The notes under the pieces were generated by a model. That model was not told where the DNA came from and did not search any database. It worked only from the letters and a program-made list of their open reading frames with translations. Shown piece by piece: positions 1-64,000 of a DNA stretch of 64,000 bases. The position numbers and the translations under genes are program-made. The stretch is taken from positions 60,280 to 124,279 of IMG/VR virus record IMGVR_UViG_3300036792_000284; one strand, given 5' to 3'. Positions within the stretch are counted from its first letter, which is position 1. Each line of letters starts with the position of its first letter. Origin of the DNA: a virus.

Positions 1-463
1 GGTCAGCGTCCTGGTCGGTCCGCGGGGCGCTCAGGCCGTCCCAGCCGGCCCCGCCGCGGTTGTGCGCGCAGATGCACAGCGTGTTCTCGTCGTACCGCTC
101 CTGGGCCCACGCCGTGTAGGCCAGGACGTCGTCGGAGACGATGACGTCCTCCTCGCCGCACAGCACGAACCCGGGGCGGAAGTTGTCGAACAGCGTGTCG
201 ATCCCCTCGCCGAGCGCGCGGTGCATGCCGGGGCTGCCGTGGGCGGCGTCGCTGTCGAGGATGACGACGATGTTCCGCTCCAGCTTCTCCTCCGCCTCCC
301 GGATGACGTCCATCTGGTCGTCGTACCGGTGCGACCGGCCGAGCGCGACGGCGATCATCCGCAGGTCCCCGATCTCGGGCACGGCGGCCCAGGAGGACAG
401 CACCCGGCTCAGGTACTCAGGACGGCGGCACGCGGTGATGAGCAGGGCCGTGTCGGTCAGCAT
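1..463 (-). CDS. GT-A fold glycosyltransferase (partial, runs off window edge)
   Basis: Manual translation from ATG 463: MLTDTALLITACRRPEYLSRVLSSW...VLCGEEDVIVSDDVL (N-terminal strand plus DxD-like motif); not in ORF track because truncated. Confidence 0.65.
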   Translation of the reverse strand, partial: MLTDTALLITACRRPEYLSRVLSSWAAVPEIGDLRMIAVALGRSHRYDDQMDVIREAEEKLERNIVVILDSDAAHGSPGMHRALGEGIDTLFDNFRPGFVLCGEEDVIVSDDVLAYTAWAQERYDENTLCICAHNRGGAGWDGLSAPRTDQDAD

Positions 464-1272
464 GCGTTCTCCCTCGGACGGAACCAGATGGCGGGCGCCG
501 GGCCTTCCGGGCGCCGGCAGCGGTTAACCGGGTCCCAGGACTCCCAGATCCACTTCGGCCAGGTCTCGTCCGGGTCCACGTCGGTGGTGCCCGGGTACAC
601 CTCGCCGCCGGGGTTCACCCAGCCGTGCGCCCACATCTCGTACGCAATGCCCGGCTGAGTGCCGTCGCCGCAAATCTTCGGCACAGCCTCGGTATGGCTG
701 AACGACCGGACCTTGCGCCTAATCACGTCCGGGCCGCCGAGCCAACTGAGATGCCACCCGGCATGCTCGATCCGGGGGTAGCGCTCCCGAAGCTCGCGCA
801 CCGCGTTGAGGGAATGGACGGCGCCGCGGCGGGCCAGGGACGCCATCACCTGCCGGTTGCCGAGCCGGTCGACCGCGCCGTACAGCAGCTGCAGGTTGCA
901 CCCGAGAAACGGCTCCGGCTGGGCTTTCAGGGTCTCGTGGAAGAGCAGCTCGTCCACGTCGGCGACGATGACGACGTCATCCGGCGCCGAGCCCTCAAGC
1001 GCGCGCATGGCGAAGTCCCGCTGGTGGCGCTCCCGCACCCAGGGGTCGTTCGTCTCCGGCGGCTCGTTGTCCACCAGGTGGACGATGCGGTCGGCCCACG
1101 GCGCGAACCGCTCCTTGTTCTCCGCGTAGTACAGGGGCTTCGGCTGGCCGGTGAACGTCAGCGGGGCCTCCACCAGGATGTGCCGGTAGATGTCCGTGTC
1201 CTCGTACTCCCGCAGGTGGCACTCAAGGATGTCCAGCTCGTCGCGGATCATGAAGGTGTCCCACAGCTTCAC
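457..1272 (-). CDS. Glycosyltransferase family 17-like (GnT-III/MGAT3-like)
   Basis: GTG start overlaps upstream stop; KLWDTFMIRDELDILECHL, LVEAPLTFTGQPKPLYY, WVRERHQRD, IVADVDEL, GWHLSW, IRRKVRSFSH match GT17 motifs. Confidence 0.8.
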   Translation of the reverse strand: MKLWDTFMIRDELDILECHLREYEDTDIYRHILVEAPLTFTGQPKPLYYAENKERFAPWADRIVHLVDNEPPETNDPWVRERHQRDFAMRALEGSAPDDVVIVADVDELLFHETLKAQPEPFLGCNLQLLYGAVDRLGNRQVMASLARRGAVHSLNAVRELRERYPRIEHAGWHLSWLGGPDVIRRKVRSFSHTEAVPKICGDGTQPGIAYEMWAHGWVNPGGEVYPGTTDVDPDETWPKWIWESWDPVNRCRRPEGPAPAIWFRPRENAC

Positions 1273-1817
1273 AGGACGACCCACCACAGCTTGTTGAACT
1301 GGACGTTGATCCGGTCGTCGGTGAACTGCTCTCGGACCCCGGCCGCCACCGTCGGGAAGTCCCAGTCGTCGCCGGCGAAGATGGCGCCGGGCACCGCGCG
1401 CGGCAGCAGCGCGGCGAGGTTGTCCGACACCTCCTGCGTGGTGTGCGCGGCGTCCAGGTGCAGGAACCGGATCGGCTTGTCCCACAGCTCGGCGAACTTC
1501 CGCCAGCCCATCTTCCAGGTGATGACGTTGCCGGCAGTGCCCTCGGCGATGTTGGCCTGGAAGATCCCGTAGTTGTCCCGCTTGACCAGCTCGGGGTTGA
1601 TGCCGATACCGGCCGCGGCCGACTCCGGGCCGTCGCCCTCCCAGTGGTCGACCACGTGCAGGAACGCCGGCACGATGGCGTTGGCGAGGGGGACGGCCGA
1701 CCAGCCCTGCCAGGTGCCGACCTCCACGACCTCGCCGGGCAGGTGGCTGGTGGACTGAGCCAGCCCGGCCAGAACAGCGATCTGGGCCGGGCTCATCCAC
1801 TGCTCGTCGAAATGCAC
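1269..1817 (-). CDS. Class I SAM-dependent methyltransferase (Methyltransf_24-like)
   Basis: VVEVGTWQGWS motif I, HVVDHW, FLHLDAAH, GAIFAGDDW. Confidence 0.85.
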   Translation of the reverse strand: MHFDEQWMSPAQIAVLAGLAQSTSHLPGEVVEVGTWQGWSAVPLANAIVPAFLHVVDHWEGDGPESAAAGIGINPELVKRDNYGIFQANIAEGTAGNVITWKMGWRKFAELWDKPIRFLHLDAAHTTQEVSDNLAALLPRAVPGAIFAGDDWDFPTVAAGVREQFTDDRINVQFNKLWWVVL

Positions 1818-1819
1818 GA

Positions 1820-2053
1820 CTACCCGGCGTCCGCGAGGGCCTGGCGGACCAGGGCGTCCTTGGCGTCGACCAGCCGCTGCAGCCCGATGGTCAGCTGCGG
1901 CCCGTCGCCGAGGATTTCGAGCAGCTCGTCCCGCAGGTCGCGGAACATGTAGGCCACCGCAGCGGGCGCACCGGCCGGAAGGTTGGGGTTCGGCTCAAGC
2001 CACAGGGCCTTCTCCTGCGTGGCCCCGTGACGGCCGGTCAGGTCGGTACTCAT
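1820..2053 (-). CDS. Small helical-hairpin protein, possibly Acb2/Tad1-like
   Basis: ATG 2053 overlaps dnaX stop; LLEILGDGPQLTIGLQRLVDAKDALVRQAL resembles the widespread P.GPE.T.GLRKLLEAKD.VRA pattern. Confidence 0.5.
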   Translation of the reverse strand: MSTDLTGRHGATQEKALWLEPNPNLPAGAPAAVAYMFRDLRDELLEILGDGPQLTIGLQRLVDAKDALVRQALADAG

Positions 2054-3201
2054 GCGTGCTCCATGATGCTTTTCATCTCGGCGAGGGAGGCCGGGCCGGC
2101 CTGCTCCGGAGCGATCGGTGCCGGAGGTGGGCACAGACGGCGGCCGACCTCGGATATGGCCAGCGACAGGGCCGTCTCGCGGTCGTCCACCCGCACCTTG
2201 GTCTGCAGGTCCCACAGCACGTGCATCGCCGCCGACACCCGCCCCGCCCCGAGACGGCCGATAAGCTCCTGGCGGGCGGCGAGCGCCTGCCCCTGCGCGG
2301 CGACGTCTCCCCCGCAGGCCAGCACCAGCAGGTCCCGCAGGCACCGGACCAGCTCGCGGGTGACGTGCCCGGGGTCGCCGTGGGCCGACAGCGCCTCGTC
2401 CACCGCGGCGTACATGGCAGTGGCGTTGCCGTCGGCGGCGGCGGTCAGCAGCGCGGGTGCGAAGTCGGTCTCCCCGGTCAGCTCGCGCCACATCTCCAGG
2501 GAGCCGATGCCGACGCTGGCCACCTGGTCGAGCCGCACCACGGCGTCGCGCATCGCCCCGCCGCTCGCCTCGGCGATGGCGGTCAGCAGCGCGGGCTCGG
2601 TCGAGAATCCCTCGGCCTGGCAGATGTGCGCCAGCCGGTCGCGGATGACGGGCACCGTCAACGGGTCGAACCGGAACGGGCTGCAGCGGCTGCGCACCGG
2701 CCTCGGCACCTTCTCGAACTGCGTGGTGACCAGGATGAACACCACGCCCGGCGGCGGCTCCTCAAGGACCTTCAGGATGGACTCGAACGCGGCGTCGGAC
2801 AGGCCGTGCGCCTCATCGATGATGTAGACCTTGTACTTCCCGCCAACCGAGCCGTAGTAGGCCCGCTCGCGGATAGCGCGGATCTCCGCCACCGTGCCGT
2901 TGCTGGCCGCGTCCAGCTCCTCCACGTCCAGGCTGGTGCCGTCGTCCACCGCCCGGCAGCTCGTGCACGCGCAGCACGGCCACTCGGCCGCCTTGCCCGG
3001 CGGGGTCTCGCAGTTGAGTGCCTTGGCCACGATGCGAGCCATGGTCGTCTTGCCCGACCCCCACTTGCCGTAGAACAGCATCCCGCCGGGCACGGTCTGA
3101 CGCTTGCACATCAGGTACAGCAGCGCCACCGCCGGCCGCTGCCCGGCGACGTCGCCGAACATGGCCGGGCGGTACTTCTGGGCCAGTGCGCCCTCGCTCA
3201 T
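2050..3201 (-). CDS. dnaX: DNA polymerase III clamp loader subunit gamma/tau (gamma-length, 383 aa)
   Basis: KYRP.F.DVAGQ, Walker A GKWGSGKTT, Zn CCACTSC, ELDAASN, IIDEAH, LKVLEEPP, SRC. Confidence 0.95.
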   Translation of the reverse strand: MSEGALAQKYRPAMFGDVAGQRPAVALLYLMCKRQTVPGGMLFYGKWGSGKTTMARIVAKALNCETPPGKAAEWPCCACTSCRAVDDGTSLDVEELDAASNGTVAEIRAIRERAYYGSVGGKYKVYIIDEAHGLSDAAFESILKVLEEPPPGVVFILVTTQFEKVPRPVRSRCSPFRFDPLTVPVIRDRLAHICQAEGFSTEPALLTAIAEASGGAMRDAVVRLDQVASVGIGSLEMWRELTGETDFAPALLTAAADGNATAMYAAVDEALSAHGDPGHVTRELVRCLRDLLVLACGGDVAAQGQALAARQELIGRLGAGRVSAAMHVLWDLQTKVRVDDRETALSLAISEVGRRLCPPPAPIAPEQAGPASLAEMKSIMEHA

Positions 3202-3455
3202 TCAGGCCTCCTCGTGATGGTGGTGCCGAGAAACACCGGGGCCGCGGCGGCAGGCTCCCGGACTTCGACAGGCAGACCGGCCGCGCAGACCGGACCCGGC
3301 TGCACCGCGCGGCGGTGCCCGAACTCGGCGCCGCAGTCCTCATCGCTACAGGCGAAATAGACGACGTCGCCGTCCTGCTCGGGCTCTGCCACCCCGCCGC
3401 ACTGCGGGCAGCTGGCGCTCTTCTCGAAAAACGCGGGCTCAGGCGGCCTGGTCAA
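3198..3455 (-). CDS. Small Zn-ribbon protein
   Basis: CPQC...CSDEDC; stop overlaps dnaX start. Confidence 0.6.
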   Translation of the reverse strand: MTRPPEPAFFEKSASCPQCGGVAEPEQDGDVVYFACSDEDCGAEFGHRRAVQPGPVCAAGLPVEVREPAAAAPVFLGTTITRRPE

Positions 3456-3570
3456 CGGCCTGCTCTGGCTCCAGCTCGGCGGGCGCGGGGACCCGGGTGA
3501 ATCCAGGTCCCGCCCAGTTGTCGGTGTCGTCTGGCGCAGTCCCGAAAGGCTGGCCGTACTGGTGGGTCAT
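3439..3570 (-). CDS. Hypothetical 43-aa peptide
   Basis: ATGA overlap with radical SAM stop; MTHQYGQPFGTAPDD...; fills the gap. Confidence 0.35.
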   Translation of the reverse strand: MTHQYGQPFGTAPDDTDNWAGPGFTRVPAPAELEPEQAVDQAA

Positions 3571-6512
3571 TGTGCAGCCTGGGATATCCACAGGTCCCTC
3601 CACAGGGTGTGAAGATCGGGTACCTGTAATACGCCGACCCCCGCGAGCGCCGCGATTACCTTCCCTTCGGCTTCGTCAGCGCACCGCGGGCAGAACTGCC
3701 CGGGCCAGGGGACGTCCAGCAGGTTGGAGGGCACCGGGAGCCCGCACCCCTCGCAGGCCTGCGCGCCGCCGGAGAAGAACTCGCGCCGCCAGGCGGTGTA
3801 CCGGGCCGCCTCGATCGCGCTGGCCTTGCCCGTCAGCGCGGCGTAGGCCTGGTACGGCCCGAGGCTGCCGTGCAGCATCATGCGCAGCACCGTCCGCTGG
3901 CCGTCGCGGACCACCCAGAAGTCGGACACGTGCTCCTTGGCGTCGCCGGGCTTGGCGGTCGCTCCGGTGTAGAAGCTGTCCGCGCGAATCAGGACCGGCA
4001 CCTGCTCCGCCGCGTCCCACCACCGCAGCCGCCGGGCGAGCACCGCGGCGTCGTCGGCCACCTCCAGGTCCCACAGGCTCTGCGGGCGGGCCGGCAGCTT
4101 CGCCGCGGCCGGGAGCACCTGGTAGTTTCCGCCCCAGCGCAGCCACGGGTGCAGGTGGACGGCAGCTTTAATCAGGAACTCGCCGATGTCGCACTGGTCC
4201 GCCACGCGGGTCAGCCCGAACTCCACGTAGTCCGTCCCGGCGCTGCGCTCGCGGTACCCGGTGCCGCCGGAGGCCAGCCGCACCGACTGACTGGCGATGG
4301 CCGGGAACGGCTCCGCCTCCTGCCGCCGCGCGCGCTCGGCCATGGCCGGGGCTGCCCGGAAGGCGGCACGCCGGAAGGTGAACTCCAGCGACTCGTTGGT
4401 GACGAACCGGAACTTCTCCGGCCGCTCCACCCGCATCCGGACCACCTGCGCGACCGTGGAGTGGTCGAGCGGCTGCACCGGCTCGGCCGCCAGGTCGCGG
4501 TCCACGGCTTGGACGTAGGCTCGGCGCAGCTCCAGGTCCTTGCGGTCGCATGCCCCGCAGGCGGTGCCGCTGCACTGCTGGTCGCACCGCGGCACCCATT
4601 CGTTGCCGTGATACCCGCCGGTTATATCACTGTCATATGTCTCGGCGTCGGTGCCTTCCAGCAGCTCCACCATGTCGCGGTAAACCCGCCACATGAGGGA
4701 CTTCTTCACGCCGGTGTCGATCATCTCCCAACCGAGCAGGTCCTCGTAGAACCGCTCGCCGAAGATGTCGTCCAGCCCGTTGCGGAACCCGTGGCTGACC
4801 ATGGCGGCGTCCAGCCGCTCGCGCATGTCCTTCGGGAACCCGCCCCACGACGCGGTGCCGTAGCCCTCGATAACGTCCACGATGGCCTCGCCCGCGTCCC
4901 GGCTGGCCCGCTGGCACGCCTGGAAGAACGCCATCTTGGACGGCGACGCCTTGCTCCCGATCTTCACCCAGACCCGATGATGGACCATCAGCTCCTTGAA
5001 CGCCTCGGCCAGCATGTAGTCGGGCGGGGTGACGGCGAACCACTGCATCGGCGTCTGGGACTCGATCAGCAGCGGGGTCCAGGAGAAGATGATCTGCACG
5101 CCCTTGGCGGCCTCGCCGAACGAGTCGCGGATGTCGGCCAGCCGCTTGCCCAGGTCCACGACCCGCATCACGTCGGCGCGCTCCTCGCCCGGCCAGTTGC
5201 TGATGAAATACAGCTTGATCTTGCGGATGCCGGCCCGGATCGCCTGCGTGACCGCCTTGGCCACGTCGTCGTCAGAAGTGCCCTTGCCGGCCAGGTCGCG
5301 CATCAGCTGCGACCCGCCCTCTAGGCCGAAGGTGACGGACCTGGTGCCGGATACCTGCAGCAGCAGGGAGAAGTCGCCGTCGCTGGTGTAGTCGTCGATC
5401 CGCATGGACGACGCGTCCACCTTGTCGGTGACCTGTTCCAGCAGCGCCGCAATCAGTGCCTTCTTCCGGGTGTGCATCGGCGGGTCGGGGGCGACCAGGC
5501 TGATATCGACCGAACCCATGTTCCGGCGCCACTCCCGGGCGCGCGCCAGTGTGCGCTCTTCGCCCTCCTGGACATAGGGCTTGTTCACCCAGGAGATTTT
5601 GCAGAATGAGCACCAGGCCGGGCAGCCGCGGCCGATCTCGACATCCCCTGAGCCCATGCCCGGGTCGGAGAACAGCACCGGCGCCGACGTCATCAGGTTC
5701 GCCTGGCTGAGGTCGCGGACGCGCCGGGACCGGAAGCTCGTGCCGAGGCCGGGCAGCAGCGAACGGTAGCCCGCCACCATCTTGGTCGGCTCAGGCAGCC
5801 CGCGGTCCTCGTAGCGGTAGTCCACCGCGGTGAACCGCGGGAAGTACAGGTAATTAAACTCGCGGGCCAGTTTGGTATAACAAGACTCCCGCGCAGCGGT
5901 CCATGTTCCGTCCTGCTTAAACTGGGCGATCCGCTCGCACACCGCGGCAATGCCGGGGTTGCCCGGTTCGTCTTCGGCCTCGCCCAGCCACACGCAGTCG
6001 ACCACCGGAGCCATAAACTCCGGGGCGCACCAGGCCTGACCGCCGACCACGACCATCGGGTAATCCTCGGCGTGTCGCGTCCGGTCCTCCCAGCGCAGCG
6101 GGACGCCGCTCATGGTCAGGAACTTGCAGAAGTTCATGAACAGCACCGTGTAGCTGATGCTGGTGCCCACCACGTCGAAGTCGGCCATCTGGTGCCGCGA
6201 CTCGATGCCGAACACCGGCACCTGGGCCTTTTCCAGCAGATCCATGTCCCGCTGGGTGGCGGGCAGGTACCAGCGGTCGGCCAGGCAGTACGTCTCCGCC
6301 TTGTGGATCGCGTCGTACAGCGCCGGGACGGCCATGTTGCCGGCCGCCTGGCTGTAATCCCAGGACGCGGCCAGCAGCCAGCGCACCCGCGCCTCGTCCC
6401 ACGGGCGGCGGGCGGCGTTCGGCTCGGTGCCCAGCATCTGGGCCGGCCCGTCGAGCCGGTAGCTGTTCTCGTCCAGCCACCGGGCGATCGACTCAGGGCT
6501 CCGGCCGGGCAT
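3567..6512 (-). CDS. TIGR03960-type radical SAM protein fused to a DUF2344/TIGR03936-like domain and a C-terminal Zn ribbon
   Basis: FGIESRHQMADFDVVGTSISY, PMVVVGGQ, EIGRGCPAWCSFC (CxxxCxxC), SMRID, GLEGGSQLMRD, CSGTACGAC, then VRMRVERPEKFRFVTNESLEFTFRRAAFRA; CEGC/CPRC at the end. Confidence 0.85.
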   Translation of the reverse strand: MPGRSPESIARWLDENSYRLDGPAQMLGTEPNAARRPWDEARVRWLLAASWDYSQAAGNMAVPALYDAIHKAETYCLADRWYLPATQRDMDLLEKAQVPVFGIESRHQMADFDVVGTSISYTVLFMNFCKFLTMSGVPLRWEDRTRHAEDYPMVVVGGQAWCAPEFMAPVVDCVWLGEAEDEPGNPGIAAVCERIAQFKQDGTWTAARESCYTKLAREFNYLYFPRFTAVDYRYEDRGLPEPTKMVAGYRSLLPGLGTSFRSRRVRDLSQANLMTSAPVLFSDPGMGSGDVEIGRGCPAWCSFCKISWVNKPYVQEGEERTLARAREWRRNMGSVDISLVAPDPPMHTRKKALIAALLEQVTDKVDASSMRIDDYTSDGDFSLLLQVSGTRSVTFGLEGGSQLMRDLAGKGTSDDDVAKAVTQAIRAGIRKIKLYFISNWPGEERADVMRVVDLGKRLADIRDSFGEAAKGVQIIFSWTPLLIESQTPMQWFAVTPPDYMLAEAFKELMVHHRVWVKIGSKASPSKMAFFQACQRASRDAGEAIVDVIEGYGTASWGGFPKDMRERLDAAMVSHGFRNGLDDIFGERFYEDLLGWEMIDTGVKKSLMWRVYRDMVELLEGTDAETYDSDITGGYHGNEWVPRCDQQCSGTACGACDRKDLELRRAYVQAVDRDLAAEPVQPLDHSTVAQVVRMRVERPEKFRFVTNESLEFTFRRAAFRAAPAMAERARRQEAEPFPAIASQSVRLASGGTGYRERSAGTDYVEFGLTRVADQCDIGEFLIKAAVHLHPWLRWGGNYQVLPAAAKLPARPQSLWDLEVADDAAVLARRLRWWDAAEQVPVLIRADSFYTGATAKPGDAKEHVSDFWVVRDGQRTVLRMMLHGSLGPYQAYAALTGKASAIEAARYTAWRREFFSGGAQACEGCGLPVPSNLLDVPWPGQFCPRCADEAEGKVIAALAGVGVLQVPDLHTLWRDLWISQAAQ

Positions 6513-6982
6513 CAGCCAGTCCCGCCGGATTTCCGGAAAAGAGCTGCTACGACGGCAGGGTAGCTGTCGCCGGTCGCCTGGACCCAGGTTCGCATCTGGC
6601 AGTTCAGCGTGATGACCCAGCGCGGCACCTTGGCGACCGGCCCCCCGTCGGCGCGAACGGGAATCCTGTCGAACCCGTCCATGCGACGGCTCAGGCTAGC
6701 CCCCGGGATATCCGCGCTCCCGAACACCGTCAGCCCCGCCGGGCCGCGAAAACCGATGGTGACCCACTCCGGGGAGTCGATCCCGGCGGTGAACCGGGCC
6801 TCGTTGTGAGCACGCTGGTAATCCGTGTCCCCGTAATACCACAGCGGGCACCCGCTGCCACTCTCGTTGAAGACGACCCCGAGGCCTTCCTCAAAGGTGA
6901 ATGACCACGACGTGCGCTTCGGAGCCCCGGCGTGGTCGATGCGGTCCGCGACCCGGCGCAGCAGTGCGGCGACCCGTCTCAT
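6512..6982 (-). CDS. Hypothetical protein
   Basis: 156 aa ORF coupled to both neighbours. Confidence 0.6.
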   Translation of the reverse strand: MRRVAALLRRVADRIDHAGAPKRTSWSFTFEEGLGVVFNESGSGCPLWYYGDTDYQRAHNEARFTAGIDSPEWVTIGFRGPAGLTVFGSADIPGASLSRRMDGFDRIPVRADGGPVAKVPRWVITLNCQMRTWVQATGDSYPAVVAALFRKSGGTG

Positions 6983-7650
6983 TCAGCTTCTCCCTCGAAC
7001 GCCTGCGTTACCCCGCCCGGGCCGAGCGCGAAGCGGACCTGCATGTCGGCGTACTCGGCATAAACCGGATCGTGGGTAATCATAACGACCTGCATGTCGG
7101 CCCGGTCGGCGATCTCGCGCAGGAACCGGGCCAGCGGCTGGCGGTAGACCGCCGACACGTGCGCGAACGACTCGTCCAGGAAGATGATCTTCCGCGCGGT
7201 CGGCGTGAGCAGGATCATGACCAGCCGGAGGATGGCGCCGACCACCACGACCATGCCGCCGCCGCGGGCGTCCATCACCGGCGTCTCGGTCACCGTGCCG
7301 TTGTAGTCGGACCGGATGACCGGCTCCAGCGTCGCCTGCCCGCCACTCTCGCCGGGTACCAGGCGGAAGGACAGGCTCTCGCCGAAGATGGACTGCAGGG
7401 CCTGCGTCGCCAGCTCCTCGAACTGGGCCCGCGCGCTCTCCTGCGCCTCCTCGCCGATCGAGGTCAGCAGCGCGGCCACCTTGGCGTGAAGGTCTACCTG
7501 CGCCGCGAGGCGCTCGATCTCGGCCTCGGCGGCCTGACCTGCGGTGGCTACCTGCTGTGCGCGCCCGGCCTGGCGGTCCAGGTCCCGGCGGCGCTGGCGG
7601 ACCTCGGCGGCGAGCGCGGCGACGTCAGTCAAGGACGGACCCACTGCCAC
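6979..7650 (-). CDS. sbcC: SbcC/Rad50 C-terminal half (signature, Walker B, D-loop, H-loop)
   Basis: N-terminal coiled coil, DARGGG signature, IIFLDESFAHVS, VVMITHD; no Walker A. Confidence 0.85.
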   Translation of the reverse strand: MAVGPSLTDVAALAAEVRQRRRDLDRQAGRAQQVATAGQAAEAEIERLAAQVDLHAKVAALLTSIGEEAQESARAQFEELATQALQSIFGESLSFRLVPGESGGQATLEPVIRSDYNGTVTETPVMDARGGGMVVVVGAILRLVMILLTPTARKIIFLDESFAHVSAVYRQPLARFLREIADRADMQVVMITHDPVYAEYADMQVRFALGPGGVTQAFEGEAE

Positions 7651-7781
7651 TCGGCCAGGTCCCCGGAGCGGCGGGACAGCCAGTCAGCGAAGTCTGACGG
7701 CGTGTCGAACGTGACCTTCCGCTCCCCGTCGGTGACGGCAGCTCTCTCGCCGGTCCGGAACGCCTCGTTGGTGATACTCAT
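7629..7781 (-). CDS. Hypothetical 50-aa protein
   Basis: MSITNEAFRTGERAAVTDGERKVTFDTPSDFADWLSRR...; start abuts upstream stop. Confidence 0.45.
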   Translation of the reverse strand: MSITNEAFRTGERAAVTDGERKVTFDTPSDFADWLSRRSGDLAEWQWVRP

Positions 7782-8227
7782 CAGGAAACCGCCGGCTCCT
7801 TGAGCAGGTGCATCTCCGTGGCGCGGTCACGTGCCAGCTCCTCGGCGAACAAGACCGGCTTCCCGTGCAGCACCGCGTAGACGATCTCTCCGGCCGTGGA
7901 GTCGCCGAAATAGCCGTCAGCGCTAGACACGACGTACACGTAGTCGGCGAGGTCAATCTTGCGCTTGTGCAGCTCGTCGAGCGTGATCTTCTCCTGCGAG
8001 TCGTGGCCCACGCCCTCCCCGTGACCGTGCTCGGCCTTGGCGTGAGGGTAGAACCCGACAGACAGGACGATCTGGCCCTGCATGGTCAGCTCGTAGTTCG
8101 CCCGCTGGAATTCGTCGTAGAAGCGCGTGGAGCCGCACAGGCACACTATGCGCGGGCGCTCGCCGCCGAAGTCGCGGACTAGGGCGTGGTGCTCTTCGCA
8201 GTCACCTGAGTAGTGCGGGTAGCTCAT
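7781..8227 (-). CDS. Nucleoside deoxyribosyltransferase-like fold protein
   Basis: IVCLCGSTRF, LDELHKRKIDLADYVYVV, YFGDSTAGEIVYA...GKPV. Confidence 0.65.
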   Translation of the reverse strand: MSYPHYSGDCEEHHALVRDFGGERPRIVCLCGSTRFYDEFQRANYELTMQGQIVLSVGFYPHAKAEHGHGEGVGHDSQEKITLDELHKRKIDLADYVYVVSSADGYFGDSTAGEIVYAVLHGKPVLFAEELARDRATEMHLLKEPAVS

Positions 8228-9406
8228 TTACTTTCCTTCCTTGTAACCGACCAGGCGTGACACCATCTGCGTGCAGATGCCCGTCACCCCGGCCGCCTTG
8301 TCTTCCAGCAGCAGGTGCGGCAGCGCCTTGCCGCGAGGCTTCCCGAGCCTGAACTCGCAGAACGGGCCCGGGTGGGCCGACAGCATGGCGCCCAGGAACG
8401 CAGCGTTGACCACCAGCCCGTGGTGGCCGCCGTCCCACGTCGCGGCGATGACCTCCTCGGCCCCGTTGTTGGCGGCGTCGCGGGACATGACGGTCAGCAC
8501 CGGCTTCGCCCCGGTGCTGTCGGCGATGAGCGCCACGGCGGACGTGCTCGCGTCGGAGTTGATCCGCACCCGGCGCAGCGCCCCGGCCAGCTCCGCCTTG
8601 TCGACGCCCAGCAGCATGTCGTTGCCTGCTGCGAGCCGCAGGAACGTGCTGTCGACGTCCGGGAACGCGTGGTTCATCTTGAGCATGGCCAGCGTGACCA
8701 CGCCGACCCGGAACACCACGTACGACCCGGAGTCGGCCACCGCCACGTCGTCCACCGGGTTTTTCAGCAGCTTCAGCAGGTCGTCGAGCACGCCGCCGGG
8801 GATGCACAGCGGCACCGGAAACCCGGGAACCGGGCACTGGGCGAACTGGCTGCTGTCGGCCGCGCGGGCATACATGACGCCGCCCGCCTCGGCGATGCTC
8901 ACCTGCCGGGACGACGGGCGCCCGTCGTCCTTGCCGACCGCGTGCTTGACCGTGTTCAGCGCCGCGAGCAGCTTCTCACGGCTGACAGGGGCGAACTGCG
9001 CGCCGGACAGGTCGGGCAGTTCGGTGTACCCGTTCGGGCTGAACAACTTCAGCGACCAGGTAGCCGACCCCGCGGTCACCAGGGCAGTCATGCCTTTCAC
9101 CGACACGGTAACGTCGCCGTCCGGCGCCTCGCCCAGCATCGCCTCCAGCTTCCTGGCCGGCAGGAGGACCTCGCCCTCGCTCTGGGCGGTCACCGCCGGG
9201 GTCTCGGCGAAGACAGCCTGCCGCTGGTCGCTGGCGGCCAGCATCAGCCGGCCGGGGCCCACGGTGACCTTGAAGCACCCGTTCGCCGGCAGCGTCGGCG
9301 ACGACGGGACGGCGGGCAGCGCCCACTTGGCCAACTGGGCCAGGTGCCCCGTGCGGACCGTGAACTCAAAGGCGCCGTAGTCGGTGCCGCCCTGCACTTC
9401 GCTCAC
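8228..9406 (-). CDS. dnaN: DNA polymerase III beta sliding clamp
   Basis: 392 aa three-domain layout; LMLAASD, VLLPARKL, YTELPD, YARAADS, FPDV, LAGALRRV, VNAAFL. Confidence 0.9.
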   Translation of the reverse strand: MSEVQGGTDYGAFEFTVRTGHLAQLAKWALPAVPSSPTLPANGCFKVTVGPGRLMLAASDQRQAVFAETPAVTAQSEGEVLLPARKLEAMLGEAPDGDVTVSVKGMTALVTAGSATWSLKLFSPNGYTELPDLSGAQFAPVSREKLLAALNTVKHAVGKDDGRPSSRQVSIAEAGGVMYARAADSSQFAQCPVPGFPVPLCIPGGVLDDLLKLLKNPVDDVAVADSGSYVVFRVGVVTLAMLKMNHAFPDVDSTFLRLAAGNDMLLGVDKAELAGALRRVRINSDASTSAVALIADSTGAKPVLTVMSRDAANNGAEEVIAATWDGGHHGLVVNAAFLGAMLSAHPGPFCEFRLGKPRGKALPHLLLEDKAAGVTGICTQMVSRLVGYKEGK

Positions 9407-9654
9407 TGCGTGCCTCCTGCTATTGCGAGCAGCCGCCGAACCTCGGCCGCCTCGGCTTCCATTTGCTGCCTCAGGTCCGCGAGCATCGTGCGCGCGGCCT
9501 GCACGGTGGTTACGCCGAACTCGGCCTGCAGGTCACCGCGGGCCGCCTCGGCCCTTGCCTGTGCCTGCACCAGCCCGGCCTCCGCGAGCGCGTGCCGCTG
9601 CGCCGCGGCGGTTACCTCGCCGCGCAGCTTCGCTACCGTCTCCTCGATGCCCAT
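9403..9654 (-). CDS. Small coiled-coil protein
   Basis: MGIEETVAKLRGEV... heptad pattern; CGTAGTAG motif 5 nt upstream of ATG. Confidence 0.65.
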   Translation of the reverse strand: MGIEETVAKLRGEVTAAAQRHALAEAGLVQAQARAEAARGDLQAEFGVTTVQAARTMLADLRQQMEAEAAEVRRLLAIAGGTQ

Positions 9655-9662
9655 GACCGCTA

Positions 9663-10496
9663 CTACGCCGAGATCGCGGCGAGGGAGACCCGGCCGGGCC
9701 TGCGCTTGAACTTGGGGCAGACGCGCTGGACGTCGCACCAGGAGCAGCCCGCGTCATCCGCTTTTGGGGCGAGGCGGCCCGCCCAGATGTCGTGCGCCGT
9801 CTTGGTGATGCGGCTGGCCATCTGCCGCACCGCGGCGGCGTCCACCGTCACCGGGAGCACCGGCTGGGTGCACATCGGCTGGATGAGCCCGGTGATGACC
9901 GGGAGCTGCCCGTGCTCGGCCCGCACCGCCAGGGCGTAGAACGCCAGCTGGCCGAGCACCTTCTTGTAGTACTGGTCATCGCGGGTGGCCTTCAGGTCCC
10001 ACACCGCGTACCGGCCCTCCCCGTCGCGCACCTTCAGGTCCATCTCGCCGATGAGGGCAATCTCGCGCATCGACCCGTCGAAGTAGGGGACCGAGACGGG
10101 CACCTCGAACCGCACCGCGGGGTGGTAGTCAAACGGCAGCGCGTACTTGACCAGGATGGGCTCCAGGCGCACCACCAGGTCACGGCAGAACTGCAGGGTC
10201 TCCGCCTTGTCGTTGAGGCCCTTCCACCGGACGATGCCGTCCCCGGTGTCTTTGGCGATCTGCTCCGCCTCCTCGAACAGCAGATCAACCTGAGTGGCCA
10301 TCCACCCCGGCTCGGGGTTGTCCTGGTCCAGCCAGCGCCGCATGAGCAGGTCGACCACGTTGCCATGGAAGAAGTTGCGGATGTCCTGGTAAGGCGACCT
10401 GGCCTTACGCATCAGCGGATACTTGGCCGGGCACTCGTCGTGCGACCGCAGGTGCGACCAGGACAGACGCAACGGCGCGGCGCCAGAATCACTCAC
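9663..10496 (-). CDS. PD-(D/E)XK nuclease, AddB/Cas4-like Fe-S staple
   Basis: LSWS...CPAKY, HGNVV, FE, GEMDL, VWDLKA, QLAFYA, CSWCDVQRVC. Confidence 0.85.
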   Translation of the reverse strand: MSDSGAAPLRLSWSHLRSHDECPAKYPLMRKARSPYQDIRNFFHGNVVDLLMRRWLDQDNPEPGWMATQVDLLFEEAEQIAKDTGDGIVRWKGLNDKAETLQFCRDLVVRLEPILVKYALPFDYHPAVRFEVPVSVPYFDGSMREIALIGEMDLKVRDGEGRYAVWDLKATRDDQYYKKVLGQLAFYALAVRAEHGQLPVITGLIQPMCTQPVLPVTVDAAAVRQMASRITKTAHDIWAGRLAPKADDAGCSWCDVQRVCPKFKRRPGRVSLAAISA

Positions 10497-11005
10497 AGGC
10501 CGCCGCCCCGGTTGTCGAACGGCGCCTGCTGGAACTTGTGCGCGTCCTCCGGGTAGAACGGGTTGACCCCGAGCGCGGGCACGCCGGTGCGCTCGTAGAT
10601 TTCCGTGGCGACAGCCGGGTGGTCCTCGTAGAACAGCACCGGCTCGATGCCGACCGACCTCAGGAACTCAATGTAGCTGACCTTGATGTCCGCGTTCGTG
10701 GCGAGCGGGTCAGTCCGCAGCACCAGCGCGTCGAACGGAATCCGGTGCCGGTCCAGCCAGGCCCGCGTGACCTGCTCAGCCGACACCTCGCTGCCCGAGC
10801 AGATGTTCACCTGATGGTGCGGGTAGTGCAGCCGGGCCGCCGCCACGGCGCCGGGGATGGGCGTGTCGCCCATCCGGGCCGCGCAGTACTTGGCCCAGCT
10901 AGACGACGGGTCGGCTTTCGGCGACAGGTGCCAGCGGTGCCTCGTGTCCGCCAGGGTGGAATCCAGGTCGAACAGTACGGCGGTCTTGTGGTTCTCGCGG
11001 CTCAA
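10493..11005 (-). CDS. HAD-family phosphatase (polynucleotide kinase phosphatase-like)
   Basis: VLFDLDSTLAD motif I, ICSG, RTD...K, FYED; TTG start overlaps sbcD stop. Confidence 0.8.
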   Translation of the reverse strand: MSRENHKTAVLFDLDSTLADTRHRWHLSPKADPSSSWAKYCAARMGDTPIPGAVAAARLHYPHHQVNICSGSEVSAEQVTRAWLDRHRIPFDALVLRTDPLATNADIKVSYIEFLRSVGIEPVLFYEDHPAVATEIYERTGVPALGVNPFYPEDAHKFQQAPFDNRGGGL

Positions 11006-11985
11006 CTCGCGCTCCCTTGCTGCATTAGCAGTTTCTCGGCCAGGTCGGCCACGCCAGGGTCCAGCCTGCGCGCGTGAATGTGCTCGACCACGGCCTCCAC
11101 GTTCAGTACCGCCAGCGTCGCGGCGCCGATCCCGGCCACGAAGCCGTCCAGGCTCTGCCGCGCGGCGGCCTTCTCCTCGTGCTCGCGGAGCCGGAACACC
11201 TCGGCGGCCGGCTTCGCCTTCAGCGGCACGAACTCGAACGCGCGCTCCGGCGGGGCGTCGGTGTCCCAGATGGCGACCCCGACCTGACGGTTGAGGTTGT
11301 GCTCGTCCAGGCTGCCGCGGCTGAGCGCGCCGAAGTTGCAGAACGTCACCCCGCCGTGCCGCCAGACGCCGTGCGGCTCGTGGATGTGGCCGTACAGCAG
11401 GTAGCCGGTGCCGCCCATCGCGTCGGCCCACCAGGACGCCGGAGTGAACTCGGCGCCCTCGTAGCCCGGCTCTTTGCCGGGCGGGTAGATGGGCGCGTGG
11501 GTGACCAGCAGCGAGCAGCCGTAGGTCTCCATCCGCCAGTCTTCGCACACAGCGCGGACACGCTCGGCGGTCCACTCCTGCTGCCAGGGGACCCCGTACA
11601 GGTCCAGCCGGCTGTCCTCGTCCGGGCCGCCCCAGCCTTCCAGGCGCTGCGCGCCGGCCAGGTACAGCACCCCCAGCGGCTGGGTGGCCTCGATCGAATC
11701 GAGCCGGTCGTGCTGGATGTCGTGGTTGCCGGGCACGATGAACAGCGGGCACGGGTAGGCCTGGATGACCCGGATCAGGTCCTGCACCACACCGTGGTCG
11801 GTGCGCCCCGGCGCCTTATGGTGCAAGACGTCTCCGGCCCAGACAACGGCGGTGACCTCGCGCGCGCGGGCCACCTCCACCGTCTGCCAGAGCAGGTCCC
11901 GCAGGTCGGGCCAGTAGCTGGCGGTGCAGCTAGACGGCGGGCGGCTGGAAGCGTGAATGTCGTTAACGGCGAGGATTAGTCCCAC
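11002..11985 (-). CDS. sbcD: SbcD/Mre11 metallophosphoesterase nuclease
   Basis: NDIH, AGDVLH, VPGNHD, VTH, GHIH, NFGALSR. Confidence 0.9.
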   Translation of the reverse strand: MGLILAVNDIHASSRPPSSCTASYWPDLRDLLWQTVEVARAREVTAVVWAGDVLHHKAPGRTDHGVVQDLIRVIQAYPCPLFIVPGNHDIQHDRLDSIEATQPLGVLYLAGAQRLEGWGGPDEDSRLDLYGVPWQQEWTAERVRAVCEDWRMETYGCSLLVTHAPIYPPGKEPGYEGAEFTPASWWADAMGGTGYLLYGHIHEPHGVWRHGGVTFCNFGALSRGSLDEHNLNRQVGVAIWDTDAPPERAFEFVPLKAKPAAEVFRLREHEEKAAARQSLDGFVAGIGAATLAVLNVEAVVEHIHARRLDPGVADLAEKLLMQQGSAS

Positions 11986-12000
11986 GCCAGTTACTACGAC

Positions 12001-12942
12001 CTAGGCGATGAGGGCAGTCCAGGTAGCTCTCCCGACCACGCCGTCCTGCGCGAGCCCGGCGTGCCGCTGCACAGCCACCACCGCGGCCCTGGTGGCCGGC
12101 CCGAAGTTGCCGTCGGCGGCAATAGCCGTAACCGCGCCAAGGCCGTTCCACCGGCCGTAGCCGGCTACCTCGTTCTGCAGGCGGTGCACGTACCAGGCCG
12201 CCGGCGCGCCGCTGTCCTTCGAGCCGCTCTGCAGGGTAGGCAGGTTGTTCACGAGGGTCTCCGTCCAGTTGTCGACAGGTACCGGGGGAGCATCGCCGGC
12301 CCACGCCTGTAGCGCGGCCAGGTCCCCGTTGAAGTAGTCAGCGTCGCCGCCGCCGACCCCCGTGGCCCCGTTCTGCCAGAACGTCCAGGTCTTCCACGGC
12401 GCCGGGACGATAGGGGCCTGCTCGTAGTAGGCCAGGAACAGCGGGTAGCCCGCGCACGCCCCGAGCAGGTTCTGCGCCATGGAGACGTCGGTGTAGAGCA
12501 TCACCCGGTGCTGGGCGCCGACCAGGGCCTGCACCTCGTTCAGGAACGCCAGGGCGGCCGGGCCCACCGGGGCCGCCAGCGGGTCACCCCAGATCCCGCA
12601 GTGCGTGCGGTCCGGAGCGCGCTCGGTGCCGTAGACCTCCCGCCCGTCGTCCCCGGCCGTGATCTCCACGTCCGCGATGAAGACGTCCCCGGCGACGATG
12701 CCGCCGTTCTCTTTCACCGTGGCGATGAAGAACTGCGCCTGCGCCACCGGGTCGTCGGCCGGGTGGAAGAAGTGGTAGGCGCCGCGGACCTTGCCCTCGG
12801 CCCGGAGGTTGAACCAGTTCGCCTTGAACGTCGAGTCCGACCAGTCGGTGCCCTCGGTGACCTTGGCGAACCCGAAAGAGTCGCCTGCCCACCCGGATAC
12901 CCGCTGGAAACTGCTCCGGTCCTCGCCAATGACGTTGGTCAC
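12001..12942 (-). CDS. Endolysin: GH25 muramidase plus peptidoglycan-binding domain
   Basis: EDRSSFQ, FAKVTEGT, GAYHFFHP, IADVE, WTFWQ, DADYFNG; C-terminal PTLQSG...DGNFGPAT..AVVAVQ..GL..DGVVG..TW. Confidence 0.9.
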   Translation of the reverse strand: MTNVIGEDRSSFQRVSGWAGDSFGFAKVTEGTDWSDSTFKANWFNLRAEGKVRGAYHFFHPADDPVAQAQFFIATVKENGGIVAGDVFIADVEITAGDDGREVYGTERAPDRTHCGIWGDPLAAPVGPAALAFLNEVQALVGAQHRVMLYTDVSMAQNLLGACAGYPLFLAYYEQAPIVPAPWKTWTFWQNGATGVGGGDADYFNGDLAALQAWAGDAPPVPVDNWTETLVNNLPTLQSGSKDSGAPAAWYVHRLQNEVAGYGRWNGLGAVTAIAADGNFGPATRAAVVAVQRHAGLAQDGVVGRATWTALIA

Positions 12943-12987
12943 GCCGCTCTCCCGCCTGTCGCCTTGCAGCGCAGGGGGAATCGGCGG

Positions 12988-13968
12988 TTAGGCGACCTTC
13001 TGCCCGCAGGTGAAGCACTGGCCGGCGGCAGCCAGCGCGGCGTGGACGGCGGCCTCGGCCGCGTTCCCGTCCTGCACGGCACCGTCGGCCCGGGCGGCCT
13101 GCTCGGCCTGGTCGCGCTCGGCGCCCTGCAGCTGCGTGCCCAATTCTCGCAGCCGGGCTATCCGCGCTGCCAGGGCGTCCAGCCGCGCCAGCGACGGCGG
13201 GGCCTGGCGGGCGGCCTCGGCCCGGTTGTGCCCGGCCCGGGTCTCCAGCAGCTCCAGGCGGTCCGCCAGGGCCTCCAGCCGCTCCGCCTGCGCGGCCATC
13301 GCCTGCACCCGCCCCAGCGCCTCCTCGGCCGCGGCGGCGGCCTTGCGGCGGGCGCCCAGGCCGACGAACTGCTGTGCCTCGGCCAGCAGCGCGTCACGCC
13401 GGGTCCGGGCCCCGTCCAGGTCCCGGTCCAGTTGCTTGCGGCGGCGGTTCGCCTCGGCCGCCGCGCCGAAAACCAACGAAACGTTCGTCAAATCACCGAG
13501 GCGCCGCGCAATCTCTGTCCCGGGGGCGCTCAGCAGGTAGGGCGGGTCGAACTGCCGGGCGAAATTCAGCTTGTCCAGCCCGAGCAGCTCGGCCGCCTGC
13601 GGCGGCACCTGCCCGCCCAGCTTGGTGAACGTGCCGCCCGTCCAGCCGTAGCCGCCCGGCTGCGGAGTGGGCACTTCCTGCTGCACCTGGTACTCGTTCT
13701 TGCCGCGCGGCGAGTTCGACCGGGTGATACCGACGGCCCAGCCGCGCCCCCAGGTCGCCCCCAGGTCGCCTCCGGTCGCCACCGTGCACGAGTTCTCTCC
13801 GGCGGTGATGTAGGACGTCCCCTTGGCGTTGCGGGCCAGCAGCAGCGCGGCGCGGAACAGCGCGCTCTTGCCCGACCCGGTCGCCCCGGTGACGACGGTG
13901 ACCTTGCCCAGCGGGATGCGCAGCTTGCGCAGGCTCTGGAAGTTACTGACTTCGATGTGGCTCAGCAC
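12988..13968 (-). CDS. sbcC: SbcC/Rad50 N-terminal half ending at the zinc hook
   Basis: IEVSNFQS, VVTGATGSGKSALFRA, NFARQFDPPYL (Q-loop), coiled coil, ends CFTCGQKVA-stop. Confidence 0.85.
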   Translation of the reverse strand: MLSHIEVSNFQSLRKLRIPLGKVTVVTGATGSGKSALFRAALLLARNAKGTSYITAGENSCTVATGGDLGATWGRGWAVGITRSNSPRGKNEYQVQQEVPTPQPGGYGWTGGTFTKLGGQVPPQAAELLGLDKLNFARQFDPPYLLSAPGTEIARRLGDLTNVSLVFGAAAEANRRRKQLDRDLDGARTRRDALLAEAQQFVGLGARRKAAAAAEEALGRVQAMAAQAERLEALADRLELLETRAGHNRAEAARQAPPSLARLDALAARIARLRELGTQLQGAERDQAEQAARADGAVQDGNAAEAAVHAALAAAGQCFTCGQKVA

Positions 13969-14147
13969 TAGATTTCCGTTCTGAACGAGAAGCCGGGGTA
14001 GGGCGCCGCCCATATGTGGGCGCACGACCCGCAGGTCTGCAGGGCCGGCTCCGGGGCGTCGTCCTCGGGGTCCTCCGGCTCCAGCCAGGTGCCTTCCTGC
14101 TCGGTCCCGCACGGGGGGCAGGCGATGACGGCCACCAGCACGTTCAC
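13968..14147 (-). CDS. Small acidic Zn-finger protein
   Basis: CPPC...CGSC; stop overlaps sbcC start. Confidence 0.55.
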   Translation of the reverse strand: MNVLVAVIACPPCGTEQEGTWLEPEDPEDDAPEPALQTCGSCAHIWAAPYPGFSFRTEI

Positions 14148-14170
14148 TGTGCCCCTCTCTCGAAATGGTG

Positions 14171-14209
14171 CGGCGGGGCCCAGGGCGCTAAGCACCTGGC
14201 GCCCCGCCG
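14171..14209 (-). terminator. GC-rich stem-loop
   Basis: CGGCGGGGC/GCCCCGCCG arms in the intergenic gap. Confidence 0.5.
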
Positions 14210-14215
14210 GATCTG

Positions 14216-15385
14216 TCAGGAGGCCTCCGGGGCCTCCCAGTCCTTGTCGAGCAGCCGGCGGCAGCCGTTCGGCAGCTGGCCGCGGCACATGCCGCCGCCC
14301 TGGTGCACGATGTGGCCCGCCAGGTCGTGCAGGCTGCGCACCTCGCGCCAGGTCGCCCCGTCCAGGTTGGCCGCCTCGGCCGCCGCGTGGGCGAGGTCGT
14401 GCATCGTCGGCTCCCGCGGCTGGCCCTCCACCGCCGAGATGATCCGCAGCTTGAGGTCCTTGGCCACCGGGCGCTCGCGCCAGAGCTGGTCCAGCACCCG
14501 GCTGTAGTCGCCGTCCACCTCGGTCTCGGTGAGCACCTGCAGGCCCCGGAACGCGTCGTCCGGGCCGTCGAGGATCTCCTGTGCCGACTCGGCCGCCCAG
14601 CCGTACACGTCGTCGGGATTGCTGCCCCGGCGGTTGAACCCGCCGGCCGCGTGCTCCACGTCGGTGACCCCCGCCGTGGTGGCAAGCCGGAGCATGTAGC
14701 CGGACAGGATCGTCTGCTTGAGCCCGACCTGGCTGTTGGACACCTCGATGCCGTAGCACCAGGCGTCATCGTCGGTTCCCGTCCCGGTGACGACCTGCTG
14801 CACGGCCGGGACCACGACGCGGAAGCTGGTGTGCTCCCGGTCATGGAAGAACTTGTAGTCCACCAGCGCGCCGTCCGCGGCGGCATGGCCGAACTTCGCC
14901 CGGATCGAGAGCAGGACGATGTCCAGCAGCCGCACGTTGGAGAACGGGACGATCGTGGCCCGGCACTGGCCGACCGCCAGCGGAACCGGGGCGCCCGTTA
15001 CGCTCTCACCCTCGCCCGCGGTGAGCAGCTTCAGCTCGCTCTCGGCCAGCCCCTCGCGCAGCGCCCAGGTCACCAGGTCCGACAGCCGCTCGGGCGGGAT
15101 GAACTCCTGGTACCTCTGGTTGACCTTGGCGGTAGAGCCCAGTTGCCGGGCCGCCTGCCGGGTCATCTGGAACACCTGCCCGTCCGGCAGGGTCACCCAC
15201 ACCGGGGCAGCCTCGGTCATCTCGACCTCAGTCCAGCCCTTGCCGTAGACGACCTCGATGCCCTCGGTCCGCGTCCAGAACGTGGTGCCGTCGATGGGCT
15301 CGGTCTCTGCCAGCCGCCCCCTGGCCTCGCTCACGGTGAGCATGCCGACGGCTCCACCGTCGAACGGCACTGCGGTGTAATCCAC
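14216..15385 (-). CDS. DUF932-like protein
   Basis: IVPFSNVRLLD, GIEVSNSQVG...LRLATTAG pattern. Confidence 0.55.
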   Translation of the reverse strand: MDYTAVPFDGGAVGMLTVSEARGRLAETEPIDGTTFWTRTEGIEVVYGKGWTEVEMTEAAPVWVTLPDGQVFQMTRQAARQLGSTAKVNQRYQEFIPPERLSDLVTWALREGLAESELKLLTAGEGESVTGAPVPLAVGQCRATIVPFSNVRLLDIVLLSIRAKFGHAAADGALVDYKFFHDREHTSFRVVVPAVQQVVTGTGTDDDAWCYGIEVSNSQVGLKQTILSGYMLRLATTAGVTDVEHAAGGFNRRGSNPDDVYGWAAESAQEILDGPDDAFRGLQVLTETEVDGDYSRVLDQLWRERPVAKDLKLRIISAVEGQPREPTMHDLAHAAAEAANLDGATWREVRSLHDLAGHIVHQGGGMCRGQLPNGCRRLLDKDWEAPEAS

Positions 15386-15416
15386 GCCAGCCTCCTCGCG
15401 TAGTCCTGCCTACCTA

Positions 15417-16478
15417 CTACGTCCCGGCGAAAAGGTCGTCGTCGGCCGGGAGCTGCGTCAGCGCCGAAGCGGCCGGCTTGTCGGCCACGGGGATGTTGAG
15501 CTTGGACTCGATCTCCTTGGCCACGTCCGGGTTGGCCACCAGGTGCAGGCGGGTCTTCTCCTTGCCCTGGCCGAGTTGCTCGCCGCCGTAGGTGTACCAG
15601 GACCCGGCCTTGCGGACGACGCCCTGCTCCACGCCGAGGTCGATGATCTCTGCCGCCCGGGAAATGCCCTGGCCGTAGATGATGTCGAACTCGGCGGTCT
15701 TGAAGGGCGGCGACATCTTGTTCTTCACGACCTTGACCCGCGTGCGGTTGCCGTAGGGGTCGCCGCCGTCCTTCAGCGTCTCGATCCGCCGCACGTCCAG
15801 CCGCACCGACGCGTAGAACTTCAGCGCCTTGCCGCCGGTGGTGGTCTCGGGAGAGCCGAACATGATGCCGACCTTCTCCCGCAGCTGGTTGATGAAGATC
15901 ATGGTCGTCTTGGTGGTATTCAACGTGCCGGTGAGCTTGCGCAGCGCCTGGGACATCAGCCGGGCCTGCAGGCCGACGTGGCTGTCCCCCATCTCGCCCT
16001 CGATCTCAGCCCGCGGCACCAGGGCGGCCACCGAGTCGATGACCACGATGGCGATATCCCCGGAGCGGACCAGCATGTCCGCGATCTCCAGGGCCTGCTC
16101 GCCGGTGTCCGGCTGGGAAACCAGCAGGGCGTCGGTATCCACGCCGAGAATGGCCGCATACTCCGGGTCCAGCGCGTGCTCCGCGTCGATGAACGCGGCG
16201 ATGCCGCCGGCCTTCTGGGCTTCCGCCACCCCGTGCAGGGCGAGGGTTGTCTTGCCGCTGGACTCCGGGCCGTAGATTTCGACCACCCGGCCGCGGGGGT
16301 AGCCGCCGATGCCGAGGGCCGCGTTCAGGGTGATCGAGCCCGTGTCGAACACCTCGGTCGGGACGCGCGTCTCGTCGCCCAGGCGCATGAGAGCGCCCTT
16401 GCCGAACTGCCGCTCGATCTGCAGGAGTGTTGCCGCCAGCCCCGCGGGGCTGGGTGACTTGCTGGACACCTTAGGCAC
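15417..16478 (-). CDS. recA: Recombinase RecA
   Basis: [59 protein letters not shown]. Confidence 0.98.
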
Positions 16479-17058
16479 TGAGTGCCTCCTTCTTGAGCGC
16501 CGGCCAGGCGATAGCCGGGTGCGCCGGCTTGCCCTTCTTGGCCGGCACGATGTCGGTCAGCACGGCACGCTGGTCTGCCGGCATCTTCACCAGCGGGAAC
16601 CCAGCCCAGTCCGCGCCCATGGCGGCCAGGGTCAGCGCGTCAGCGGTGTCGTTGCCGGTGATCCCGGCGTCAGGGAACCTCTTGAGGGCGGCGATCAGGC
16701 AGTCCTCTTTGCTCGCGTTAGCCCGGCCGGTGATGAACTTGGCCCGCTGGAACGGGCTAATGACGACATACGGCACCTTGAGCTGCCACAGCCGGTGCGT
16801 GAGCACGCCGAACAGCCCGGCCAGGTCCAGCAGCGACCGGCCTTTAGCGCCCATGGCCAGCCCTTCCACAACCGCGAAGTCGCAGCTGGCAGCGGTGACT
16901 TCCACGTTGTCGAGCAGCCACTGCATGCGCTCGTGCCCGAGCCCGAGCCGTGCCCCCGGGCGCCACCTGTGCAGCTCCACCGCGGAGCCCGGATCGGAAC
17001 TAACCCGGGCTCCGCCGAAAGAGGTCAGCGACTGATCGAGACCTAGGACGGTGGTCAC
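16471..17058 (-). CDS. ruvC: RuvC-like Holliday junction resolvase
   Basis: [33 protein letters not shown]. Confidence 0.8.
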
Positions 17059-18272
17059 TGCAAGTCGTCGAGCCCGTTGAGGATGTCCTTGAACGACTGG
17101 GCACCGGGCGTGGCGCCGTTCGCGCCCACTGCGGCCGGGACCGGAGCCGCCGGGGTGTCGTCGCTGCCGAAGAGGTCGTCATTGGCGACAGGGGCCGGCG
17201 CCGGAGTTGCGACCGCCGCAGCCGGAGTGTCGTCGCTGCCGAAGAGGTCGTCATCGGCGACAGGGGCCGGCGCCGGGGCGGCTGTCCGCTCAGGCGAGGC
17301 GAACTCGTCCAGGTCGTCCAGCGGCCCAGGTCGGTCCGGGTCACCCAGCAGGTCGTCCAGGCCGCCGTCCAGGCTCAGGGCCTGCTCGCCGGTGGACAGG
17401 TAGCCGTTTCCGGTCTTGCTCGGCGCTGGGCTCTTGCCCCAGTTCACAGCCTGGTGCCAGCGCGCCTCCGCGTCGCGGATGTCCCGGTCTATCCAGTCCC
17501 GGGTCGACGTCCGGCCGCAGGCGGCCTGCAGCTGCTCCTCGGTCGGCCGGTTCTCCACGACGCCCCACAGGCCCTGGATGACCGCCTTGACCGCGCGGCC
17601 GGCGTCCGAGTCGTGGCGCCAGGCACTTGGCATCGGCCAAATCTTGTCGATCTTCTGGTAGCCGTTCTCATTGGAGACGCAGATGTCGCACATTTGCAGC
17701 TTGACCGCGGCAGCGTCCTCCAGGTTCAAGAGCGCCGCCATCTGGCGCCGGATGCCGTCCACCTGCTCCCAGGACCACTGGGAGAGAGCCCAGACGAAAA
17801 TCTCGGCGTTGGGCGGGTTCCGCAGCTTCCCGTCAGGCTCGCCCTTCTTCTGGGTCGCGTACCGGATGACCGGGACGGCGTACCGCTGCTGCGGCCTCAG
17901 GTCCCGGGCGTCCGCAATGCCGGCGTCGAGCATCCGCTTGACGCCCGCGCACGCCGGGCAGCCGTCGGCGTCCAGCTCCTGCGTCGCGATGACGTCCGGG
18001 TCCCCGAGGCAGATCGGGGCGCCGATAAAGCCGCCCTCTTCCATGTCAAAGACGAGCCTGACCGCGCCCCTGACCTTCTTCTCCACCTGCAGCGGCTTCC
18101 CGTCATCCGCGAAGACGGGCGCCTTGATGTTGTGCCTGAACTCCATCCAGGCATAGTCCTGGTTCGGAATCCAGAGCCGGTGGCCTTCGTGCCGCTCCAG
18201 CTTCAGTTGCTCGAACCTGTCGACCTGGTTGCCCTCGCGGAACGCGCCGGCAGCGAGCGATACTCTCGGCAT
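17055..18272 (-). CDS. gp32-like single-stranded DNA-binding protein
   Basis: H...ICLG...CPAC Zn site, QRYAVPVI, long acidic tail; lies between recombination and replication genes. Confidence 0.7.
   Translation of the reverse strand: MPRVSLAAGAFREGNQVDRFEQLKLERHEGHRLWIPNQDYAWMEFRHNIKAPVFADDGKPLQVEKKVRGAVRLVFDMEEGGFIGAPICLGDPDVIATQELDADGCPACAGVKRMLDAGIADARDLRPQQRYAVPVIRYATQKKGEPDGKLRNPPNAEIFVWALSQWSWEQVDGIRRQMAALLNLEDAAAVKLQMCDICVSNENGYQKIDKIWPMPSAWRHDSDAGRAVKAVIQGLWGVVENRPTEEQLQAACGRTSTRDWIDRDIRDAEARWHQAVNWGKSPAPSKTGNGYLSTGEQALSLDGGLDDLLGDPDRPGPLDDLDEFASPERTAAPAPAPVADDDLFGSDDTPAAAVATPAPAPVANDDLFGSDDTPAAPVPAAVGANGATPGAQSFKDILNGLDDLQ
17147..17276. repeat. 72-bp-period duplication in the SSB tail
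   Basis: Two copies encoding PAPAPVA(D/N)DDLFGSDDTPAA. Confidence 0.9.
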
Positions 18273-18327
18273 TTGCTGTCTCCTGACTTGTAGCCCTGCC
18301 CACTAATACGCCCGGCCGCCGACATTC

Positions 18328-18531
18328 CTAGTGATCAGACACGAGCCTGATTGCCTGCGTCTCGGGGTTGAACTCGATGCGGTCGACCTTGTACCACCAG
18401 CGCTCCACCGGGTCGGGGATCTGCAGTTCGCACGCCCCGAACTCGTTCTGGATGCGCTCGATCTCCTCGATGGCTTCCGTTGAATTCACGACCGTCCTTC
18501 CAACCAGCGAATTTGGCGGAGGGATCGTCAC
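18328..18531 (-). CDS. Hypothetical protein
   Basis: GTGA overlap; WWYKVDRIEFNPE. Confidence 0.55.
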   Translation of the reverse strand: MTIPPPNSLVGRTVVNSTEAIEEIERIQNEFGACELQIPDPVERWWYKVDRIEFNPETQAIRLVSDH

Positions 18532-19037
18532 GTCTCCAGGGACGACTTCCACGGGAAGTAGTGCTCCAGCGCGGTCAGCAGCTCGCGCCGGATGTCACGC
18601 AGGCCGAAGAACATGCCGTCCATGGCGTCCTCGGCCTCCTCCACCAGGTCCAGCACCCGCTCGGCGGCAAGCTGGGCACGGCGCTTCGGGGAGGCCTTCA
18701 CCCGGGCCAGCACCTCGCGGTCCCGGACGCTCTCGTACTCCCGGGTGACCGCACGGCCCGACAGCCGGGCCAGCTCCGTGTCGTACACCTCGTCAGCCTC
18801 GGCACGCAGCCGCCGGGCCGTGCGTTGCGCCTTGCGCTTGTACCCGGCCATCTCCCGCTTGAGTTCCTCGGCCCGGTCCAGCCGCGCGCGCAGGTCGTCG
18901 CGAAGGGCCTCGTGCACCTCCGACGGGTCCGCGTCCGCCGCGGGGACGTCGAAATCGCGCAGCCCGGCCATCTCCCGCAGTAGCACGGCGCACGCGTCCT
19001 CGATCGACTGCTCGCGGTCGTCGAGAACCTCGTTCAT
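18528..19037 (-). CDS. Helical protein, possible UvsY-like recombination mediator
   Basis: 169 aa all-helical, beside SSB/RecA; fold assignment is inference. Confidence 0.4.
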   Translation of the reverse strand: MNEVLDDREQSIEDACAVLLREMAGLRDFDVPAADADPSEVHEALRDDLRARLDRAEELKREMAGYKRKAQRTARRLRAEADEVYDTELARLSGRAVTREYESVRDREVLARVKASPKRRAQLAAERVLDLVEEAEDAMDGMFFGLRDIRRELLTALEHYFPWKSSLET

Positions 19038-19363
19038 TCGGCCGGTGCCGCTGCGGCCTCCGGCGGCACCGGCCGCGGGGCGTACTTGTCCAGCAGGTTT
19101 TCACGCGCGGCACGCGCCGCGCTCGCGGCAGCGGCGTGCTGCCCCCGCTGCTCGGGCTCTGCTTTAGCCAGCGAGAAGTGGACGAACCACTTCCCCTCGG
19201 CGTCCATGATCCGGCCCACGTCGGTGGTGGTCATACGCAGACGGACCTGCTCGGGGTCGGCCACGCCGCGCTCGAAGAGCATCCGGAGGATGTCCGTCTC
19301 CTGCACCGCGATGTCCCACTTGTTCTTGCCGTAGTCGGTAGCCCAGCCAATTCGGATTTCCAT
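19034..19363 (-). CDS. Hypothetical protein
   Basis: 109 aa; TGTAGTAA motif 5 nt upstream of ATG. Confidence 0.6.
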   Translation of the reverse strand: MEIRIGWATDYGKNKWDIAVQETDILRMLFERGVADPEQVRLRMTTTDVGRIMDAEGKWFVHFSLAKAEPEQRGQHAAAASAARAARENLLDKYAPRPVPPEAAAAPAE

Positions 19364-19371
19364 GCCTGTTA

Positions 19372-21837
19372 CTACAGCTCAGCGGCGGCGGTCAGCGCAG
19401 CGGCGTCAGCCACGTCGTAGTGCACCGCCGCGCCGCCGAGGATGACCGCGACGCGGGCCTCGTGGGCCGGCGTCAGCCCGCAGGTGAAGCCGACCGTGAG
19501 CGAGCCCTCCGGCAGCTGCAGCTCCACCGAATTCCCTCCGGGGAGGGACTTCATGAACCGGGCCAGTTCGGCCACCTGCTCGCGTGACGGGGCCTGCCGG
19601 AGCACGACGACCACCGCCCGGGGCGCCTCGGCCCCCGGCTCCGCAGGCGGCACGACCTTGCAGCGCGGGCACTTGTCCTTCTTGCCGAGCACGACCTGGC
19701 CGTCTTCGGTGTGGATGTCCTTCACCGAGCCCCAGGACCTGCCCAGGTGCCATTCGGCGACCATCTCCGGCCACGCCGCACCCGGCCCGGTGACCGGGTA
19801 GACGACCGCGGGCTGCAGCACGGCTATGACCGTCGCCGGCGGCACGTCCTCGCGCGCCTCGAACTCAAGCGCGTCGTGGACGTTCATGAACATGCGCACC
19901 CGGTCGTCCAGCCCGGCCGCCTGCAGGGCCTTCACCGCGCGGATCATGGAAATTTTGACGTACTCGCCGGTCGCCGGGCCCTGGATGACCGCGTTGCCCG
20001 CGGTGCGCTCCTCCGCGGCCCGTACTTTCGGGTTGTCGCTGCGAATGTCGTGCAAGGTGACGCGGCGCCCGAACTTGGTGATGACGTACCCGTCGCGCTT
20101 CGCCTTCGCGATGACCCGGCGCCGGAACGGCTGCATGTGCGGGTAGGCGGCCTGGTACTGCCGGTCCAGCTCCTGGGCCTCCTCCTCGCTGATGCCGAGC
20201 TGCTCGGCGAGCGCCCTGATGCCCTGGCCGTAGATGGCCGCGAAGTTCCTGGTCTTTCCCCGCTTGCGCGCCTCCTCGGTCACCTGCTCAACCGCGATCT
20301 GCAGCATCAGCGCGGCGGTGCGGCTGTGCACGTCCTCGCCCCGGGCGAACGATTCCAGCAGCGCCGTCTCGCCGGCCTCGGCTGCCATCACCCGCAGCTC
20401 GATCTGGCTGTAGTCGAACCCGATGACGTACCAGCCCAGCTCTGTCGGCTCGGGCAGGTCGGTGCAGCCTGCCTCCTCCAGCACGTGGTCCCACCACGGG
20501 CGGTAACCCGGCTCCGCCGCCACGATGGCGTCGCGGAAGTTGAAATCGAACGTCGTGCCGTCGCGCAGCTCGAAGTGGTACTTGCCCGGGCTCTGCTGGT
20601 AGTTGGGCGTCTCGCAGGAGAACCGGCCGGCGATGGTGCCGTGCTGCATCAGGGTCGGATGCGCCCGGCCGTCGGCGGCCCAGGAGTACTTGTCCTCGTA
20701 GATGCTCAGGAAGTTGGTGTGCAGCGTAGTCAGCCGGGCCCAGCCCATGTACTTCCGGACCACGGGGTAGTCCTTGGCCAGGCCGGGCAGCGCGTTCTTG
20801 GCGTCTACGCTGGGCTTCCCGCCGGGCGTCCGGTGCAGCACCGGCATGCCGCACTTGTTGTAGAGCAGGTCGGCGAACTGGGCACTGGAGTTGAAGTTGA
20901 AGTCCGGCGGCAGCATCTCGCCGGTAATCTCCCCGAAGTCCTCGACAATCTCCGCCAGCAGCCGGCCGGAGAACTCCTGCACCTCCGCCGCCTTGGCGCG
21001 CAGCAGGTTCCAGTCGTACCGGACCCCGTTGTCGGACATCGAGCAGACGATGGGCAGCGTGGCCATCTCTACCTTGTAGATGAACGCCTGCGGGCCGGCC
21101 ACCACCTTCGGCCAGCGGTCCAGGTGGTGGCGCAGCGCCCATACCGCGTCCTCGCACGCGTAGGCGATGACCTCCGGGTCAGTCGGGTCGAAGACGCCGA
21201 ACCGGACCGTCTTGCCCTCCTGCCGGGTCGGCACCCGGCCGAGCAGGCGGCCGAGCAGGCTGTCCGATCCGTTGATCAGCTCGCGCATCTTGTGGCCGTA
21301 GTTGTCGAACGTGGCCGCCTTGAGGCCGTGGCTCTTGTTCTTGCCCTCGGCGAAGCTCTCCAGCAGGCCGTCCGACCGGATCGGGTAGTACCCGTGCGCC
21401 TCGCGGACCTGCTTGCCGAACAGCGGGTGGTCCCACAGCAGCCGCAGGAACCACCGCGACAGCCAGCGCAGTTCAGCAGGCGCGCCCCACGGCACCCCGA
21501 GCGGCAGGCCCTGGTCGTCGGTCACGTGGAGCAGGGCCCACATCCAGGCCGCGACCGGCTTGTTATCGACGTTGGGGCCGGAGTCAAACGCCAGGGGGAT
21601 CATCCGGCCCCAGGCCAGGGAGTTGGTGAACTGGACGGAGACGACGTAGTTCTCCTCCGGATGCAGCGCGGCGCCCTCCCGGCTCTCCCCGTAGTAGCCG
21701 GTCTCGACGTCGAACCCGAACGGCAGCTTCGCGTCGGCGACCGCCTGCAGCCGGTCCCGGATCTCGTCCAGGTCAGTCAACAGGTCGTAGCTGGGCGCCG
21801 TCTCAGGGGCTTCAAGTACCGCAGCCGTCACAGCCAT
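19372..21837 (-). CDS. polA: Family A DNA polymerase (3'-5' exo plus pol) with extra C-terminal domain
   Basis: ExoI FDVET, ExoIII YACEDA, GTIAGRFS..PNYQ, motif A DYSQIELR, motif B RKRGKTRNFAAIYG, motif C VHDA; GAGGAGGAG SD. Confidence 0.95.
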   Translation of the reverse strand: MAVTAAVLEAPETAPSYDLLTDLDEIRDRLQAVADAKLPFGFDVETGYYGESREGAALHPEENYVVSVQFTNSLAWGRMIPLAFDSGPNVDNKPVAAWMWALLHVTDDQGLPLGVPWGAPAELRWLSRWFLRLLWDHPLFGKQVREAHGYYPIRSDGLLESFAEGKNKSHGLKAATFDNYGHKMRELINGSDSLLGRLLGRVPTRQEGKTVRFGVFDPTDPEVIAYACEDAVWALRHHLDRWPKVVAGPQAFIYKVEMATLPIVCSMSDNGVRYDWNLLRAKAAEVQEFSGRLLAEIVEDFGEITGEMLPPDFNFNSSAQFADLLYNKCGMPVLHRTPGGKPSVDAKNALPGLAKDYPVVRKYMGWARLTTLHTNFLSIYEDKYSWAADGRAHPTLMQHGTIAGRFSCETPNYQQSPGKYHFELRDGTTFDFNFRDAIVAAEPGYRPWWDHVLEEAGCTDLPEPTELGWYVIGFDYSQIELRVMAAEAGETALLESFARGEDVHSRTAALMLQIAVEQVTEEARKRGKTRNFAAIYGQGIRALAEQLGISEEEAQELDRQYQAAYPHMQPFRRRVIAKAKRDGYVITKFGRRVTLHDIRSDNPKVRAAEERTAGNAVIQGPATGEYVKISMIRAVKALQAAGLDDRVRMFMNVHDALEFEAREDVPPATVIAVLQPAVVYPVTGPGAAWPEMVAEWHLGRSWGSVKDIHTEDGQVVLGKKDKCPRCKVVPPAEPGAEAPRAVVVVLRQAPSREQVAELARFMKSLPGGNSVELQLPEGSLTVGFTCGLTPAHEARVAVILGGAAVHYDVADAAALTAAAEL

Positions 21838-21886
21838 CTCCTCCTCGGGGGAACAAGCACCGCATAGCCGTATACGGCAGTCCCGC

Positions 21887-22825
21887 TCACCAGCCCGCGA
21901 CCAGGGACTCCGCCACGCCGTCGCGGGCGCCGGACCGCCAGGCAGAATCTGCCTGCGCCAGCCGCTGGCGGCAGCGGCGCACGCGGTCGGCGTCGTAGCT
22001 CCGGGCGTACCGGGCCACCTGGCTGGCCACGAACCGGCTGACGTCCTGGCCGGCTACCGCCTCGTGCAGCGAGAGCCCGGCCCGCAGTCCCGCGCCGACC
22101 TGCTCGACGGCGGCCAGCCGCACGGTCAGCAGGCCGATGACCGCGCCCAGCTCGCCGGGCCCGACCCGGCCGGCCGCCGCCATCGCCGCCCGCCTGCTCC
22201 CGGCCATCAGGTGGTCAGCCAGCTCGCCGCCGGGCTCGGCCGGGCAGGTCACCGCGGCCGAGGGAGCCACCGGCTTCAGCCCGGCCAGCCGGGCCTGCTC
22301 GCACGCCTGCCAGGCCCGCTCCAGGCTCCCGCAGCGGGCCAGCACGTCATGCGCGAAGCCGGCCGACGCGCCCGGCCACCAGGAGGCGACCAGGGCCACC
22401 CGGTCCTCCAGTTTCGACGGCTCGCAGCACCGGATCATCTGGCCCGACTTCGCGGACTTCAGCGTGACCAGGTGCGGGGCGAGCGCCCCGTCCTCCTGCG
22501 CGAAGTCACCGTCGCCGGAGACGAACACCACGTAGGCGGTCGCCAGGGCCTCCTCCCCGGTAAGCAGGTCCATGTCGGAGGTGTTCTTCAGCTTCTCCGC
22601 GCCGTAGACCACGGCCCTCCGGCCGCCGCCCGGCGGGACCGACAGCAGGTGGTTCCAGATGTCCTGCTCGGGGACGTCCCCGGCGAACAGCGCCACGCAC
22701 TGGTCCGCCGCCGCGCCCTCACGGTGCGCGGCCACCACGTCCCGCACGAGCACCGGCTCGGGGCCGCACACCCACGTGACCCGGCGGACAGGCCTGCTCC
22801 GGCTCCACTGCAAATACGTAGCCAT
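21887..22825 (-). CDS. holA: DNA polymerase III delta subunit-like
   Basis: WVCGPEPVLV, LLSVPP..RRAVV..AE, C-terminal RFVASQVARYARSY....LAQADSAWRSG...ESLV. Confidence 0.75.
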   Translation of the reverse strand: MATYLQWSRSRPVRRVTWVCGPEPVLVRDVVAAHREGAAADQCVALFAGDVPEQDIWNHLLSVPPGGGRRAVVYGAEKLKNTSDMDLLTGEEALATAYVVFVSGDGDFAQEDGALAPHLVTLKSAKSGQMIRCCEPSKLEDRVALVASWWPGASAGFAHDVLARCGSLERAWQACEQARLAGLKPVAPSAAVTCPAEPGGELADHLMAGSRRAAMAAAGRVGPGELGAVIGLLTVRLAAVEQVGAGLRAGLSLHEAVAGQDVSRFVASQVARYARSYDADRVRRCRQRLAQADSAWRSGARDGVAESLVAGW

Positions 22826-22830
22826 GCCTT

Positions 22831-23316
22831 CTAATGCGTGCGAGGGCGCAGCATCCCCGTCTGAGCGGCCAGCTGGCGGATCATCTCGGGCGAGTAGCGG
22901 CCTCCTTCGGCCAGCTGCATGCGCTGGGTCGCCTGGCCGGCCCCGGCCAGCTCCTCCGCAATCTGCATCTCGAACCGCAGGCGTGCCAGCATCGCCCACC
23001 GCGGCCCCTCCGGGCCGGCGAACGACGAGATCGAGTCGATGAGACTGTTGATCCGGGCATGCACCAGGTAGAGCGGGTCCGGGGAGGTGCCCTGCCGGGC
23101 CAGCTCCTCGAACCTCGCCTGGTTGGCGGCTACCGCCTGCTCGAACTGCGCCTGCAGCACGTCCAGGGAGGGCATCACCGCGGGCTGGGCCACCTGACCC
23201 TGCTGGACGTTAGGGCCCGGCTGGAAACTGCCCGCCGGGTGCTGCGGCGGGGGCGTGCTGTCGCCGGGCTGCACGCGGCGGGTCTTGCGGGGCTGGCCGT
23301 TGGGCTGCGAGGTCAC
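22831..23316 (-). CDS. Hypothetical protein (Q/P-rich N-terminus, helical C-terminus)
   Basis: 161 aa ORF in operon. Confidence 0.6.
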   Translation of the reverse strand: MTSQPNGQPRKTRRVQPGDSTPPPQHPAGSFQPGPNVQQGQVAQPAVMPSLDVLQAQFEQAVAANQARFEELARQGTSPDPLYLVHARINSLIDSISSFAGPEGPRWAMLARLRFEMQIAEELAGAGQATQRMQLAEGGRYSPEMIRQLAAQTGMLRPRTH

Positions 23317-23365
23317 GGGGGCTCCTTACGACGGGGGCGCAGTAACGCCTCAATCGCCCCGCCAA

Positions 23366-24025
23366 TCACTCCTGGCAGAAAACCCGGTCCAGCGCTACCA
23401 CCGCGCCGAGGCGGGCGCCGGGGTAGCGGGCCAGCTCGGCCAGCAACCGCAGCGCCTGGTCCCGGCTGACACCCGGCGCGAAGTCCGGGTCGAACACCTG
23501 CCACCGGCCGGTGGCGGCCTCAGCCGCCCACGCCGACAGGAGCCGGGCGTGGGCGGGCAGCCAGGTCCGGGCGGTCTGAGCAAGCAGGCCCGGCCGCCTC
23601 GCGCGTGCTGCCTTGATGGCCGCGCCGACGGCGGTCACGTCCTTCGGGTCCGGCTGCTCGACCTCCTGCGCCTGCCCGAGCACTAGCGTGCGGCATCGGG
23701 ACAGCACGGTCGGCAGCGGGCGCCGCTCCGCGGCGAGGATGAACCGGGTGTCCGCCGACGGCTTTTCCAGGACCTTCAGGAGCATGTTCTGCACCTGGGC
23801 ACTCGCGTTCGCCAGGTTCAGCGCGATGATCCGGAGCCCCCGCAGCGGGGCCATCCCCGCCTCGGCCCAGACCTCCCGGGCAGCGGCGGCGTCCAGCTCC
23901 CACCGGAACGCCCAGCCGTGGTCGGTGCACGCCTGGAACACCAGGGCCGCGGCGCCGGGGCCGACCACCAGGGTGGCCGGAGGCAGCTCGCCCGCCAACG
24001 CGGCGCGTACCTGCTCAGGAGTCAC
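23366..24025 (-). CDS. holB: DNA polymerase III delta-prime-like subunit
   Basis: NMLLKVLEKP...FILAA...LPTVLSRC; no Walker A lysine. Confidence 0.8.
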   Translation of the reverse strand: MTPEQVRAALAGELPPATLVVGPGAAALVFQACTDHGWAFRWELDAAAAREVWAEAGMAPLRGLRIIALNLANASAQVQNMLLKVLEKPSADTRFILAAERRPLPTVLSRCRTLVLGQAQEVEQPDPKDVTAVGAAIKAARARRPGLLAQTARTWLPAHARLLSAWAAEAATGRWQVFDPDFAPGVSRDQALRLLAELARYPGARLGAVVALDRVFCQE

Positions 24026-24458
24026 GCTTCCCCACCTCGATCCAGACGTCATACTCGGTCCCGATCCAGTCCATGCTGGTGTACTTCTCTACGTGCAGGT
24101 CCACCGTGACCGGGCCCCGCCAGCCGTAGGTAAACCAGCCACCGCGGTCAGTGCCGTTGACCTCGACGCTCCCGTAGCGGAGGCCGAGCACGTAGCCGGG
24201 GTAGACCTCGAACTCGCCGGTCAGCAGGTCCTGGCCGTCCGGGCACAGGTCATCGACACCGGCCGGGCACTTGCGGCAGTGCAACCACGTCCCGTCGTCC
24301 GGGTCGATGTGCAGGTACCAGTCGTGGCCGGGGCACCGGTTGACGAACAGCGCCCGCCAGGCCTCGCCCTCCAGGTCGGGCCCGTACCGCCAGAGGCGGT
24401 CGTGCTCGGCGACTTCCTCGTCCGACAGGATGCGCCACTCCAGCTTCGCGGCCTTCAT
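24015..24458 (-). CDS. Hypothetical protein with Cys/His motifs
   Basis: CPGH...HCRKC; 147 aa. Confidence 0.6.
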   Translation of the reverse strand: MKAAKLEWRILSDEEVAEHDRLWRYGPDLEGEAWRALFVNRCPGHDWYLHIDPDDGTWLHCRKCPAGVDDLCPDGQDLLTGEFEVYPGYVLGLRYGSVEVNGTDRGGWFTYGWRGPVTVDLHVEKYTSMDWIGTEYDVWIEVGKRDS

Positions 24459-25651
24459 GCCGCCGCCAGCAGCCGGACCGCCTCCAGGGCAGCCTCCACC
24501 TTGTCCCCGTCAAACCCGGACAGCCGGGTGATGACCGACTCCAGCTCCGCCCACAGGGCTGCGCTGGGGGTCTCGGTCACAGCCTCAACCACAGGCTCGG
24601 CCACAGGAGCGTCCGCAGGGACGTCTTCGACCAGGCGCTCCAGGCCGTAGATCAGGGCCTGCTTGACCCGGCCGAAGTGCCCCTCGGCGTGCCGGCGGGG
24701 CGGCACGCGCAGGTGCGGGTACTGCTGCATGACCGCCTCGGCGAACCCGAGGTACCAGGTCTTGCCCGCCCCGGCCAGCCGGTGCCCGGCGTCCTTGAAC
24801 GCCGGCAGCACCCGGTTGCCGCGCGAGTTCTTCAGCGCGGTCGCCGCCGCGCGGACCTCGTCCAGCGACAGCAGCAGCCCGCCCAGCTCGACGCCGCCGG
24901 AGGCCATGGCGCGCAGCTCCTCGAACCAGGCCGCCGTCTCCGGCTCGCACGCGGTCATCGGCACGAAGTCGGGCACGACAGGCGCGGGCGCCGGGGCCTC
25001 GACGGGCCGGTGGCTGGTGACCTCGCGCAGCGTGTCTTTCAGCTCGGCGAACCACGCCTCGGCCTCCTCCGCGCTCATGCCGAACTGGCGGCGCACCGCG
25101 GCAGCCGAAACGCTCTTGCCGTCGGCGGACCGCTCCGCCAGCGCGTCGAACAGGGGAAGGACGGGCAGGCCGCTGGGGCCCGGGTCGCGGGCCGCCAGCT
25201 CCTCACGCAGCCAGTCCATCGCGTCGCTGCCGGCCAGTGACGGGTACTCGTCACTGGTGCCCAGGTAGTCGACTACGCGGGTGCTCTGCGCGCCGCCCTC
25301 CTCGTGCGCGCCGGCCGCGTTGTCCAGCACCAGCAGCTCGCGCCCGTTGCGGCGGGTGAGCGTCTCGCGCAGGCCGCGGCAGTACAGCGGCACCTTGGCC
25401 ATGATGAACGCCTTGAACCGCACCGGCTGGCCGGTGTAGTCGCTGATGCGGCCTGACTCGTACTGAGCCATCGCATCGTTTTTCACGAACTGCTGAAAGA
25501 TGTACTGCAGCCCGTCGTCTACGTCCTCGCGGCGCGCGGCGGGACCCAGGTGCCGCCACACGATCCGCCTGATTTCGTCGCCGTACTCCAGGAACAAGTC
25601 CCCGTAATCTGTCGGCGCGGTGAATGCAGCAGCCGAACACGAAGAAGCCAC
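24455..25651 (-). CDS. Sigma-70 region-2-like protein with unusual C-terminal extension
   Basis: LFLEYGDEIRRIVWRHLG...EDVDD.LQYIF...Y......FKAFI pattern; GGGAG SD; own TTGACG-17-TACTCT promoter. Confidence 0.55.
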   Translation of the reverse strand: MASSCSAAAFTAPTDYGDLFLEYGDEIRRIVWRHLGPAARREDVDDGLQYIFQQFVKNDAMAQYESGRISDYTGQPVRFKAFIMAKVPLYCRGLRETLTRRNGRELLVLDNAAGAHEEGGAQSTRVVDYLGTSDEYPSLAGSDAMDWLREELAARDPGPSGLPVLPLFDALAERSADGKSVSAAAVRRQFGMSAEEAEAWFAELKDTLREVTSHRPVEAPAPAPVVPDFVPMTACEPETAAWFEELRAMASGGVELGGLLLSLDEVRAAATALKNSRGNRVLPAFKDAGHRLAGAGKTWYLGFAEAVMQQYPHLRVPPRRHAEGHFGRVKQALIYGLERLVEDVPADAPVAEPVVEAVTETPSAALWAELESVITRLSGFDGDKVEAALEAVRLLAAA

Positions 25652-25689
25652 AAAGAACTCCCCACGAAACCTAACCTCACCAGTAGGTC

Positions 25690-25720
25690 GAGAGTAGTCC
25701 TCTGCTTAACTCCCGTCAAG
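25690..25720 (-). promoter_or_regulatory. Promoter with degenerate operator palindrome
   Basis: Minus strand CTTGACGGGAGTTAAG then TACTCT at 17-nt spacing. Confidence 0.65.
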
Positions 25721-25748
25721 TTGATCTACGGATAATCCGGCAGAAGGG

Positions 25749-26063
25749 CTACCACACCGCGGCATACTGCTCGCGGGCCTTCTGCAGGGAGCCGGTGCCG
25801 ACCGTGATCCGCGAGCCAGGGACATCCGATGAGCCCGTCTCGTCGGTCTCCTGCAGCAGCACGCCGCGCCGGCCGAGGTTGGTGCTCAGCAGCGAACGGA
25901 ACGCCGCACCGTCTGGATTATCAGGAAGCTGGACCGGCAGCTCGAACCGGCCGCGGTCGAACGTCACGGTCACGCCGTCCTGCTGCACGGTGCCGGACAC
26001 CTCCTCGGCCACGCGCCACTTCCGGCCGCTGAACAGCTCGTCCCACATGCCGGTCGTGCTCAC
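25749..26063 (-). CDS. Hypothetical protein
   Basis: 104 aa ORF in operon. Confidence 0.6.
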   Translation of the reverse strand: MSTTGMWDELFSGRKWRVAEEVSGTVQQDGVTVTFDRGRFELPVQLPDNPDGAAFRSLLSTNLGRRGVLLQETDETGSSDVPGSRITVGTGSLQKAREQYAAVW

Positions 26064-26333
26064 CTAGTCCTCCAGCGGGTCCTTTACCTGGAACCGGGCG
26101 ACAGACGCCGCCCTGCGGCCCTGGGTATCGGCGATCCGGAGTTTGAGGTCGGCCTCGTGCTCAGCCGGGCGGTCATCGCGGCGCCAGCGCTGGTACTCCT
26201 CAGCGGCGCCGAGCGCGGCGGCGGGGTCCTTCTGGTACAGCGCCGCCCAGTCCGCGCACATAATCACATGCAGGACGATCGGCTTCAGTTCGCCGGTCTT
26301 CCGGCAGCCCGCACAGCGCCCCTGCTCCCTCAT
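26064..26333 (-). CDS. Hypothetical protein with Cys/His motif
   Basis: CAGC...H..C; CGTAGCAG 5 nt upstream of ATG. Confidence 0.55.
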   Translation of the reverse strand: MREQGRCAGCRKTGELKPIVLHVIMCADWAALYQKDPAAALGAAEEYQRWRRDDRPAEHEADLKLRIADTQGRRAASVARFQVKDPLED

Positions 26334-26348
26334 GCCTGCTGCTACGCC

Positions 26349-26585
26349 TTACCCGAGAAGGAAGGCGAGCGTCCCGGCCCGCGCGCGCCGTTCCTGCTCT
26401 CCGTCGATGTGCCTGCACAGGCCGTCGGAGCGCGCCTGGTAGCGGAAACCGCGGCAGCTGCACATCCAGGTGCCGTCGGCGAGCCGGCTGACCCGGTAGA
26501 TGAGTTCCGGGTCGCGGGCGGAGGGCACCTCGGCCTCGAACGCCGTCTCCGGTGCCCCCGGGTCCGCGGAGACGGAAACCCTCAT
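26349..26585 (-). CDS. SWIM zinc-finger protein
   Basis: WMCSCRGF......CRHI. Confidence 0.75.
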   Translation of the reverse strand: MRVSVSADPGAPETAFEAEVPSARDPELIYRVSRLADGTWMCSCRGFRYQARSDGLCRHIDGEQERRARAGTLAFLLG

Positions 26586-26872
26586 GTGAGGGCTTCTGCC
26601 ACGACAGTGAACGAGCCGGTCAGCTCCGGCGCCGGGCCGGGCACGTACGCCACCTGCCCGCTGCCTGCTTCTCCCGTGAAGTGGCCGAGCAGCCCGGGCA
26701 CGGTGACGTTGACGACCGGCGGCACCGCCGCGCGCTCGATGTCCGCGCGGTGCACCACATTCAGGCAGTGCCTCGCGGTCACCCGGTCCGGCCAGTTGTC
26801 CTGCACGTGGTCGAACGCCGGGGCCGCGTCGTCAGGCGGCCACGGCACGCTCGTGTCCAGAGGATGGGACAT
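26582..26872 (-). CDS. Hypothetical protein
   Basis: 96 aa, overlaps downstream start. Confidence 0.5.
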   Translation of the reverse strand: MSHPLDTSVPWPPDDAAPAFDHVQDNWPDRVTARHCLNVVHRADIERAAVPPVVNVTVPGLLGHFTGEAGSGQVAYVPGPAPELTGSFTVVAEALT

Positions 26873-26881
26873 GCCCGCACC

Positions 26882-27169
26882 TTACCTGGCAGCAACCTCG
26901 GCGTCCGGCTGCTCGTCATACCCGGCCGCCGCGCGCTGGGTCTTGACCAGTTCCGCCACTTCCTTGGTGCTCACCACGTAGAGCGCCGGACGCCCACCCG
27001 CCCCGCGGATTTTGTGGATCGTCTTCCACTTGCCTTCCTTCTTCATCTGGAAGAGCCTCTGCCTCGTCGCGGACAGGTCCTCCCCGGCCGCGGGCAGGGA
27101 CACCCAGCCTTCCAGCTCCGGAACGTCGTCATCGAAGTCGTCCGGCACCCGCACATTACTTGAAGCCAT
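26882..27169 (-). CDS. Helix-turn-helix DNA-binding protein (excisionase/MerR-like)
   Basis: WVSLPAAGEDLSATRQRLFQMKKEG; GAGGG SD. Confidence 0.65.
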   Translation of the reverse strand: MASSNVRVPDDFDDDVPELEGWVSLPAAGEDLSATRQRLFQMKKEGKWKTIHKIRGAGGRPALYVVSTKEVAELVKTQRAAAGYDEQPDAEVAAR

Positions 27170-27223
27170 CAGTCGCCCTCCGTCTGCCCGTCAGGGCATA
27201 AGTTTCCTGTCTCCAAGACACAG

Positions 27224-27239
27224 CTTAACCTGAGTTAAG
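27224..27239. promoter_or_regulatory. Variant operator palindrome CTTAAC-N4-GTTAAG
   Basis: Perfect 6-4-6 palindrome upstream of the HTH gene. Confidence 0.6.
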
Positions 27240-27779
27240 TCACTTTGCCAAGTGCGGGTTCAGGACGCGCCTCATAGCCACCTTGCACCCCGTCAGCCAC
27301 TTGTCGCAGTCCTCCTCCGTCTGCACCCTGGGCAGCAGGCCGAGGCACTGCGACAGCTTCCCCGCCACGGCAGCGTCGTACTGCCGGGTCCGCCAGTCCG
27401 GGCAGTACGTCTCGCACCAGGTGCGCAGGGCTGTGGCCAGGTCGTCCCGGGCCGGCTCCGGGCGCCGCGAGGCATCCACCCACAGGCGCCCGTAGTCGTC
27501 GACCTCGTAGCCGATCCGCTTCAGCGCCGCACGGGCGGCGTCCTCCGGCTCCATCTGCCATTTCTCGGCCAGCAGGGTCACGGTGGTGAAGTAGCGCTGC
27601 TCGCCGAAGCACCACCCGTGGTCGGAGTACACGCGCAGCGCGTCCCGCTCTTCGCACGCCGGGCAGGTCGCCTTCATGCCGCGCTCGCGCGCCGCGTCGG
27701 GCAGCTTCACCCACTGCAGCGCCAGGGTGAACGCAACCTGCTCGTTGGCGGTGGCAACGGCCGACTTCGGGCGCTGCAT
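27240..27779 (-). CDS. Primase-type zinc-binding domain protein lacking TOPRIM
   Basis: CPACEERDALRVYSDHGWCF, LLAEKWQMEPEDAAR; coupled to dnaB. Confidence 0.6.
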   Translation of the reverse strand: MQRPKSAVATANEQVAFTLALQWVKLPDAARERGMKATCPACEERDALRVYSDHGWCFGEQRYFTTVTLLAEKWQMEPEDAARAALKRIGYEVDDYGRLWVDASRRPEPARDDLATALRTWCETYCPDWRTRQYDAAVAGKLSQCLGLLPRVQTEEDCDKWLTGCKVAMRRVLNPHLAK

Positions 27780-29239
27780 CAGAGGTCCAGGTCGGGATAG
27801 TCCTCCGCCGCCACGTCGTCCCGGTCGGAAAAGTGGCTGTTGGCGAAGTCGGCGGTCAGCGGGAACTTCGCGCCCCGGGGCCCGTCGCGGTACTTCAGCA
27901 CCTTCGCCGTCAGCGCGACGGCCCGGCCGTGGGATTCGTCTTCCCCGGCGGCCATGAGGCCCAGCACCATGCCCGGGGTCCGGCCGGCCTCGATCGTCTC
28001 CGACAGGTCTTCCAGCCGGTACTCGCCGCTGCTGCGCATCGAGCCGATGCCCTCTTTGTTGACCTGCCACGGCGAGATGACCGGCACGCCCCGGCCGTGC
28101 AGGAACGACTGAGCCCAGCGCTGCGTCCCCTTGAGGATGCCGCCCTGGCTCTCGTTCAGCCGGGAGTCCCGCGTCCGCCTCTCCGGGTCAAGCAGTTGCA
28201 GGTAGTCGATGATGACCAGGTCCGGAGCTACCTGGCGCGAGATCGCGGCGGCGCGCGCGGTCAGCACCGACAGCGTGCACGTCTCGGGCATCTGCACGAC
28301 GTGCAGCATCCCGTAGCCGCCGTTTTTCAGGTCGTCGACCACGGCGGCCAGCGCGCGCTCCCCCTCCTCGCCCAGGCGGCCCGACCGGATGAGGCGGGTG
28401 TCGAGGCCGCGCGGCAGGCCGAACTTCGGGTGCCGCGAGTGCCGGGCCACCAGCTTGATCCGCACCGCGTTGCGGTGCTGCTCGGTGGTGAAGATGACAA
28501 CGTTCTTGCCCTGGTTCACCGCGTTGTGCCAGGCACACTGCACGCACAGGCTCGACTTGCCGGCGGTCATGGCCGCGGCGACGAGCCCCAGCTCCCCGTT
28601 GCCGATGCCGCCGTCCAGGTGGTCGTCCAGCGTAGGGATGCCGAACTCGATGCCGGGCACCCGCCCGGACTTCCGCTGCTCTTTCACCGCCGCGTAGACG
28701 GCCAGGATGTCGTCGCCCTCGGCCCGGACGTCGCCCTCCGGGCTGTCCTGGGCGCCGCCGGCGCGCTCGGCGACGGCGAACGCGGCCACCACGTACGCAC
28801 GTGCCTCGGCGTGCCCGACAAGGGGTTCTCCGGTGTGCTCGTCGCGCACCTCCTCGCCCGGCCGCGGGTTCATGATCCGCATGGCGACCGCCATCGCGTC
28901 GCCGGTGGCACGCTCGGCCGCCAAGTCGCGCAGCTGGGCGACCGAGTGAAGGAACTCGTGCCGCTCGGGGGCCGCCGCGGCCAGCGCATCGTAGGCCTCG
29001 CCGAACATCTGCACGGTGCCCGGCTTCTTGCCGCGCAGCAGGTCCCCGAGCGCGGCCCGGGTCATGATGCCCTCGTTGGCGTCGGCGTAGCGGATCAGCA
29101 GGAGGAAGAGCCGCTGCTGCACCGTGTCGGTGAAGTGCTCCGGGCCCAGCCGGGACGCCGCGTAGTCCAGCGCCCGCGTGGACCCGCCGGCGGCCACGAC
29201 CGCCGACAGCACGGTCTTGCCGTGAGCTACCGCGTCCAT
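27779..29239 (-). CDS. dnaB: Replicative DNA helicase
   Basis: LGPEHF, GIEFGIPTLD, GELGLVAAAMTAGKS, FTTEQ, IIDYLQLL, PVISPWQVNK, KVLKYRDGP. Confidence 0.9.
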   Translation of the reverse strand: MDAVAHGKTVLSAVVAAGGSTRALDYAASRLGPEHFTDTVQQRLFLLLIRYADANEGIMTRAALGDLLRGKKPGTVQMFGEAYDALAAAAPERHEFLHSVAQLRDLAAERATGDAMAVAMRIMNPRPGEEVRDEHTGEPLVGHAEARAYVVAAFAVAERAGGAQDSPEGDVRAEGDDILAVYAAVKEQRKSGRVPGIEFGIPTLDDHLDGGIGNGELGLVAAAMTAGKSSLCVQCAWHNAVNQGKNVVIFTTEQHRNAVRIKLVARHSRHPKFGLPRGLDTRLIRSGRLGEEGERALAAVVDDLKNGGYGMLHVVQMPETCTLSVLTARAAAISRQVAPDLVIIDYLQLLDPERRTRDSRLNESQGGILKGTQRWAQSFLHGRGVPVISPWQVNKEGIGSMRSSGEYRLEDLSETIEAGRTPGMVLGLMAAGEDESHGRAVALTAKVLKYRDGPRGAKFPLTADFANSHFSDRDDVAAEDYPDLDL

Positions 29240-29908
29240 CTACGCCGCCTCCGCGCTCAGGTAGGCCGCCGCGTGCGCGGCCACGTAGGCGGTCATGTAA
29301 CCGGGCGCGGCCTCCATCAGCATCTCGCGCGGTACGTACCGGGCCACGTCCATCAGCTCACGGGCCCGCCCGATGGGGGCGACATGCCCGGCCAGCGACA
29401 TCACCGTGCCGGGCACCCAGTGCCCGGCCTTGCTGGCCCGCATGGTGTGGTCCCGGTGCCGCATCGGCGGGATGGCCAGCCCGTTGCCGGCCTCGAACCC
29501 GCGGTGGCGGTACAGCTCGTAGCCGAAAGTCCACGCGCACAGCCAGGTGGGGTCCAGCAGCGGCGAGCCCTCCACGTTCTCGATGACGTAGGGCACGCCC
29601 GCCTCGATGAGCCGGGGCCGCATCGGGGTGATGAGGTCCGGGTACTCCAGGTTGAGTCCCGGGCGGCAGCGGAGCATCTTGCTCCACCGCTGGCACGGGG
29701 CGCCGAGGTGCACGAAGTCGTACGCGCGCAGCTCCTCGATGCTCACCGTCAGCATGTCCCGGCACTGGAACTCGCCCGGGTAGTACTCGCCGACGTCCGG
29801 GTTGTTGTCGACGCCGGTCATCTTGAATCCGGCCTTGATGTAGCCGTCTGTGGAAATGCCTACCCCGGAGCCGAGGTCCAGGCCCCGCCAGCCCGCCCAG
29901 ACGGCCAT
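29240..29908 (-). CDS. DNA (cytosine-5) methyltransferase
   Basis: LDLGSG, GAPCQ catalytic PC, YVIENV, RHR.FE. Confidence 0.85.
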   Translation of the reverse strand: MAVWAGWRGLDLGSGVGISTDGYIKAGFKMTGVDNNPDVGEYYPGEFQCRDMLTVSIEELRAYDFVHLGAPCQRWSKMLRCRPGLNLEYPDLITPMRPRLIEAGVPYVIENVEGSPLLDPTWLCAWTFGYELYRHRGFEAGNGLAIPPMRHRDHTMRASKAGHWVPGTVMSLAGHVAPIGRARELMDVARYVPREMLMEAAPGYMTAYVAAHAAAYLSAEAA

Positions 29909-30450
29909 AACTCCGCCTGGCGGAAGGCCCTGACGTCCTGGCCAGGCTCGAACGCAACCTGGTTACCGGCGATTCCGGTTAGAAGGATCTTCATGCCTAC
30001 TGCTACGTCCGGGATGCCGGCCACCGTCTCGTACCTGATGACGGTCTCGGTGCTCGCGACGCGGAACGCCTGACCGCCGACGGCCACCATGTCGTCTTTC
30101 TCCACCATGTCGGCCCGGCAGTTAGTCCACTGCCGGCCGTGCCGGTCCAGGTCGAACCGCGGGCGCCGAAACGGCGGGGGGATGACCCGGCGGGTGGCGG
30201 GCATCTTCGGCAGGTGCTCGCCGTCGAACGTGGTGCGCCGGGCCGCCTCGGCCGGGCTAATGGCCACCAGGTCCTCGGCGTGCACCGGAGACGTGGCAGC
30301 GGCAGTCTGGGCGGCGACCTGCTCCAGGGCGGCGCCGCTCATGAACGCCTCCATGGGCGGCGCCGGGCGCTTGCCTGCGTAGAAGGCGTCTACGTCACGC
30401 CCGAGAGACTCGGGGATCTCCAGAATGTGGCCCGGCTTGTCGTCGCTCAC
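29860..30450 (-). CDS. Hypothetical protein
   Basis: GTG 30450; C-terminal beta-rich domain. Confidence 0.55.
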   Translation of the reverse strand: MSDDKPGHILEIPESLGRDVDAFYAGKRPAPPMEAFMSGAALEQVAAQTAAATSPVHAEDLVAISPAEAARRTTFDGEHLPKMPATRRVIPPPFRRPRFDLDRHGRQWTNCRADMVEKDDMVAVGGQAFRVASTETVIRYETVAGIPDVAVGMKILLTGIAGNQVAFEPGQDVRAFRQAELWPSGRAGGAWTSAPG

Positions 30451-30865
30451 TGCTCGCCCTCCCGTGGTCGGCTGCACGATCGGCGGCGAGGACGACGCGG
30501 CCCTTCCGGGTGCGGACGACCAGCCCGCACCCGGAGCACTTCCCCTTTTTCCAGATCCATGCGAACCGGCCGGCCGCAGACAGCACCTTATTGCCGTCGC
30601 AGTCCCAATGCGGGAAATACGGGCCAAAAGGACCTATCCGCCCGCAGTAACACACCCGGTACTCCGGGCTCAGCTCGTAACACCCGTGCAGCGTGATGCC
30701 GATGCTGGCGCCGTGCTCGGCCGGGCACTCGTGCCGCACCACCCGCCAGAACGGCAGCACGTACTCGTCAGGCGGGCTGGCCTCGTTCAGGAGATCGAGC
30801 GCCGCCTGCCGGGCCTCGCGGAACGCGCGCCCGGCCTGCTTCTCAGCCGACGTGAGCGCCGTCAA
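30395..30865 (-). CDS. Cys-rich hypothetical protein
   Basis: 156 aa, several CxC/CxxC motifs. Confidence 0.55.
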   Translation of the reverse strand: MTALTSAEKQAGRAFREARQAALDLLNEASPPDEYVLPFWRVVRHECPAEHGASIGITLHGCYELSPEYRVCYCGRIGPFGPYFPHWDCDGNKVLSAAGRFAWIWKKGKCSGCGLVVRTRKGRVVLAADRAADHGRASSERRQAGPHSGDPRVSRA

Positions 30866-31173
30866 AGGGGACGCTGCATCTCTGCCAGCAGCTCAGCGTC
30901 AACCGGCCCCTCCAGAACCTCGCCACCGTAGTGCCGGCTGCGCGCATTGGCCTCGGCGAACGTCATAGCGAACTGGTAGTACGCCTCGCGCGGCTGGTCC
31001 GCCATAACGTGCTCTACAGTCTCACGCGCGCTCTTGCGGGCATCATTCGCAGCCTTTTCGGCGAAGTACTCAACCACCTCGTCCGGGGTCCCGTCCCAGC
31101 ACACCCACGTGTCGGAGTAACTGCTGAAAACTGCCAGCTTGCCATCCGGCTGCTTAATCACCTGGTAGGCCAT
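30862..31173 (-). CDS. Hypothetical protein
   Basis: 103 aa, coupled. Confidence 0.6.
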   Translation of the reverse strand: MAYQVIKQPDGKLAVFSSYSDTWVCWDGTPDEVVEYFAEKAANDARKSARETVEHVMADQPREAYYQFAMTFAEANARSRHYGGEVLEGPVDAELLAEMQRPL

Positions 31174-31865
31174 AAGGCCACCACCTTCACCATCGCCTCG
31201 TGTATCTCCAAGACCGCCCCCTGGTGGAGCCGGGCGGCCTCGTCAGTTGATACGCCGGCGTAGCTGGCCAGCTCGGCCAAGGGCATCCCGTGGTAGAAGT
31301 GCAGCGCCAGCACGACCCGGGCCGCCTCCCCGAGACGTCGCACGACGCCGGACACCGCGGCCAGCACCTCCGACACCACCGCCTGGCCCTCCACGTCGTC
31401 CTCGCCGGCGACGTCGTGCGGCTCGGCGTCGATGCTCACCGGGCGGGCGGCCACCGCGGCCAGGGTGTCGCGCACCTCGGCGAGGCTCAGCCCGCTCGCC
31501 TTCGCCAGCTGGGCCTCGGTCAGCCCCCGGTCCTGCCCGGCCTCCCGCAGCGCCTTCACCTTGCCCCGGGCGCTGCGCGTCACCCAGTCCTGGGACCGCA
31601 GGTGGTCCAGGATCGAGCCGCGCATGCGCCGGGTGCAGTAGACGCGGAAGTACTCGAACCGCTCCGGGTCGTAGCCGTGCTCGGCGCAGAACACCGGCCA
31701 GCGGTGCGCGGCGGCGGCCAGCCCGGACAGCGCCAGCGCCTCCAGCTCGTCCATCTCCAGCGCGTGCGGGGCCCGCTGCCACACCCGGTAGGCCTCGGCG
31801 CGAGCGGACGGCACAATCTCCGTCGTCATCTCGGCAATCTTCGCCTTGAAAGCAGCGTCATCCAT
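31158..31865 (-). CDS. FliA/WhiG-family RNA polymerase sigma factor
   Basis: ALSGL.AA...YDPER..F.VY..RRMRGSILDHLRSQDWVTRS; region 4 RVVLALHFYHGMPLAELA. Confidence 0.85.
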   Translation of the reverse strand: MDDAAFKAKIAEMTTEIVPSARAEAYRVWQRAPHALEMDELEALALSGLAAAAHRWPVFCAEHGYDPERFEYFRVYCTRRMRGSILDHLRSQDWVTRSARGKVKALREAGQDRGLTEAQLAKASGLSLAEVRDTLAAVAARPVSIDAEPHDVAGEDDVEGQAVVSEVLAAVSGVVRRLGEAARVVLALHFYHGMPLAELASYAGVSTDEAARLHQGAVLEIHEAMVKVVALWPTR

Positions 31866-32019
31866 CCTGCTCGACCTCCTGGCGGGCCGGGCGGATAACC
31901 TCGTCCGCCATCACCAGGGGGATGCCGCAGTAGTTCGCGACCTGTTCGTCTGTCCAGTCACCGTGCACTCGCAGCACTTTTTTGGCAGCGAGGAACCACT
32001 CAACTCTTGAGGAGGCCAT
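31858..32019 (-). CDS. Small HTH-like protein
   Basis: WTDEQVANYCGIPLVMADEVI; GTGA overlap with sigma gene. Confidence 0.5.
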   Translation of the reverse strand: MASSRVEWFLAAKKVLRVHGDWTDEQVANYCGIPLVMADEVIRPARQEVEQDG

Positions 32020-32086
32020 GCCCGCGTGATCGTCACGCATCACCAGACTGCGCGAGGCCGCGGTGATGACGGCGCAATCAGGCCTA

Positions 32087-32119
32087 GGGCCCCGGGAAAG
32101 GAGGCATAACCCGGGGCCC
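32087..32119. terminator. Stem-loop
   Basis: Perfect 10-bp arms GGGCCCCGGG/CCCGGGGCCC. Confidence 0.6.
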
Positions 32120-32174
32120 GCCAGACCATGGCAAGAACCACGGTACCCGCGCAAACGGCGGGAAACTATCTCAG

Positions 32175-33887
32175 CTAGGACGGCTCGGCGTCGAGCTTGC
32201 CGGTGGCGACCAGGCGCATCAGCTGCCACGGGCTCAGCGAGGTGAACATGCCCTCCTCCTCGTCCCACACCACCTCGGCCATCGCCGCCTCGCGCCGCAG
32301 CATCGGCAGGAACGCCTCCTCCACCGTGTTGCGGGCCAGCAGGTGGTGGAAGTACACGCTCGGGTACGGGCTGCCCTGGCGGGCCACCCGGCCCGCCAGC
32401 TGCGTCATCCGGGCCGGGTTGGGGATGGTGTCGGCGGCGATGAGGTGCCGGGCCACCTGCAGGTTGAGGCTGGCCTCGATGGTGGTGGTGCCGACCAGCA
32501 CCCGGCAGGCCGGGTCCTCGCGGAACCGCTCCAGCCGGCGGCGGCGCTCCCGCTTGTCGGTCTCCCCCGACCACATCAGCACGTGGTCGATGCCCGCGTC
32601 CTGCAGCCGGGCCGACATGGCCGCTACGTTCTGCTTGAAGTAGATGAAGCAGACCGCCTTCTCCTCCGACAGGTCGCCGGTGATCCGGTCCATCGCCCAG
32701 TCCAGCTTCACCGAGTCGTCGGCGTCCGCGCCGGAGTCGAGGGCGGCGAGGCCGCTGCAAATCTGCCGGGCACGGGTGAACGCCGCGCCGGCCTCGGCCG
32801 TGGAGACCCGCGCGCCGGCGTCGCTCAGCCGCCGCAGGATGCCCCTGCTCAGCTCCGCGTAGCGGGCCCGCTGCTTCGGGCTCAGGTCCAGGAACACCGG
32901 GTCGTAGACGACCTGGGGCATCTCCACGTCGTCCACGTCGGCTGCGCCGCGGCGCAGCACCAGCGGCCAGATCGCCTCGCGGAACTCCCTGACCAGCCGG
33001 GGGTTGGCGACGATGCCGGCGTCCACCGCGACGCGCTTGCGCATCCGGGTGCGGCCCGTCTTGTCCTGCGGGTCCTTGACGACGATCCACTTCATCGCCT
33101 GGGCGACGTACCGCGACTTCACCCGCTCGATCGTGCCGAGCCGGTACCGGCCGCCGACCGGCTCCAGGAACGACCACAGCTCTTCCAGCCGCTTCTGCAG
33201 CGGGGTGGCGTGCAGCCCGTGCACCCGGGAGCACTTGGCGGCCAGCCGGTTGACGGCCCGGGCCGTCTCGGTGGTGTGGTTGCGCATCGGGTCGATGTCG
33301 TCGTAGATCAAGATGCCGACCGGGAAGCGGTCGAGCAGGTCCACGTCGCCCTCGCGCTGCATCTTCTTGCCGTGCGCGCCGCCCAGCGTGCGGTCGCCGA
33401 CGACCGCGATCTCCCAGTTGCCCATGTAGCCGCGGGTGCGCTGGTTCCTGTCGCCGTCGGCCACGTAGAACGAGATGCCGGGCAGCACGCGCTTCAGCTC
33501 GTTGCCCCACGGGTCCCAGGTGGCGGCCGACTTGCAGACGATGACCGCCCGGTTGTGCAGGCCCAGCTCCCCGGTCTCCTTGCACATCGCGAGCAGGAGC
33601 AGGGCCGTGGCCGTCTTGCCCAGCCCGACGGCGTCGGTCAGCAGGCCCGGCAGCCCCAGGTACATCCAGGCCGCCCCCACCCGCTGGTGCTTGCGCGGCT
33701 TGATGCCGCACCGGCGGCAGAAGATGAGCAGGTCGGGCGCGTGCTCCGCGCACGGCTCGCTGTTGAACCATTTCAGGTCCGGCCAGTCGTCGATGTCCGG
33801 CAGCCCCCTGATCCGGGCGGCGGCAGCGGCGCGGACGGCGCGGGACAGCCGGGCGGCGTCGGGCAGGTCAGTATCGAGCAGGGCCAC
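32175..33887 (-). CDS. SNF2-family helicase
   Basis: LLTDAVGLGKT, IYDDID, HATPLQKRLEELWS, VLRR, SVKL, SLNLQVA, QLAGRVARQG. Confidence 0.9.
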   Translation of the reverse strand: MALLDTDLPDAARLSRAVRAAAAARIRGLPDIDDWPDLKWFNSEPCAEHAPDLLIFCRRCGIKPRKHQRVGAAWMYLGLPGLLTDAVGLGKTATALLLLAMCKETGELGLHNRAVIVCKSAATWDPWGNELKRVLPGISFYVADGDRNQRTRGYMGNWEIAVVGDRTLGGAHGKKMQREGDVDLLDRFPVGILIYDDIDPMRNHTTETARAVNRLAAKCSRVHGLHATPLQKRLEELWSFLEPVGGRYRLGTIERVKSRYVAQAMKWIVVKDPQDKTGRTRMRKRVAVDAGIVANPRLVREFREAIWPLVLRRGAADVDDVEMPQVVYDPVFLDLSPKQRARYAELSRGILRRLSDAGARVSTAEAGAAFTRARQICSGLAALDSGADADDSVKLDWAMDRITGDLSEEKAVCFIYFKQNVAAMSARLQDAGIDHVLMWSGETDKRERRRRLERFREDPACRVLVGTTTIEASLNLQVARHLIAADTIPNPARMTQLAGRVARQGSPYPSVYFHHLLARNTVEEAFLPMLRREAAMAEVVWDEEEGMFTSLSPWQLMRLVATGKLDAEPS

Positions 33888-33894
33888 GCCTCTA

Positions 33895-34134
33895 CTACGC
33901 CCGGCGGCGCCACCAGCGCCGCGCGACCAGGAGCCTGGTCTGGTCGTCGGTCAGGTCCCGGATGGCGCCGGTCTGCCGCCGGGTGAGGCCCACGATCTGG
34001 GTGGTCTGCTCGGCAGTCTGCCGGTCCACGTGCCGCTTCACGTGGCGGACGCCCAGCCAGACCGACACCGCGATGCCCGGCCAGGACACGATGATGCCCG
34101 AGAGGGTCAGCTCCCAGAAGGTAAAACCGTCCAC
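33895..34134 (-). CDS. Single-TM membrane protein (holin-like possible)
   Basis: N-terminal hydrophobic helix, basic C-terminus. Confidence 0.55.
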   Translation of the reverse strand: MDGFTFWELTLSGIIVSWPGIAVSVWLGVRHVKRHVDRQTAEQTTQIVGLTRRQTGAIRDLTDDQTRLLVARRWWRRRA

Positions 34135-34138
34135 GTAG

Positions 34139-34495
34139 CTAGCTCACCCGCGGAGGCGCAGCGGCGTGCTCGTGCCCCGTCGCATGCTTGTAGAGGTCGG
34201 CCATAATCTGGTGGGCGGCCTCGACGGCCCTCCTGCGCTTGCGGTCCTGCCGGACCAGGTGCAGCGTCCCGCCCGCGGCGATGCACGCCCCGATGTCACT
34301 GGTCACGTTCGTGTAGTTGCCGCCGATAAGCTCGGCCGACTGCGGCACGTGCACCCCGGCCAGCGGCAGGACGATGAGGTAGGCGCCCAGGGCCAGCAGC
34401 CACAGCACGTGCACGCGGCTGGACAGCGCGCGCGGGATGTAGGACAGGGCCTTGTCGAGCCGGCTTTCCGGCTCGGCCAGTTCAGGGGCGCTCAC
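34139..34495 (-). CDS. Two-TM membrane protein
   Basis: VHVLWLLALGAYLIVLPLAGV and IGACIAAGGTL. Confidence 0.6.
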   Translation of the reverse strand: MSAPELAEPESRLDKALSYIPRALSSRVHVLWLLALGAYLIVLPLAGVHVPQSAELIGGNYTNVTSDIGACIAAGGTLHLVRQDRKRRRAVEAAHQIMADLYKHATGHEHAAAPPRVS

Positions 34496-34511
34496 GGCGG
34501 GGCAATCGTCA

Positions 34512-34826
34512 CTAGCACCCGGGCCCGGCCATGTACTCGCGGTGCAGCCGCCCGATAAGTTCGCGGTGCGGCCTCCTCCCGCACAGGTCCGGGTGGTGGT
34601 GCCGGCAGAGCCGGAACGTGCCCCCCGCGGCCGGGAAGCGGCCGATCCGCAGGCACTTCCACGAGTCGTGGCAGGTGTGCCGGAGGTACCAGGTCACCGT
34701 GAACACGGTGAGCCCGACGAAGAACGACCCGGACACCCCCGACCAGAAGTCGTAGGGCACCCAGACGCCGTACGGGGCTCCGTAGTCGCACCCGAAAAAG
34801 TGGACGAGCCAGTGGACGAGGGCCAC
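34512..34826 (-). CDS. Membrane protein with His/Cys-rich tail
   Basis: FWSGVSGSFFVGLTVFTVTWY; HTCH, CRHHH. Confidence 0.55.
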   Translation of the reverse strand: MALVHWLVHFFGCDYGAPYGVWVPYDFWSGVSGSFFVGLTVFTVTWYLRHTCHDSWKCLRIGRFPAAGGTFRLCRHHHPDLCGRRPHRELIGRLHREYMAGPGC

Positions 34827-34839
34827 GGCGTGGCAATCG

Positions 34840-35268
34840 TCACCCGGTGACGATGCCGGCGGCCACGCACAGGCCCGCTGCCGCCGCGGTGATGCCGTAC
34901 GACAGTGCCCACGCCCGCCAGCCGCTGTCCGCCCTTATCACAGCGACGACAGCGCACAGAGCGGCTGCGGCGAGGCCACTCGCAAGAAGAGCCGTGCGTC
35001 CCGCTGCAACAGCGAACGGAAGCGCAACAAGGACGGACCCGACAGTGGTGGCGAGTCCGCAAACTGCAGCCCCGCCGAGACCGTCACCGGGATCGGACTG
35101 GTAGCGGCCGGACGCCATGCCGGGGAACGCCGCCAGGCCGCCGGACAGCCCGGCCAGCCACACGGCCAGGTGGGGCTGGTGCGCGATGTAAAGGGCGAGA
35201 GACAGCCCGATGCCGGTCGTCGTCCCGTCGGCCAGCCCCATGATCGCAGCGGCACGGGGGACCTTCAC
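34840..35268 (-). CDS. VIT1/CCC1-like membrane protein, minimal form
   Basis: IMGLADGTTT, AGLSGGLAAFPGMASGRY, five hydrophobic segments. Confidence 0.65.
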   Translation of the reverse strand: MKVPRAAAIMGLADGTTTGIGLSLALYIAHQPHLAVWLAGLSGGLAAFPGMASGRYQSDPGDGLGGAAVCGLATTVGSVLVALPFAVAAGRTALLASGLAAAALCAVVAVIRADSGWRAWALSYGITAAAAGLCVAAGIVTG

Positions 35269-35546
35269 TCGCCGGCGACGCCGAACACGCCCCGGATGCT
35301 GGCCAGCAGCTTGCTCAGCTCGGCCTCCAGCGCGGCGACCGCCTCGGGCCCGTACTTCGCCACGAGGGCGAGGATGTCGGCCTTGGAGGTGCCGAGAACG
35401 CTGAGGACCTTGTCTTCGGCGGCCTTGGCCTCGGCGAGCAGCGTCCTGGCCTCGGTCAGCGCCGCTCCGTCGATCTTCGCGACCTCGGCTTCCACGTCGT
35501 GGAGAACCTTCTCGACAGCGCCTTCAAGGTTAGTGAACAGGGACAT
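35265..35546 (-). CDS. Amphipathic helical protein
   Basis: 93 aa; GGAGG SD. Confidence 0.65.
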   Translation of the reverse strand: MSLFTNLEGAVEKVLHDVEAEVAKIDGAALTEARTLLAEAKAAEDKVLSVLGTSKADILALVAKYGPEAVAALEAELSKLLASIRGVFGVAGE

Positions 35547-35581
35547 GGGGGCCTCCTTTGCTCCGGCGGGAGAATCGGCCC

Positions 35582-36325
35582 TCAGGCCGCCTGGCCGCCA
35601 GCCGCCAGCACGTCGGCGTCCCAGACCTGCACGCCCGCCCGGTAACTGCCCGCGGCGGTCAGCTCGGCGACCGCCCCGTTCTCGGTGAACGCCTGCCCGG
35701 CGTCCACGTGGTTGGCCGGGCGGGCGTACCGGCCGGGTGCTGCAGGGGCGAAAACCTCCCGGCAGGCGGGCGAGGCAAACCGGCAGGCGCCCGTCCCGCA
35801 GGCCGTCTCGGCGTCACACGTGAACTTGCCCGCCGCGGCCCCGCAGGCGGCCACAGCGCGGGTCACGGCGGCCCGGACGGAGGACCGGACCCCCGCGGCG
35901 TACGCGCGCTCACGCAGGCTCACCGCCTCGCGGGCGATGGCCACCGCGTACCGCTCGTCGTCGCGGAACGCCGCCAGGGCCGCAGCGACCTCCGCCGCGC
36001 GGGCACCGGCCAGCGCCTGCATAACGCTTTCAATGAAAGCGTTCTTGGTGACGTGCCGGCCGGCGGCCCCGGCCCGGCCGGTCTTCGGCGCCCGGCGCGC
36101 GGCGGTGATGTACGGTGATGCGGCGGCGAAGTAATCGCACCCGGCCAGCCGGTGCCCGGCGGCGCGCAGCACCGGCGCGATGGCCGACGTGCGGCTGGCG
36201 GCGAGGATGTCCACCGCCCGCAGGCCCTCGGCGTAGGTCACGCGGGTCCCGCCGACGGCAATTTCCCGCGCTGACAACGATGGCCAGGGGTTCCTGAGGT
36301 TGGAATACTGCAGTTCGTCAGGCAC
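35582..36325 (-). CDS. Hypothetical Ala-rich protein with Cys cluster
   Basis: 247 aa ORF. Confidence 0.55.
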   Translation of the reverse strand: MPDELQYSNLRNPWPSLSAREIAVGGTRVTYAEGLRAVDILAASRTSAIAPVLRAAGHRLAGCDYFAAASPYITAARRAPKTGRAGAAGRHVTKNAFIESVMQALAGARAAEVAAALAAFRDDERYAVAIAREAVSLRERAYAAGVRSSVRAAVTRAVAACGAAAGKFTCDAETACGTGACRFASPACREVFAPAAPGRYARPANHVDAGQAFTENGAVAELTAAGSYRAGVQVWDADVLAAGGQAA

Positions 36326-36329
36326 ACTG

Positions 36330-36680
36330 GACTCGCATGCGATAAACGGCGCGCCAGGTGCGGTGGCGCTTGCATCGACATGACAGGGACCCCGTCCGGT
36401 TCCCCGCTACCAGCCTCACCAGTCGGCAGCCAGTCCGGGCGGGGTCCCTACTAATCTCCGCCCGAAAGGCCCAGCACGGCGCGCTCGCGGGAACACGCAA
36501 GGCCAGCCGTCGACCGCGGAAAGCGGGACTGGCTGGCCTCATTGGTGCCTCCTGCAGCATACGCGGAGGCAGGCCGGGGGCGCCTGTCCTCCGCCGGTAG
36601 ATCGCCGGTGCGGACTGGGCCTCTCGGGCTCTGCCGCTGAGATTAGGCCCTGCGGCAGAGCCCGTCAATATCACTGGGCT
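36330..36680. ncRNA. Candidate structured non-coding RNA or leader
   Basis: About 350 nt with no credible ORF and several long hairpins; no known family recognised. Confidence 0.3.
36626..36663. terminator. Stem-loop downstream of the VirD4 operon
   Basis: Perfect 12-bp arms GGGCTCTGCCGC/GCGGCAGAGCCC. Confidence 0.65.
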
Positions 36681-36681
36681 A

Positions 36682-37296
36682 CTAGGACCTCGTGCGGCTC
36701 GCGCGCTTGGGAGCGGGCTTGCGGACGCGGGTCTTGTCGGCCACGGTCCCGAACCCGTGCACCCCCCTCGCCGGGACCGGCACCCGGGTCCTGGCGGCCA
36801 TGGCGGTGTTCCCGGCAGTGCGCTTGCCGAAGTTCCAGCCGTGCGGGCCACGGCGGCTGCGCAGCCGCGACGGAACGGACCTGACCAGGGCGGCAGCGGC
36901 CTTGGCCCGGCCCGCGAGCCAGACGGCGCTCTGCTTGGTCTTCCTGCGGGCCGTCTCGGCCGCCTGGGACCGCGCCGCCGCGGTCTGGATGCGCTTCTGC
37001 ATCTGGTGGACGATCTCGCGCACGAGCTGCTGCTGCACGCGCAGGTCGCGCGACTCCAGCAGTTGCCGCAGCAGGGACCGGGACTCCGGGCCGAGGACGA
37101 CGCGCTGCCCGGCGGCCATCCGGTCGGTGTCACCGGGCAGGCTGGCCGCGCGGTCGTGCAGGTTGACGGCGGAGTCGATCTGCCGCACGTGGGCGGCCAG
37201 GACGCTGGCCCGCTTCGGCAGGAACCGGGGCTTCAGCAGTTGCTTGACCAGGTGCCGGGCGTGCCTCGGCAGCCGGCGGCGGTGGGGGTGGTCCAT
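36682..37296 (-). CDS. Highly basic hypothetical protein
   Basis: 204 aa, R/K-rich; GAGGAG SD; follows VirD4. Confidence 0.6.
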   Translation of the reverse strand: MDHPHRRRLPRHARHLVKQLLKPRFLPKRASVLAAHVRQIDSAVNLHDRAASLPGDTDRMAAGQRVVLGPESRSLLRQLLESRDLRVQQQLVREIVHQMQKRIQTAAARSQAAETARRKTKQSAVWLAGRAKAAAALVRSVPSRLRSRRGPHGWNFGKRTAGNTAMAARTRVPVPARGVHGFGTVADKTRVRKPAPKRASRTRS

Positions 37297-37300
37297 TCAG

Positions 37301-39007
37301 TCACTCCTCAGTAGTGTCTTGCGGGGCGGCCGGGGGGCCGTCCACGATGGTGACCGGGCGGTAGCCCGGGTGGTTCCACACCGGCCTGATCCTGACCTGC
37401 ACCGGCTTGCAGTTGCGGTGCATCACCAGGGCGTGCATGTCCTGCAGCAGCCGCAGCCGCTCGGGCGGGTAGACGCGCTCCGGGCGCCGGGCCTTGCCGC
37501 GGCCCTCGCGCTCCCAGGTCTCGCGCTCGCCGCAGACGACCGACACGCGCTCCAGCTCTCCCGGGCTGGTCATGCCGCCCGCGAAGACCTTGGTGGAGAA
37601 CAGCGTCATGATGGTCTCCTGGTCCTCCGCGCCGCCCCACGCCGACAGCTGGGACAGCGCCTGCAGGCCCGCGATGACCGTGATGTTGTAGCCGGCGGTG
37701 ACCGCGCACCAGCGCTTGAAGTCGATCCGCGCGGTGGTCGCCGCCTCGTCGGCCGCGATGGTCAGCGGGACCGGCAGCCGGCCGCCGCTCTGCTCGGCCA
37801 GGACCCGGGCCTGCTCCATGAACTCGCTCACGAACGCGGAGAAGAACGGGGTGAGCGAGCCGTAGGCGCGCTCGGAGCCGATCAGGTAGACCGTGCCGGG
37901 CCGCTCGGCGCGCAGGAACGCGGGGATGTCCAGCCCCCCGCCCGGCTCCGGGCAGGCCACGGCGGACAGCACCCGGGAGTTCAGCCAGCCGAGCGCGGCC
38001 TTCGCCGAGGCGACGGCGCTGTTCAGCAGCTCCGGGCCCTCGTCGATCATCGCTTCGAGGGCGTCCGCCCAGCCGGGCGCGGCCTTTTCCCCGCGCAGCG
38101 CCTTGGCCAGCCGCTCGTCATCGGGGCAGCGGACCCAGGCCAGCACGTCCAGCATGCTGGCGCCGGTGAGGGCGGCGGCGTGCAGCACCCACTGCAGCAG
38201 CTCGGTACCGCGCTGCTCGTGCCAGACGTCCTTGCCGGAGCTGTCGCGCGGGGAGGCCTGCATGAAGTCGCCGGCCCGGCGGATCGCCACCTCGGAGTCC
38301 GCGCAGCCGGCGACCGGGGACCACGCGAAGTTGGTGCCGGGCCCGTAGCCGTCGGCGTCGAGCACCAGCACCTCGCCGCGGTCCTCGCGGGCCAGGACGG
38401 TGTGCCGGTACTGGTCGCCGCGCGAGGAGGTGGCGAGCACCGTGCCGGGCGCCTCCAGCACCGCGGTGGAGATCCAGGCCGTCTTAATGGACTGCGGGAC
38501 GCCGGCAACCAGGATGGTCTCCGCGCGGGAGACCGCCACCCGCTGCGCGGGCCGGTGCACCGTGGTGCCCAGCGCGATAGCGGCCTGCTGCGCAGGCAGG
38601 GCCGGGGCCAGCCGGGCCATCTTCTTCACCGCGGCCGACGGGGACAGCGCCCGGCGCACGTCGAACGGGGTGGCCTCGCCCTGGTACTTGCGCCGCCTGC
38701 GGCGGGCCGCCCGGCCGCCGGCGAAGTGCCACGTCAGGCCCTCCGACGCGCGCTGGACGCCGTGCGCCAGGCACGCGCCGACGACGAGCAGGTCCAGGTC
38801 GACCGGAACCTTGGCGGCGACGCAGACGACGGCGCCTGCACCGGAGGCCAGCGCGTAGCCGCCGCCGAACCGGATGAGCCCGCGCCCGGCGGCGACCAGG
38901 TGCTCCGCCAGCACCGGGTCGCGCGGCACCAGCTTGCCCGGCCGCGCCGGGGCGTCGCTCTTGAGGTCGGGGCCGGAGACCACCGTCATCCGGCTCAGCA
39001 CGGTCAC
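37301..39007 (-). CDS. VirD4/TraG-like type IV coupling protein
   Basis: N-terminal hydrophobic segment, GVPQSIKT (degenerate Walker A), VLATSSRGD, VLVLD, WSPVAGC, TVYLIG, IAADEAAT, GLQALSQL..WG, KVFAGG. Confidence 0.85.
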   Translation of the reverse strand: MTVLSRMTVVSGPDLKSDAPARPGKLVPRDPVLAEHLVAAGRGLIRFGGGYALASGAGAVVCVAAKVPVDLDLLVVGACLAHGVQRASEGLTWHFAGGRAARRRRRKYQGEATPFDVRRALSPSAAVKKMARLAPALPAQQAAIALGTTVHRPAQRVAVSRAETILVAGVPQSIKTAWISTAVLEAPGTVLATSSRGDQYRHTVLAREDRGEVLVLDADGYGPGTNFAWSPVAGCADSEVAIRRAGDFMQASPRDSSGKDVWHEQRGTELLQWVLHAAALTGASMLDVLAWVRCPDDERLAKALRGEKAAPGWADALEAMIDEGPELLNSAVASAKAALGWLNSRVLSAVACPEPGGGLDIPAFLRAERPGTVYLIGSERAYGSLTPFFSAFVSEFMEQARVLAEQSGGRLPVPLTIAADEAATTARIDFKRWCAVTAGYNITVIAGLQALSQLSAWGGAEDQETIMTLFSTKVFAGGMTSPGELERVSVVCGERETWEREGRGKARRPERVYPPERLRLLQDMHALVMHRNCKPVQVRIRPVWNHPGYRPVTIVDGPPAAPQDTTEE

Positions 39008-39174
39008 CGGGACCGCCGGGTGCGCTGCGCGCGGTTCCGGCGGTGGGCCCGGCCGCGGTCGTCGTCGGGGACGCCCCAGAACTCCTGGTGCCGCTGAAGG
39101 CGCTGAGCGGCCAGCCGCTGGGCGCGGTTACGGTTGCCTGCCTCGCGCGAGCGCTCTTCGCGGTTGTCTGCCAT
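39004..39174 (-). CDS. Arg-rich 56-aa peptide
   Basis: MADNREERSRE...; GGGAGAGGCAC leader; GTGA overlap with VirD4. Confidence 0.55.
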   Translation of the reverse strand: MADNREERSREAGNRNRAQRLAAQRLQRHQEFWGVPDDDRGRAHRRNRAQRTRRSR

Positions 39175-39238
39175 GTGCCTCTCCCAGACTTGGATGTCAC
39201 TTGACCCAAGTCTAGGGAGTTACTTGACAAGAGTCAAG

Positions 39239-39652
39239 TCAGAGAGTGCTATTTCCTGCCGGCTCGCGGTCCGCCGGGGCAGCGACCGCCTGCAGCAGCA
39301 GTACCTGGGAGGTTCCGACGGTCACCGGGTGCCCGGTCTGCGTCACGTGGTCGCCGGCCCGCGCCCCCTGGTCGCTCAGCGCCTCCGGCGTGGTGTCCTC
39401 CACGACCTCGGAGAACCCGCAGCCCTGGCACTCGGTGACCGAGGGCAGCCGCGTGAACGTCCGCCGCACGTTCTGCTTGCGGGCGCGCCAGGAGACCACC
39501 CAGTCCGGCAGGTGCTCCGGGCAGAACGCCTCGGAGCCGTCCCGGCGGTGGAACCAGCCTGCGTCTTTCGCCCGGATCGAGGCGAACTTGTCGCCCGGGT
39601 GCGTCACGGTGCAGCCGTTGGCGCTGCAGCGGACCGGGGGGACACGGCTCAT
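39239..39652 (-). CDS. Hypothetical Zn-binding protein
   Basis: CSANGC, FCPEH, CQGC. Confidence 0.6.
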   Translation of the reverse strand: MSRVPPVRCSANGCTVTHPGDKFASIRAKDAGWFHRRDGSEAFCPEHLPDWVVSWRARKQNVRRTFTRLPSVTECQGCGFSEVVEDTTPEALSDQGARAGDHVTQTGHPVTVGTSQVLLLQAVAAPADREPAGNSTL

Positions 39653-39969
39653 TTCGGCGGCTTCCGCCGCGGCACGTCGACCATGTGCCACTCCATGACC
39701 GCCGGCTTGCCTTTCACGTCCTCAACCCACCGGCCGTAGGAGTGCTCGGCGCAGTGGTACCACGGGACGCGGCGCTTGATGCCGTGCATCACCGCGATGA
39801 CGGCAGGCTGCCCGCAGGCGTGCTTCATGTCGCCGCCGCGCCAGCGGCACGGCTTGCCGTCCGGGGCCGGGGCCCAGTCGTGCGGGTCGGCGGGGACCGC
39901 CTCCCACCGGGTGCCCGGCTCAGGGTCGTGCGGCGGGGCGGGGCGGGCGAACGCGGTTCCGTTACTCAA
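39649..39969 (-). CDS. Hypothetical protein
   Basis: AGGAGG SD; CRW...HACG...YHCAEH. Confidence 0.6.
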   Translation of the reverse strand: MSNGTAFARPAPPHDPEPGTRWEAVPADPHDWAPAPDGKPCRWRGGDMKHACGQPAVIAVMHGIKRRVPWYHCAEHSYGRWVEDVKGKPAVMEWHMVDVPRRKPPK

Positions 39970-39995
39970 GTTTCCTCCTGTTGCTTGACTGAAGT

Positions 39996-40385
39996 CTAGC
40001 GAGGACGTTTCCCCTCGTCAACAGCGGCCTCCCGGCCGACCACCGCCAGCTTCAGCCGCTCCAGCGGCACGCCGCAGCGCGGGCAGCTCAGCTGCTCCCC
40101 GCCCGGCACGTCGTCCCACCACGCCGTCCCGCCGTGCTCACCGCACCGCTCGCAGTGCAGCAGCGTGAACACCTCGCGCCGGCCGGCCACGCGGCGGGCC
40201 TTCTCCGTCTCCGCGCACGCCTTCGCCGACATGGCGGTCAGGTGGTCGTGCACGCAGGACCAGACCGGCGCGATGTCCGGCTTCCAGCGCAGCGCCCCGC
40301 GGTAGGCTGCCGTGCCGCGCCTGATGTGCACGTAGCCGGCGCGCAGGTCCTTCGGGTCGCGGGCCGGGGGCGGTCCGCCGGTCAC
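39996..40385 (-). CDS. Zn-ribbon protein
   Basis: CERC...CPRC. Confidence 0.6.
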   Translation of the reverse strand: MTGGPPPARDPKDLRAGYVHIRRGTAAYRGALRWKPDIAPVWSCVHDHLTAMSAKACAETEKARRVAGRREVFTLLHCERCGEHGGTAWWDDVPGGEQLSCPRCGVPLERLKLAVVGREAAVDEGKRPR

Positions 40386-40699
40386 GACAGCCGGTCCGGG
40401 AACAAGGCGGACTCGATGGCAGCCCGGCGGCCGAGCACGGCCGGCCAGTTCGGCGCCTGGATGGAGCCGGACGTTCCCCGGGTGAGCATCTGGCCGTTCC
40501 TGGCCGCCTGCTGGTCGCCGCCGGAGTAGTCGATGCGGACGCAGGTCATCCCCCCGCCCGGCAGATGCACCCGGCGCCACTCGTACAGGCCCTGGCTGTC
40601 GCCGTAGGCGAGTTCGCCGGCGGGAGTCTCCGCGAACCACTTGGCGCCGCTGCGCTTGAACACCAGCGGCACCGAGCGGGACAGGATGTCGTCAGCCAC
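40382..40699 (-). CDS. Hypothetical protein
   Basis: GTG start; coupled. Confidence 0.55.
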   Translation of the reverse strand: MADDILSRSVPLVFKRSGAKWFAETPAGELAYGDSQGLYEWRRVHLPGGGMTCVRIDYSGGDQQAARNGQMLTRGTSGSIQAPNWPAVLGRRAAIESALFPDRLS

Positions 40700-40901
40700 G
40701 GGGCACCACGGCGGCCACTGCTGCCTGCAGCAGGTCGATAACGTGCTGCAGGGCGGCCTGGTCCGCGGAGTAGCCGGCGTACCCGGGCCTGCCGGCCAGC
40801 TCCGCCTTGACGCCGGCCAGGTAGCCGCAGACCCCCAGGGGGTGCAGCTCTTCTGGCCGCTTCCGCAGCGGCTCCCTGTCATACCCCGGCCCCATGCCCA
40901 T
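40692..40901 (-). CDS. Hypothetical protein
   Basis: Preceded by conserved leader and promoter. Confidence 0.6.
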   Translation of the reverse strand: MGMGPGYDREPLRKRPEELHPLGVCGYLAGVKAELAGRPGYAGYSADQAALQHVIDLLQAAVAAVVPRG

Positions 40902-40983
40902 GTGTGCCTGCCCTTCGCCTTGAAGACGAGACTGCCCCGCCAGATGAAAGCATAGCGGGGCAGTTTACTTGAGTCAAGTAACT

Positions 40984-41223
40984 CTAGGGGAAGGCGGGGG
41001 CACTGGCCCTGCAGTAGATGCCGTGTATCAGGGCGTCGGCGTCCCCGCCGAGGCGGGTCACCTCCGCCTTCAGCTCGGCGGCCACCGCCAGGGCGCCGGC
41101 GTACGTCAGGCCCGGGGCCTCGGCGGCCTGCTCCAGCACCTCGCCGTACATGCCGGCCTCGTAGGCGGTCAGGCCGGCCAGCGCGGTCAGCAGGGCCTCG
41201 GATGTCTTCAGGCGCGGAGCCAC
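40984..41223 (-). CDS. Hypothetical protein
   Basis: GGGAGG SD, GTG start. Confidence 0.55.
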   Translation of the reverse strand: MAPRLKTSEALLTALAGLTAYEAGMYGEVLEQAAEAPGLTYAGALAVAAELKAEVTRLGGDADALIHGIYCRASAPAFP

Positions 41224-41347
41224 GGGTACCTCCCGGTGTCGTCCGGATCGAGGGGACAGCCGGCCCGGCGGCCAGGGAGGCAAATCAAGCGACTCGATTT
41301 GTTAACCCTCAACCCTGGCCAAAGACAAGCTTTTATACGCCTAACGC

Positions 41348-41617
41348 TCATGATGTTGATCCGTCATCCATCAGCACGTCCCAGGAGCTGGCCCCCGCGG
41401 GCGCCGGCAGGCCTTCCCCGGCCAGCCGCAGTGCCGTCTCCGCGACCAGCCGCAGCGCCGCGGTGAGCGACGCAGAGCCCTGCTGGCCTGCGGAAAGGCG
41501 CATCTCCAGGCCCTCTCTCAGCAACTGGGACATGGGCACGCCCTCAGCCGCCGCGGCCTTGCGGAGACGCTCGTCGGTCTCCGGGTCGAGGTGCAGGAGG
41601 TACCCGCCTTTGCCCAT
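41348..41617 (-). CDS. Ribbon-helix-helix (CopG/Arc-like) DNA-binding protein
   Basis: YLLHLDPETDERLRKAAAAEGVPMSQLLREGLE. Confidence 0.75.
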   Translation of the reverse strand: MGKGGYLLHLDPETDERLRKAAAAEGVPMSQLLREGLEMRLSAGQQGSASLTAALRLVAETALRLAGEGLPAPAGASSWDVLMDDGSTS

Positions 41618-41675
41618 GGCACCAAGCTAGCAGGGGTGCTATATATATGCAAGCTAGCTATCACCCCTATATAAC

Positions 41676-42182
41676 TTATGACTCTGCGTTGCCCGGCCGC
41701 CACGACATGGCGTCAATCCACGGGTAAGTATCAACTTCCGCTTGAGACTCCGGCAAGGTACGCCCGAGGTGATCTGGAATCAGTCCCGGAAGATTCTGCC
41801 CAGATTCTTCACCGCAGAACAAGGCCAGTGTTTCTGGCGGCAGGTACCCGCTCACCTCGACGGTGCGCCCGGCCAGCCCCCCGACGAACTCCGCCGCGTC
41901 CTCGATGTCGCGGGCCTGTTCGTCGGCGAACCGGAAGGAGAACCCGCTTACCTCCACCCTGACAGGTCCGGAGCGCTGCCCGAACTGGGTCATGTGCAAG
42001 ACGGCCCTGGAGGCTGTAACCGGGACCGGGTCCTCAGGCGAGCTGCACACGCAGCCGAAGCGGATCTCCGGAACCATGGCATCAGGCGAGCCGCACGGGC
42101 ACCACACGGCGCCGACATGGCCCGGAGGGACAGTCATCCGGTTGCCGCAGGCGGGGCAGGCGTAGTCGGCGGTGGGGGCCAC
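41676..42182 (-). CDS. Hypothetical protein with N-terminal Zn ribbon
   Basis: CPACG...WCPCG. Confidence 0.55.
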   Translation of the reverse strand: MAPTADYACPACGNRMTVPPGHVGAVWCPCGSPDAMVPEIRFGCVCSSPEDPVPVTASRAVLHMTQFGQRSGPVRVEVSGFSFRFADEQARDIEDAAEFVGGLAGRTVEVSGYLPPETLALFCGEESGQNLPGLIPDHLGRTLPESQAEVDTYPWIDAMSWRPGNAES

Positions 42183-42211
42183 GGCTCAAGCCTAGACAGG
42201 CGGGCGGGCGA

Positions 42212-42247
42212 GGGCGGCGCCTTAATGAGCACCGAACGGCGCCGCCC
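42212..42247. terminator. Stem-loop
   Basis: Perfect 10-bp arms GGGCGGCGCC/GGCGCCGCCC. Confidence 0.55.
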
Positions 42248-42419
42248 TCGCTATATCCCGCGCGGTGGGCGCCGCCTGGTCGAAGGGCGGCACGCGGGGG
42301 AGCAGAAACCGAGGCTCCGTTTGCGGCGGCGTGCCTCCAGGCCCTGCGCGGCCCACGCTAGCAGGGCAGCTGCGCTGCGCGCAGGCGGAAAAGATTTATC
42401 AGTCGCGGGCGGACTACCA

Positions 42420-42513
42420 GCCGCGGCGGTCCGGTGGAACGGGACTCCGGATATATATGTCCCCGGCCGTTCGGCGGGACCCGGATATATATAAATTTGC
42501 CGCGGCGGTCCGG
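42420..42513. repeat. Nested direct repeats around ATATATAT boxes (origin or terminus candidate)
   Basis: GCCGCGGCGGTCCGG at 42420 and 42499; GGGAC(T)CCGGATATATAT at 42441 and 42476. Confidence 0.7.
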
Positions 42514-42643
42514 CACACACCTAAGCACCCGCGGAGGCGAGCCTCTGACCTACCCGGATGGGACCCGGACGACGCGGCCCCGCCGCGCGCGGGCCCGCCA
42601 GCATGCCGGCGGGGCGCCCCGGGCGAGGCGCCCCGCCCGCGGG

Positions 42644-42886
42644 CTAGGCCCTGGCCTCCCGCACTATGGCTTTGCACATCCACGGCATCCCGTGACCGTC
42701 CGCGTCCACATAGAGCAAGTCACACGCCCCGTAGCGCGCGCCCACGCTGGCCTCCCGCACTATGGCCAGGGCCTCACTGTCGTTAGGCGCCCCGGTAACC
42801 AGCGTTACCAGGTCATCCCCCGTCATGGCTTCACGCGCGCGCGAGTCACCCGCGCGCGCCGCTGCTAGCTTCTGCTGTGCTGTCAT
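42644..42886 (-). CDS. Leaderless hypothetical protein
   Basis: ATG 6 nt after -10 TACGAT. Confidence 0.6.
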   Translation of the reverse strand: MTAQQKLAAARAGDSRAREAMTGDDLVTLVTGAPNDSEALAIVREASVGARYGACDLLYVDADGHGMPWMCKAIVREARA

Positions 42887-42947
42887 AGGCCCATCGTAGG
42901 CGCGTGGCTTGACTCTGGTCAAGTGCCTACCCTACGGTGGGCCCATG
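42884..42947. promoter_or_regulatory. Symmetric bidirectional promoter
   Basis: One palindrome supplies both -35 boxes; TACGAT (minus) and TACGGT (plus), each 18 nt from -35 and 6 nt from an ATG. Confidence 0.8.
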
Positions 42948-43178
42948 ACTAAAGCACAAGCGCGCCGCATGGCTGCAGCAAACGCACGCCTGATGGGCCC
43001 TAGGGTGCCGGGTGGCACGTACCGCAGCGCGTGGAGCGACGAGACGTACACGGTAGAGGCCATGTGGTGCACCGTCGGCGACGCGTGGCCATGGGTACGC
43101 ATACGTACCGCAGCTGGCGAGGTACGCCAGCACTGTACGCCATGGGACGCGCGCGACATCGTGGTTAACCTCCCCTAG
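42945..43178 (+). CDS. Leaderless hypothetical protein (only convincing plus-strand gene)
   Basis: ATG 6 nt after -10 TACGGT; followed by a hairpin. Confidence 0.65.
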   Translation: MTKAQARRMAAANARLMGPRVPGGTYRSAWSDETYTVEAMWCTVGDAWPWVRIRTAAGEVRQHCTPWDARDIVVNLP

Positions 43179-43192
43179 CCGAGCAACGCCCA

Positions 43193-43224
43193 TAGGGCCC
43201 GCACCGATGTCGGTGCGGGCCCTA
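43193..43224. terminator. Perfect 15-bp inverted repeat
   Basis: TAGGGCCCGCACCGA-TG-TCGGTGCGGGCCCTA. Confidence 0.65.
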
Positions 43225-43230
43225 TTCATG

Positions 43231-43302
43231 CCTGGAGGCCTGGAGGCCTGGAGGCCTGGAGGCCTGGAGGCCTGGAGGCCTGGAGGCCTGGAGGCCTGGA
43301 GG
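43231..43302. repeat. Tandem repeat (CCTGGAGG)x9
   Basis: 72 nt counted directly; stray copies near 43337-43353 and 43879. Confidence 0.97.
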
Positions 43303-43309
43303 CATGGCT

Positions 43310-43339
43310 AGGGCCCGCTAGGACGTCCTAGCGGGCCCT
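43310..43339. repeat. Perfect 30-bp palindrome
   Basis: AGGGCCCGCTAGGACGTCCTAGCGGGCCCT. Confidence 0.9.
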
Positions 43340-43354
43340 GGAGGCGCCTGGAGG

Positions 43355-43762
43355 CTACGGAGCGATGCGCGCCACGCGGTAGCCGTAGTCAGTGAGCTTG
43401 ACCGTAAGCGCGTCGCCGACTACGCGCGCCGTCCGGCCGGAGTCTGCCTCGCTCACGATGCGCTGTACCTCGCCAGCGGTCCGGCCTAGGGCCCGCAGCA
43501 TGAGGGTTAGCGGTCCGTAGGCATACCACGTGTGGTGAACGTTGCTGGCGCCGGCGGTACCGCAGCGGTACGCGCTAACCCGCTTACCATCGATGTCTGC
43601 CTCATAGCAGACCTGCCATTCTTCAGCGTCATGCTGCAGCGTGGCGAGGTACGCCTCCACGCTAGTCGCCGGCATCGTGCGGACGTCGACATCGCGTGCT
43701 GTCTCGCCCGGTATCCATGACCGTACGGTTACCTCTGACTCTAGAACTAGGGTGCCGCTCAT
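43355..43762 (-). CDS. Hypothetical early protein
   Basis: Conserved leader and promoter. Confidence 0.65.
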   Translation of the reverse strand: MSGTLVLESEVTVRSWIPGETARDVDVRTMPATSVEAYLATLQHDAEEWQVCYEADIDGKRVSAYRCGTAGASNVHHTWYAYGPLTLMLRALGRTAGEVQRIVSEADSGRTARVVGDALTVKLTDYGYRVARIAP

Positions 43763-43898
43763 TGGGTGCCTGCTCTCCGTTGCTCGGAATGATGAAACCA
43801 GCATAGGCATATGGCTTGACTCTGGTCAAGACACGCCTATGCCCGGTAGGGGTTACCTACCGGGCGAGGCGCACGGGCCCTGGAGGCCTGGAGGGTGC

Positions 43899-44195
43899 CT
43901 ACATCACGTCAAGCGGGATGTGCCTCCACGCGTTCGCGCGCTCTGCCGCAGCCTCCCCGGGGAACGTGTCCCCTTCCGGTACCGCGTAGGCGTGCGCGTG
44001 GATGTCCGCCGCGGGAATGGTGCCCAGAGGGTTTACGACGTCCGCGGCGATGCGCGCCGCGTGCTCTTCCGACACGATGCCCTGCACACGGGAGTCTAGG
44101 TAAAACGTGGGCGTGCCGCGGGACCCCTCCCACGTGACGCCGTGACGGTCGGTTTCATGAGTGAGCACTCGCACGTGTACGGCGTAGAGGGTCAT
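43899..44195 (-). CDS. Hypothetical early protein
   Basis: ATGA overlap. Confidence 0.6.
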   Translation of the reverse strand: MTLYAVHVRVLTHETDRHGVTWEGSRGTPTFYLDSRVQGIVSEEHAARIAADVVNPLGTIPAADIHAHAYAVPEGDTFPGEAAAERANAWRHIPLDVM

Positions 44196-44380
44196 GACTG
44201 GTCATCCCCTGCAAGCAGGTAGGCGCCGGCAGGAACACCGAACGCGATGCGGAGGATCTGCGCGTGCGGCGCGAACATGTCCGCCAGACAGTAGGAGTCG
44301 CTCATTTCGTCAAGCGCTGCTGCTAGTACCTCGCTCACCCGCGCGCGGTCTGCGGGTGTGAATTCCTGCCTGTCTTCCAT
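44192..44380 (-). CDS. Hypothetical early protein
   Basis: Leader variant AAAGGCAGGTACG. Confidence 0.6.
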   Translation of the reverse strand: MEDRQEFTPADRARVSEVLAAALDEMSDSYCLADMFAPHAQILRIAFGVPAGAYLLAGDDQS

Positions 44381-44444
44381 CGTACCTGCCTTTGTTCGTC
44401 GGTAACCCCACCGTACGCCCATGGCTTGACTCTGGTCAAGCGTG

Positions 44445-44980
44445 GCTACGGTCCGTCGGCGAGGCGCGGTCTAGGGTGCTAGCGCTAGCAAGCATGCTGC
44501 TAGCGGGCATATTTGGCTGTTTTTCACAGTGTGTAACCAGAGTCGGGTACCCGGCCCGTGGGCACTTGAGACTTTGATATACGGAGAGTGAGAATTTGGG
44601 TGCTTGCAAGCCCTGCAGCTACCTGCCTAGCGGCTACGGGGCGCCTCGCCGACGGGTAGGGACCCGTTAGGCGGCTACAGGCCTAACGGTCCGGAGAGCG
44701 ACGCTGCGCGGTTTAGGTACGGGTACGCGCGGTAGGGCCTGTTATGCGCTCTCCGTTGCTCTGCGGACCGTATGGGAGGGTATACGGCGAGGCTTGCAGA
44801 TACGGATTTCCCGCCGTCCGCCATTACCGCCTACCCGCATCACCGTAACCAGGCACACAAGCGAGGCGCCCCGCGGTAACCTGCCCGCGGGGCGCCTCGG
44901 AAGATGGAACGTGCCTACCGTAACCCCGCATCACAGTGACCAGCGGGCAGGTTACCGCGGGGTCGCTCGGTTCGGGGTCG
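44445..44980. ncRNA. Candidate structured non-coding region
   Basis: About 530 nt with no credible ORF and multiple hairpins. Confidence 0.3.
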
Positions 44981-45310
44981 CTAGACGGTATAGATCCAAC
45001 GGACAACTAGGTCGGAGTCACTGCTGGCCGCGTAGGCCCCATCGGCGATCCTCTCAGCCGGCGCCGCGCGCGTGAAAAGGTGCAGCGCGTTGGCTAGCGA
45101 GTAGTCGTTAACCGTTGCCTGGGGCACCCAGTGAAAGACACCGTAGAGGCCAGTCTCTGTGTAGAACGCGCCTCCGCAGTAACCGCAGCGCTTACGGGTA
45201 GGCTTCCCGCTCCCCTCTGTGTGACTGCCCGCTATGGTGCCCGCGGAGATGCAGCGGTAGCGGGTAGCGCGTCCCGCGGGCACCTTTGCGGGTAGCTGTA
45301 CCTCGCTCAT
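44981..45310 (-). CDS. Hypothetical protein with Cys motifs
   Basis: YRC...H...RCGYCG. Confidence 0.6.
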   Translation of the reverse strand: MSEVQLPAKVPAGRATRYRCISAGTIAGSHTEGSGKPTRKRCGYCGGAFYTETGLYGVFHWVPQATVNDYSLANALHLFTRAAPAERIADGAYAASSDSDLVVRWIYTV

Positions 45311-45708
45311 GACTGCCTCTGCCCCGTCCTACGGCCGGTAACTACCCGCTCCATGCCGATAGCGTGCTCGAATGCGGTATCCGGGGCACCCCCGCCGCTT
45401 GTGGTGCACGTAGACAGGCGCGCCTCGCCGTCAAGTACGGTCACGATGTAGGACACGTGGTCCCCTGTTACCGGATTCGGTACGGCGATATGCAGAGCCT
45501 GGTTATCCGCATCCCAATAGAACGCCGGCGGGACGTCCGCGCGCGACGCCATGGCCGTCAGCTGGGCGCCTAGGCTTTCAAGCGCTGCAGCGATGCTTGT
45601 TCCTCTGCCCTGCAGACTGCCCGCGGTTGCCGTGTGCTCGGACGTTCGCTGCCATCCCGCCCGGCCTGTCTGCGCGGGAACTTTCGCGTAACGCTGTACC
45701 TCGCTCAT
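45307..45708 (-). CDS. Hypothetical protein
   Basis: ATGA overlap; MSEVQRYAKVPA. Confidence 0.55.
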   Translation of the reverse strand: MSEVQRYAKVPAQTGRAGWQRTSEHTATAGSLQGRGTSIAAALESLGAQLTAMASRADVPPAFYWDADNQALHIAVPNPVTGDHVSYIVTVLDGEARLSTCTTSGGGAPDTAFEHAIGMERVVTGRRTGQRQS

Positions 45709-46091
45709 GACTGGCCGCGCGCTAGGCCTAGCAGGTATGCACGCGTGTCCGCGGCCAGGGCCAGCGCTTCCGGCGTGCCCGCGATGCACGCGCCTGCAGT
45801 GCAGTACGTGTGCGGGTGCTCTTCTGGTCCGCACGGGTCGTTTACGGTGCTTGCGCAGTAGTAGTAACCCGCGCGCGCTTGGTCACAGTGACGGGCCCGC
45901 GTGGCTGCCTTAGTCACGGCGTCGCCATCGTGTTCCGTGAACTTGATGCCGTTAGCCGCGCATGCGTTGCGGTAGGCGAGGCTCTGCGCCTCGGTTAGGA
46001 CACGGTCCGGGAATGGTCCCCGCGGCGTGGAGGCGCGCGGCGTGCTCTCCATGATGCCCGCGTCATGTTCCGGGTAGTACGCGTCGCTCAT
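45705..46091 (-). CDS. Hypothetical Cys/His-containing protein
   Basis: Conserved leader and promoter. Confidence 0.6.
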   Translation of the reverse strand: MSDAYYPEHDAGIMESTPRASTPRGPFPDRVLTEAQSLAYRNACAANGIKFTEHDGDAVTKAATRARHCDQARAGYYYCASTVNDPCGPEEHPHTYCTAGACIAGTPEALALAADTRAYLLGLARGQS

Positions 46092-46185
46092 TGGGTGCCT
46101 GCCTTTGCTCGGTTGCTGTTGCCTGCAGCGTACGCGTATGGCTTGACTCTGGTCAAGCGTGGCTAGCTGCCTGGCACACGGCAGC

Positions 46186-46231
46186 AAAAAAGCGGGCCCG
46201 TTCATCTTTCATCAATGAACGGGCCCGCTTT
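46186..46231 (-). terminator. Intrinsic terminator
   Basis: 17-bp arms AAAGCGGGCCCGTTCAT/ATGAACGGGCCCGCTTT with a T-tract on the minus strand. Confidence 0.85.
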
Positions 46232-46259
46232 CGCGTCTGCTGTCACAGCGTACCGCGTG

Positions 46260-46616
46260 CTAGTGCCTGCCGTACCGGGCCCGCGGGTTACCGACGTGGC
46301 TTGATTCTTGTGCGAACCGTGCCGCGTCGATACCGCTCATGCCGTGCATGAGCAAGGCAGCGAGCAAGCGCGCCGCACCCTCCGCGCGCTCCCGCACGCC
46401 GGCGAGGCGTTCGCGCGCGACGATGGCGCGCGCCTCTGCGGGGCTAATGCCGGCCTCGCACCACTCGCACATGAGATCCGGACCGCTCCCGCCCACGTAC
46501 CGGCCGTGGCCGCAGTAGCCGCCGTAGTCGCGGAACTCAGGGTCGTTTGAGTCGTCGCGGTCGTCCGCCATCCCGCCCGGTCCGTACACGTCCGAATAGG
46601 TCGCGTAGTCGCTCAT
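46260..46616 (-). CDS. Hypothetical protein
   Basis: Conserved leader; YCGHG...CEWC. Confidence 0.6.
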   Translation of the reverse strand: MSDYATYSDVYGPGGMADDRDDSNDPEFRDYGGYCGHGRYVGGSGPDLMCEWCEAGISPAEARAIVARERLAGVRERAEGAARLLAALLMHGMSGIDAARFAQESSHVGNPRARYGRH

Positions 46617-46822
46617 TTGGTGCCTGCCTTTGCTGCGGTCCGGACGTGCTTGATAGTTGCCATGATGGCCGCGCGGGAGGGTGCCGCGCAGTTGGCGCCG
46701 GCCCATGCCTCTAGGCCGTCCGCCTCTGCCAGCAGGTCAAGCGCGCGCCGCGTTGCGCCGGCATGCGCGGCTGTTTTGGCTAGCGCAACTACCGCCGCCG
46801 TCCTGTCGTTGCGAAACTGCAT
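46613..46822 (-). CDS. Hypothetical Ala-rich protein
   Basis: Conserved leader. Confidence 0.55.
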   Translation of the reverse strand: MQFRNDRTAAVVALAKTAAHAGATRRALDLLAEADGLEAWAGANCAAPSRAAIMATIKHVRTAAKAGTK

Positions 46823-46850
46823 TGTGCCTGCCCTTTTCTAGGTTGTCGTT

Positions 46851-47006
46851 TTACAGCTCGTGGCCGCACATCGGGACCGCGCAACAGCCGCACGGCGGGA
46901 TTACCGCCCGCGCGCACGGGCCGACGGGATGCCCTAGCGGGTAGAGGTACAGCTCCGGCGCAACGTGCGCGCCGATGATGACAGGTGGAGTCTGCAGCTG
47001 AGTCAC
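46851..47006 (-). CDS. Small Cys-rich peptide
   Basis: AAGGAGG SD; PCGCCAVPMC. Confidence 0.5.
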   Translation of the reverse strand: MTQLQTPPVIIGAHVAPELYLYPLGHPVGPCARAVIPPCGCCAVPMCGHEL

Positions 47007-47072
47007 GGGAACCTCCTTAGCCGGTTGCCTACGGCCAGCATACGCATATGGCTTGACTCTGGTCAAGACACA

Positions 47073-47104
47073 GCTAGCCCGCGGGGACCTGCCCGCGGGC
47101 TAGC
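47073..47104 (-). terminator. Stem-loop just upstream of a promoter palindrome
   Basis: 13-bp arms GCTAGCCCGCGGG/CCCGCGGGCTAGC. Confidence 0.7.
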
Positions 47105-47126
47105 GAATTTTCACAGAATTGGACGG

Positions 47127-47324
47127 TTAGAAGCCTCGCCACGGCGCGGTAGCCGGCCAGGTCCAAACAGCCTCGCCGGCCCGGTAGGCGCGCAGCGCGC
47201 TAGCCTGCCTCTCTACCTCCGCGGCGCGGTTGTGCAGCTGCAGGTCCCCGCGCGCGTCCGCGGCGGATACCTCGCCGTTGACAATGGCCAGGGCGATGCG
47301 CTCGGCGTGCTCGGCATGGGTCAT
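47127..47324 (-). CDS. Hypothetical protein
   Basis: 65 aa. Confidence 0.5.
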   Translation of the reverse strand: MTHAEHAERIALAIVNGEVSAADARGDLQLHNRAAEVERQASALRAYRAGEAVWTWPATAPWRGF

Positions 47325-47331
47325 GATGCCG

Positions 47332-47532
47332 TCACCTGCAGCTTTCGGCGTAGTACCGCTTGACCGTCCGAGGGTCGCGGAGGCAGGCACGGGCGATTTC
47401 AGCCCACGGCGCCCCGTTGTCTCTGGCCGCGCGGATAGCCGCAACTAGGCGCGGTTTCATCGCTGCGCGCATCCCATCGTGAGCGTAGACACGTCCGGCC
47501 GCGCGCAGCGTGCTCCACTCTTCATCGGTCAT
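47332..47532 (-). CDS. Small HTH protein
   Basis: LVAAIRAARDNGAPWAEIARACLRDPRTVKRYY. Confidence 0.65.
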   Translation of the reverse strand: MTDEEWSTLRAAGRVYAHDGMRAAMKPRLVAAIRAARDNGAPWAEIARACLRDPRTVKRYYAESCR

Positions 47533-47780
47533 GACGTGCCCGCGGCGATGAAAGCGCGGAGCGCGCGCTCGGCCTGCTGCAGCGTGGCGTATGTGCCGCA
47601 CGCGGCCGGGTGACGTATGCGCATCCCCGGGACCGTGGCCGCCGTGGGGTCGCATGAGTACAGGTACAGGCCGGCGCCCGGTCCGTCCCATTGCACGTGC
47701 ATTGCGTCAGTGCCCGGCAACGGGCCCCAATAGGTGACGCCGAACGCCACAGGGTGGCGCGGCGGTAGCTGAGTCTGCAT
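47529..47780 (-). CDS. Hypothetical protein
   Basis: Conserved leader and promoter. Confidence 0.6.
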   Translation of the reverse strand: MQTQLPPRHPVAFGVTYWGPLPGTDAMHVQWDGPGAGLYLYSCDPTAATVPGMRIRHPAACGTYATLQQAERALRAFIAAGTS

Positions 47781-47845
47781 AGGGTGCCTGCCCTTCTAGG
47801 TTGCTCACAGCGTACGCGTATGGCTTGACTCTGGTCAAGACATGA

Positions 47846-47882
47846 ACTAGCCCCGGTAGCGGGCGAGGCTACCGGGGCTAGT
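47846..47882 (-). terminator. Stem-loop just upstream of a promoter palindrome
   Basis: 15-bp arms ACTAGCCCCGGTAGC/GCTACCGGGGCTAGT. Confidence 0.7.
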
Positions 47883-47892
47883 CCGACGGAGG

Positions 47893-48078
47893 TTAGCGGT
47901 TGGCGCGGCGGGAGGCGCGCGACGCCTTGCGCGACGCCTTGCGCCGACGCGATGCCTGCCAGGTCCGCGGCTCACGCTGCCAGACAGGCGAGGCAGCAAG
48001 CGTGCTGACACTCGCGGGGGACATATCCGCAATGGGCATGCTCACAGTGTTGAGACACATAACCCTGTTAGTTTCCAT
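47893..48078 (-). CDS. Leaderless peptide with Arg-rich tail
   Basis: ATG 7 nt after TATGCT; ASRR repeats. Confidence 0.4.
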   Translation of the reverse strand: METNRVMCLNTVSMPIADMSPASVSTLAASPVWQREPRTWQASRRRKASRKASRASRRANR

Positions 48079-48167
48079 ACCCGCCAGCATAGGTGAGCGC
48101 TTGACTTGAGTCAACACAGCGAGGCACCTCGGGGGATACCTCCCGGGGCGCCTCGCTGCCTGGCAGG

Positions 48168-49238
48168 CTAGACCGTGACCAGCTTACGGTCTAGCACCCT
48201 GGCCAGGACGTCAAGCGCGTTCGCGTCCTCGCCCGCGGTCTTGCCGGTCACCATGTTGAGGAGGTTGCGCTCCATGCGACCCCCGCCGGCGCCGGCCGCG
48301 CCGGTAACCTTGCGCTGCCAGGTCCGGTACGTGTTGTCAAGCTGCAGCACGCCGAACGCGGTTCCCGCCCACGGCTTCACCTTGGGGTCGTGGTTCCACA
48401 TCGCCTCGAACGTGTCGCGGACCTTAACCGCGTTCGTGTACTTGATTCCGCCCGTGCTGCTCTTGGGGTCGCGCGGGGGAACCGGCGCCATCTCGTCAAG
48501 CCACGCCGTGAAGTCTTTCGACGTGACATCGATCGCCTGCAGGTCCGCGGCGGCGTGGGCGAAGTCGTCGCCGGCCTGGTACACCAGCCCTAGCGCGTTG
48601 CGCACCTCGGAGATACGCCCCGCCGAATTGCGCGAGTGCTTCACCTTGAGTTTTGTAAGCGCGCTGCCGAGTGCCGCAGACAGCGTGTTGTCGCAAACGA
48701 CACCCTCCACGCCAGTTGCGTACGTGCTCGCCAGCGAACCGTCGACGGAGGTAGCCGCGACGATGTACGGCGCGAATCCGTACCCGCCCACTTCCAGCCC
48801 GCTTCCCGCTAGCTTCGCTTGCAGGAATGCGACTCCGCGCTTACGGAGCAGGCCGACGGACGCGACGCCCAGTTCTCCGCGCGACGTGTCGAGAATGGCC
48901 GCGATCTGGTCCGCGGTCCACTTCTGGTACCCGTGCACCTGGTAGCCGCTCTTGAACACGCCGAGAATGTCACCCGTGTCAGGGGTGACGATGGCCTGTC
49001 GCTCCGGGTCCTCCGTCACCTGGCGGTTGCCGTCGGCATCCTCGAACTGCGCGAAGATTTTAGCCGAGACGAAAGGCACGTCCAGAATGCGGCGCACCTC
49101 CGCCTCCGGTACGGGCCCGTCAAAGTGTGACCCGTCGGTCATGTACTCGCCCGACGCCGCCCACCAGGCCGGCCCGCGCTCGTCGGTGTACCCGATGCGG
49201 ATATTTGCCTGTAGCCATTCGAGAGATTCGCGGCTCAT
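48168..49238 (-). CDS. DUF932 family phage/plasmid protein (TIGR03299-like)
   Basis: GDILGVFKSGYQVH, ATSVDGS......VVCDNTL..AL, KVKHSRNS, GTAFG. Confidence 0.85.
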   Translation of the reverse strand: MSRESLEWLQANIRIGYTDERGPAWWAASGEYMTDGSHFDGPVPEAEVRRILDVPFVSAKIFAQFEDADGNRQVTEDPERQAIVTPDTGDILGVFKSGYQVHGYQKWTADQIAAILDTSRGELGVASVGLLRKRGVAFLQAKLAGSGLEVGGYGFAPYIVAATSVDGSLASTYATGVEGVVCDNTLSAALGSALTKLKVKHSRNSAGRISEVRNALGLVYQAGDDFAHAAADLQAIDVTSKDFTAWLDEMAPVPPRDPKSSTGGIKYTNAVKVRDTFEAMWNHDPKVKPWAGTAFGVLQLDNTYRTWQRKVTGAAGAGGGRMERNLLNMVTGKTAGEDANALDVLARVLDRKLVTV

Positions 49239-49313
49239 TGGGTGCCTGCCCTTCCGTCCGCCCGGGGTGCCCCGGGCTCTTAACTACAGTTAAGCCTAGC
49301 TGAGCTGTATCTG

Positions 49314-50693
49314 TCAAGTACTTGCAGAGACAGATCCGTCAGGATTGCGCACGGGCGCGACCAGGTAAGCGACGCGCGTACGGTCCGCGCGCTCGAATCC
49401 GGCTACCTCCATGCCCGGGGTCGACGCCTCGCGCCAGGTGAGCACCTGCCCGGCGTCGTGCAGGACCGCGGCGCGCGCGTCGGCGCGCGTGGCGTAGCGG
49501 GTCCCTAGATCCTGCGGGGCGTGCATCTCCCGCGTCCCGTACGGCTGCACACGGCGCGACACGCGAAACGGGCCGGGGTCGCGTGTAATGGCAGGCATGG
49601 CCGCAATAACGGCGATCTGCGACTCTGCAGTATCCGGCGCCCCTGCAGGCGTAGCCGGAGGCAGGGCGGCCGGGCAGTCGGAGCACTGCGCCGGCGTGCC
49701 GCGCCGCGAAGGATGCCGGCATGCCCCGCTAGCGGCAGCCATGCGCGCGCGCAGCGATCCGGGGTCGGGCTCCGACCCCGGATCGCCCGTGGCCGCCTGC
49801 AGTCGCTCGGCGCGCTGGTCACTCGCGGCTACAAATTCCGCGTGCGTGGCGGGCCCGCTACCCGTGATGATGTAGCGCAACGGCTCAGCATCACTGATAT
49901 TCGATTTATGCCGAGTTATCAGGCGCACGCGTTCGTCGTCCTTGGCCAGCTGGATAACGAACGCTAGCCGTACCGAGTTAAGCAGGCCCGCACTGCCGGC
50001 CACCTTGCCGTCTTTGGTCAGGTGGTGCAGCACCGCTAGCGCCACGTTCGCGCGGCGTGCGAACCTGCCGAGCGCAACCATGGTGCGCGTCGCGCCCTGC
50101 CTGCTGTCGATCGTGTAACCGTCGGATAGCACCGCAGACAGTGAGTCGGCAACGACCAATGCAACCGGGGGCCCGCCGATGGCGTTTAGTTTCTTGATTT
50201 CCGTCAGGATGGCCGGGCAGTCTTTCGGCAAGGTGACGGGGGAGTCGTCGCGCCACACACTCAGATCGTGAATGTAGCGGACGGCGCCCGCCTCGCCGGC
50301 CAGTTCGGGGTCTAGCCCGAACTCAGCGACCGCTACGGCGATAGCCGCGCGAAAGCGGGGCGCCAAATCCTCGAATTGGTCGTCTTCGCCCGGGCCGGAG
50401 ATCCACACCACGCGGCCGGGGTCGCGCCTGATGGCCTGGTCCTCGTTGGCGAACGGCAAACCGAGCACGACGCGCGCGGCATGCGCGCAAAACAACATGC
50501 CCTTACCCGTCCCGCCGGCTGCCACGTAAACCGTAACGGACCCTACCGGGATGTAATCCGGCTGCAGCCAGCGCCGCTCAATGTACGGAATATGCGAGTA
50601 GGAAACGGCCGCTAGGTCGTCCCCGTCCTCCGGGGGGTCCAGCAGGAGATCAGGGGAGGCGTAGACGAGACGCTCCTCCGTCGGTTGTGTCAT
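49314..50693 (-). CDS. AAA_25 (RecA-like, RepA-type helicase) ATPase
   Basis: WLQPDYIPVGSVTVYVAAGGTGKG, GED, VVADSL, VLHHLTK, GSAGL.NSVR. Confidence 0.8.
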   Translation of the reverse strand: MTQPTEERLVYASPDLLLDPPEDGDDLAAVSYSHIPYIERRWLQPDYIPVGSVTVYVAAGGTGKGMLFCAHAARVVLGLPFANEDQAIRRDPGRVVWISGPGEDDQFEDLAPRFRAAIAVAVAEFGLDPELAGEAGAVRYIHDLSVWRDDSPVTLPKDCPAILTEIKKLNAIGGPPVALVVADSLSAVLSDGYTIDSRQGATRTMVALGRFARRANVALAVLHHLTKDGKVAGSAGLLNSVRLAFVIQLAKDDERVRLITRHKSNISDAEPLRYIITGSGPATHAEFVAASDQRAERLQAATGDPGSEPDPGSLRARMAAASGACRHPSRRGTPAQCSDCPAALPPATPAGAPDTAESQIAVIAAMPAITRDPGPFRVSRRVQPYGTREMHAPQDLGTRYATRADARAAVLHDAGQVLTWREASTPGMEVAGFERADRTRVAYLVAPVRNPDGSVSAST

Positions 50694-50772
50694 GATGCCT
50701 CACCTGTATGTGTTGGGTTGATGGATAGCTAGCCAGGGCATCCCGGGCACGGGAGCGCGTCGCGCTGTGAAC

Positions 50773-51369
50773 TTACCCGGTTGCCTTGACTCTGGTCAAG
50801 CGCGAAACCTCCGCGCTTAGTGACATGTGGTTGTGAAACTCTGCCTGGCCGGGAGGCAGCAGGAGGTCACCCGCGCGCAGCAGCACGGCCATAGGCGCCC
50901 CGGTGGCGATGTAGAGCGCGGCGGCGTCGGTCGGCGCCCCGGCTAGCTGGTCTGTCAGCTCGTGCGCCTGGACGTCTAGCAGGTGCGCAGCGCAATACAG
51001 GCGCCCGCGGTGCGCGCTCTCGGCGTCGCGGTGGCAGCTGTCACAGGTCCCGATCGCGACGCGCAGCGCTTCAACCGGCATCGTCTTGCGCTTGCGGTAC
51101 TCGTCAAAGACCGTAGCCACGCGCGAGAGCCGACGGTTAGCCTCGCCGGCTGCTTTCTTGATGGCGACGTCACGCCGCAGCACTTCGGCATCGAACTTGC
51201 CGCGCCACATGACCAGCATCCCGTAGTCCGCCGACGCGTCGGCGATGTGCCGCTCGAACTCGCGCCGGCTCTCCGCGTTGCCGCGCTCCATCCACTGCCG
51301 CTCGCACCGTGCGAGGAACGCGGCCAGCTCGGCCCGCTCCGCGTCGTTGTCGAGTGAGTCTCTGCTCAC
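50773..51369 (-). CDS. Hypothetical protein with Zn finger
   Basis: CDSCH...YCAAH; promoter palindrome embedded in the last codons. Confidence 0.6.
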   Translation of the reverse strand: MSRDSLDNDAERAELAAFLARCERQWMERGNAESRREFERHIADASADYGMLVMWRGKFDAEVLRRDVAIKKAAGEANRRLSRVATVFDEYRKRKTMPVEALRVAIGTCDSCHRDAESAHRGRLYCAAHLLDVQAHELTDQLAGAPTDAAALYIATGAPMAVLLRAGDLLLPPGQAEFHNHMSLSAEVSRLTRVKATG

Positions 51370-51527
51370 TACTTCCACCCCTCCCGCTCCGCTTGCGCGC
51401 GGACGTCGGCCGGCGTGCGGAGATCGACCTTCGGCGCGTGGTCGAACATGGCCTCGAACTGCTCTTGTGAGTGCAGCATCCCTTCCGGGGTGTTGCTCAC
51501 CTGCCCGGTAACGGTCGCGGTGCTCAT
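51369..51527 (-). CDS. Hypothetical peptide
   Basis: Conserved leader and promoter. Confidence 0.6.
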   Translation of the reverse strand: MSTATVTGQVSNTPEGMLHSQEQFEAMFDHAPKVDLRTPADVRAQAEREGWK

Positions 51528-51590
51528 TGGGTGCCTGCCCTTCGGTTGTGCTTGACTCAAGACTAAGCGATGCCTTGACTTGAGTCAAGC

Positions 51591-51815
51591 CTATGACCAG
51601 GCGAACGCGGCCAGAGCTGCAGCGATGCGCGCGGCGTTCGCCGTTTCGTCGTGGTCGTGCGCCTCGGCCAGCCGGCGCGCTACGTGCTTAGCGGAGGTGT
51701 ACTCGCTCACATAGGAGCAGTTCGGCGAGGTGCACCGGACGAAAAACCCATACGCGTCGAGCACCACCTCACAGTTAGCGGTGGTGATGACCACGGTTGC
51801 CGTTGCCGTGCTCAT
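51591..51815 (-). CDS. Hypothetical protein with C2H2-like motif
   Basis: CTSPNC...AEAH. Confidence 0.55.
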   Translation of the reverse strand: MSTATATVVITTANCEVVLDAYGFFVRCTSPNCSYVSEYTSAKHVARRLAEAHDHDETANAARIAAALAAFAWS

Positions 51816-52033
51816 GACGCGCTTACCGCCTCTTGCTCAGCAGCCCACGCGCGCAGCTCGCCCGGCAGGGCGCGCGCCTCGCCGTCGTCGTACACGGGGT
51901 CTGCCTCGCAATGGCCGGCAACTTCGCGGGCCGCGCGTGGCCGGTCTGCCGGCGCCGCGCACATCAGATCGGACGCGCAGCCCGCGTGACCGTCATCCTC
52001 TAGCCACATGGCCAGCTGGTGGATAGTCATCAT
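51812..52033 (-). CDS. Hypothetical protein
   Basis: ATGA overlaps. Confidence 0.5.
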   Translation of the reverse strand: MMTIHQLAMWLEDDGHAGCASDLMCAAPADRPRAAREVAGHCEADPVYDDGEARALPGELRAWAAEQEAVSAS

Positions 52034-52503
52034 GACGTCGCTACCGCCTTGGCCGCGTCGGGGTTGTCCGCCCACGCCTGCGCGTCAGGGAATGCGGACA
52101 GGGGGATAGAGCCGGCCGACGATCGGCGCTGTACCGCGGTGTACGCCTCGCCGTCGACCAGGTACCACGCCTCGCCGTCCTTGCCCGCGAACATCACGCC
52201 GGCCATGCCCGCGGGTACGCCTTCCTTCCAGTCGCCGAACGCGGAGCGCGCGAACATCTCGCCCGCGGCCATCGATGCCTTGCGCGCGTCGTCCTGCGCT
52301 TGGCTCTGCGCGGCTCCGTCGCGGCACCTGTCGCCGTGCACCCCGCGCAGCCCGCCCAGCCGCGCATAGCACGGCGAGCACAACGCCGGCGCCGGGCAGT
52401 AGGGAAGCCCGCTCACCTTGTACGCACAGGGGCGCTTGACCGCACCCGGAGAGCTGCAGGCGTCGCATACCAGCCCGCCGCCTCTTGCGTAGCAGTAACC
52501 CAT
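52030..52503 (-). CDS. Cys-rich hypothetical protein
   Basis: CDAC, YCPAPALCSPC; conserved leader. Confidence 0.6.
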   Translation of the reverse strand: MGYCYARGGGLVCDACSSPGAVKRPCAYKVSGLPYCPAPALCSPCYARLGGLRGVHGDRCRDGAAQSQAQDDARKASMAAGEMFARSAFGDWKEGVPAGMAGVMFAGKDGEAWYLVDGEAYTAVQRRSSAGSIPLSAFPDAQAWADNPDAAKAVATS

Positions 52504-52573
52504 GATCCGTGCCTGCCTTTCGTTGCCTGACTTGTGACCAGCCTAAGGCATGGCTTGACTTGAGTCAAGCAAA

Positions 52574-52611
52574 GAGCTAGCCCGCTCCGCGGTCACGGAG
52601 CGGGCTAGCTC
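52574..52611 (-). terminator. Stem-loop just upstream of a promoter palindrome
   Basis: 16-bp arms GAGCTAGCCCGCTCCG/CGGAGCGGGCTAGCTC. Confidence 0.7.
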
Positions 52612-52624
52612 AGGGGGGTACAGC

Positions 52625-52816
52625 TCAGCCAGGCAGGAACCGCGTACCTACCTGCTCAGGCTGGTAAGCGGGGTCCGGGTCTGTCCCGATCCTCACCCCG
52701 CCAGCCGAGACGATCCGCCTGAAACGCTTACGCGCGTCGGCTAGCGCCTGCTCAGGGGTCACCCACCCGCCCAGCTCGCTGCGCCAGACGTAGCCTGCCG
52801 GCCATTCGAAAGCCAT
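52625..52816 (-). CDS. Hypothetical protein
   Basis: GGGGAG SD. Confidence 0.55.
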   Translation of the reverse strand: MAFEWPAGYVWRSELGGWVTPEQALADARKRFRRIVSAGGVRIGTDPDPAYQPEQVGTRFLPG

Positions 52817-52828
52817 GACTCCCCTACC

Positions 52829-53596
52829 TCAGCTCAGCGAAGCGGAGACGTACCGCTCAGCCTCTGCCCGCTCGCGCTCGGCGCGCGCCGCGTCGTCGCG
52901 CGTCTTGAACGTGCGGTCATTCGGCTCCCCCGGCCCGCTGCCCTCCGCGCACACGATGCGCCATTTGCTGTCGGCGTAGTTGCGGCTCACGCAGCCGCAC
53001 GCCCCGGAGGCGTACCGGACATTGGTCACGTACCAGCCGCCGTGACGCCACGGGGCATAGCTCGGGGTCCAGGTGTCCCCCCGGGCCTTGCGCTGCGCTG
53101 CGTCTTTGTACCCCAGGGTGCGGCACTCGTCCAGCGTGGCCGCGAACATGTCGTTTAGCATGCCCTCGAAGTACTCCCGGCCGCCTCCCCGCTTGCCGGT
53201 GAGGATGTAATGCCAGGAGATCGACTCAAACGCTACGTGCATCAGCGCGGGCCGGCCCTTGAACGTGGTAGGCCGTGACTTGACCGCCAGCCATTCGTCG
53301 GAGCATTCGCCCTGCTGGATGAAGCACAGCACCTGGCCGCTGCCGTCCTCCAGCGCGAACGCGGAACCGTTTGAGTAGTTGCCGAACGACAGCCAGCGCC
53401 GCAGCTCGTCACGCGAGGCGCACATGCGCACCTTGGCGCCCTCGAAAGGCGGGTCGTACGCGTCGCGAATCCAGGTGTTACGGGCGGCCACCTCGTCCCA
53501 CAGCGCGGCCAGCTGCGGCGGGACCGGCCGCGGGTCGGTCAGGGGGAGGCTGAACAGCTCTTCCCAGTTCTCAGTTTCGGTAGTGCTCGTCTTCAC
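52829..53596 (-). CDS. Hypothetical protein
   Basis: 255 aa; conserved leader and promoter. Confidence 0.65.
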   Translation of the reverse strand: MKTSTTETENWEELFSLPLTDPRPVPPQLAALWDEVAARNTWIRDAYDPPFEGAKVRMCASRDELRRWLSFGNYSNGSAFALEDGSGQVLCFIQQGECSDEWLAVKSRPTTFKGRPALMHVAFESISWHYILTGKRGGGREYFEGMLNDMFAATLDECRTLGYKDAAQRKARGDTWTPSYAPWRHGGWYVTNVRYASGACGCVSRNYADSKWRIVCAEGSGPGEPNDRTFKTRDDAARAERERAEAERYVSASLS

Positions 53597-53722
53597 GGGG
53601 TGCCTGCCCTTCGCTCGGTTGCCTGCAGCGCCAGCCTAAGGCATGGCTTGACTCAAGTCAAGCATTCCACGCACAGCGGGTGAGCCGTCGGAACCGCGCC
53701 CGCTACGCGTGGAATGCCCGCC

Positions 53723-54112
53723 TCATGCCGGGATTTCCTCGCCGGCCCGGCGCATGTCTTCCGGCATGCTGTGGCAGATGCGGGCGGGGCTGCCAGTGAA
53801 GCAGCAGTGACCGTCATGCAGCCGGACGGGATAGCGCCAGCACTGGCACCGCTCGCCCGCGTCTTCCACGATGGCGGGCTCCAGCTGCGGCAGCCGCTGC
53901 AGCCAGGCCATGAGCGCCAGCTCACGCCGGCGCCGCACGTCGGCGGCCCGCCTCCGGTCCTGGCCGGGCTGCGCCTCGCCGCTCGGCTCGATCGTGACCG
54001 TGCCGTCGGGCTGCACGGCTCCCGTCACCCACCCGGGCAGGAACCGGGTCCACCATTCCTGGCTGCGCGGGAAGTCCGGCGCGTCGATCTTGCCCTGGTC
54101 AATGGTGATCAT
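53723..54112 (-). CDS. Hypothetical protein
   Basis: ATGA overlap; Cys/His C-terminus. Confidence 0.55.
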   Translation of the reverse strand: MITIDQGKIDAPDFPRSQEWWTRFLPGWVTGAVQPDGTVTIEPSGEAQPGQDRRRAADVRRRRELALMAWLQRLPQLEPAIVEDAGERCQCWRYPVRLHDGHCCFTGSPARICHSMPEDMRRAGEEIPA

Positions 54113-54321
54113 GCCGCGCCGCCGACCAGCCAGCCGCGGCTGTCCCACGTGCGCCCGCACGGGCACGGGTAGGTCTCCCCGCTGGCGTAGTCAACCCCGT
54201 CGACCGAGGCGCCGCACGGGCACTGGAACCGGCCTAGCGCCGACTGGCCGGCCGGCGCGGACGGGTCACGCAGCCATGCGAGTTTGGCTGTGCTGGTGGT
54301 TACGCTTAGCTTGCTGCTCAT
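54109..54321 (-). CDS. Zn-ribbon protein
   Basis: CPCG...CPCG; conserved leader. Confidence 0.6.
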   Translation of the reverse strand: MSSKLSVTTSTAKLAWLRDPSAPAGQSALGRFQCPCGASVDGVDYASGETYPCPCGRTWDSRGWLVGGAA

Positions 54322-54357
54322 CGTGTGCCTGCCTTTGCTCGGTTGCCTGCAGCCAGC

Positions 54358-54630
54358 CTAGGGCATGGCTTGACTTGAGTCAAGAGATGGCGGGCTGCCG
54401 GCTCCCGGCCGCAGCAGGGCCAGCGCCTGCCGCTCGAACTCCCCGCAGGCCGCCGTGCCTGCTCCCAGCGTGCGCGCGTAGCGCACCAGCCCCGCCGCGG
54501 CCTCCTCCCGGGACACCACCCGCGCGCAGTCGTTTTCGACGTCATACACCACGCGCGGGCCGGGGCACCCGGCAGCGGCGAACACAGGGTCGTGACCTTC
54601 CCCGTAACGGTCGCAGCAGACGGGGGTCAT
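54358..54630 (-). CDS. Hypothetical protein
   Basis: ATGA overlap. Confidence 0.5.
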   Translation of the reverse strand: MTPVCCDRYGEGHDPVFAAAGCPGPRVVYDVENDCARVVSREEAAAGLVRYARTLGAGTAACGEFERQALALLRPGAGSPPSLDSSQAMP

Positions 54631-55142
54631 TCCGTCCACCCCGCGGCCAGCCAGGGGCGCCACGCGCCGGCGGGAGTGCCGGGCTCGTGGGCCGGACTGT
54701 CCGGCTCGGCGTCGAGGTAAGCCCCGGTGTACGGGTCCCCCCCGCCCCAGAACGCGTCCGAGACCACGGCGCCCCGGGGGTGGACGATATGCCACTCGCC
54801 GGAAAAATCCGGCGCGTACGGCCCGTGGCCGCCGCGCTCCATACTGTCCGCCGCGCGGCGCAGCTCGGCCGCGATTTCCGCGCAGGTGAGCACCTGGCCG
54901 GCCTCGCCCGGGCGGACACTCACCGTGAAGGTATACACGGGGACGTTCTCCGCGGCCTCGCGGCCGGACGTCACCCGCTCGGGCGGCGGCGTGCGCAGCG
55001 TTTCCGCCAGTTTCGGCATGTCCGGGGTGTCGTCGTCGCCGGCGTCTCCCCAGTCGGCCGGGGTCACCTCGAAGTAGTCTTCCCCGTCCGGGTCCTCGTC
55101 TGTCTCGTGCGTGTGCGTCCGACTCTCCGGCCAGTCGTTCAT
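54627..55142 (-). CDS. Acidic hypothetical protein
   Basis: Leader variant GAAGGGCGGGCACC. Confidence 0.6.
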   Translation of the reverse strand: MNDWPESRTHTHETDEDPDGEDYFEVTPADWGDAGDDDTPDMPKLAETLRTPPPERVTSGREAAENVPVYTFTVSVRPGEAGQVLTCAEIAAELRRAADSMERGGHGPYAPDFSGEWHIVHPRGAVVSDAFWGGGDPYTGAYLDAEPDSPAHEPGTPAGAWRPWLAAGWTE

Positions 55143-55221
55143 CAGGTGCCCGCCCTTCGGTTGTCTCGGTTGCCTGCTTGCAGGGTAGTGCATGGCTTGA
55201 CTTGAGTCAAGAAACGAAAGC

Positions 55222-55689
55222 TTACCCCTTGACTAGCACCGCGAAGCTGTTGATGCCCACCCGCACCCCGTTCGTCCGCTTGCCTTTCGGCAGCAGGGCG
55301 GAGATGCGCCCGGTGGCTTCGGCCTGCTGCGGCTTAGCCTCCGGCACCAGCCGCGCATCCTCGTACTCGTGCCAGGTGCCTGAACGGTCGGCCCGGTAGA
55401 GGATCACCCGGGCGAAGCGGGTCACCTTGTCTACGGAGGTAAGCGAGCGGTACCCGTCTGCCAGCCAGCCGGCGATGCGCGCATCCATCTCGCGCTGGCG
55501 GTACAGCCCTTGAAGGAGGTAGATGGCAGTGTCCTCACGCTCACCCGCGATACCGGGGATCTTGCCCTTGAAAAAAGCGTTGTACGGGAATCCCTCGGCT
55601 TTGATGGCCTCCGCACGCAGCTGGGTGAACTCAGACAGCCATTCGGCCACCTGCTCTAGATCGTTGTAGTCCTTATTCCAGGTAAACAT
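55222..55689 (-). CDS. Hypothetical protein
   Basis: Conserved leader. Confidence 0.65.
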   Translation of the reverse strand: MFTWNKDYNDLEQVAEWLSEFTQLRAEAIKAEGFPYNAFFKGKIPGIAGEREDTAIYLLQGLYRQREMDARIAGWLADGYRSLTSVDKVTRFARVILYRADRSGTWHEYEDARLVPEAKPQQAEATGRISALLPKGKRTNGVRVGINSFAVLVKG

Positions 55690-55716
55690 AGGTGCCTGCC
55701 CTTCGGTTGACTGCTC

Positions 55717-56205
55717 TTACTCGCTCAGAAAGGCCGCGAGCTGGCCGGGTGTGAGGATGTGGGCCCATGGCACGGGCGCATAGTCCCGCGAGAGCATCGC
55801 CAGCCGCGCCGACATCGACACCGTGACCCGCGTGCCGTCCACGGCCACCAGACCGTGAGCACGCAGCCAGCCCGACGCGGCCGGCGGAATCGAGTTGACG
55901 TAGCCGGCCTTAATGCGCCCCGTCTCAGGCTGAAGCTCGGCCGGCCGGATACCGATCAGCCGCAGGTCATTGCGCACAGTGGCCGTAATGCTCCCTGCAT
56001 GGCGGAAAGGCCGGTAGACAACCCAGTGGCGCCCCTTGCCGGGCACCTCGCGAGAGATGTTCGCGCCGCCGTCCGGCGTGACCTCCACCTGGTAGCCGCG
56101 CCTGGCCGCAGTGACCAGAGAGCGCATGACGTCCGCGTCGGAGCCGGCGCCTTCGGAAACTGTCCCGTCGGTGCTGGTAACGGTCATGAAGTAGGAGAAA
56201 TCCAC
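55717..56205 (-). CDS. Hypothetical protein
   Basis: Conserved leader and promoter. Confidence 0.6.
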   Translation of the reverse strand: MDFSYFMTVTSTDGTVSEGAGSDADVMRSLVTAARRGYQVEVTPDGGANISREVPGKGRHWVVYRPFRHAGSITATVRNDLRLIGIRPAELQPETGRIKAGYVNSIPPAASGWLRAHGLVAVDGTRVTVSMSARLAMLSRDYAPVPWAHILTPGQLAAFLSE

Positions 56206-56271
56206 GGGATGCCTGCCTTCCGGTTGTCTAAGCATCACCGTAATGCATGGCTTGACTTGAGTCAAGAAACA

Positions 56272-56306
56272 AGTTAGCCCGCCCCGGGGTGCGAGGCGGG
56301 CTAACT
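56272..56306 (-). terminator. Stem-loop
   Basis: 12-bp arms AGTTAGCCCGCC/GGCGGGCTAACT. Confidence 0.7.
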
Positions 56307-56327
56307 GACAGGGGTTGAGGTGCCGGG

Positions 56328-56411
56328 CTACTTGCTCGGCTTGGCGTGCTTCGGGTCGTAGTCGGGGTTGCCGGGCTTCTCTTCGCCCTCGTGGCTACCG
56401 CGTCCGTTCAT
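56328..56411 (-). CDS. 27-aa micropeptide in its own cassette
   Basis: MNGRGSHEGEEKPGNPDYDPKHAKPSK; own promoter, leader and terminator. Confidence 0.55.
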   Translation of the reverse strand: MNGRGSHEGEEKPGNPDYDPKHAKPSK

Positions 56412-56444
56412 TGGTGCCTGCCCTTCCGTTTGGTTGACTGCAGT

Positions 56445-56693
56445 CTAGTTGCTTGTCTTGACTGGTGTCAAGCACCAGGCGGTACGCATGTACCTGCAGA
56501 ACCGCCTCCGGTTGGCCCGCGTGCGCAGTTGCCACGCGATGACCCCGCCGATGACCAGGACTAGCGCCATCTCGTCTAGCGGGCCCGGAATGGCCAGGCA
56601 GGCGCCGAACACGACCGCCAGCCACTTGGGGAGACGGGCGAACCGCCACAGCGCGACCGCCAGGCGCCGCACGCGCCTAACCGCGGTGCTCAT
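56445..56693 (-). CDS. Small membrane protein (YkvA/DUF1232-like motif)
   Basis: LAIPGPLDEMALVLVIGGVI. Confidence 0.55.
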   Translation of the reverse strand: MSTAVRRVRRLAVALWRFARLPKWLAVVFGACLAIPGPLDEMALVLVIGGVIAWQLRTRANRRRFCRYMRTAWCLTPVKTSN

Positions 56694-57208
56694 GAGGACA
56701 CCTTCGCCCCGTGACCCAGGCGCACGCCTAGCTCCCCCGTCTCGTCCTGCCCCCAGCGCTTGAACAGGTCGCGCGGCTCTGCCTGCAGCACGCGGATACC
56801 GGCGATGCGCTCGATCGCGGGCAGGTGCCGGGCGTTCACCAGGTAGTAGCACCCGCGCGGCGTGCCGCCCTTCGGCCAGGAACCGAACTCCGGCCCAGGC
56901 CCGTACTCGTCAGCGGCGCTGCGGAACACCTGCCGCAGCCGGTCACGGCTCCGGTGGGAGGTGGTCGAGATCCAGACGTGCGGCTCGTTGTCGTTCAGCA
57001 GCTTCGACAGAACCGTCTGGTCGTCGCTGTGCACGGCCTCGCGCACGTCCGCGGCGTCCGCCACCACCGCAGCCCGGCCGACAGCCAGGCGCCACGCGGC
57101 GACCTCGCGCTGCGCCTCTGCCTCGGTCATGATGCGCGATCCAAGGACCTTGCCGCCGCGGAACTGGCGGACCGCGTAGAACTTCCCGTCGCTCGTGTGC
57201 TCGCTCAT
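56690..57208 (-). CDS. Hypothetical protein
   Basis: Conserved leader and promoter. Confidence 0.6.
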   Translation of the reverse strand: MSEHTSDGKFYAVRQFRGGKVLGSRIMTEAEAQREVAAWRLAVGRAAVVADAADVREAVHSDDQTVLSKLLNDNEPHVWISTTSHRSRDRLRQVFRSAADEYGPGPEFGSWPKGGTPRGCYYLVNARHLPAIERIAGIRVLQAEPRDLFKRWGQDETGELGVRLGHGAKVSS

Positions 57209-57278
57209 TGGGTGCCTGCCCTTCGGTTGTGCCTGTGCGCCCAGCGTATGTGATGGCTTGACTTGAGTCAAGCACAAA

Positions 57279-57311
57279 CTAGCCCGCCCCGTGTGTAGCG
57301 GAGCGGGCTAG
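57279..57311 (-). terminator. Stem-loop
   Basis: CTAGCCCGC/GCGGGCTAG arms. Confidence 0.6.
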
Positions 57312-57353
57312 CTGGCTTGCCGGCGGTCTACTCGTCGTCTGCGGTCCAGTCGG

Positions 57354-57590
57354 TCATGATGCCTCCAGCTCAATGCGGAACTTGTAGCCGGACTCGTGCA
57401 CCAGCTCGGTGCCGAGCGCAGCCGTGTGCAGCCGCCCGGCGAAGTCGTTGGCGTCCTTTTTCGTCGTGACGCCGTTGTCGGTCAGCACGTAGAACGCGGC
57501 GGTAGCCGCCTTGCGCGTCGTCGGGAACGGGCGCTGAGTCTTCTCCTGCCCTTGCGGAGTCACGCGGACTAGCTGATACGTGGATGCCAT
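57354..57590 (-). CDS. Hypothetical protein
   Basis: Conserved leader. Confidence 0.6.
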   Translation of the reverse strand: MASTYQLVRVTPQGQEKTQRPFPTTRKAATAAFYVLTDNGVTTKKDANDFAGRLHTAALGTELVHESGYKFRIELEAS

Positions 57591-57650
57591 GTGCCTGCCC
57601 TTCCTAATGAGCGAGGCGGCCAGCTGGCTTAGCTGGCCGCCTCTGTGCTG

Positions 57651-57830
57651 CTAGTAGCGCCCGGTCCGCACGTCGGTGCGCGCCTGGTGACGCTCGCGGC
57701 GCCGGGCGCGGCGCTTGATCTCGGCCCGCTCGCCGCGGTCCCACTTGAGTGCCTGCTTGCCCGGCCCGAACGCGTCGACCTCGGACCCGTTGCGCGGCTC
57801 GCGCCGCATCGGCTGAATGCTGCTGTGCAT
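57651..57830 (-). CDS. Arg-rich 59-aa protein
   Basis: MHSSIQPMRREP...EIKRRARRRERHQAR; leader and promoter. Confidence 0.6.
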   Translation of the reverse strand: MHSSIQPMRREPRNGSEVDAFGPGKQALKWDRGERAEIKRRARRRERHQARTDVRTGRY

Positions 57831-57893
57831 AGGTGCCTGCCCTGTGGAGTTGGGTTCCTACAAGGCCAAGCTTAGGTGATGTCTTGACTGGAG

Positions 57894-58307
57894 TCAAGTA
57901 CCAAGGCGCCTGACTCCGCGCGCCGTGTCGAACCGCCGGCCGCACGCATCTATGGCAAGGCAGAACGTGTCGCCCGAGCGGCCGGTCCGCGCGCACTCCT
58001 CGCACAGGTCCGCGTCGCACTGGGCGCACGTCAGGTGGACCGTCGGCCCGCCGCAGCCTGCGCACGGCGCCAGGACAGCCGGGCCGGGCCGCCGCACTAC
58101 GTCGGCCAGTTTGCGCCTGCCCTTGCGCAGTACGGCCTCGCGCTCCTCGAAGCGCATGGCCAGGTAGTCCTCTTCGCTCACCCCGGCCGCCTCGCGCAGC
58201 TCGCGCGCGTAGGCGGCGCGGGCAGCCACCGACCGCACCGCGCCCTCGTACATGCGCAGCGCCGCGTCAGCCCGCGTGCGCGCCAGGTCCGGGTCAGGGG
58301 TGCTCAT
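57894..58307 (-). CDS. Zn-finger protein
   Basis: CAGC, CAQC, LCEEC. Confidence 0.6.
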   Translation of the reverse strand: MSTPDPDLARTRADAALRMYEGAVRSVAARAAYARELREAAGVSEEDYLAMRFEEREAVLRKGRRKLADVVRRPGPAVLAPCAGCGGPTVHLTCAQCDADLCEECARTGRSGDTFCLAIDACGRRFDTARGVRRLGT

Positions 58308-58528
58308 GTCCCGAACTCCGGGTCGGTCCGCCGGAACATCTCGCGGGTCAGCGCGTCCTGCATACGCCTCAAGTCTGACAGCGCGCGCTCGTTGCTCTGC
58401 TCCCACGCCGCGCGCTGCTGCTGCACGGCCAGGTCTTGCCGGCGCCGGATCTCCGGGGTGCTCAGCGTCTTGAACAGCTCGGCTGCCTCGCGGTCGGTCT
58501 CGTCTGTCCAGTGTGCCTCGCCGCTCAC
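58304..58528 (-). CDS. Small coiled-coil protein
   Basis: Coupled overlaps. Confidence 0.55.
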   Translation of the reverse strand: MSGEAHWTDETDREAAELFKTLSTPEIRRRQDLAVQQQRAAWEQSNERALSDLRRMQDALTREMFRRTDPEFGT

Positions 58529-58749
58529 GGCTGGCCTCCGTCGATGAACGCAAGCCGCTCCGTGCCCGCCTCGGTCAGCGCCAGGCAGCCGGACCACTCC
58601 TCGTCGGTCTTCACCAGGCCGGCCTTCACCAGCCGGCCGAGCGCCGCCTTGCCCTTGCCGACGGAAACCGCCGTCTCCGGGCGCGGATGGGCGTTGTAGC
58701 CGACGTAGCGGAGCACCGCGTCGTCGCGCAGCTCGGCGAGGGTCATCAT
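58525..58749 (-). CDS. Winged-helix-like protein
   Basis: ALGRLVKAGLV...LALTEAG.ERL. Confidence 0.65.
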   Translation of the reverse strand: MMTLAELRDDAVLRYVGYNAHPRPETAVSVGKGKAALGRLVKAGLVKTDEEWSGCLALTEAGTERLAFIDGGQP

Positions 58750-58946
58750 GCCTCCCACGGGCGTGTCTTGCCCTGCAGCGCCAGCCACGCCGCGCGCATG
58801 AGCGGGGTCATGACGCGCCAGGACGGGCGCTTGCGCCCCTCGACCGCGGTCCGGATGACCTCGGTCACCAGGGCGCGCTCCTGGTCGTCTGCGATGCTGC
58901 CAGCGAGGCCCCGCGCCCACGTGAGCGCCTCAGCGGACGGCGTCAC
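58746..58946 (-). CDS. Hypothetical protein
   Basis: Coupled overlaps. Confidence 0.5.
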   Translation of the reverse strand: MTPSAEALTWARGLAGSIADDQERALVTEVIRTAVEGRKRPSWRVMTPLMRAAWLALQGKTRPWEA

Positions 58947-59272
58947 CGGCTTACCTTCGCCAGTTCGGCGCGCACCTGGTCAGCGACCTTGGCGGGAACG
59001 GGCTTGTCCGTCTCGATCCACATCAGGTCCATGGCCACGGCCGGGCTGCCGTTGATGAGAGTAGCCAGCTCCAGGTTGGTCAGCCCCAGGTGCTGCGCGC
59101 CCTCCCACATCAGCCGCGGGCTGACCGCGCCGAGCAGAAGCTGAGCATTACCCTCCAGGAAGCCGGCCATAGCCGCCGCGTCGTCGCAGTTGCGGATGTT
59201 GCCGTGCTCTCGCTGCAGCGCAGCCGCGTACGCGGTGCCCTGGTCTCTCTTGCTGATCTTCGCTTGCGCCAT
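58943..59272 (-). CDS. Hypothetical protein
   Basis: Conserved leader and promoter. Confidence 0.6.
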   Translation of the reverse strand: MAQAKISKRDQGTAYAAALQREHGNIRNCDDAAAMAGFLEGNAQLLLGAVSPRLMWEGAQHLGLTNLELATLINGSPAVAMDLMWIETDKPVPAKVADQVRAELAKVSR

Positions 59273-59313
59273 CGGGTGCCTGCCCTCGGGTCGGTTTCGC
59301 TTACAGGTGCAGC

Positions 59314-59601
59314 CTATGCGTCATCTTGACTTGAGTCAAGTAGTAACCTGCCCGCCTTCAGGCACGCCCTGCCCTGGCCGGTCAGCTTGTAGCTCGTCTG
59401 CTTGGGCAGGGACACGACGCGGACCAGGCCAAGCCTCTTCAGCATGCGGGCACAGATCACGGCACGCTGCCGGCTAACGCCCGCCTCCTGCGCTACGTCC
59501 AGCGGAGTAACCGTGTACTGGCGGTCGATCGCAGCCGGCACCTTGCGTTCTGTCTCAGTCAGCACGCCCCAGGTCGCCGCGCTGTCATCGAACCCGGTCA
59601 C
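59314..59601 (-). CDS. MarR-like winged-helix DNA-binding protein
   Basis: LTETERKV, TPLDVAQEAGVSRQ...LKRLGLV...YKLTGQG. Confidence 0.75.
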   Translation of the reverse strand: MTGFDDSAATWGVLTETERKVPAAIDRQYTVTPLDVAQEAGVSRQRAVICARMLKRLGLVRVVSLPKQTSYKLTGQGRACLKAGRLLLDSSQDDA

Positions 59602-59873
59602 GGCGCTGCCACCGTCGGCTGTGTCTTCGCCTGCTCAGTGGTCAGCCACTCGCCGCGGTGCCCGCTGTCGTCGCCGTGCCGGTCCATCCGCAGCCAGCGG
59701 TCGGAGACCAGGCCGTGCACGACCCACATCTCGAACTCCTCCAGTGTCATGCCGGTGAACTCAAGCAGCGGGCCTTTATAGGGCGGGAGACCGTTCGCGC
59801 CCACCTGCGCTCGCGCGTAGCTGTTGAGCATGCGGCGGATCTTCCGGTCTGCGTCGTTGTCGTACACCCACAT
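59598..59873 (-). CDS. Hypothetical protein
   Basis: Coupled overlaps. Confidence 0.55.
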   Translation of the reverse strand: MWVYDNDADRKIRRMLNSYARAQVGANGLPPYKGPLLEFTGMTLEEFEMWVVHGLVSDRWLRMDRHGDDSGHRGEWLTTEQAKTQPTVAAP

Positions 59874-60265
59874 CAGCGCTGCCTGTTTCCCTTCCGGGCG
59901 TACCTCGCCAGCATGTCCGCCGACCCGGCCACGTGCGCTCCGTCGGCGAGCATCGCCTCGATGTCGTGGTCGCCTGTGGCGAGGCCGGCCAGGTCGGTAC
60001 CGCGCAGCGCGTTGGTGCCGATGACCAGGTGCGGGCGGACGATGATCTCGCCCACGATGAAATGGTGAGTCCACCTCGGCTCGTACACGCCGCGGACATG
60101 GTGGCCGCTGTCGTAGGTGAGCGGGTTGTCCTGGCCGCGGGTCATGCTCGCGCCGACGAAACTCACCATCCCCGGCCCCTGGTCCTGCACGTAGAGCCAC
60201 GCGGGCACGTGCCGCGCGTCCGGCCCGTACATCACCCGGGTCATGTCGCCGTAAATCTCATCCAT
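59873..60265 (-). CDS. Hypothetical protein
   Basis: Leader and promoter. Confidence 0.6.
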   Translation of the reverse strand: MDEIYGDMTRVMYGPDARHVPAWLYVQDQGPGMVSFVGASMTRGQDNPLTYDSGHHVRGVYEPRWTHHFIVGEIIVRPHLVIGTNALRGTDLAGLATGDHDIEAMLADGAHVAGSADMLARYARKGNRQR

Positions 60266-60326
60266 GGGCCTGCCCTTCCTCGGTTACAGGCCAAGCGTAC
60301 CTGTTGGCTTGACTCGGGTCAAGCAC

Positions 60327-60590
60327 TCAGATCGTGTTGCCGCTGTTGACGCTCACCGCGATGGCGGCCACCTGGGCGCCGGCGTGGCCGGCCAGCTGCA
60401 GCATCACGCCGTAGAGCGACGACAGGCAGGGCTGGCAGATGCGCGGTAGCTTTGCCTGGCCGCCCGGGGTGACCACCGGGACGTGCAGCCCGGGCGATCC
60501 GTCGTCGCCGCACAGCGCGCATTTGGTGCCGGGGAACATCAGCACCTGCGTCCGCCGGTCAGGCGCGCTCACGTGGCCCAGCCCTTCCAC
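60327..60590 (-). CDS. Zn-finger protein (start may be near 60572)
   Basis: CALC...ICQPC. Confidence 0.55.
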   Translation of the reverse strand: MEGLGHVSAPDRRTQVLMFPGTKCALCGDDGSPGLHVPVVTPGGQAKLPRICQPCLSSLYGVMLQLAGHAGAQVAAIAVSVNSGNTI

Positions 60591-60880
60591 GGCGTGTCGA
60601 TGTTCAGCGCGCGGGCACCCCGCAGCAGGATGGCCGAGCGCTCCGGACTGAACGCCGGCAGGCTCAGGTAGGCGAGAAAATCCGTCCGGGCCGCCTTGAG
60701 CAGGTGCCAGAGCCCGGTCAGGTGCGCCGCGTCGCGCTCGTCCTGGTCGGACATCACCCAGTCGCGGGAGGTCTCCCCGCTGGCCTTGCGCAGCAACTGT
60801 GCGAGCATCACCCGGTCATCGGGCTGCGCGGTCCGCAGCTCTATCCACAGCGTGTCCGGCTCGGCCTCTACGTCACACAT
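60569..60880 (-). CDS. Hypothetical protein
   Basis: GAGGAG SD; CGTAGTAG motif upstream. Confidence 0.55.
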   Translation of the reverse strand: MCDVEAEPDTLWIELRTAQPDDRVMLAQLLRKASGETSRDWVMSDQDERDAAHLTGLWHLLKAARTDFLAYLSLPAFSPERSAILLRGARALNIDTPWKGWAT

Positions 60881-60946
60881 ACGTGCCTGGCTCCTCACAG
60901 AGTTGAACCGGGGACCACCGCAGCCCCCGGTTCTTCCTACTACGGA

Positions 60947-61528
60947 TCAATCCTGCACTTCGGGGACAACGTGGTAATAACCGCCCTCGAACAGCGCGAC
61001 CGCCTGCGCCACGCGCGCGTCGTCCAGGGCGCGGATGTGCGCGTCGATGTTGCTCACGGTCGGCCGCCGCAGCACCCGGCCCGCTGCCCCGTCGGTAACC
61101 TCCAGCACGATGCACTGCGAGGCGTCGACCACCACGGCCAGGTCTGGGGACAGGTCCTGGCGGAAGATGTCCGGCTCACGGTCGGCCGGCGCCGGGTCGG
61201 CCGCCTCCGGGCCCTCGCCGAGCGCATTGCGCAGGCAGGCGTAGAGCGAGGCCACCTCGCCGTCGCGCGCCGCCCGCGGAAACCGCTCGCGCAGCCGGTC
61301 CCCGATCTGTCGCAGCTGCAGCCGTGCCTCCTCCAGGTCTGAGCGGTGCTCCTCGTACTCGAAGACGCTCGCGAGGCGTGCCATGGCTACCTCCGCCGTG
61401 TCCGCGCTGTCGACCTCGTAGCCGTCCACGAACATCTCGTAGAGGCTGTCCGCGCGCTGCTCTACCGCGTACCGCGGGGCGGCGTCCAGTGTCCAGCGCC
61501 GCCCCTGCCGCGTCCAGTTGTAGGTCAC
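60947..61528 (-). CDS. Hypothetical protein
   Basis: GTGA overlap. Confidence 0.55.
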   Translation of the reverse strand: MTYNWTRQGRRWTLDAAPRYAVEQRADSLYEMFVDGYEVDSADTAEVAMARLASVFEYEEHRSDLEEARLQLRQIGDRLRERFPRAARDGEVASLYACLRNALGEGPEAADPAPADREPDIFRQDLSPDLAVVVDASQCIVLEVTDGAAGRVLRRPTVSNIDAHIRALDDARVAQAVALFEGGYYHVVPEVQD

Positions 61529-61767
61529 CGCGTGCCCCGCAGCTCCCGGGCCTTGGCCCGCAGCAGGTCGGCCAGGGCGTCGCAGTCGTCGGCGTCCAGG
61601 TAGGCGTGCTTGCTGGTGGTGACCGCGGTCGAGTCGACCGTGAGCTTGGCCAGGTCGCCGATCTCGGCCGAGCGGACCGCCACGCCGACCTCGTCTTCGG
61701 TAAGGATGTCGGCCACCTTGGCCAGGTCGCCGCCCCACTCGTCTCGCATTCCGGGTGTAACTCGCAT
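61525..61767 (-). CDS. Hypothetical protein
   Basis: Conserved leader and promoter. Confidence 0.6.
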   Translation of the reverse strand: MRVTPGMRDEWGGDLAKVADILTEDEVGVAVRSAEIGDLAKLTVDSTAVTTSKHAYLDADDCDALADLLRAKARELRGTR

Positions 61768-61842
61768 CGGGTGCCTGCCCTTCGCTCGGTTGCTTACAAG
61801 CCCAGTCTACACCCATAGCTTGACTTGAGTCAAGACATAGAA

Positions 61843-61877
61843 CGACCCCGGAGCCGGCGGTATTGGCTCCGGGGTCG
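61843..61877 (-). terminator. Stem-loop
   Basis: 13-bp arms CGACCCCGGAGCC/GGCTCCGGGGTCG. Confidence 0.7.
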
Positions 61878-61888
61878 CGTCCCAGGGG

Positions 61889-62389
61889 TCAGCCGCGCAG
61901 TGCGGCCGGCTCGGCAACCGGCTGGCTGGCGGGCAGGGTGACGTCGTAGCAGCGGTTCGTGACATCGAACTTCACCGTCACGTCGCCGTTGGCGATGCGC
62001 ACGGTTGCGGCTATGCCCTCCATGCCCTCCGCGGCCCTCGCCGCGCGCATCAGCGCGTCGGCCAGGCTGGCCGCCAGGTGCGCGGACGTCAGCAGGGTGA
62101 ACGCCCGCGCGTTCGTCAGCCGGTAGTAGGTCGTCGTCTCGGCCGCCGGCTCCGGGGTCCCGTGCCAGCCGCCCACGAGGGCCAGGCCCTTGCGCAGGTG
62201 CTTGCAGAACAGGTCGTCTACGGTGAGGCCGGGCGTGCCCGCCAGGAGCTGTGCCCGGCGGTAGCGGAAGTCCTTGCACGGGCAGTAGGGGAGCTGCACG
62301 TGGTAGACCTCGGCCGGGTCGGACTCGGAACAGACCACTACCGCGGTCGGGAGGACTGCCATGTCCTGGGGTGTCTTGCCTGCTGGCAT
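61889..62389 (-). CDS. SWIM zinc-finger protein
   Basis: YHV...YCPCKDF...FCKHL; leader and promoter. Confidence 0.75.
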   Translation of the reverse strand: MPAGKTPQDMAVLPTAVVVCSESDPAEVYHVQLPYCPCKDFRYRRAQLLAGTPGLTVDDLFCKHLRKGLALVGGWHGTPEPAAETTTYYRLTNARAFTLLTSAHLAASLADALMRAARAAEGMEGIAATVRIANGDVTVKFDVTNRCYDVTLPASQPVAEPAALRG

Positions 62390-62485
62390 AGGGTGCCTGC
62401 CCTTCGGTCGGGATTAACCTGCGTAGGCTTCCAGCATACCAGGTTGCTTGACTCGGGTCAAGACTGGCGGCTCTAGGGAAAGCAA

Positions 62486-62517
62486 AGAGGCCAGAGCGTG
62501 GGGTCACTCTGGCCTCT
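62486..62517 (-). terminator. Stem-loop
   Basis: 11-bp arms AGAGGCCAGAG/CTCTGGCCTCT. Confidence 0.65.
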
Positions 62518-62602
62518 CTCTGGGGATGCTGGGGCGCCGGGGAAAACGCCCCTGAATGGGTTGAGTGGTGCTCCTCCATTATCACGCATAAACGGATTTT
62601 CA

Positions 62603-62953
62603 CTAGCCATTTCCGGACAAGAGCCTGTCCATCGGCTCCGCCTGATGGGCGAACGTGGGGGACAGCGGGCAGCGGTCGGTGTACGCGTCGTCGCGCCACC
62701 ACAGCAGCCCGTCCTCCTGCCGCTCCCAGCCGCCCCCGGCGTCCGGCCGGTACTCCCACAGCCTCCCCGCGCCGTCGATCTGGACCCGTGCCCAGCAGTA
62801 CCGGCAGCGCAGCTCGGTCGGGTCCGGCTCGCCGGCCATCGCCTCGCACGGCTGGCAGCCAGTCGCGTGCACCCACATCTGCCAAGGCGGCTGCCAGAAG
62901 ATTGTCCGGCGGTGGGCCAGGCAGCTGGCCGTCAGGCAGTAGCTCACTTCCAC
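62603..62953 (-). CDS. Cys-rich hypothetical protein
   Basis: CLAH, CQPC, CRYC. Confidence 0.55.
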   Translation of the reverse strand: MEVSYCLTASCLAHRRTIFWQPPWQMWVHATGCQPCEAMAGEPDPTELRCRYCWARVQIDGAGRLWEYRPDAGGGWERQEDGLLWWRDDAYTDRCPLSPTFAHQAEPMDRLLSGNG

Positions 62954-63096
62954 GGCCAGAACAGGAGGACGGTGGCGACGACAGACAGCACCACCACAGC
63001 CGGGAAGGTGACCAGCAGCGGCTTATGCGGCGCCCATAGCCTGATCGTCAGCCCGGCCACCCAGATGACGGCGCCGTACCAGCGGGCCAGCTTCAC
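62944..63096 (-). CDS. Small two-TM membrane peptide
   Basis: Manual translation VKLARWYGAVIWVAGLTIRLW...AVVVLSVVATVLLFWPWK. Confidence 0.55.
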   Translation of the reverse strand: MKLARWYGAVIWVAGLTIRLWAPHKPLLVTFPAVVVLSVVATVLLFWPWK

Positions 63097-63467
63097 CGCG
63101 TCTCCAGCCAGCCCGCCGGCCACCAGGACGCGTAGCCGTCGTCCAGGGCCACGAACACGTAAGGCCCATCGTTACCGATGAACCAGGGCACCAGGCCCGG
63201 CGTCGGCTGCCACTTGACGAAGCTCTCCGGCTCGCCTGCAGCCACTACGCCCGGCTGGCCCCGGCGCCAGTACACCCGTGGCCCCAGCCACACCTGTGTA
63301 CCGAACGGGAACCGCTGCTCTAGCTCGGGCAGCAGGTCGCAGACCTCGAACGGCAGGCCCGGCAGCAGCTCATCCAGCTCAGCGGCGAAAGAGGCTGCCT
63401 CCTCCCGCGTGAACCCGGCCGACATGCTCCGCGGCTCGCGCCGGGTCACGGCGTAGGTCCCGCTCAT
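63093..63467 (-). CDS. Hypothetical protein
   Basis: ATGA overlap. Confidence 0.55.
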   Translation of the reverse strand: MSGTYAVTRREPRSMSAGFTREEAASFAAELDELLPGLPFEVCDLLPELEQRFPFGTQVWLGPRVYWRRGQPGVVAAGEPESFVKWQPTPGLVPWFIGNDGPYVFVALDDGYASWWPAGWLETR

Positions 63468-63787
63468 GCGCCCGCCTCCCGGTGCTTGTCGACCGCGGCG
63501 CTCATGCCGTTGATCAGGTCTTCTACCTGCCGAGCATCCCTGCCCTTCATGGAGTCCCGCTGCCGGGACAGCTTGCTGCCGTCCACGTTGCGGTAGTCCC
63601 ACAGTTCATGCGGGTCGATCCGGCCCGCCAGCCGGCGCGGGAACGGGAGGACGAACACGAACCCGGCAATGATCCGGGGCCGGTCAGCGCGGCTGACCTC
63701 GTACATCACCAGGCCGCGCTCTAGCTGGTCCAGCCCCTCCGCCTTGGTCACCGCGTACGCCTGGACAACAGGCGCGGTCCTGCTCAC
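63464..63787 (-). CDS. Hypothetical protein
   Basis: GTGA overlap. Confidence 0.55.
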   Translation of the reverse strand: MSRTAPVVQAYAVTKAEGLDQLERGLVMYEVSRADRPRIIAGFVFVLPFPRRLAGRIDPHELWDYRNVDGSKLSRQRDSMKGRDARQVEDLINGMSAAVDKHREAGA

Positions 63788-64000
63788 GCCAGCTCCCCGG
63801 CGTCCCCGTGGCAGATGACGCAGCGCTCGCCGTAGAAGCACCCGCCGTCCGGACAGGCGGCCTTGTGCGCCGCCGCGCCGGCCGCGCGCCAGTCGTCGCC
63901 GGCGGCCAGGTCGGGCCGGGCCTCCTGCCAGAGCGCGAACGCGTCGTCTACGTGGCAGTCGAACAGGGTGATGCCCCACTGCGCGATGTGGCGCACCCAG
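63784..64000 (-). CDS. Hypothetical protein (partial at window edge)
   Basis: Open frame ...HKAACPDGGCFYGERCVICHG. Confidence 0.5.
   Translation of the reverse strand, partial: WVRHIAQWGITLFDCHVDDAFALWQEARPDLAAGDDWRAAGAAAHKAACPDGGCFYGERCVICHGDAGELA

Follow-up and report, generated by a model that had tools for sequence, protein, structure and literature searches.

The analyzed window, a 64-kb stretch of a 124-kb contig, comes from an uncultured ~150-kb high-GC soil phage that carries more than 20 near-identical host-type promoters driving small early genes. The minus strand is the coding strand for nearly all window genes, and it also carries a repeated promoter cassette of ~70 bp that has palindromes as its core. 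The palindrome CTTGAC-N4-GTCAAG occurs without mismatches at 21 sites of the window (39223 to 62447) and at none in 100 dinucleotide shuffles; a scan of the entire contig placed all 21 perfect sites in its last 25 kb. With up to two mismatches allowed, the window contains 33 matches (the 21 perfect sites and 12 further ones) versus 1.57 expected. The conserved unit was refined to a 7-2-7 arrangement, CTTGACT-NN-AGTCAAG. The perfect sites, their positions and their associated -10 elements are exactly those claimed in the first-pass annotation.

Comparison of the cassettes revealed their common components: (i) the upstream arm CTTGAC(T) is a consensus -35 element (TTGACy) for the host principal sigma factor, (ii) the downstream arm (A)GTCAAG lies within the promoter spacer at about -27 to -21, the centre of the 16-mer being near -28.5, (iii) a TAnnnT element follows TTGACn at 17 or 18 nt at every one of the 21 perfect sites when the minus strand is read, as in sigma-A-type promoters, and (iv) the -10 element is followed by a leader of ~20-30 nt and then, 0-3 nt upstream of the start codon, by the conserved box GGGCAGGCAC. 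Each genome has 25-35 such cassettes. Of the 21 sites, 8 are preceded by a strong terminator hairpin, with a folding energy of at most -28 kcal/mol, compared with 2.75% of background windows. The N4 sequences form local subfamilies, with CAGA at 42.9-50.8 kb and mostly TCAA together with other variants from 51.6 kb. These subfamilies show copy-and-paste or gene conversion, and thus a part of the cassette identity reflects shared ancestry rather than selection.

All promoters described here are on the minus strand. Early promoters with the palindrome CTTGACTCAAGTCAAG were found at 61804..61834 (18 nt, TAGACT; directly downstream of a strong terminator hairpin), 59311..59340 (17 nt, TAGGCT), 57243..57272 (17 nt, TACGCT; with an upstream terminator hairpin), 56237..56266 (17 nt, TACGGT; also with an upstream terminator hairpin), 55182..55211 (17 nt, TACCCT), 54355..54384 (17 nt, TAGGCT), and 52540..52569 (17 nt, TAGGCT; with a 17-bp terminator hairpin ending 5 nt upstream). 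Those at 62433..62462 (-35 TTGACC, 17 nt, TATGCT) and 60294..60323 (17 nt, TACGCT) share the palindrome CTTGACCCGAGTCAAG, and further variants are CTTGACTCCAGTCAAG at 57869..57898 (17 nt, TAAGCT) and CTTGACTTGAGTCAAG at 53633..53662 (17 nt, TAGGCT). The palindrome CTTGACCAGAGTCAAG is found at 50770..50800 (18 nt, TAAGTT) and at 47809..47839 (18 nt, TACGCT; with an upstream terminator). The latter promoter belongs to the CAGA subfamily, as do those at 47037..47067 (TATGCT; upstream terminator), 46127..46157 (TACGCT), 44410..44440 (TACGGT), 43800..43830 (TATGCT; upstream terminator), and 42893..42923 (TACGAT). Three promoters have imperfect arms: one base of the upstream arm is altered at 48086..48115 (GTTGACTCAAGTCAAG, 17 nt, TATGCT), the downstream arm is degenerate at 40949..40978 (CTTGACTCAAGTAAAC, 17 nt, TATGCT), and an outlying promoter at 25691..25720, upstream of the 398-aa gene 24455-25651, has a variant downstream arm (CTTGACGGGAGTTAAG, 17 nt, TACTCT).

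Some copies are located inside coding sequences or are displaced relative to the promoter, both as described in the first-pass annotation. The terminal codons of the upstream gene hold the palindrome at 50785 (..LTRVKATG; gene 50773-51378), 54369 (..LDSSQAMP; ORF 54358-54585), 56457 (..LTPVKTSN), and 59325 (..LLDSSQDDA; the winged-helix gene 59314-59601). Copies of the degenerate form cTAGACT-N3-GTCAAG overlap the -10/+1 region at 39200, 39984, 51551, and 56433, where TAGACT or TAGTCT serves as the -10 element. Three of them are 23-24 bp from the -35 copies at 39223, 51574, and 56457, forming double-operator promoters. The promoter at 39200..39238 combines CTTGACTCTTGTCAAG at -35 with CTAGACTTGGGTCAAG at -10/+1, 23 bp apart, and drives genes for a 56-aa basic protein and a TraG/TrwB-like 562-aa protein. 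At 51551..51589, the two copies are CTTGACTCAAGTCAAG and TTAGTCTTGAGTCAAG, again 23 bp apart, and at 56433..56472, where a 27-codon ORF is driven, they are CTTGACACCAGTCAAG and CTAGACTGCAGTCAAC, 24 bp apart. The promoter at 39984..40022 has a non-palindromic -35 element (GTTGACG) and an operator over -10/+1 only (CTAGACTTCAGTCAAG), a layout kept in three relatives.

The conservation of the palindrome was assessed in six genomes, namely this phage and five relatives of ~125-152 kb. Promoters were selected solely as TTGAC-N17-19-TAnnnT, ignoring the downstream arm; conservation of the -35 and -10 elements themselves is therefore fixed by the selection criterion. This pattern was found 180 times on the coding strands and 7 times on the other strands. 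The downstream arm is perfect in 137 of the 180 promoters; its positions are 83-96% conserved, roughly on a par with the C preceding the -35 hexamer, whereas the spacer beyond the arm reaches at most 59%, near background. In orthologous promoters the arms are kept, whereas the N4, spacer, and leader diverge. Moreover, a palindrome shifted onto the -10 element (CTAGACT-NN-AGTCAAG, with TAGACT as the -10) was found in 16 places of the six genomes, with GTCAAG kept in 15 of them. Among these places are the conserved promoter with the non-palindromic -35 element and, in the virion gene module, five sites that lack a TTGAC -35. The palindrome is also present where no sigma-A promoter exists. Its recurrence over the -10 element and outside sigma-A promoters indicates that the palindrome is selected in its own right; together with the conserved downstream arm, this indirectly supports the earlier claims that the sites are promoters sharing their -35 element with a palindrome arm and that the palindrome is kept independently of -35 function.

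Since the sigma factor does not need the downstream arm, the conservation of this arm suggests that the 16-mer is read as a dimer operator. We consider it probable that the palindrome is the operator of a dimeric repressor silencing the early regulon. The simplest reading of the sequence pattern is a dimeric sequence-specific binder that obstructs RNA polymerase, from which we infer the binding, the repression, and its timing. The interpretation in the first-pass annotation is partly supported; the dormant state that its single dimeric regulator was taken to imply is not supported.

The best candidate reader is a 95-aa Cox/Xis/MerR-like winged-helix protein encoded in the replication module (26882..27169, minus strand) and conserved in all relatives, an assignment that we regard as tentative. 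Its model has a beta-alpha-alpha-beta-beta-alpha winged-helix fold resembling BldC, RdfS, GlnR, CvkR, and Pukovnik Xis with weak Foldseek E-values, and the protein falls near the HTH_17, Cox, and PrtN clusters. A site variant precedes this gene in 18 of 18 loci examined; in this phage it is the symmetric CTTAAC-N4-GTTAAG at 27224..27239 on the minus strand, 54 nt before the gene start and without a sigma-A -10 element. The operator and the candidate recognition helix are both invariant across the relatives. The site before this gene is always unlike the early-promoter site, having TTAA for TCAA/TTGA in at least one arm, and this variant could point to a different reader. A second copy of the symmetric variant is located upstream of the DUF932 gene 48168-49238 (49279..49294, minus strand). 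The second candidate is a small three-helix HTH-like protein with a 53-aa conserved core, whose gene (31858..32040, minus strand) overlaps the start of the sigma factor gene and for which Foldseek E-values are also weak. Pfam and PHROGs searches returned nothing for the 95-aa and 53-aa proteins, none of the candidate regulators reached a curated family threshold, and the TetR_N domain was not detected in these genomes.

A repressor of this kind could instead keep the early regulon silent in a non-integrated carrier state, plasmid-like or pseudolysogenic, and confer superinfection immunity, which we find unlikely. Phage P1, with its repressor C1, is one temperate phage with dispersed operators on lytic promoters. 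Such operators are typical of temperate phages, SPbeta MrpR being another example (PMC10516654). The genomes also assemble circular, and one regulator gene transcribed against all others, just upstream of the early arm, encodes a GntR/HutC-type protein with a ligand-binding UTRA domain; its neighbours are a MerR-like gene and, of a kind present on actinomycete plasmids, a DUF2637 gene. However, the intergenic region of the GntR gene lacks the CTTGAC palindrome and has its own single-copy TGTAC-N8-GTACA/GGTAC sites, which resemble TraR/KorA sites on Streptomyces plasmids (PMC4447253) and look like a local switch. The lack of an integrase noted in the first-pass annotation extends to four relatives, each at least 97% complete, in which neither tyrosine nor serine integrases nor ParB were found. 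A palindrome scan of 185,579 species genomes gave, among the 120 matches listed, only single-copy matches, as expected by chance; none of those listed was a prophage-like contig with multiple copies. A sigma factor, a replisome, and a tRNA array are all encoded by the phage itself, which fits a large lytic phage. Given these components and the lack of integrase and ParB, lytic early shut-off explains the data without lysogeny. A somewhat smaller probability is assigned to a host transcription factor as the reader, where the phage would copy a host operator so that early expression tracks a host signal. Analogues are phages carrying arrays of LexA or CtrA sites. The operator is invariant in all relatives, as if a conserved host protein had set its sequence, and the phage regulators are still candidates. 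One half of the common variant is identical to an arm of the HspR site, CTTGAGT-N7-ACTCAAG, but the spacing here is N2 rather than N7, and we know of no actinobacterial operator matching the full 7-2-7 site. The matches listed in the palindrome scan, which was not a regulon search, are scattered and single, none being in an obvious candidate host, and the linkage of a conserved phage winged-helix gene to a site variant in 18 of 18 loci also argues against a host reader.

Improbable, in our view, is a downstream arm without any reader, spread by copy-and-paste or gene conversion and serving at most as shared homology for the shuffling of gene cassettes. In the comparable PeSL elements of T4-type phages, a terminator hairpin and an early promoter flank variable small genes where gene content turns over rapidly, and these elements may promote gene shuffling. 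PeSL are not known to carry a dyad operator in the promoter, and here a strong hairpin is found at only 8 of 21 sites. In favour of shuffling, much of the DNA similarity to relatives at 51.5-59.3 kb is due to a ~65-75-nt cassette matching many places in each relative, most genes of this region have no homologue in the relatives, members of a local subfamily have their N4 and spacer sequence in common, and the 8 sites with a strong hairpin exceed the background frequency. Hitch-hiking alone fits poorly with the conservation of the arm over 180 copies next to a spacer near background, or a palindrome that is rebuilt around TAGACT and also found without any cassette; shuffling is compatible with operator function and would be an additional role more than a replacement. 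The dyad might also be a positive element, bound by an activator or by a factor associated with RNA polymerase, carried in the virion or supplied by the host, that is required for early firing. The site before the virion-module gene without a TTGAC -35 in five relatives suits this proposal, and a dual repressor/activator like phi29 p4 could act there (PMC3100819); nevertheless, we regard it as very improbable, as the -35 and -10 elements are already near-consensus at optimal spacing, and a dimer centred at -28.5 would cover the contacts of sigma region 4, the placement of a repressor. Least credible of all is a role as nucleic-acid structure, either an RNA hairpin for processing or stability or a DNA cruciform. 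The palindrome could fold into a hairpin of six base pairs and a four-nucleotide loop (-5.1 kcal/mol), and pairing is retained in both copies of the symmetric CTTAAC-N4-GTTAAG variant. On the other hand, the palindrome is located 5' of the start site of its own promoter, in eight cases just past a terminator, and is thus mostly not transcribed; the arm sequences are invariant, without covariation, the conserved CTAGAC/GTCAAG variant loses a pair, a stable cruciform would need a longer stem, and no Rfam family matched.

Comparison of the operator reading with known systems revealed both parallels and distinctions. In the early region of the Streptomyces phage phiC31, a conserved 17-bp inverted repeat is present in ~18 copies that are read by the c repressor; this phage is temperate and has an integrase, and its early promoters are not known to resemble sigma-A promoters, nor its repeats to act as the -35 element. 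In the temperate phage P1, C1 is the known reader of many scattered operators, which are asymmetric. In SPbeta, also temperate, the short site SPBRE is repeated at many lytic promoters and a single protein, the recombinase-fold MrpR, is the known reader that silences all of them (PMC10516654). Here, unlike in P1 and SPbeta, the dyad is perfect and the -35 element is formed by its upstream arm, no lysogeny genes were found, and there is a candidate reader only. Aca proteins are small HTH proteins that act at inverted repeats in strong early promoters as an off-switch after the initial burst (PMC9410906, PMC6765145); an Aca protein acts on the one operon that encodes it, whereas here 25-35 promoters per genome carry the site and the candidate reader is encoded in the replication module. 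In archaeal viruses, a common early regulatory motif likewise marks small, fast-evolving early genes with anti-defence roles (PMC11065993). The first-pass annotation had likened the palindromes to mycobacteriophage stoperators and cluster K ESAS, a comparison that holds for function only. Cluster A stoperators (L5 gp71; PMC13313380, PMC3029335) likewise provide an actinobacteriophage genome with tens of binding sites for one repressor; they differ in symmetry and location, being asymmetric 13-14-bp sites of temperate phages that follow the direction of transcription, are found inside transcription units, in or between genes and outside promoters, and block elongation. Cluster K is a better match for the start-codon box, since SAS is a conserved box directly before start codons (PMC3203893), like GGGCAGGCAC here. 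Cluster O actinobacteriophages have more than 30 invariant 17-bp palindromes of 7-3-7 layout (PMC4351075). These elements are unrelated in sequence to those of the present phage, and neither the ESAS nor the cluster O repeats are the -35 of sigma-A promoters, whereas here the palindrome is a part of the promoter and the SAS-like box is separate.

The system is most likely a lytic early-to-late switch, a reading favoured by the presence of a phage-encoded sigma factor (31158..31865, minus strand). Upon entry, host RNA polymerase would fire all 25-35 cassettes, whose small, fast-evolving genes probably have roles in host take-over or counter-defence. An early- or middle-phase phage protein would then bind all cassettes and turn the regulon off: as a dimer on the 16-mer, it would compete with sigma region 4, and at a few promoters the second copy over -10/+1 would tighten repression, probably cooperatively. 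The phage sigma factor would subsequently succeed the host-sigma early phase and take over the later genes. Published systems in which a single repressor controls numerous dispersed sites or strong early promoters are SPbeta MrpR/SPBRE (PMC10516654) and Aca (PMC9410906, PMC6765145); one repressor for many early promoters is a known phage strategy, here in a new phage family.

Analysis of the 124,279-bp phage contig (approximately 82% complete, about 69% G+C, nearly all genes on the minus strand), of which the window is the final 64 kb, revealed 21 perfect copies of the palindrome CTTGAC-N4-GTCAAG. All of them lie within 39223-62462, and over the whole contig perfect copies are confined to the final 25 kb. 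None was obtained in 100 shuffled sequences, and with up to two mismatches allowed, 33 sites were observed versus 1.57 expected. As described in the first-pass annotation, each perfect copy is followed by TAnnnT at 17-18 nt; all 21 are on the coding strand and read C-TTGACy and then GTCAAG. Thus, every perfect site satisfies the geometry of sigma-70/sigma-A (HrdB-type) promoters, TTGACn-(17-18 nt)-TAnnnT, and is located upstream of a same-strand gene, at most sites with 42-57 nt between palindrome and start codon. A divergent-promoter function was rejected, as a plus-strand TAnnnT at the proper distance is present in only one of the 21 palindromes; an RNA-family reading was also rejected, no Rfam family being matched within 39-64 kb.

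The sites are accompanied by several recurrent elements: (i) at 8 of the 21 sites, a perfect long hairpin (-28 kcal/mol or lower) with a T-rich tail is found within 48 nt upstream, whereas only 2.75% of background windows reach this stability, (ii) at four sites the palindrome is embedded in the last codons of the upstream gene with zero gap (LTRVK, LDSSQ, LTPVK, and LDSSQ), as had been noted earlier, and (iii) a second conserved box, GGGCAGGCAC, often in the form GAAGGGCAGGCACCCnATG, is positioned mostly 0-3 nt ahead of start codons. The box differs from a standard Shine-Dalgarno sequence, and some copies lack an upstream promoter. It occurs in the window within 40913-62402 (for example, at 53600-53609 and 52509-52518) and in the five related phage contigs. 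In this genome, 20 copies are on the coding strand and one is on the opposite strand; the totals for the six genomes are 126 and 12. Together, the terminators, promoters, start boxes, and zero-gap sites argue that the early region is a chain of short predicted transcription units, each comprising a terminator, a promoter, a leader, and one to few small genes. A 27-codon ORF at 56328-56411, with a perfect start box and its own double-operator promoter and terminator, may encode either a micro-protein or a leader peptide.

The minus-strand cassettes fall into local subfamilies. Between 42.9 and 47.8 kb, N4 is CAGA and the spacer is CCATAYGCG, and from 51.6 kb onward N4 is mostly TCAA, with CCATGCC. 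Between 51.5 and 59.3 kb, a large part of what resembles the relatives is the promoter-leader cassette of approximately 65-75 nt, with many matches per genome. The genes between cassettes are mostly not common to the relatives, and across the six phages the majority of early genes are likewise unshared. The local subfamilies and the repeated cassette matches indicate that cassettes are copied or homogenised, and by analogy with the proposal for PeSL elements they probably help to shuffle genes. In T4-type PeSL elements, a stem-loop terminator followed by an early promoter flanks variable small genes; the hairpin here is present at 8 of 21 sites. The segment 51500-59300 is itself an area of rapid gene turnover, where nearly all genes lack homologues in the five relatives.

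Since the 21 sites had been chosen for being palindromes, the promoters were re-picked with the second arm left free. Relatives were retrieved from IMG/VR by the exact 16-mer, yielding five phage contigs of 125-152 kb, each with 13-30 perfect copies (reversed-pattern control, zero), and one fragment. Every TTGAC-N17-19-TAnnnT in the six genomes was then selected, giving 180 coding-strand sites versus 7 on the other strand. Of these 180 promoters, picked independently of the second arm, 137 carry a perfect copy of it. By position, its conservation is A 84%, G 96%, T 94%, C 83%, A 95%, A 94%, and G 91%, whereas spacer positions directly past the arm do not exceed 59%, close to background composition. 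This contrast indicates that the true conserved unit is a 7-2-7 dyad, CTTGACT-NN-AGTCAAG. In orthologous promoters across genomes, both arms are kept, and the N4, spacer, and leader drift. Cassette copying would account for identity at neutral positions inside a subfamily, but not for the contrast between arm and flanks across subfamilies and genomes.

The dyad is also found away from the -35 box. The degenerate copies previously seen over the -10/+1 region correspond to CTAGACT-NN-AGTCAAG; three of them, in the double-operator promoters of the window, follow a normal copy at a distance of 23-24 bp. In this form the dyad is relocated with TAGACT as the -10 element, so that its upstream arm cannot be a -35 box; the same form is present at a conserved promoter with a non-palindromic -35, and GTCAAG is retained in 15 of 16 sites of this type. 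The earlier proposal that the palindrome is kept independently of -35 function is thus borne out both by the arm conservation in 180 promoters and by the occurrence of the dyad where it cannot serve as a -35. In the five relatives, and not in the present phage, a small gene begins 7-12 nt after CTAGAC(T/C)-N3-GTCAAG, which here lacks a TTGAC -35 (G001 68212, G002 145803, G003 72036, G004 41661, and G005 98865). This gene adjoins, on the upstream side, a conserved 373-aa virion-module gene, and the presence of the site there in five relatives suggests that the predicted palindrome-binding protein may also act on a late gene.

The 7-2-7 dyad overlaps the core promoter from approximately -36 to -21, with its centre near -28.5, and thus covers the -35 box and half of the spacer; the second copies cover approximately -13 to +3. 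A dimer bound at -28.5 would exclude sigma region 4, and with another dimer on -13 to +3 the open complex would be prevented from forming. An activator seems unnecessary because the promoters are already near consensus. The predicted role of the palindrome as an operator whose occupant would repress is well supported by comparative evidence. We propose that the host polymerase would fire every cassette on entry, that a phage protein would then close the cassettes, and that a phage sigma factor would subsequently take over. The phage encodes such a sigma factor (31158-31865; phrog_351, 9.7e-10) and a full replication module.

Two small HTH-like proteins universal in these phages were predicted as candidate readers of the palindrome. 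The 95-aa protein (26882-27169) carries a conserved RQRxFQM motif in which R36, Q37, and Q41 are invariant, and its model (pLDDT 68) adopts a beta-alpha-alpha-beta-beta-alpha fold; its best-probability structural neighbours are BldC, the RdfS excisionase, GlnR, CvkR, and Pukovnik Xis, and in the ESM Atlas it adjoins the HTH_17, Cox, and PrtN clusters. The other candidate, a 53-aa three-helix protein (31858-32019; pLDDT 92), overlaps the start of the sigma gene, and its HTH likeness is weak. A PDB profile search with both proteins returned nothing significant, Pfam and PHROGs searches on about 90 window proteins left nearly all of the small conserved ones without a match, and HTH_3 and HTH_17 produced sub-threshold hits only. 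The related fragment G011 (53% complete) contains five copies of the site and neither candidate gene.

A variant dyad precedes the 95-aa gene in all 18 loci considered (six genomes and 12 further metagenome loci), as CTTGAC-N4-GTTAAG in 14 of them and as CTTAAC-N4-GTTAAG or CTTAAC-N4-GTTAAA in the other four, including the window. As this variant dyad has no sigma-A -10, it is a second setting in which the upstream arm cannot act as a -35. Placing a weakened operator ahead of the gene for the repressor itself is a classic arrangement, but the consistent difference could equally reflect another reader. The operator and the candidate recognition helix are both invariant across the six genomes and 12 metagenome loci, so that covariation between them is uninformative. 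In the window, CTTAAC-N4-GTTAAG occurs at 27224-27239, before the 95-aa gene, and at 49279-49294, before a DUF932 gene; both copies are perfectly symmetric, each arm bearing a single change that mirrors the one in the other, and lack a sigma-A -10, and the relatives carry CTTGAC-N4-GTTAAG and GTTAAC-N4-GTCAAG at these two positions. In four relatives (G001 17466-17478 and equivalent positions), the variant dyad of the 95-aa gene is immediately preceded by a conserved GGAAT-like stretch, GCGGAATAGA, possibly a -35 element for a factor other than sigma-A.

Other regulators were considered for the same role. The winged-helix/HTH genes of the early arm (59314-59601, 58525-58746, and 47332-47532) cannot encode a universal reader because they are missing from most relatives and the site is invariant; the first of them ends inside the operator of the next promoter, and the last matches Pfam HTH_38 weakly. 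A TetR-type reader was dismissed, as TetR_N is absent and the lone weak hit falls inside the sigma gene. An autoregulated operon of the Aca type did not emerge either, no HTH gene being conserved within the cassettes. Outside the window, a 246-aa GntR/HutC protein (G000 158-898; Pfam GntR 1.9e-8, UTRA 1.3e-3) is the sole regulator among the few opposite-strand genes. It diverges from genes for a MerR-like 87-aa protein, a DUF2637 membrane protein, and a 694-aa protein (G001 107365-111439, L044), a module that is cut by the contig end in the present phage (contig 1-900). In G001 the MerR-like gene occupies 108260-108523. Its intergenic region contains a conserved single-copy TGTAC-N8-GTACA and GGTAC repeats, which resemble the TraR/KorA kil-kor sites of Streptomyces plasmids (PMC4447253). 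As this region has its own single-copy sites and no CTTGAC dyad, the protein was put aside as a reader of the palindrome, and we take it to be a local switch.

The first-pass annotation had attributed the palindromes to one dimeric regulator silencing about 60 genes at once and had read this as a dormant state. The dormancy part finds no support: nothing observed requires a lysogeny-like state. PF00589, PF00239, and PF02195 are absent from the present contig and from G001, G002, G004, and G005, with control genomes positive, and no tyrosine or serine integrase or ParB was found in the four relatives that are 97-100% complete. A search of 185,579 species genomes with the exact 16-mer gave, among the matches listed (at least 120), only single hits, as expected by chance. 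Given the phage's own sigma factor, the replication module, and the lack of integrase and ParB, the more economical reading of the proposed timing (early burst, shut-off, and sigma takeover) is a lytic programme, and we infer it as such. In a rival reading, the palindrome regulon would be a reversible, signal-gated silencing system that, with the oppositely transcribed GntR/UTRA sensor and the plasmid-like genes next to it, keeps a large non-integrating phage silent, as an episome of a mycelial actinomycete, until a host cue wakes it. We regard this as very improbable; if true, it would represent phage dormancy without integrase or partition genes. The 'direct terminal repeat' flagged by IMG/VR in G001 is an exact overlap of 127 bp. 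The contigs G004 and G005 repeat their first bases 145-180 bp before the end; these features look like circular assembly and not true long terminal repeats.

The phages appear to form a lineage without a cultured relative. The early-region DNA matches just two Gordonia phages over approximately 200 bp, the 81-nt cassette has no match among 50,697 GenBank phage records, and Microbacterium phage Magritte, which gives the best hit for the DNA polymerase, shares no more than 35% identity with it. A 562-aa homologue of TraG/TrwB-type coupling proteins (37301-38989) is encoded behind the double-operator promoter 39200-39238. Its plasmid relatives listed by genus (Streptomyces, Rhodococcus, Pseudonocardia, and Arthrobacter; approximately 31% identity) belong to Actinobacteria, and the host is probably an actinomycete. 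A DivIVA-domain protein, unusual in a phage, is encoded on the opposite strand (G000 contig 3720-4373, plus strand, L202; Pfam 2.6e-10), and this gene fits a host with polar extension, such as a mycelial actinomycete.

The placement of one site on many promoters for control by one protein is the logic of P1 C1, the L5 stoperators, and the phiC31 inverted repeats. The mycobacteriophage analogies suggested earlier hold only in part. Cluster A stoperators are asymmetric 13-14 bp sites in one orientation inside transcription units, whereas here a symmetric 16-mer is located in promoters, and the likeness to stoperators does not extend to the site itself. In cluster K, start-associated sequences (SAS) are likewise conserved directly before start codons, and the box GGGCAGGCAC is SAS-like in this respect. 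However, the cluster K ESAS is an imperfect inverted repeat at a variable distance upstream, whereas here the upstream repeat is a sigma-A promoter at a fixed distance, and the SAS and ESAS sequences are unrelated to those of this phage. The same one-site-many-promoters logic is described for MrpR and SPBRE of SPbeta (PMC10516654) and, on a smaller scale, for Aca repressors (PMC9410906, PMC6765145), and an unexplained invariant 7-3-7 palindrome is present in cluster O phages (PMC4351075). Features particular to the predicted system are that one half of the operator doubles as the consensus -35, with 14-36 promoter-like sites per genome, that the site is tied to a terminator-leader-start-box cassette, and that no recognisable lysogeny genes accompany it.

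The system thus adds a lineage to a strategy known from P1, SPbeta, L5, phiC31, and Aca, with no new principle. The predicted circuit is simple and testable, made up of a single 16-mer and a candidate set of two or three small proteins, and, if the assignment is true, it could be used as a tight, portable switch to turn strong sigma-A promoters on and off in high-GC Gram-positive bacteria. For this family of uncultured actinobacterial phages of approximately 150 kb, the motif maps the putative early transcription units dependent on the host polymerase, and it marks about 60 small, fast-turnover genes per window as a likely host take-over or counter-defence set.

Follow-up and report, generated by a model that had tools for sequence, protein, structure and literature searches.

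A probable start-associated sequence on presumed early genes of an uncultivated actinobacterial-type phage and its candidate antisense hairpin partner

The window analysed here is a 64,000-nt stretch (positions 60,280 to 124,279) of IMGVR_UViG_3300036792_000284, a 124-kb contig from an uncultivated, high-GC phage. The phage is of an actinobacterial type, ~150 kb in size with 33 tRNA genes, and its lineage is unrelated to Cluster K. Between 40.9 and 62.4 kb of the window, 23 minus-strand genes carry a short tag, GAAGGGCAGGCACCC, which spans 12 to 15 bases, has the core GARRGG-C-AGG-CAC and lies 0 to 8 nt before the start codon. These genes are presumed to be the early genes of the phage. An earlier note on this DNA had listed 23 tagged starts. 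All are present, and inspection of each listed site on the minus strand places it next to the ATG or GTG of an open frame.

The tags are given here from the high-coordinate end, all on the minus strand. The first, GAAGGGCAGGCACCC at 62391..62405, precedes the ATG at 62389 of a 166-aa frame and has a promoter cassette upstream, as does an exact copy at 61769..61783 (ATG 61767, 80 aa). Variants with upstream promoters follow at 60264..60278 (GAAGGGCAGGCCC, overlapping the ATG at 60265, 130 aa), 59274..59288 (CGAGGGCAGGCACCC, ATG 59272, 109 aa) and 57831..57845 (ACAGGGCAGGCACCT, ATG 57830, 59 aa). The tag GAAGGGCAGGCAC at 57589..57603 stands directly before the ATG at 57590 (78 aa); it has no promoter and is preceded by a hairpin. 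An exact copy behind a promoter lies at 57210..57224 (ATG 57208, 172 aa), the tag GAAGGGCAGGCACCA at 56412..56426 (ATG 56411) serves a frame of only 27 codons, and the variant GGAAGGCAGGCATCC at 56207..56221, again with a promoter, precedes a GTG at 56205 (162 aa). At 55690..55704 the tag GAAGGGCAGGCACCT (ATG 55689, 155 aa) is promoterless, and an upstream stop codon lies 27 nt before. Variant GAAGGGCGGGCACCT at 55144..55158 (ATG 55142, 171 aa) has a promoter and a 5' element, GCAGGCAACCGAG, upstream, and CAAAGGCAGGCACAC at 54323..54337 (ATG 54321, 70 aa) has a promoter.

The exact copy at 53598..53612 (GTG 53596, 255 aa) follows an upstream module at 53614..53661. This module comprises a palindromic -35 box, TTGACTTGAGTCAA, at 53661-53648, a -10 box, TAGGCT, at 53638-53633, and the 5' leader element GCAGGCAACCGAG at 53626-53614. 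Promoters also precede the variant GAAAGGCAGGCACGG at 52507..52521 (ATG 52503, 157 aa) and exact copies at 51529..51543 (ATG 51527, 52 aa) and 47782..47796 (ATG 47780, 83 aa). The exact copy at 49240..49254 (ATG 49238, 356 aa) belongs to a DUF932 gene and has a promoter, TTGACA-N17-TAGGCT, and a hairpin upstream. Two variants lack promoters, AAAGGGCAGGCACA at 46822..46836 (overlapping the ATG at 46822, 69 aa) and CAAAGGCAGGCACCA at 46618..46632 (ATG 46616, 118 aa). Three more have them: CAAAGGCAGGCACCC at 46093..46107 (ATG 46091, 128 aa), the weak variant CAAAGGCAGGTACG at 44381..44394 (ATG 44380, 62 aa) and GGAGAGCAGGCACCC at 43764..43778 (ATG 43762, 135 aa). The final tagged gene ahead of the replication module carries GAAGGGCAGGCACAC at 40902..40916 (ATG 40901, 69 aa).

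The 15-mer occurs in 9 exact copies. Allowing up to 3 mismatches gives 27 matches against 5.5 expected, a count reached in 0 of 100 shuffles, and in the tagged region each match that has 2 mismatches or fewer adjoins a start codon. A scan of the whole 124-kb contig found start-linked copies at 40,902-62,405 of the window, in a single orientation, and none elsewhere in the contig. Within the early region, genes that follow an intergenic gap are tagged and genes that overlap the upstream stop codon are untagged; the tag stands before nearly every early gene without translational coupling. Tagged sites favour ATG (99/120, versus 85/164 for other genes; p=9e-8).

A promoter cassette lies upstream at 19 of the 23 sites. 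The four that lack one (57603, 55704, 46836 and 46632) bear out the earlier report of tags on promoterless internal genes. The tag is linked to translation starts rather than to promoters, since it lies 11 to 60 nt from the -10 box but 0 to 8 nt from the start. Nor is it obligatory, as a few genes with the same promoters start behind a plain Shine-Dalgarno sequence or are leaderless. The CAACCGA described upstream of many tags was also recovered: AACC lies within 16 nt upstream at 14 of 25 sites here and at 58 of 120 across four genomes, compared with 2.7% of random 16-mers.

Five related phage genomes of ~150 kb, whose proteins are only 40-75% identical, retain the tag. Three relatives have 19, 14 and 17 tagged sites at up to 2 mismatches, and the fifth genome has the tag as well. 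At the DUF932 orthologues (the gene at 49238) of three relatives, the tag core is kept and the spacer differs. More distant relatives have a plain GAAAGGA or GGAAGGGG Shine-Dalgarno at this start instead.

Both purine blocks of the tag are predicted to pair with the 16S 3' end, forming 9 bp around a bulged C. With an assumed 16S tail of the general actinobacterial type, the predicted duplex reaches -11.5 kcal/mol against -8.7 for GGAGG. In site sets picked without circularity, the three positions facing U toggle between A and G (minor purine in 48/270), while those facing C stay G (8/179; p=1.6e-5). The tag therefore very probably serves as a ribosome-binding site. The label 'non-canonical' in the earlier note was thus overstated, as the tag is a good interrupted Shine-Dalgarno sequence. 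The note was right that the consensus lacks GGAGG, and four fixed bases do fall outside the 16S pairing.

These four near-invariant bases, C7, C11, A12 and C13, cannot be accounted for by 16S pairing. They are 86-96% conserved among sites picked without regard to them, and altering any one leaves the predicted 16S duplex unchanged. When 85 sites were chosen on RRRGGnAGG and a start alone, n was C in 82, and the next bases were C in 80, A in 77 and C in 73. The earlier claim of conservation beyond the need of a Shine-Dalgarno holds up. This excess conservation leaves room for the second control layer that the note suggested. The protein families searched gave no pointer to an RNase site or to a protein operator.

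The best candidate for a second reader of the tag, from complementarity and conservation, is a hairpin-loop RNA. In all four complete relatives, GGTTGCCTGCC has exactly one sense-strand copy per genome, inside a conserved 20-23-nt loop closed by a perfect 13-16-bp stem. The stems have three different sequences among the four genomes, each perfectly paired; two extra metagenome copies gave no further version, so the independent versions number only three. A non-coding region of 300-800 nt follows an early sigma-factor gene and ends with the hairpin; in two of the relatives this region has an early-type promoter of its own. The loop is predicted to pair with tag positions 3-14 at -24 to -26 kcal/mol. 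Against all 120 leaders the range is -24 to -29 kcal/mol, compared with -15 to -19 for shuffled loops. In 3 of 4 comparisons a lineage's tags pair better with its own loop, a modest degree of matching, as one loop (that of G002) pairs equally well with other lineages' tags. By prediction the loop is also partly self-paired (GGU/GCC). Its match to the 5' leader element GCAGGCAACCGAG is closer still than that to the tag, which means that it may act chiefly on the 5' end of the mRNA and not on the ribosome-binding site. Searches of the window and the whole 124-kb contig found no complementary hairpin; judged by synteny, its place would be about 0.7 kb past the contig end. Given this synteny and an estimated contig completeness of 82%, we infer that this phage has the partner too.

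We lean on balance towards the tag being a start-associated sequence (SAS) that marks one class, the presumed early genes, for ribosome binding and has an antisense hairpin partner. In a likely first step, the tag would recruit the 30S subunit, GARRGG pairing with 3'-CUUUCC-5' and AGG with 3'-UCC-5' of the 16S tail around the bulged C. The second step is evenly poised: C7, C11, A12, C13 and C14 may be constant because all tags must stay complementary to one phage hairpin loop. A loop paired with the tags would mask the ribosome-binding sites of all tagged messages together, and early translation would likely be damped or shut off collectively as the hairpin RNA accumulates.

It is improbable, if less so than the other alternatives, that the tag amounts to no more than a strong, interrupted Shine-Dalgarno sequence with a preferred spacer and no dedicated reader. 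Its extra bases would then reflect ribosome-intrinsic preferences, for instance in spacer composition or for low structure, and the hairpin would be an inverted leader fossil kept as a terminator. The predicted duplex, the start-codon distance and the purine toggling all agree with this, tag accessibility is slightly above that of random 12-mers (0.50 versus 0.43), and a T-run follows the hairpin in 2 of 4 genomes. However, CAC follows AGG at 86-94% despite eighteen other possible non-pairing triplets, and the bulged base is C in those 82 of 85 sites though duplex energy is independent of its identity. Terminator loops are usually short and free to vary, whereas this 20-23-nt loop is conserved while its stems change. 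Other genes of the same phage, moreover, use plain GGAGG.

Conservation beyond 16S pairing could also arise if a protein, phage-encoded like T4 RegA or from the host, read CAGGCAC on the mRNA as a translational operator. Many leaders do contain two copies of CAGGCA at a distance of about 10 nt, and the early region is rich in proteins of unknown function. We consider this rather unlikely. No RNA-binding family was detected (no Pfam family for 20 early proteins, no PHROG for 10, no S1-domain match in four genomes), and with a protein reader no conserved complementary loop would be expected.

A DNA-level site is very unlikely, be it a stoperator-like operator, as in Cluster A mycobacteriophages, or a phage-sigma promoter element giving near-leaderless transcripts. 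Points in its favour are the tag's asymmetry and single orientation, two sigma-like proteins encoded by the relatives, one of them within the early region, and the apparent use of leaderless starts at a fixed promoter distance elsewhere in the same phage. Against that fixed spacing the tag-to-start distance varies, and a host-type promoter already lies 11-60 nt upstream of most tags. The tags are locked to start codons of early genes only, within operons too, and their A/G toggling agrees with RNA wobble pairing. A search for a single-subunit RNA polymerase gave no match in four genomes, and none in control genomes either, so that it weighs neither for nor against this reading. Least probable of all is an endoribonuclease processing site, as in T4, where RegB inactivates early messages by cutting their Shine-Dalgarno sequences: the class-specific placement of the tag, confined to ribosome-binding sites of early genes, would fit, but the complementary loop is left unexplained, and no nuclease candidate was found among the early proteins tested. 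A duplex-specific RNase acting after loop-tag pairing would be an extension of the antisense explanation.

The tag resembles an ordinary Shine-Dalgarno sequence in position, spacing, complementarity to the 16S 3' end and wobble tolerance at U-facing positions. It differs in that an invariant bulged C breaks the pairing, the terminal CUUUCC replaces a continuous CCUCC match, four fixed bases do not pair, and use is limited to one temporal gene class. Loop-initiated antisense control of ribosome-binding sites is exemplified by IS10 RNA-OUT/RNA-IN and by sar of phage P22. As there, the loop on a stable stem is complementary to the target's 5' leader and ribosome-binding site. Here, however, one loop would face 25-40 unlinked messages, in trans and regulon-wide, rather than one overlapping cis-encoded target. 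T4 RegA and RegB carry out class-wide post-transcriptional shut-off of early messages. The tagged messages would likewise be handled as a class through their translation-initiation regions, but RegA and RegB are proteins reading loosely defined sites, whereas an RNA is the candidate for that role here.

Among known elements, the tag comes closest to the SAS and extended SAS (ESAS) found in actinophages of Clusters K and EF; its sequence itself is new. The Cluster K mycobacteriophage SAS and ESAS (Pope et al. 2011, PMC3203893; Adephagia, PMC11373665; survey, PMC12699233) have no function assigned in these three sources. Like the tag, the Cluster K SAS is a 12-15-nt asymmetric repeat standing a few nt ahead of start codons, with 10-25 copies that share a single orientation, are restricted to non-structural or early genes and strongly prefer ATG. 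Both join a Shine-Dalgarno-like core to invariant bases beyond 16S pairing in the frame GGG..AGG..CCC, most copies of both follow a SigA-type promoter with an inverted repeat, and both have one reverse copy per genome (here, in the relatives). The differences lie in the sequence (GGGCAGGCACCC with a 5' GAA extension versus GGGATAGGAGCCC), in the 16S duplex (interrupted here by the bulged C, in Cluster K by a U-U mismatch), in the inverted repeat, which here overlaps the -35 box, and in the phage, here ~150 kb, uncultivated, with its 33 tRNA genes and of an unrelated lineage. The SAS/ESAS of Cluster EF Microbacterium phages, GGGAAAGGACCCC (Jacobs-Sera et al. 2020, PMC7302621; LordBart, PMC12859693), has another sequence and belongs to another phage group. 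It too is an actinobacterial phage repeat at the ribosome-binding position, far better conserved than usual, with the frame GGG..AGG..CCC and a linked conserved element upstream. In the Cluster K phage Anaya, the single reverse SAS copy lies in the 10-nt loop of a conserved intergenic hairpin that shows compensatory changes (95.5% of cells paired versus 31-50% in slid controls). This is the same layout as in the relatives studied here, a lone reverse copy in a hairpin loop, and the complementary hairpin suggests a testable way in which SAS-type tags may work.

The tag is a 12- to 15-nt repeat, with core GARRGG-C-AGG-CAC, that lies just 5' of early-gene start codons. All 23 sites listed in the earlier note proved real; at each, an open frame starts with ATG or GTG right next to the tag. 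Read in mRNA sense on the minus strand, the 15-mer GAAGGGCAGGCACCC occurs in 9 exact copies, and there are 27 matches at up to 3 mismatches, where shuffled sequence predicts 5.5. Across the 124-kb contig, start-linked copies are confined to window positions 40,902-62,405 and to a single strand. Three related genomes hold 14-19 copies each at up to 2 mismatches. Over 120 sites in four genomes, the consensus is G-A/g-A/g-G/a-G-G-C-A-G-G-C-A-C, and GGCAGGCA is separated from the start codon by 0-8 nt, most often by 4 or 1. ATG opens 99 of these 120 tagged genes (82.5%), compared with 85 of 164 other genes (52%), whose starts are our own crude gene calls. Structural and replication genes use sites other than the tag. 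Early-region genes that follow a gap carry it; those overlapping an upstream stop codon do not. The tag is a class-specific, strongly selected element at the ribosome-binding position.

An AGC second codon was considered as part of the tag and rejected, since it is as frequent behind untagged starts as behind tagged ones. A small hairpin with GGG and CCC arms was also rejected, since relatives often have GGCAGGCAC directly 5' of the ATG with no CCC, and AGG variants show no covariation. Other words recur near starts. The AAA_25 ATPase gene (start 50693) is preceded by an alternative ribosome-binding word, ACAGGTGAGGCAC (window 50693-50710, minus strand). Its orthologue in three relatives has a tag or degenerate tag in that place, and ACAGGTGAGGCAC also stands 5' of other genes in one of the relatives, G003. 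Some ten middle or late starts in the whole contig have a different start-linked word, CCGATTAG or CGATTGCC, about 8 nt to their 5' side, for example those at window 25597, 34495 and 34826 on the minus strand, with more copies outside the window. TAGTAAC, a double stop codon, recurs 6-7 nt 5' of several starts. A 27-codon frame (MNGRGSHEGEEKPGNPDYDPKHAKPSK) follows a complete promoter, tag and ATG at window 56328-56411, minus strand.

The contig is linear, 124,279 bp long, an estimated 82% complete and about 69% G+C, and the window is its last 64 kb. Almost all of its genes are on the minus strand. These include, by window position, a 981-aa radical SAM protein (3567-6512), a beta-clamp homologue (8228-9406), a family A DNA polymerase (19372-21837) and a TraG/TrwB-like coupling ATPase (37301-39007). 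A cluster of 33 tRNA genes, two of them tRNA-Met (CAT), occupies contig positions 48,200-53,450 on the same strand, about 7-12 kb before the window start. Megablast against a phage collection gave no match to the contig. By PolA and DnaB the nearest isolate is Microbacterium phage Magritte, at 35-41% identity, which lacks the tag. All 264 phage records matching the DUF932 protein are actinobacterial phages. We therefore assume an actinobacterial host, given these matches, Magritte as nearest isolate and the leaderless starts behind the early promoter. Leaderless messages are frequent in Actinobacteria. A search of GTDB genomes for promoter plus tag, as host or prophage, returned scattered single chance matches only.

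An exact-word scan of viral contigs yielded three genomes of about 150 kb rich in the tag (G001, which carries terminal repeats, G002 and G003), and a protein-based search added a fifth genome to the comparison (G005). Using the AAA_25 protein as query gave no further relatives. Early orthologues are 40-75% identical between relatives, and the tag core is nevertheless unchanged. More distant relatives (DUF932 identity at most 53%, 55-61% G+C) have no tag; at the orthologous start they carry plain purine-rich Shine-Dalgarno sequences such as GAAAGGA. Three relatives have counterparts of a weak sigma-70 region 2 match, below the curated cut-off, that lies at window 31158-31865 on the minus strand. 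In the early region the relatives have a stronger sigma gene, which the contig lacks and which presumably sits beyond the contig end.

Part of the tag fits the 3' end of 16S rRNA. The actinobacterial end, ...GGAUCACCUCCUUUCU, was used for pairing, on the assumption of an actinobacterial host. In the RNAduplex prediction 3'-CUUUCC-5' faces GAAGGG and 3'-UCC-5' faces AGG, with a C bulged between the two blocks, and the energy is -11.5 kcal/mol, compared with -8.7 for GGAGG. In sets of sites chosen in a non-circular way, the three positions that face U toggle between A and G with almost no pyrimidine, while those that face C stay G. The minor purine appears at 48 of 270 U-facing positions versus 8 of 179 C-facing ones (p=1.6e-5). 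This is the pattern expected if the 30S subunit binds the tag by an interrupted Shine-Dalgarno pairing, which we consider likely.

Such pairing does not account for the whole tag. Among 85 sites selected by RRRGGnAGG and a start codon only, 82 have C as the bulged base, and the three bases after AGG are C in 80, A in 77 and C in 73. Overall, C7, C11, A12 and C13 are 86-96% conserved. The predicted 16S duplex is unaffected by the bulged C and the following C, A and C. Full explanation by anti-SD pairing, which the earlier note named as the outcome that would refute it, is therefore not what the sites show, and a pure ribosome-binding site is one of the rival readings. A canonical Shine-Dalgarno sequence pairs continuously with the CCUCC core and is free to vary outside its pairing positions. 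In the tag, by contrast, only AGG faces that core; GARRGG, the main block, lies opposite the terminal CUUUCC and is set apart from AGG by the bulged C, and C7, C11, A12 and C13 are strongly conserved.

Conservation beyond 16S pairing leaves room for the second control layer proposed in the earlier note, whose interpretation is supported in part. A protein operator is another rival reading: none of 20 early proteins matched a Pfam family and none of 10 a PHROGs family. No S1 domain was found. A search for a single-subunit RNA polymerase gave no match, but it found none in control genomes either and so is uninformative.

A DNA operator or promoter is a further rival reading. A promoter-like cassette stands 5' of 19 of the 23 sites and consists of a palindromic -35 element, TTGACnnnnGTCAA, a 17-18 nt spacing and TAnnnT. 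Between the -10 box and the tag lie anything from 11 to 60 nt, so the tag belongs to the start codon and not to the promoter. The tag also occurs on genes without such a cassette, as had been claimed, at four sites (57603, 55704, 46836 and 46632). The upstream CAACCGA was likewise confirmed, with (C)AACC(GA) found 5' of about half of the sites versus 2.7% of random 16-mers. An operator of the stoperator type fits poorly with tag sites that occur only at early genes and always next to a start codon. Stoperators of Cluster A mycobacteriophages, bound by the immunity repressor, are spread genome-wide, including late operons, at no fixed distance from start codons. The remaining reading, an RNase site, and T4 RegA/RegB type control in general find no regulator candidate among the 20 (Pfam) and 10 (PHROG) early proteins scanned.

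A few genes behind early promoters have GGAGG-type sites, a AGGTGAGGCAC variant or leaderless starts. Candidate leaderless messages, with the palindromic early cassette and an ATG 6-7 nt after the -10 box, are seen at window 42922-42884 (ATG at about 42886) and 48114-48076 (ATG at about 48078), both on the minus strand, and several more occur in relatives.

What 16S pairing leaves over may instead reflect an RNA partner. On the sense strand, GGTTGCCTGCC occurs exactly once in each of the four complete relatives. It sits in a 20-23-nt hairpin loop, closed by stems of 13-16 perfect pairs. Stems were compared anchored at the loop, as MAFFT/RNAalifold misaligned stems of unequal length. Three lineages have stems of different sequence, and in 9 of 13 anchored pairs both bases have changed; the loop is nearly constant. 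A T-run follows 2 of the 4 hairpins, and the next promoter cassette follows all 4. Each hairpin is the end of a non-coding stretch, 300-800 nt long, that lies downstream of an early sigma-factor gene (G001, L162:793-1545; G005, L161:1080-1570; G002, L064:927-1816, minus strand; G003, L066:7876-8521, minus strand). This stretch is partly conserved, with blocks such as ACCTGGCGAACGCGTGAG and ACACCGCTACGGACCAGCGAAA kept in all four relatives; in G002 and G003 it has a promoter of the early type. Rfam gave no match in the window, at the hairpin loci or in the non-coding stretches. A metagenome scan for the loop found two true copies, whose stems were already known, and three chance matches. A 14-mer loop scan of viral contigs gave nothing new among the matches listed.

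At a predicted -24 to -26 kcal/mol, the loop pairs with tag positions 3-14, among them C7, C11, A12, C13 and C14. An even better partner for the loop is the 5' leader element GCAGGCAACCGAG. Averaged over 120 leaders, pairing reaches -24 to -29 kcal/mol versus -15 to -19 with shuffled loops, and the tag is the best pairing site in 92 of the 120. G002 has tags unlike those of the others (GAGAGG, CAACCAA), and its loop is different too (CCUUUC, UUGG). The own-lineage loop pairs better in 3 of 4 comparisons. An accessible loop complementary to the target site, as in antisense control of a ribosome-binding site, is a feature of these hairpins. In our reading, the five-genome comparison divides the conservation of the tag into a part that fits the 16S tail and a remainder that fits one conserved hairpin loop.

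We give roughly even chances to a mechanism in which this remainder is imposed by complementarity to one phage hairpin RNA that would damp or end early translation. Transcribed from an early-type promoter, the hairpin RNA would mask every tagged message at its ribosome-binding site and its 5' end. In the 124-kb contig itself, the sense strand holds no complement of the tag beyond chance. Within its tRNA and non-coding RNA region (48-54 kb), candidates amounted to chance-level wobble 8-mers with no clean duplex. A 10-mer complement at window 47381-47390 was also set aside, as 11 such one-mismatch matches occur on the contig sense strand. Synteny would place a hairpin of this phage, its loop complementary to GGGCAGGCAC, some 0.7 kb past the end of the contig. 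We infer rather than observe the partner here because the contig stops before that place.

A similar arrangement appears in Cluster K phages. Their start-associated sequences (SAS) were described in 2011, and papers from 2024-2025 continue to call their function undefined (PMC3203893, PMC11373665, PMC12699233). A single reverse-orientation copy was noted for K1 phages, without interpretation (Pope et al., PMC3203893). Anaya (JF704106) has 16 forward copies and one reverse copy, GGCCTCCTATCCC, at 59,870. This reverse copy is on the sense strand and sits in a 10-nt hairpin loop. The hairpin is intergenic, with gp96 and gp97 as its neighbours (59,840-59,900; L289:39841-39901), in a region conserved in 138 Cluster K genomes. 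In a seven-genome alignment 95.5% of cells are paired, against 31-50% in slid controls, three pairs show compensatory changes, and the loop CCUCCUAUCC is kept in 5 of the 7 genomes. This loop would pair with SAS base T5, to which Pope et al. could assign no 16S partner (PMC3203893). In the searchable literature, we found no paper linking SAS elements to antisense RNA.

The hairpin layout in the relatives and in Anaya is a computational finding. Somewhat short of even confidence, we suggest that SAS in general, including those of Cluster K, could be address tags for one dedicated phage RNA hairpin with a complementary loop. If so, one small RNA would be enough to switch translation for all genes of a temporal class, giving regulon-wide control through a phage-encoded RNA. 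The odd conservation of the tag would then be the footprint of fitting both ribosome and hairpin RNA. This reading, if correct, would also provide a practical annotation rule for early genes and true start codons of actinobacterial phages. Since Anaya shares the tag and hairpin layout, the idea can be tested in Mycobacterium smegmatis with phage recombineering.

The tag resembles the SAS of Cluster K and of Cluster EF Microbacterium phages, whose element is GGGAAAGGACCCC (PMC7302621), in several respects. It is a short asymmetric repeat whose start-linked copies, more than ten in each genome counted, share one orientation. It lies a few nucleotides 5' of the start codon, on non-structural or early genes only and with a preference for ATG. 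It joins a Shine-Dalgarno-like core to conserved bases that have no 16S pairing. As with extended SAS (ESAS), a subset, here 19 of 23, stands behind a SigA-like promoter with an inverted repeat. The consensus, GAAGGGCAGGCACCC, differs from the published GGGATAGGAGCCC and GGGAAAGGACCCC, and all three classes have in common only a GGG..AGG..CCC frame. A single reverse copy, as noted for K1 phages, is seen in each of the four complete relatives; none was found in the contig, which ends before the syntenic place. The tag is a third, sequence-distinct SAS/ESAS class, carried by an uncultivated and unrelated phage lineage.
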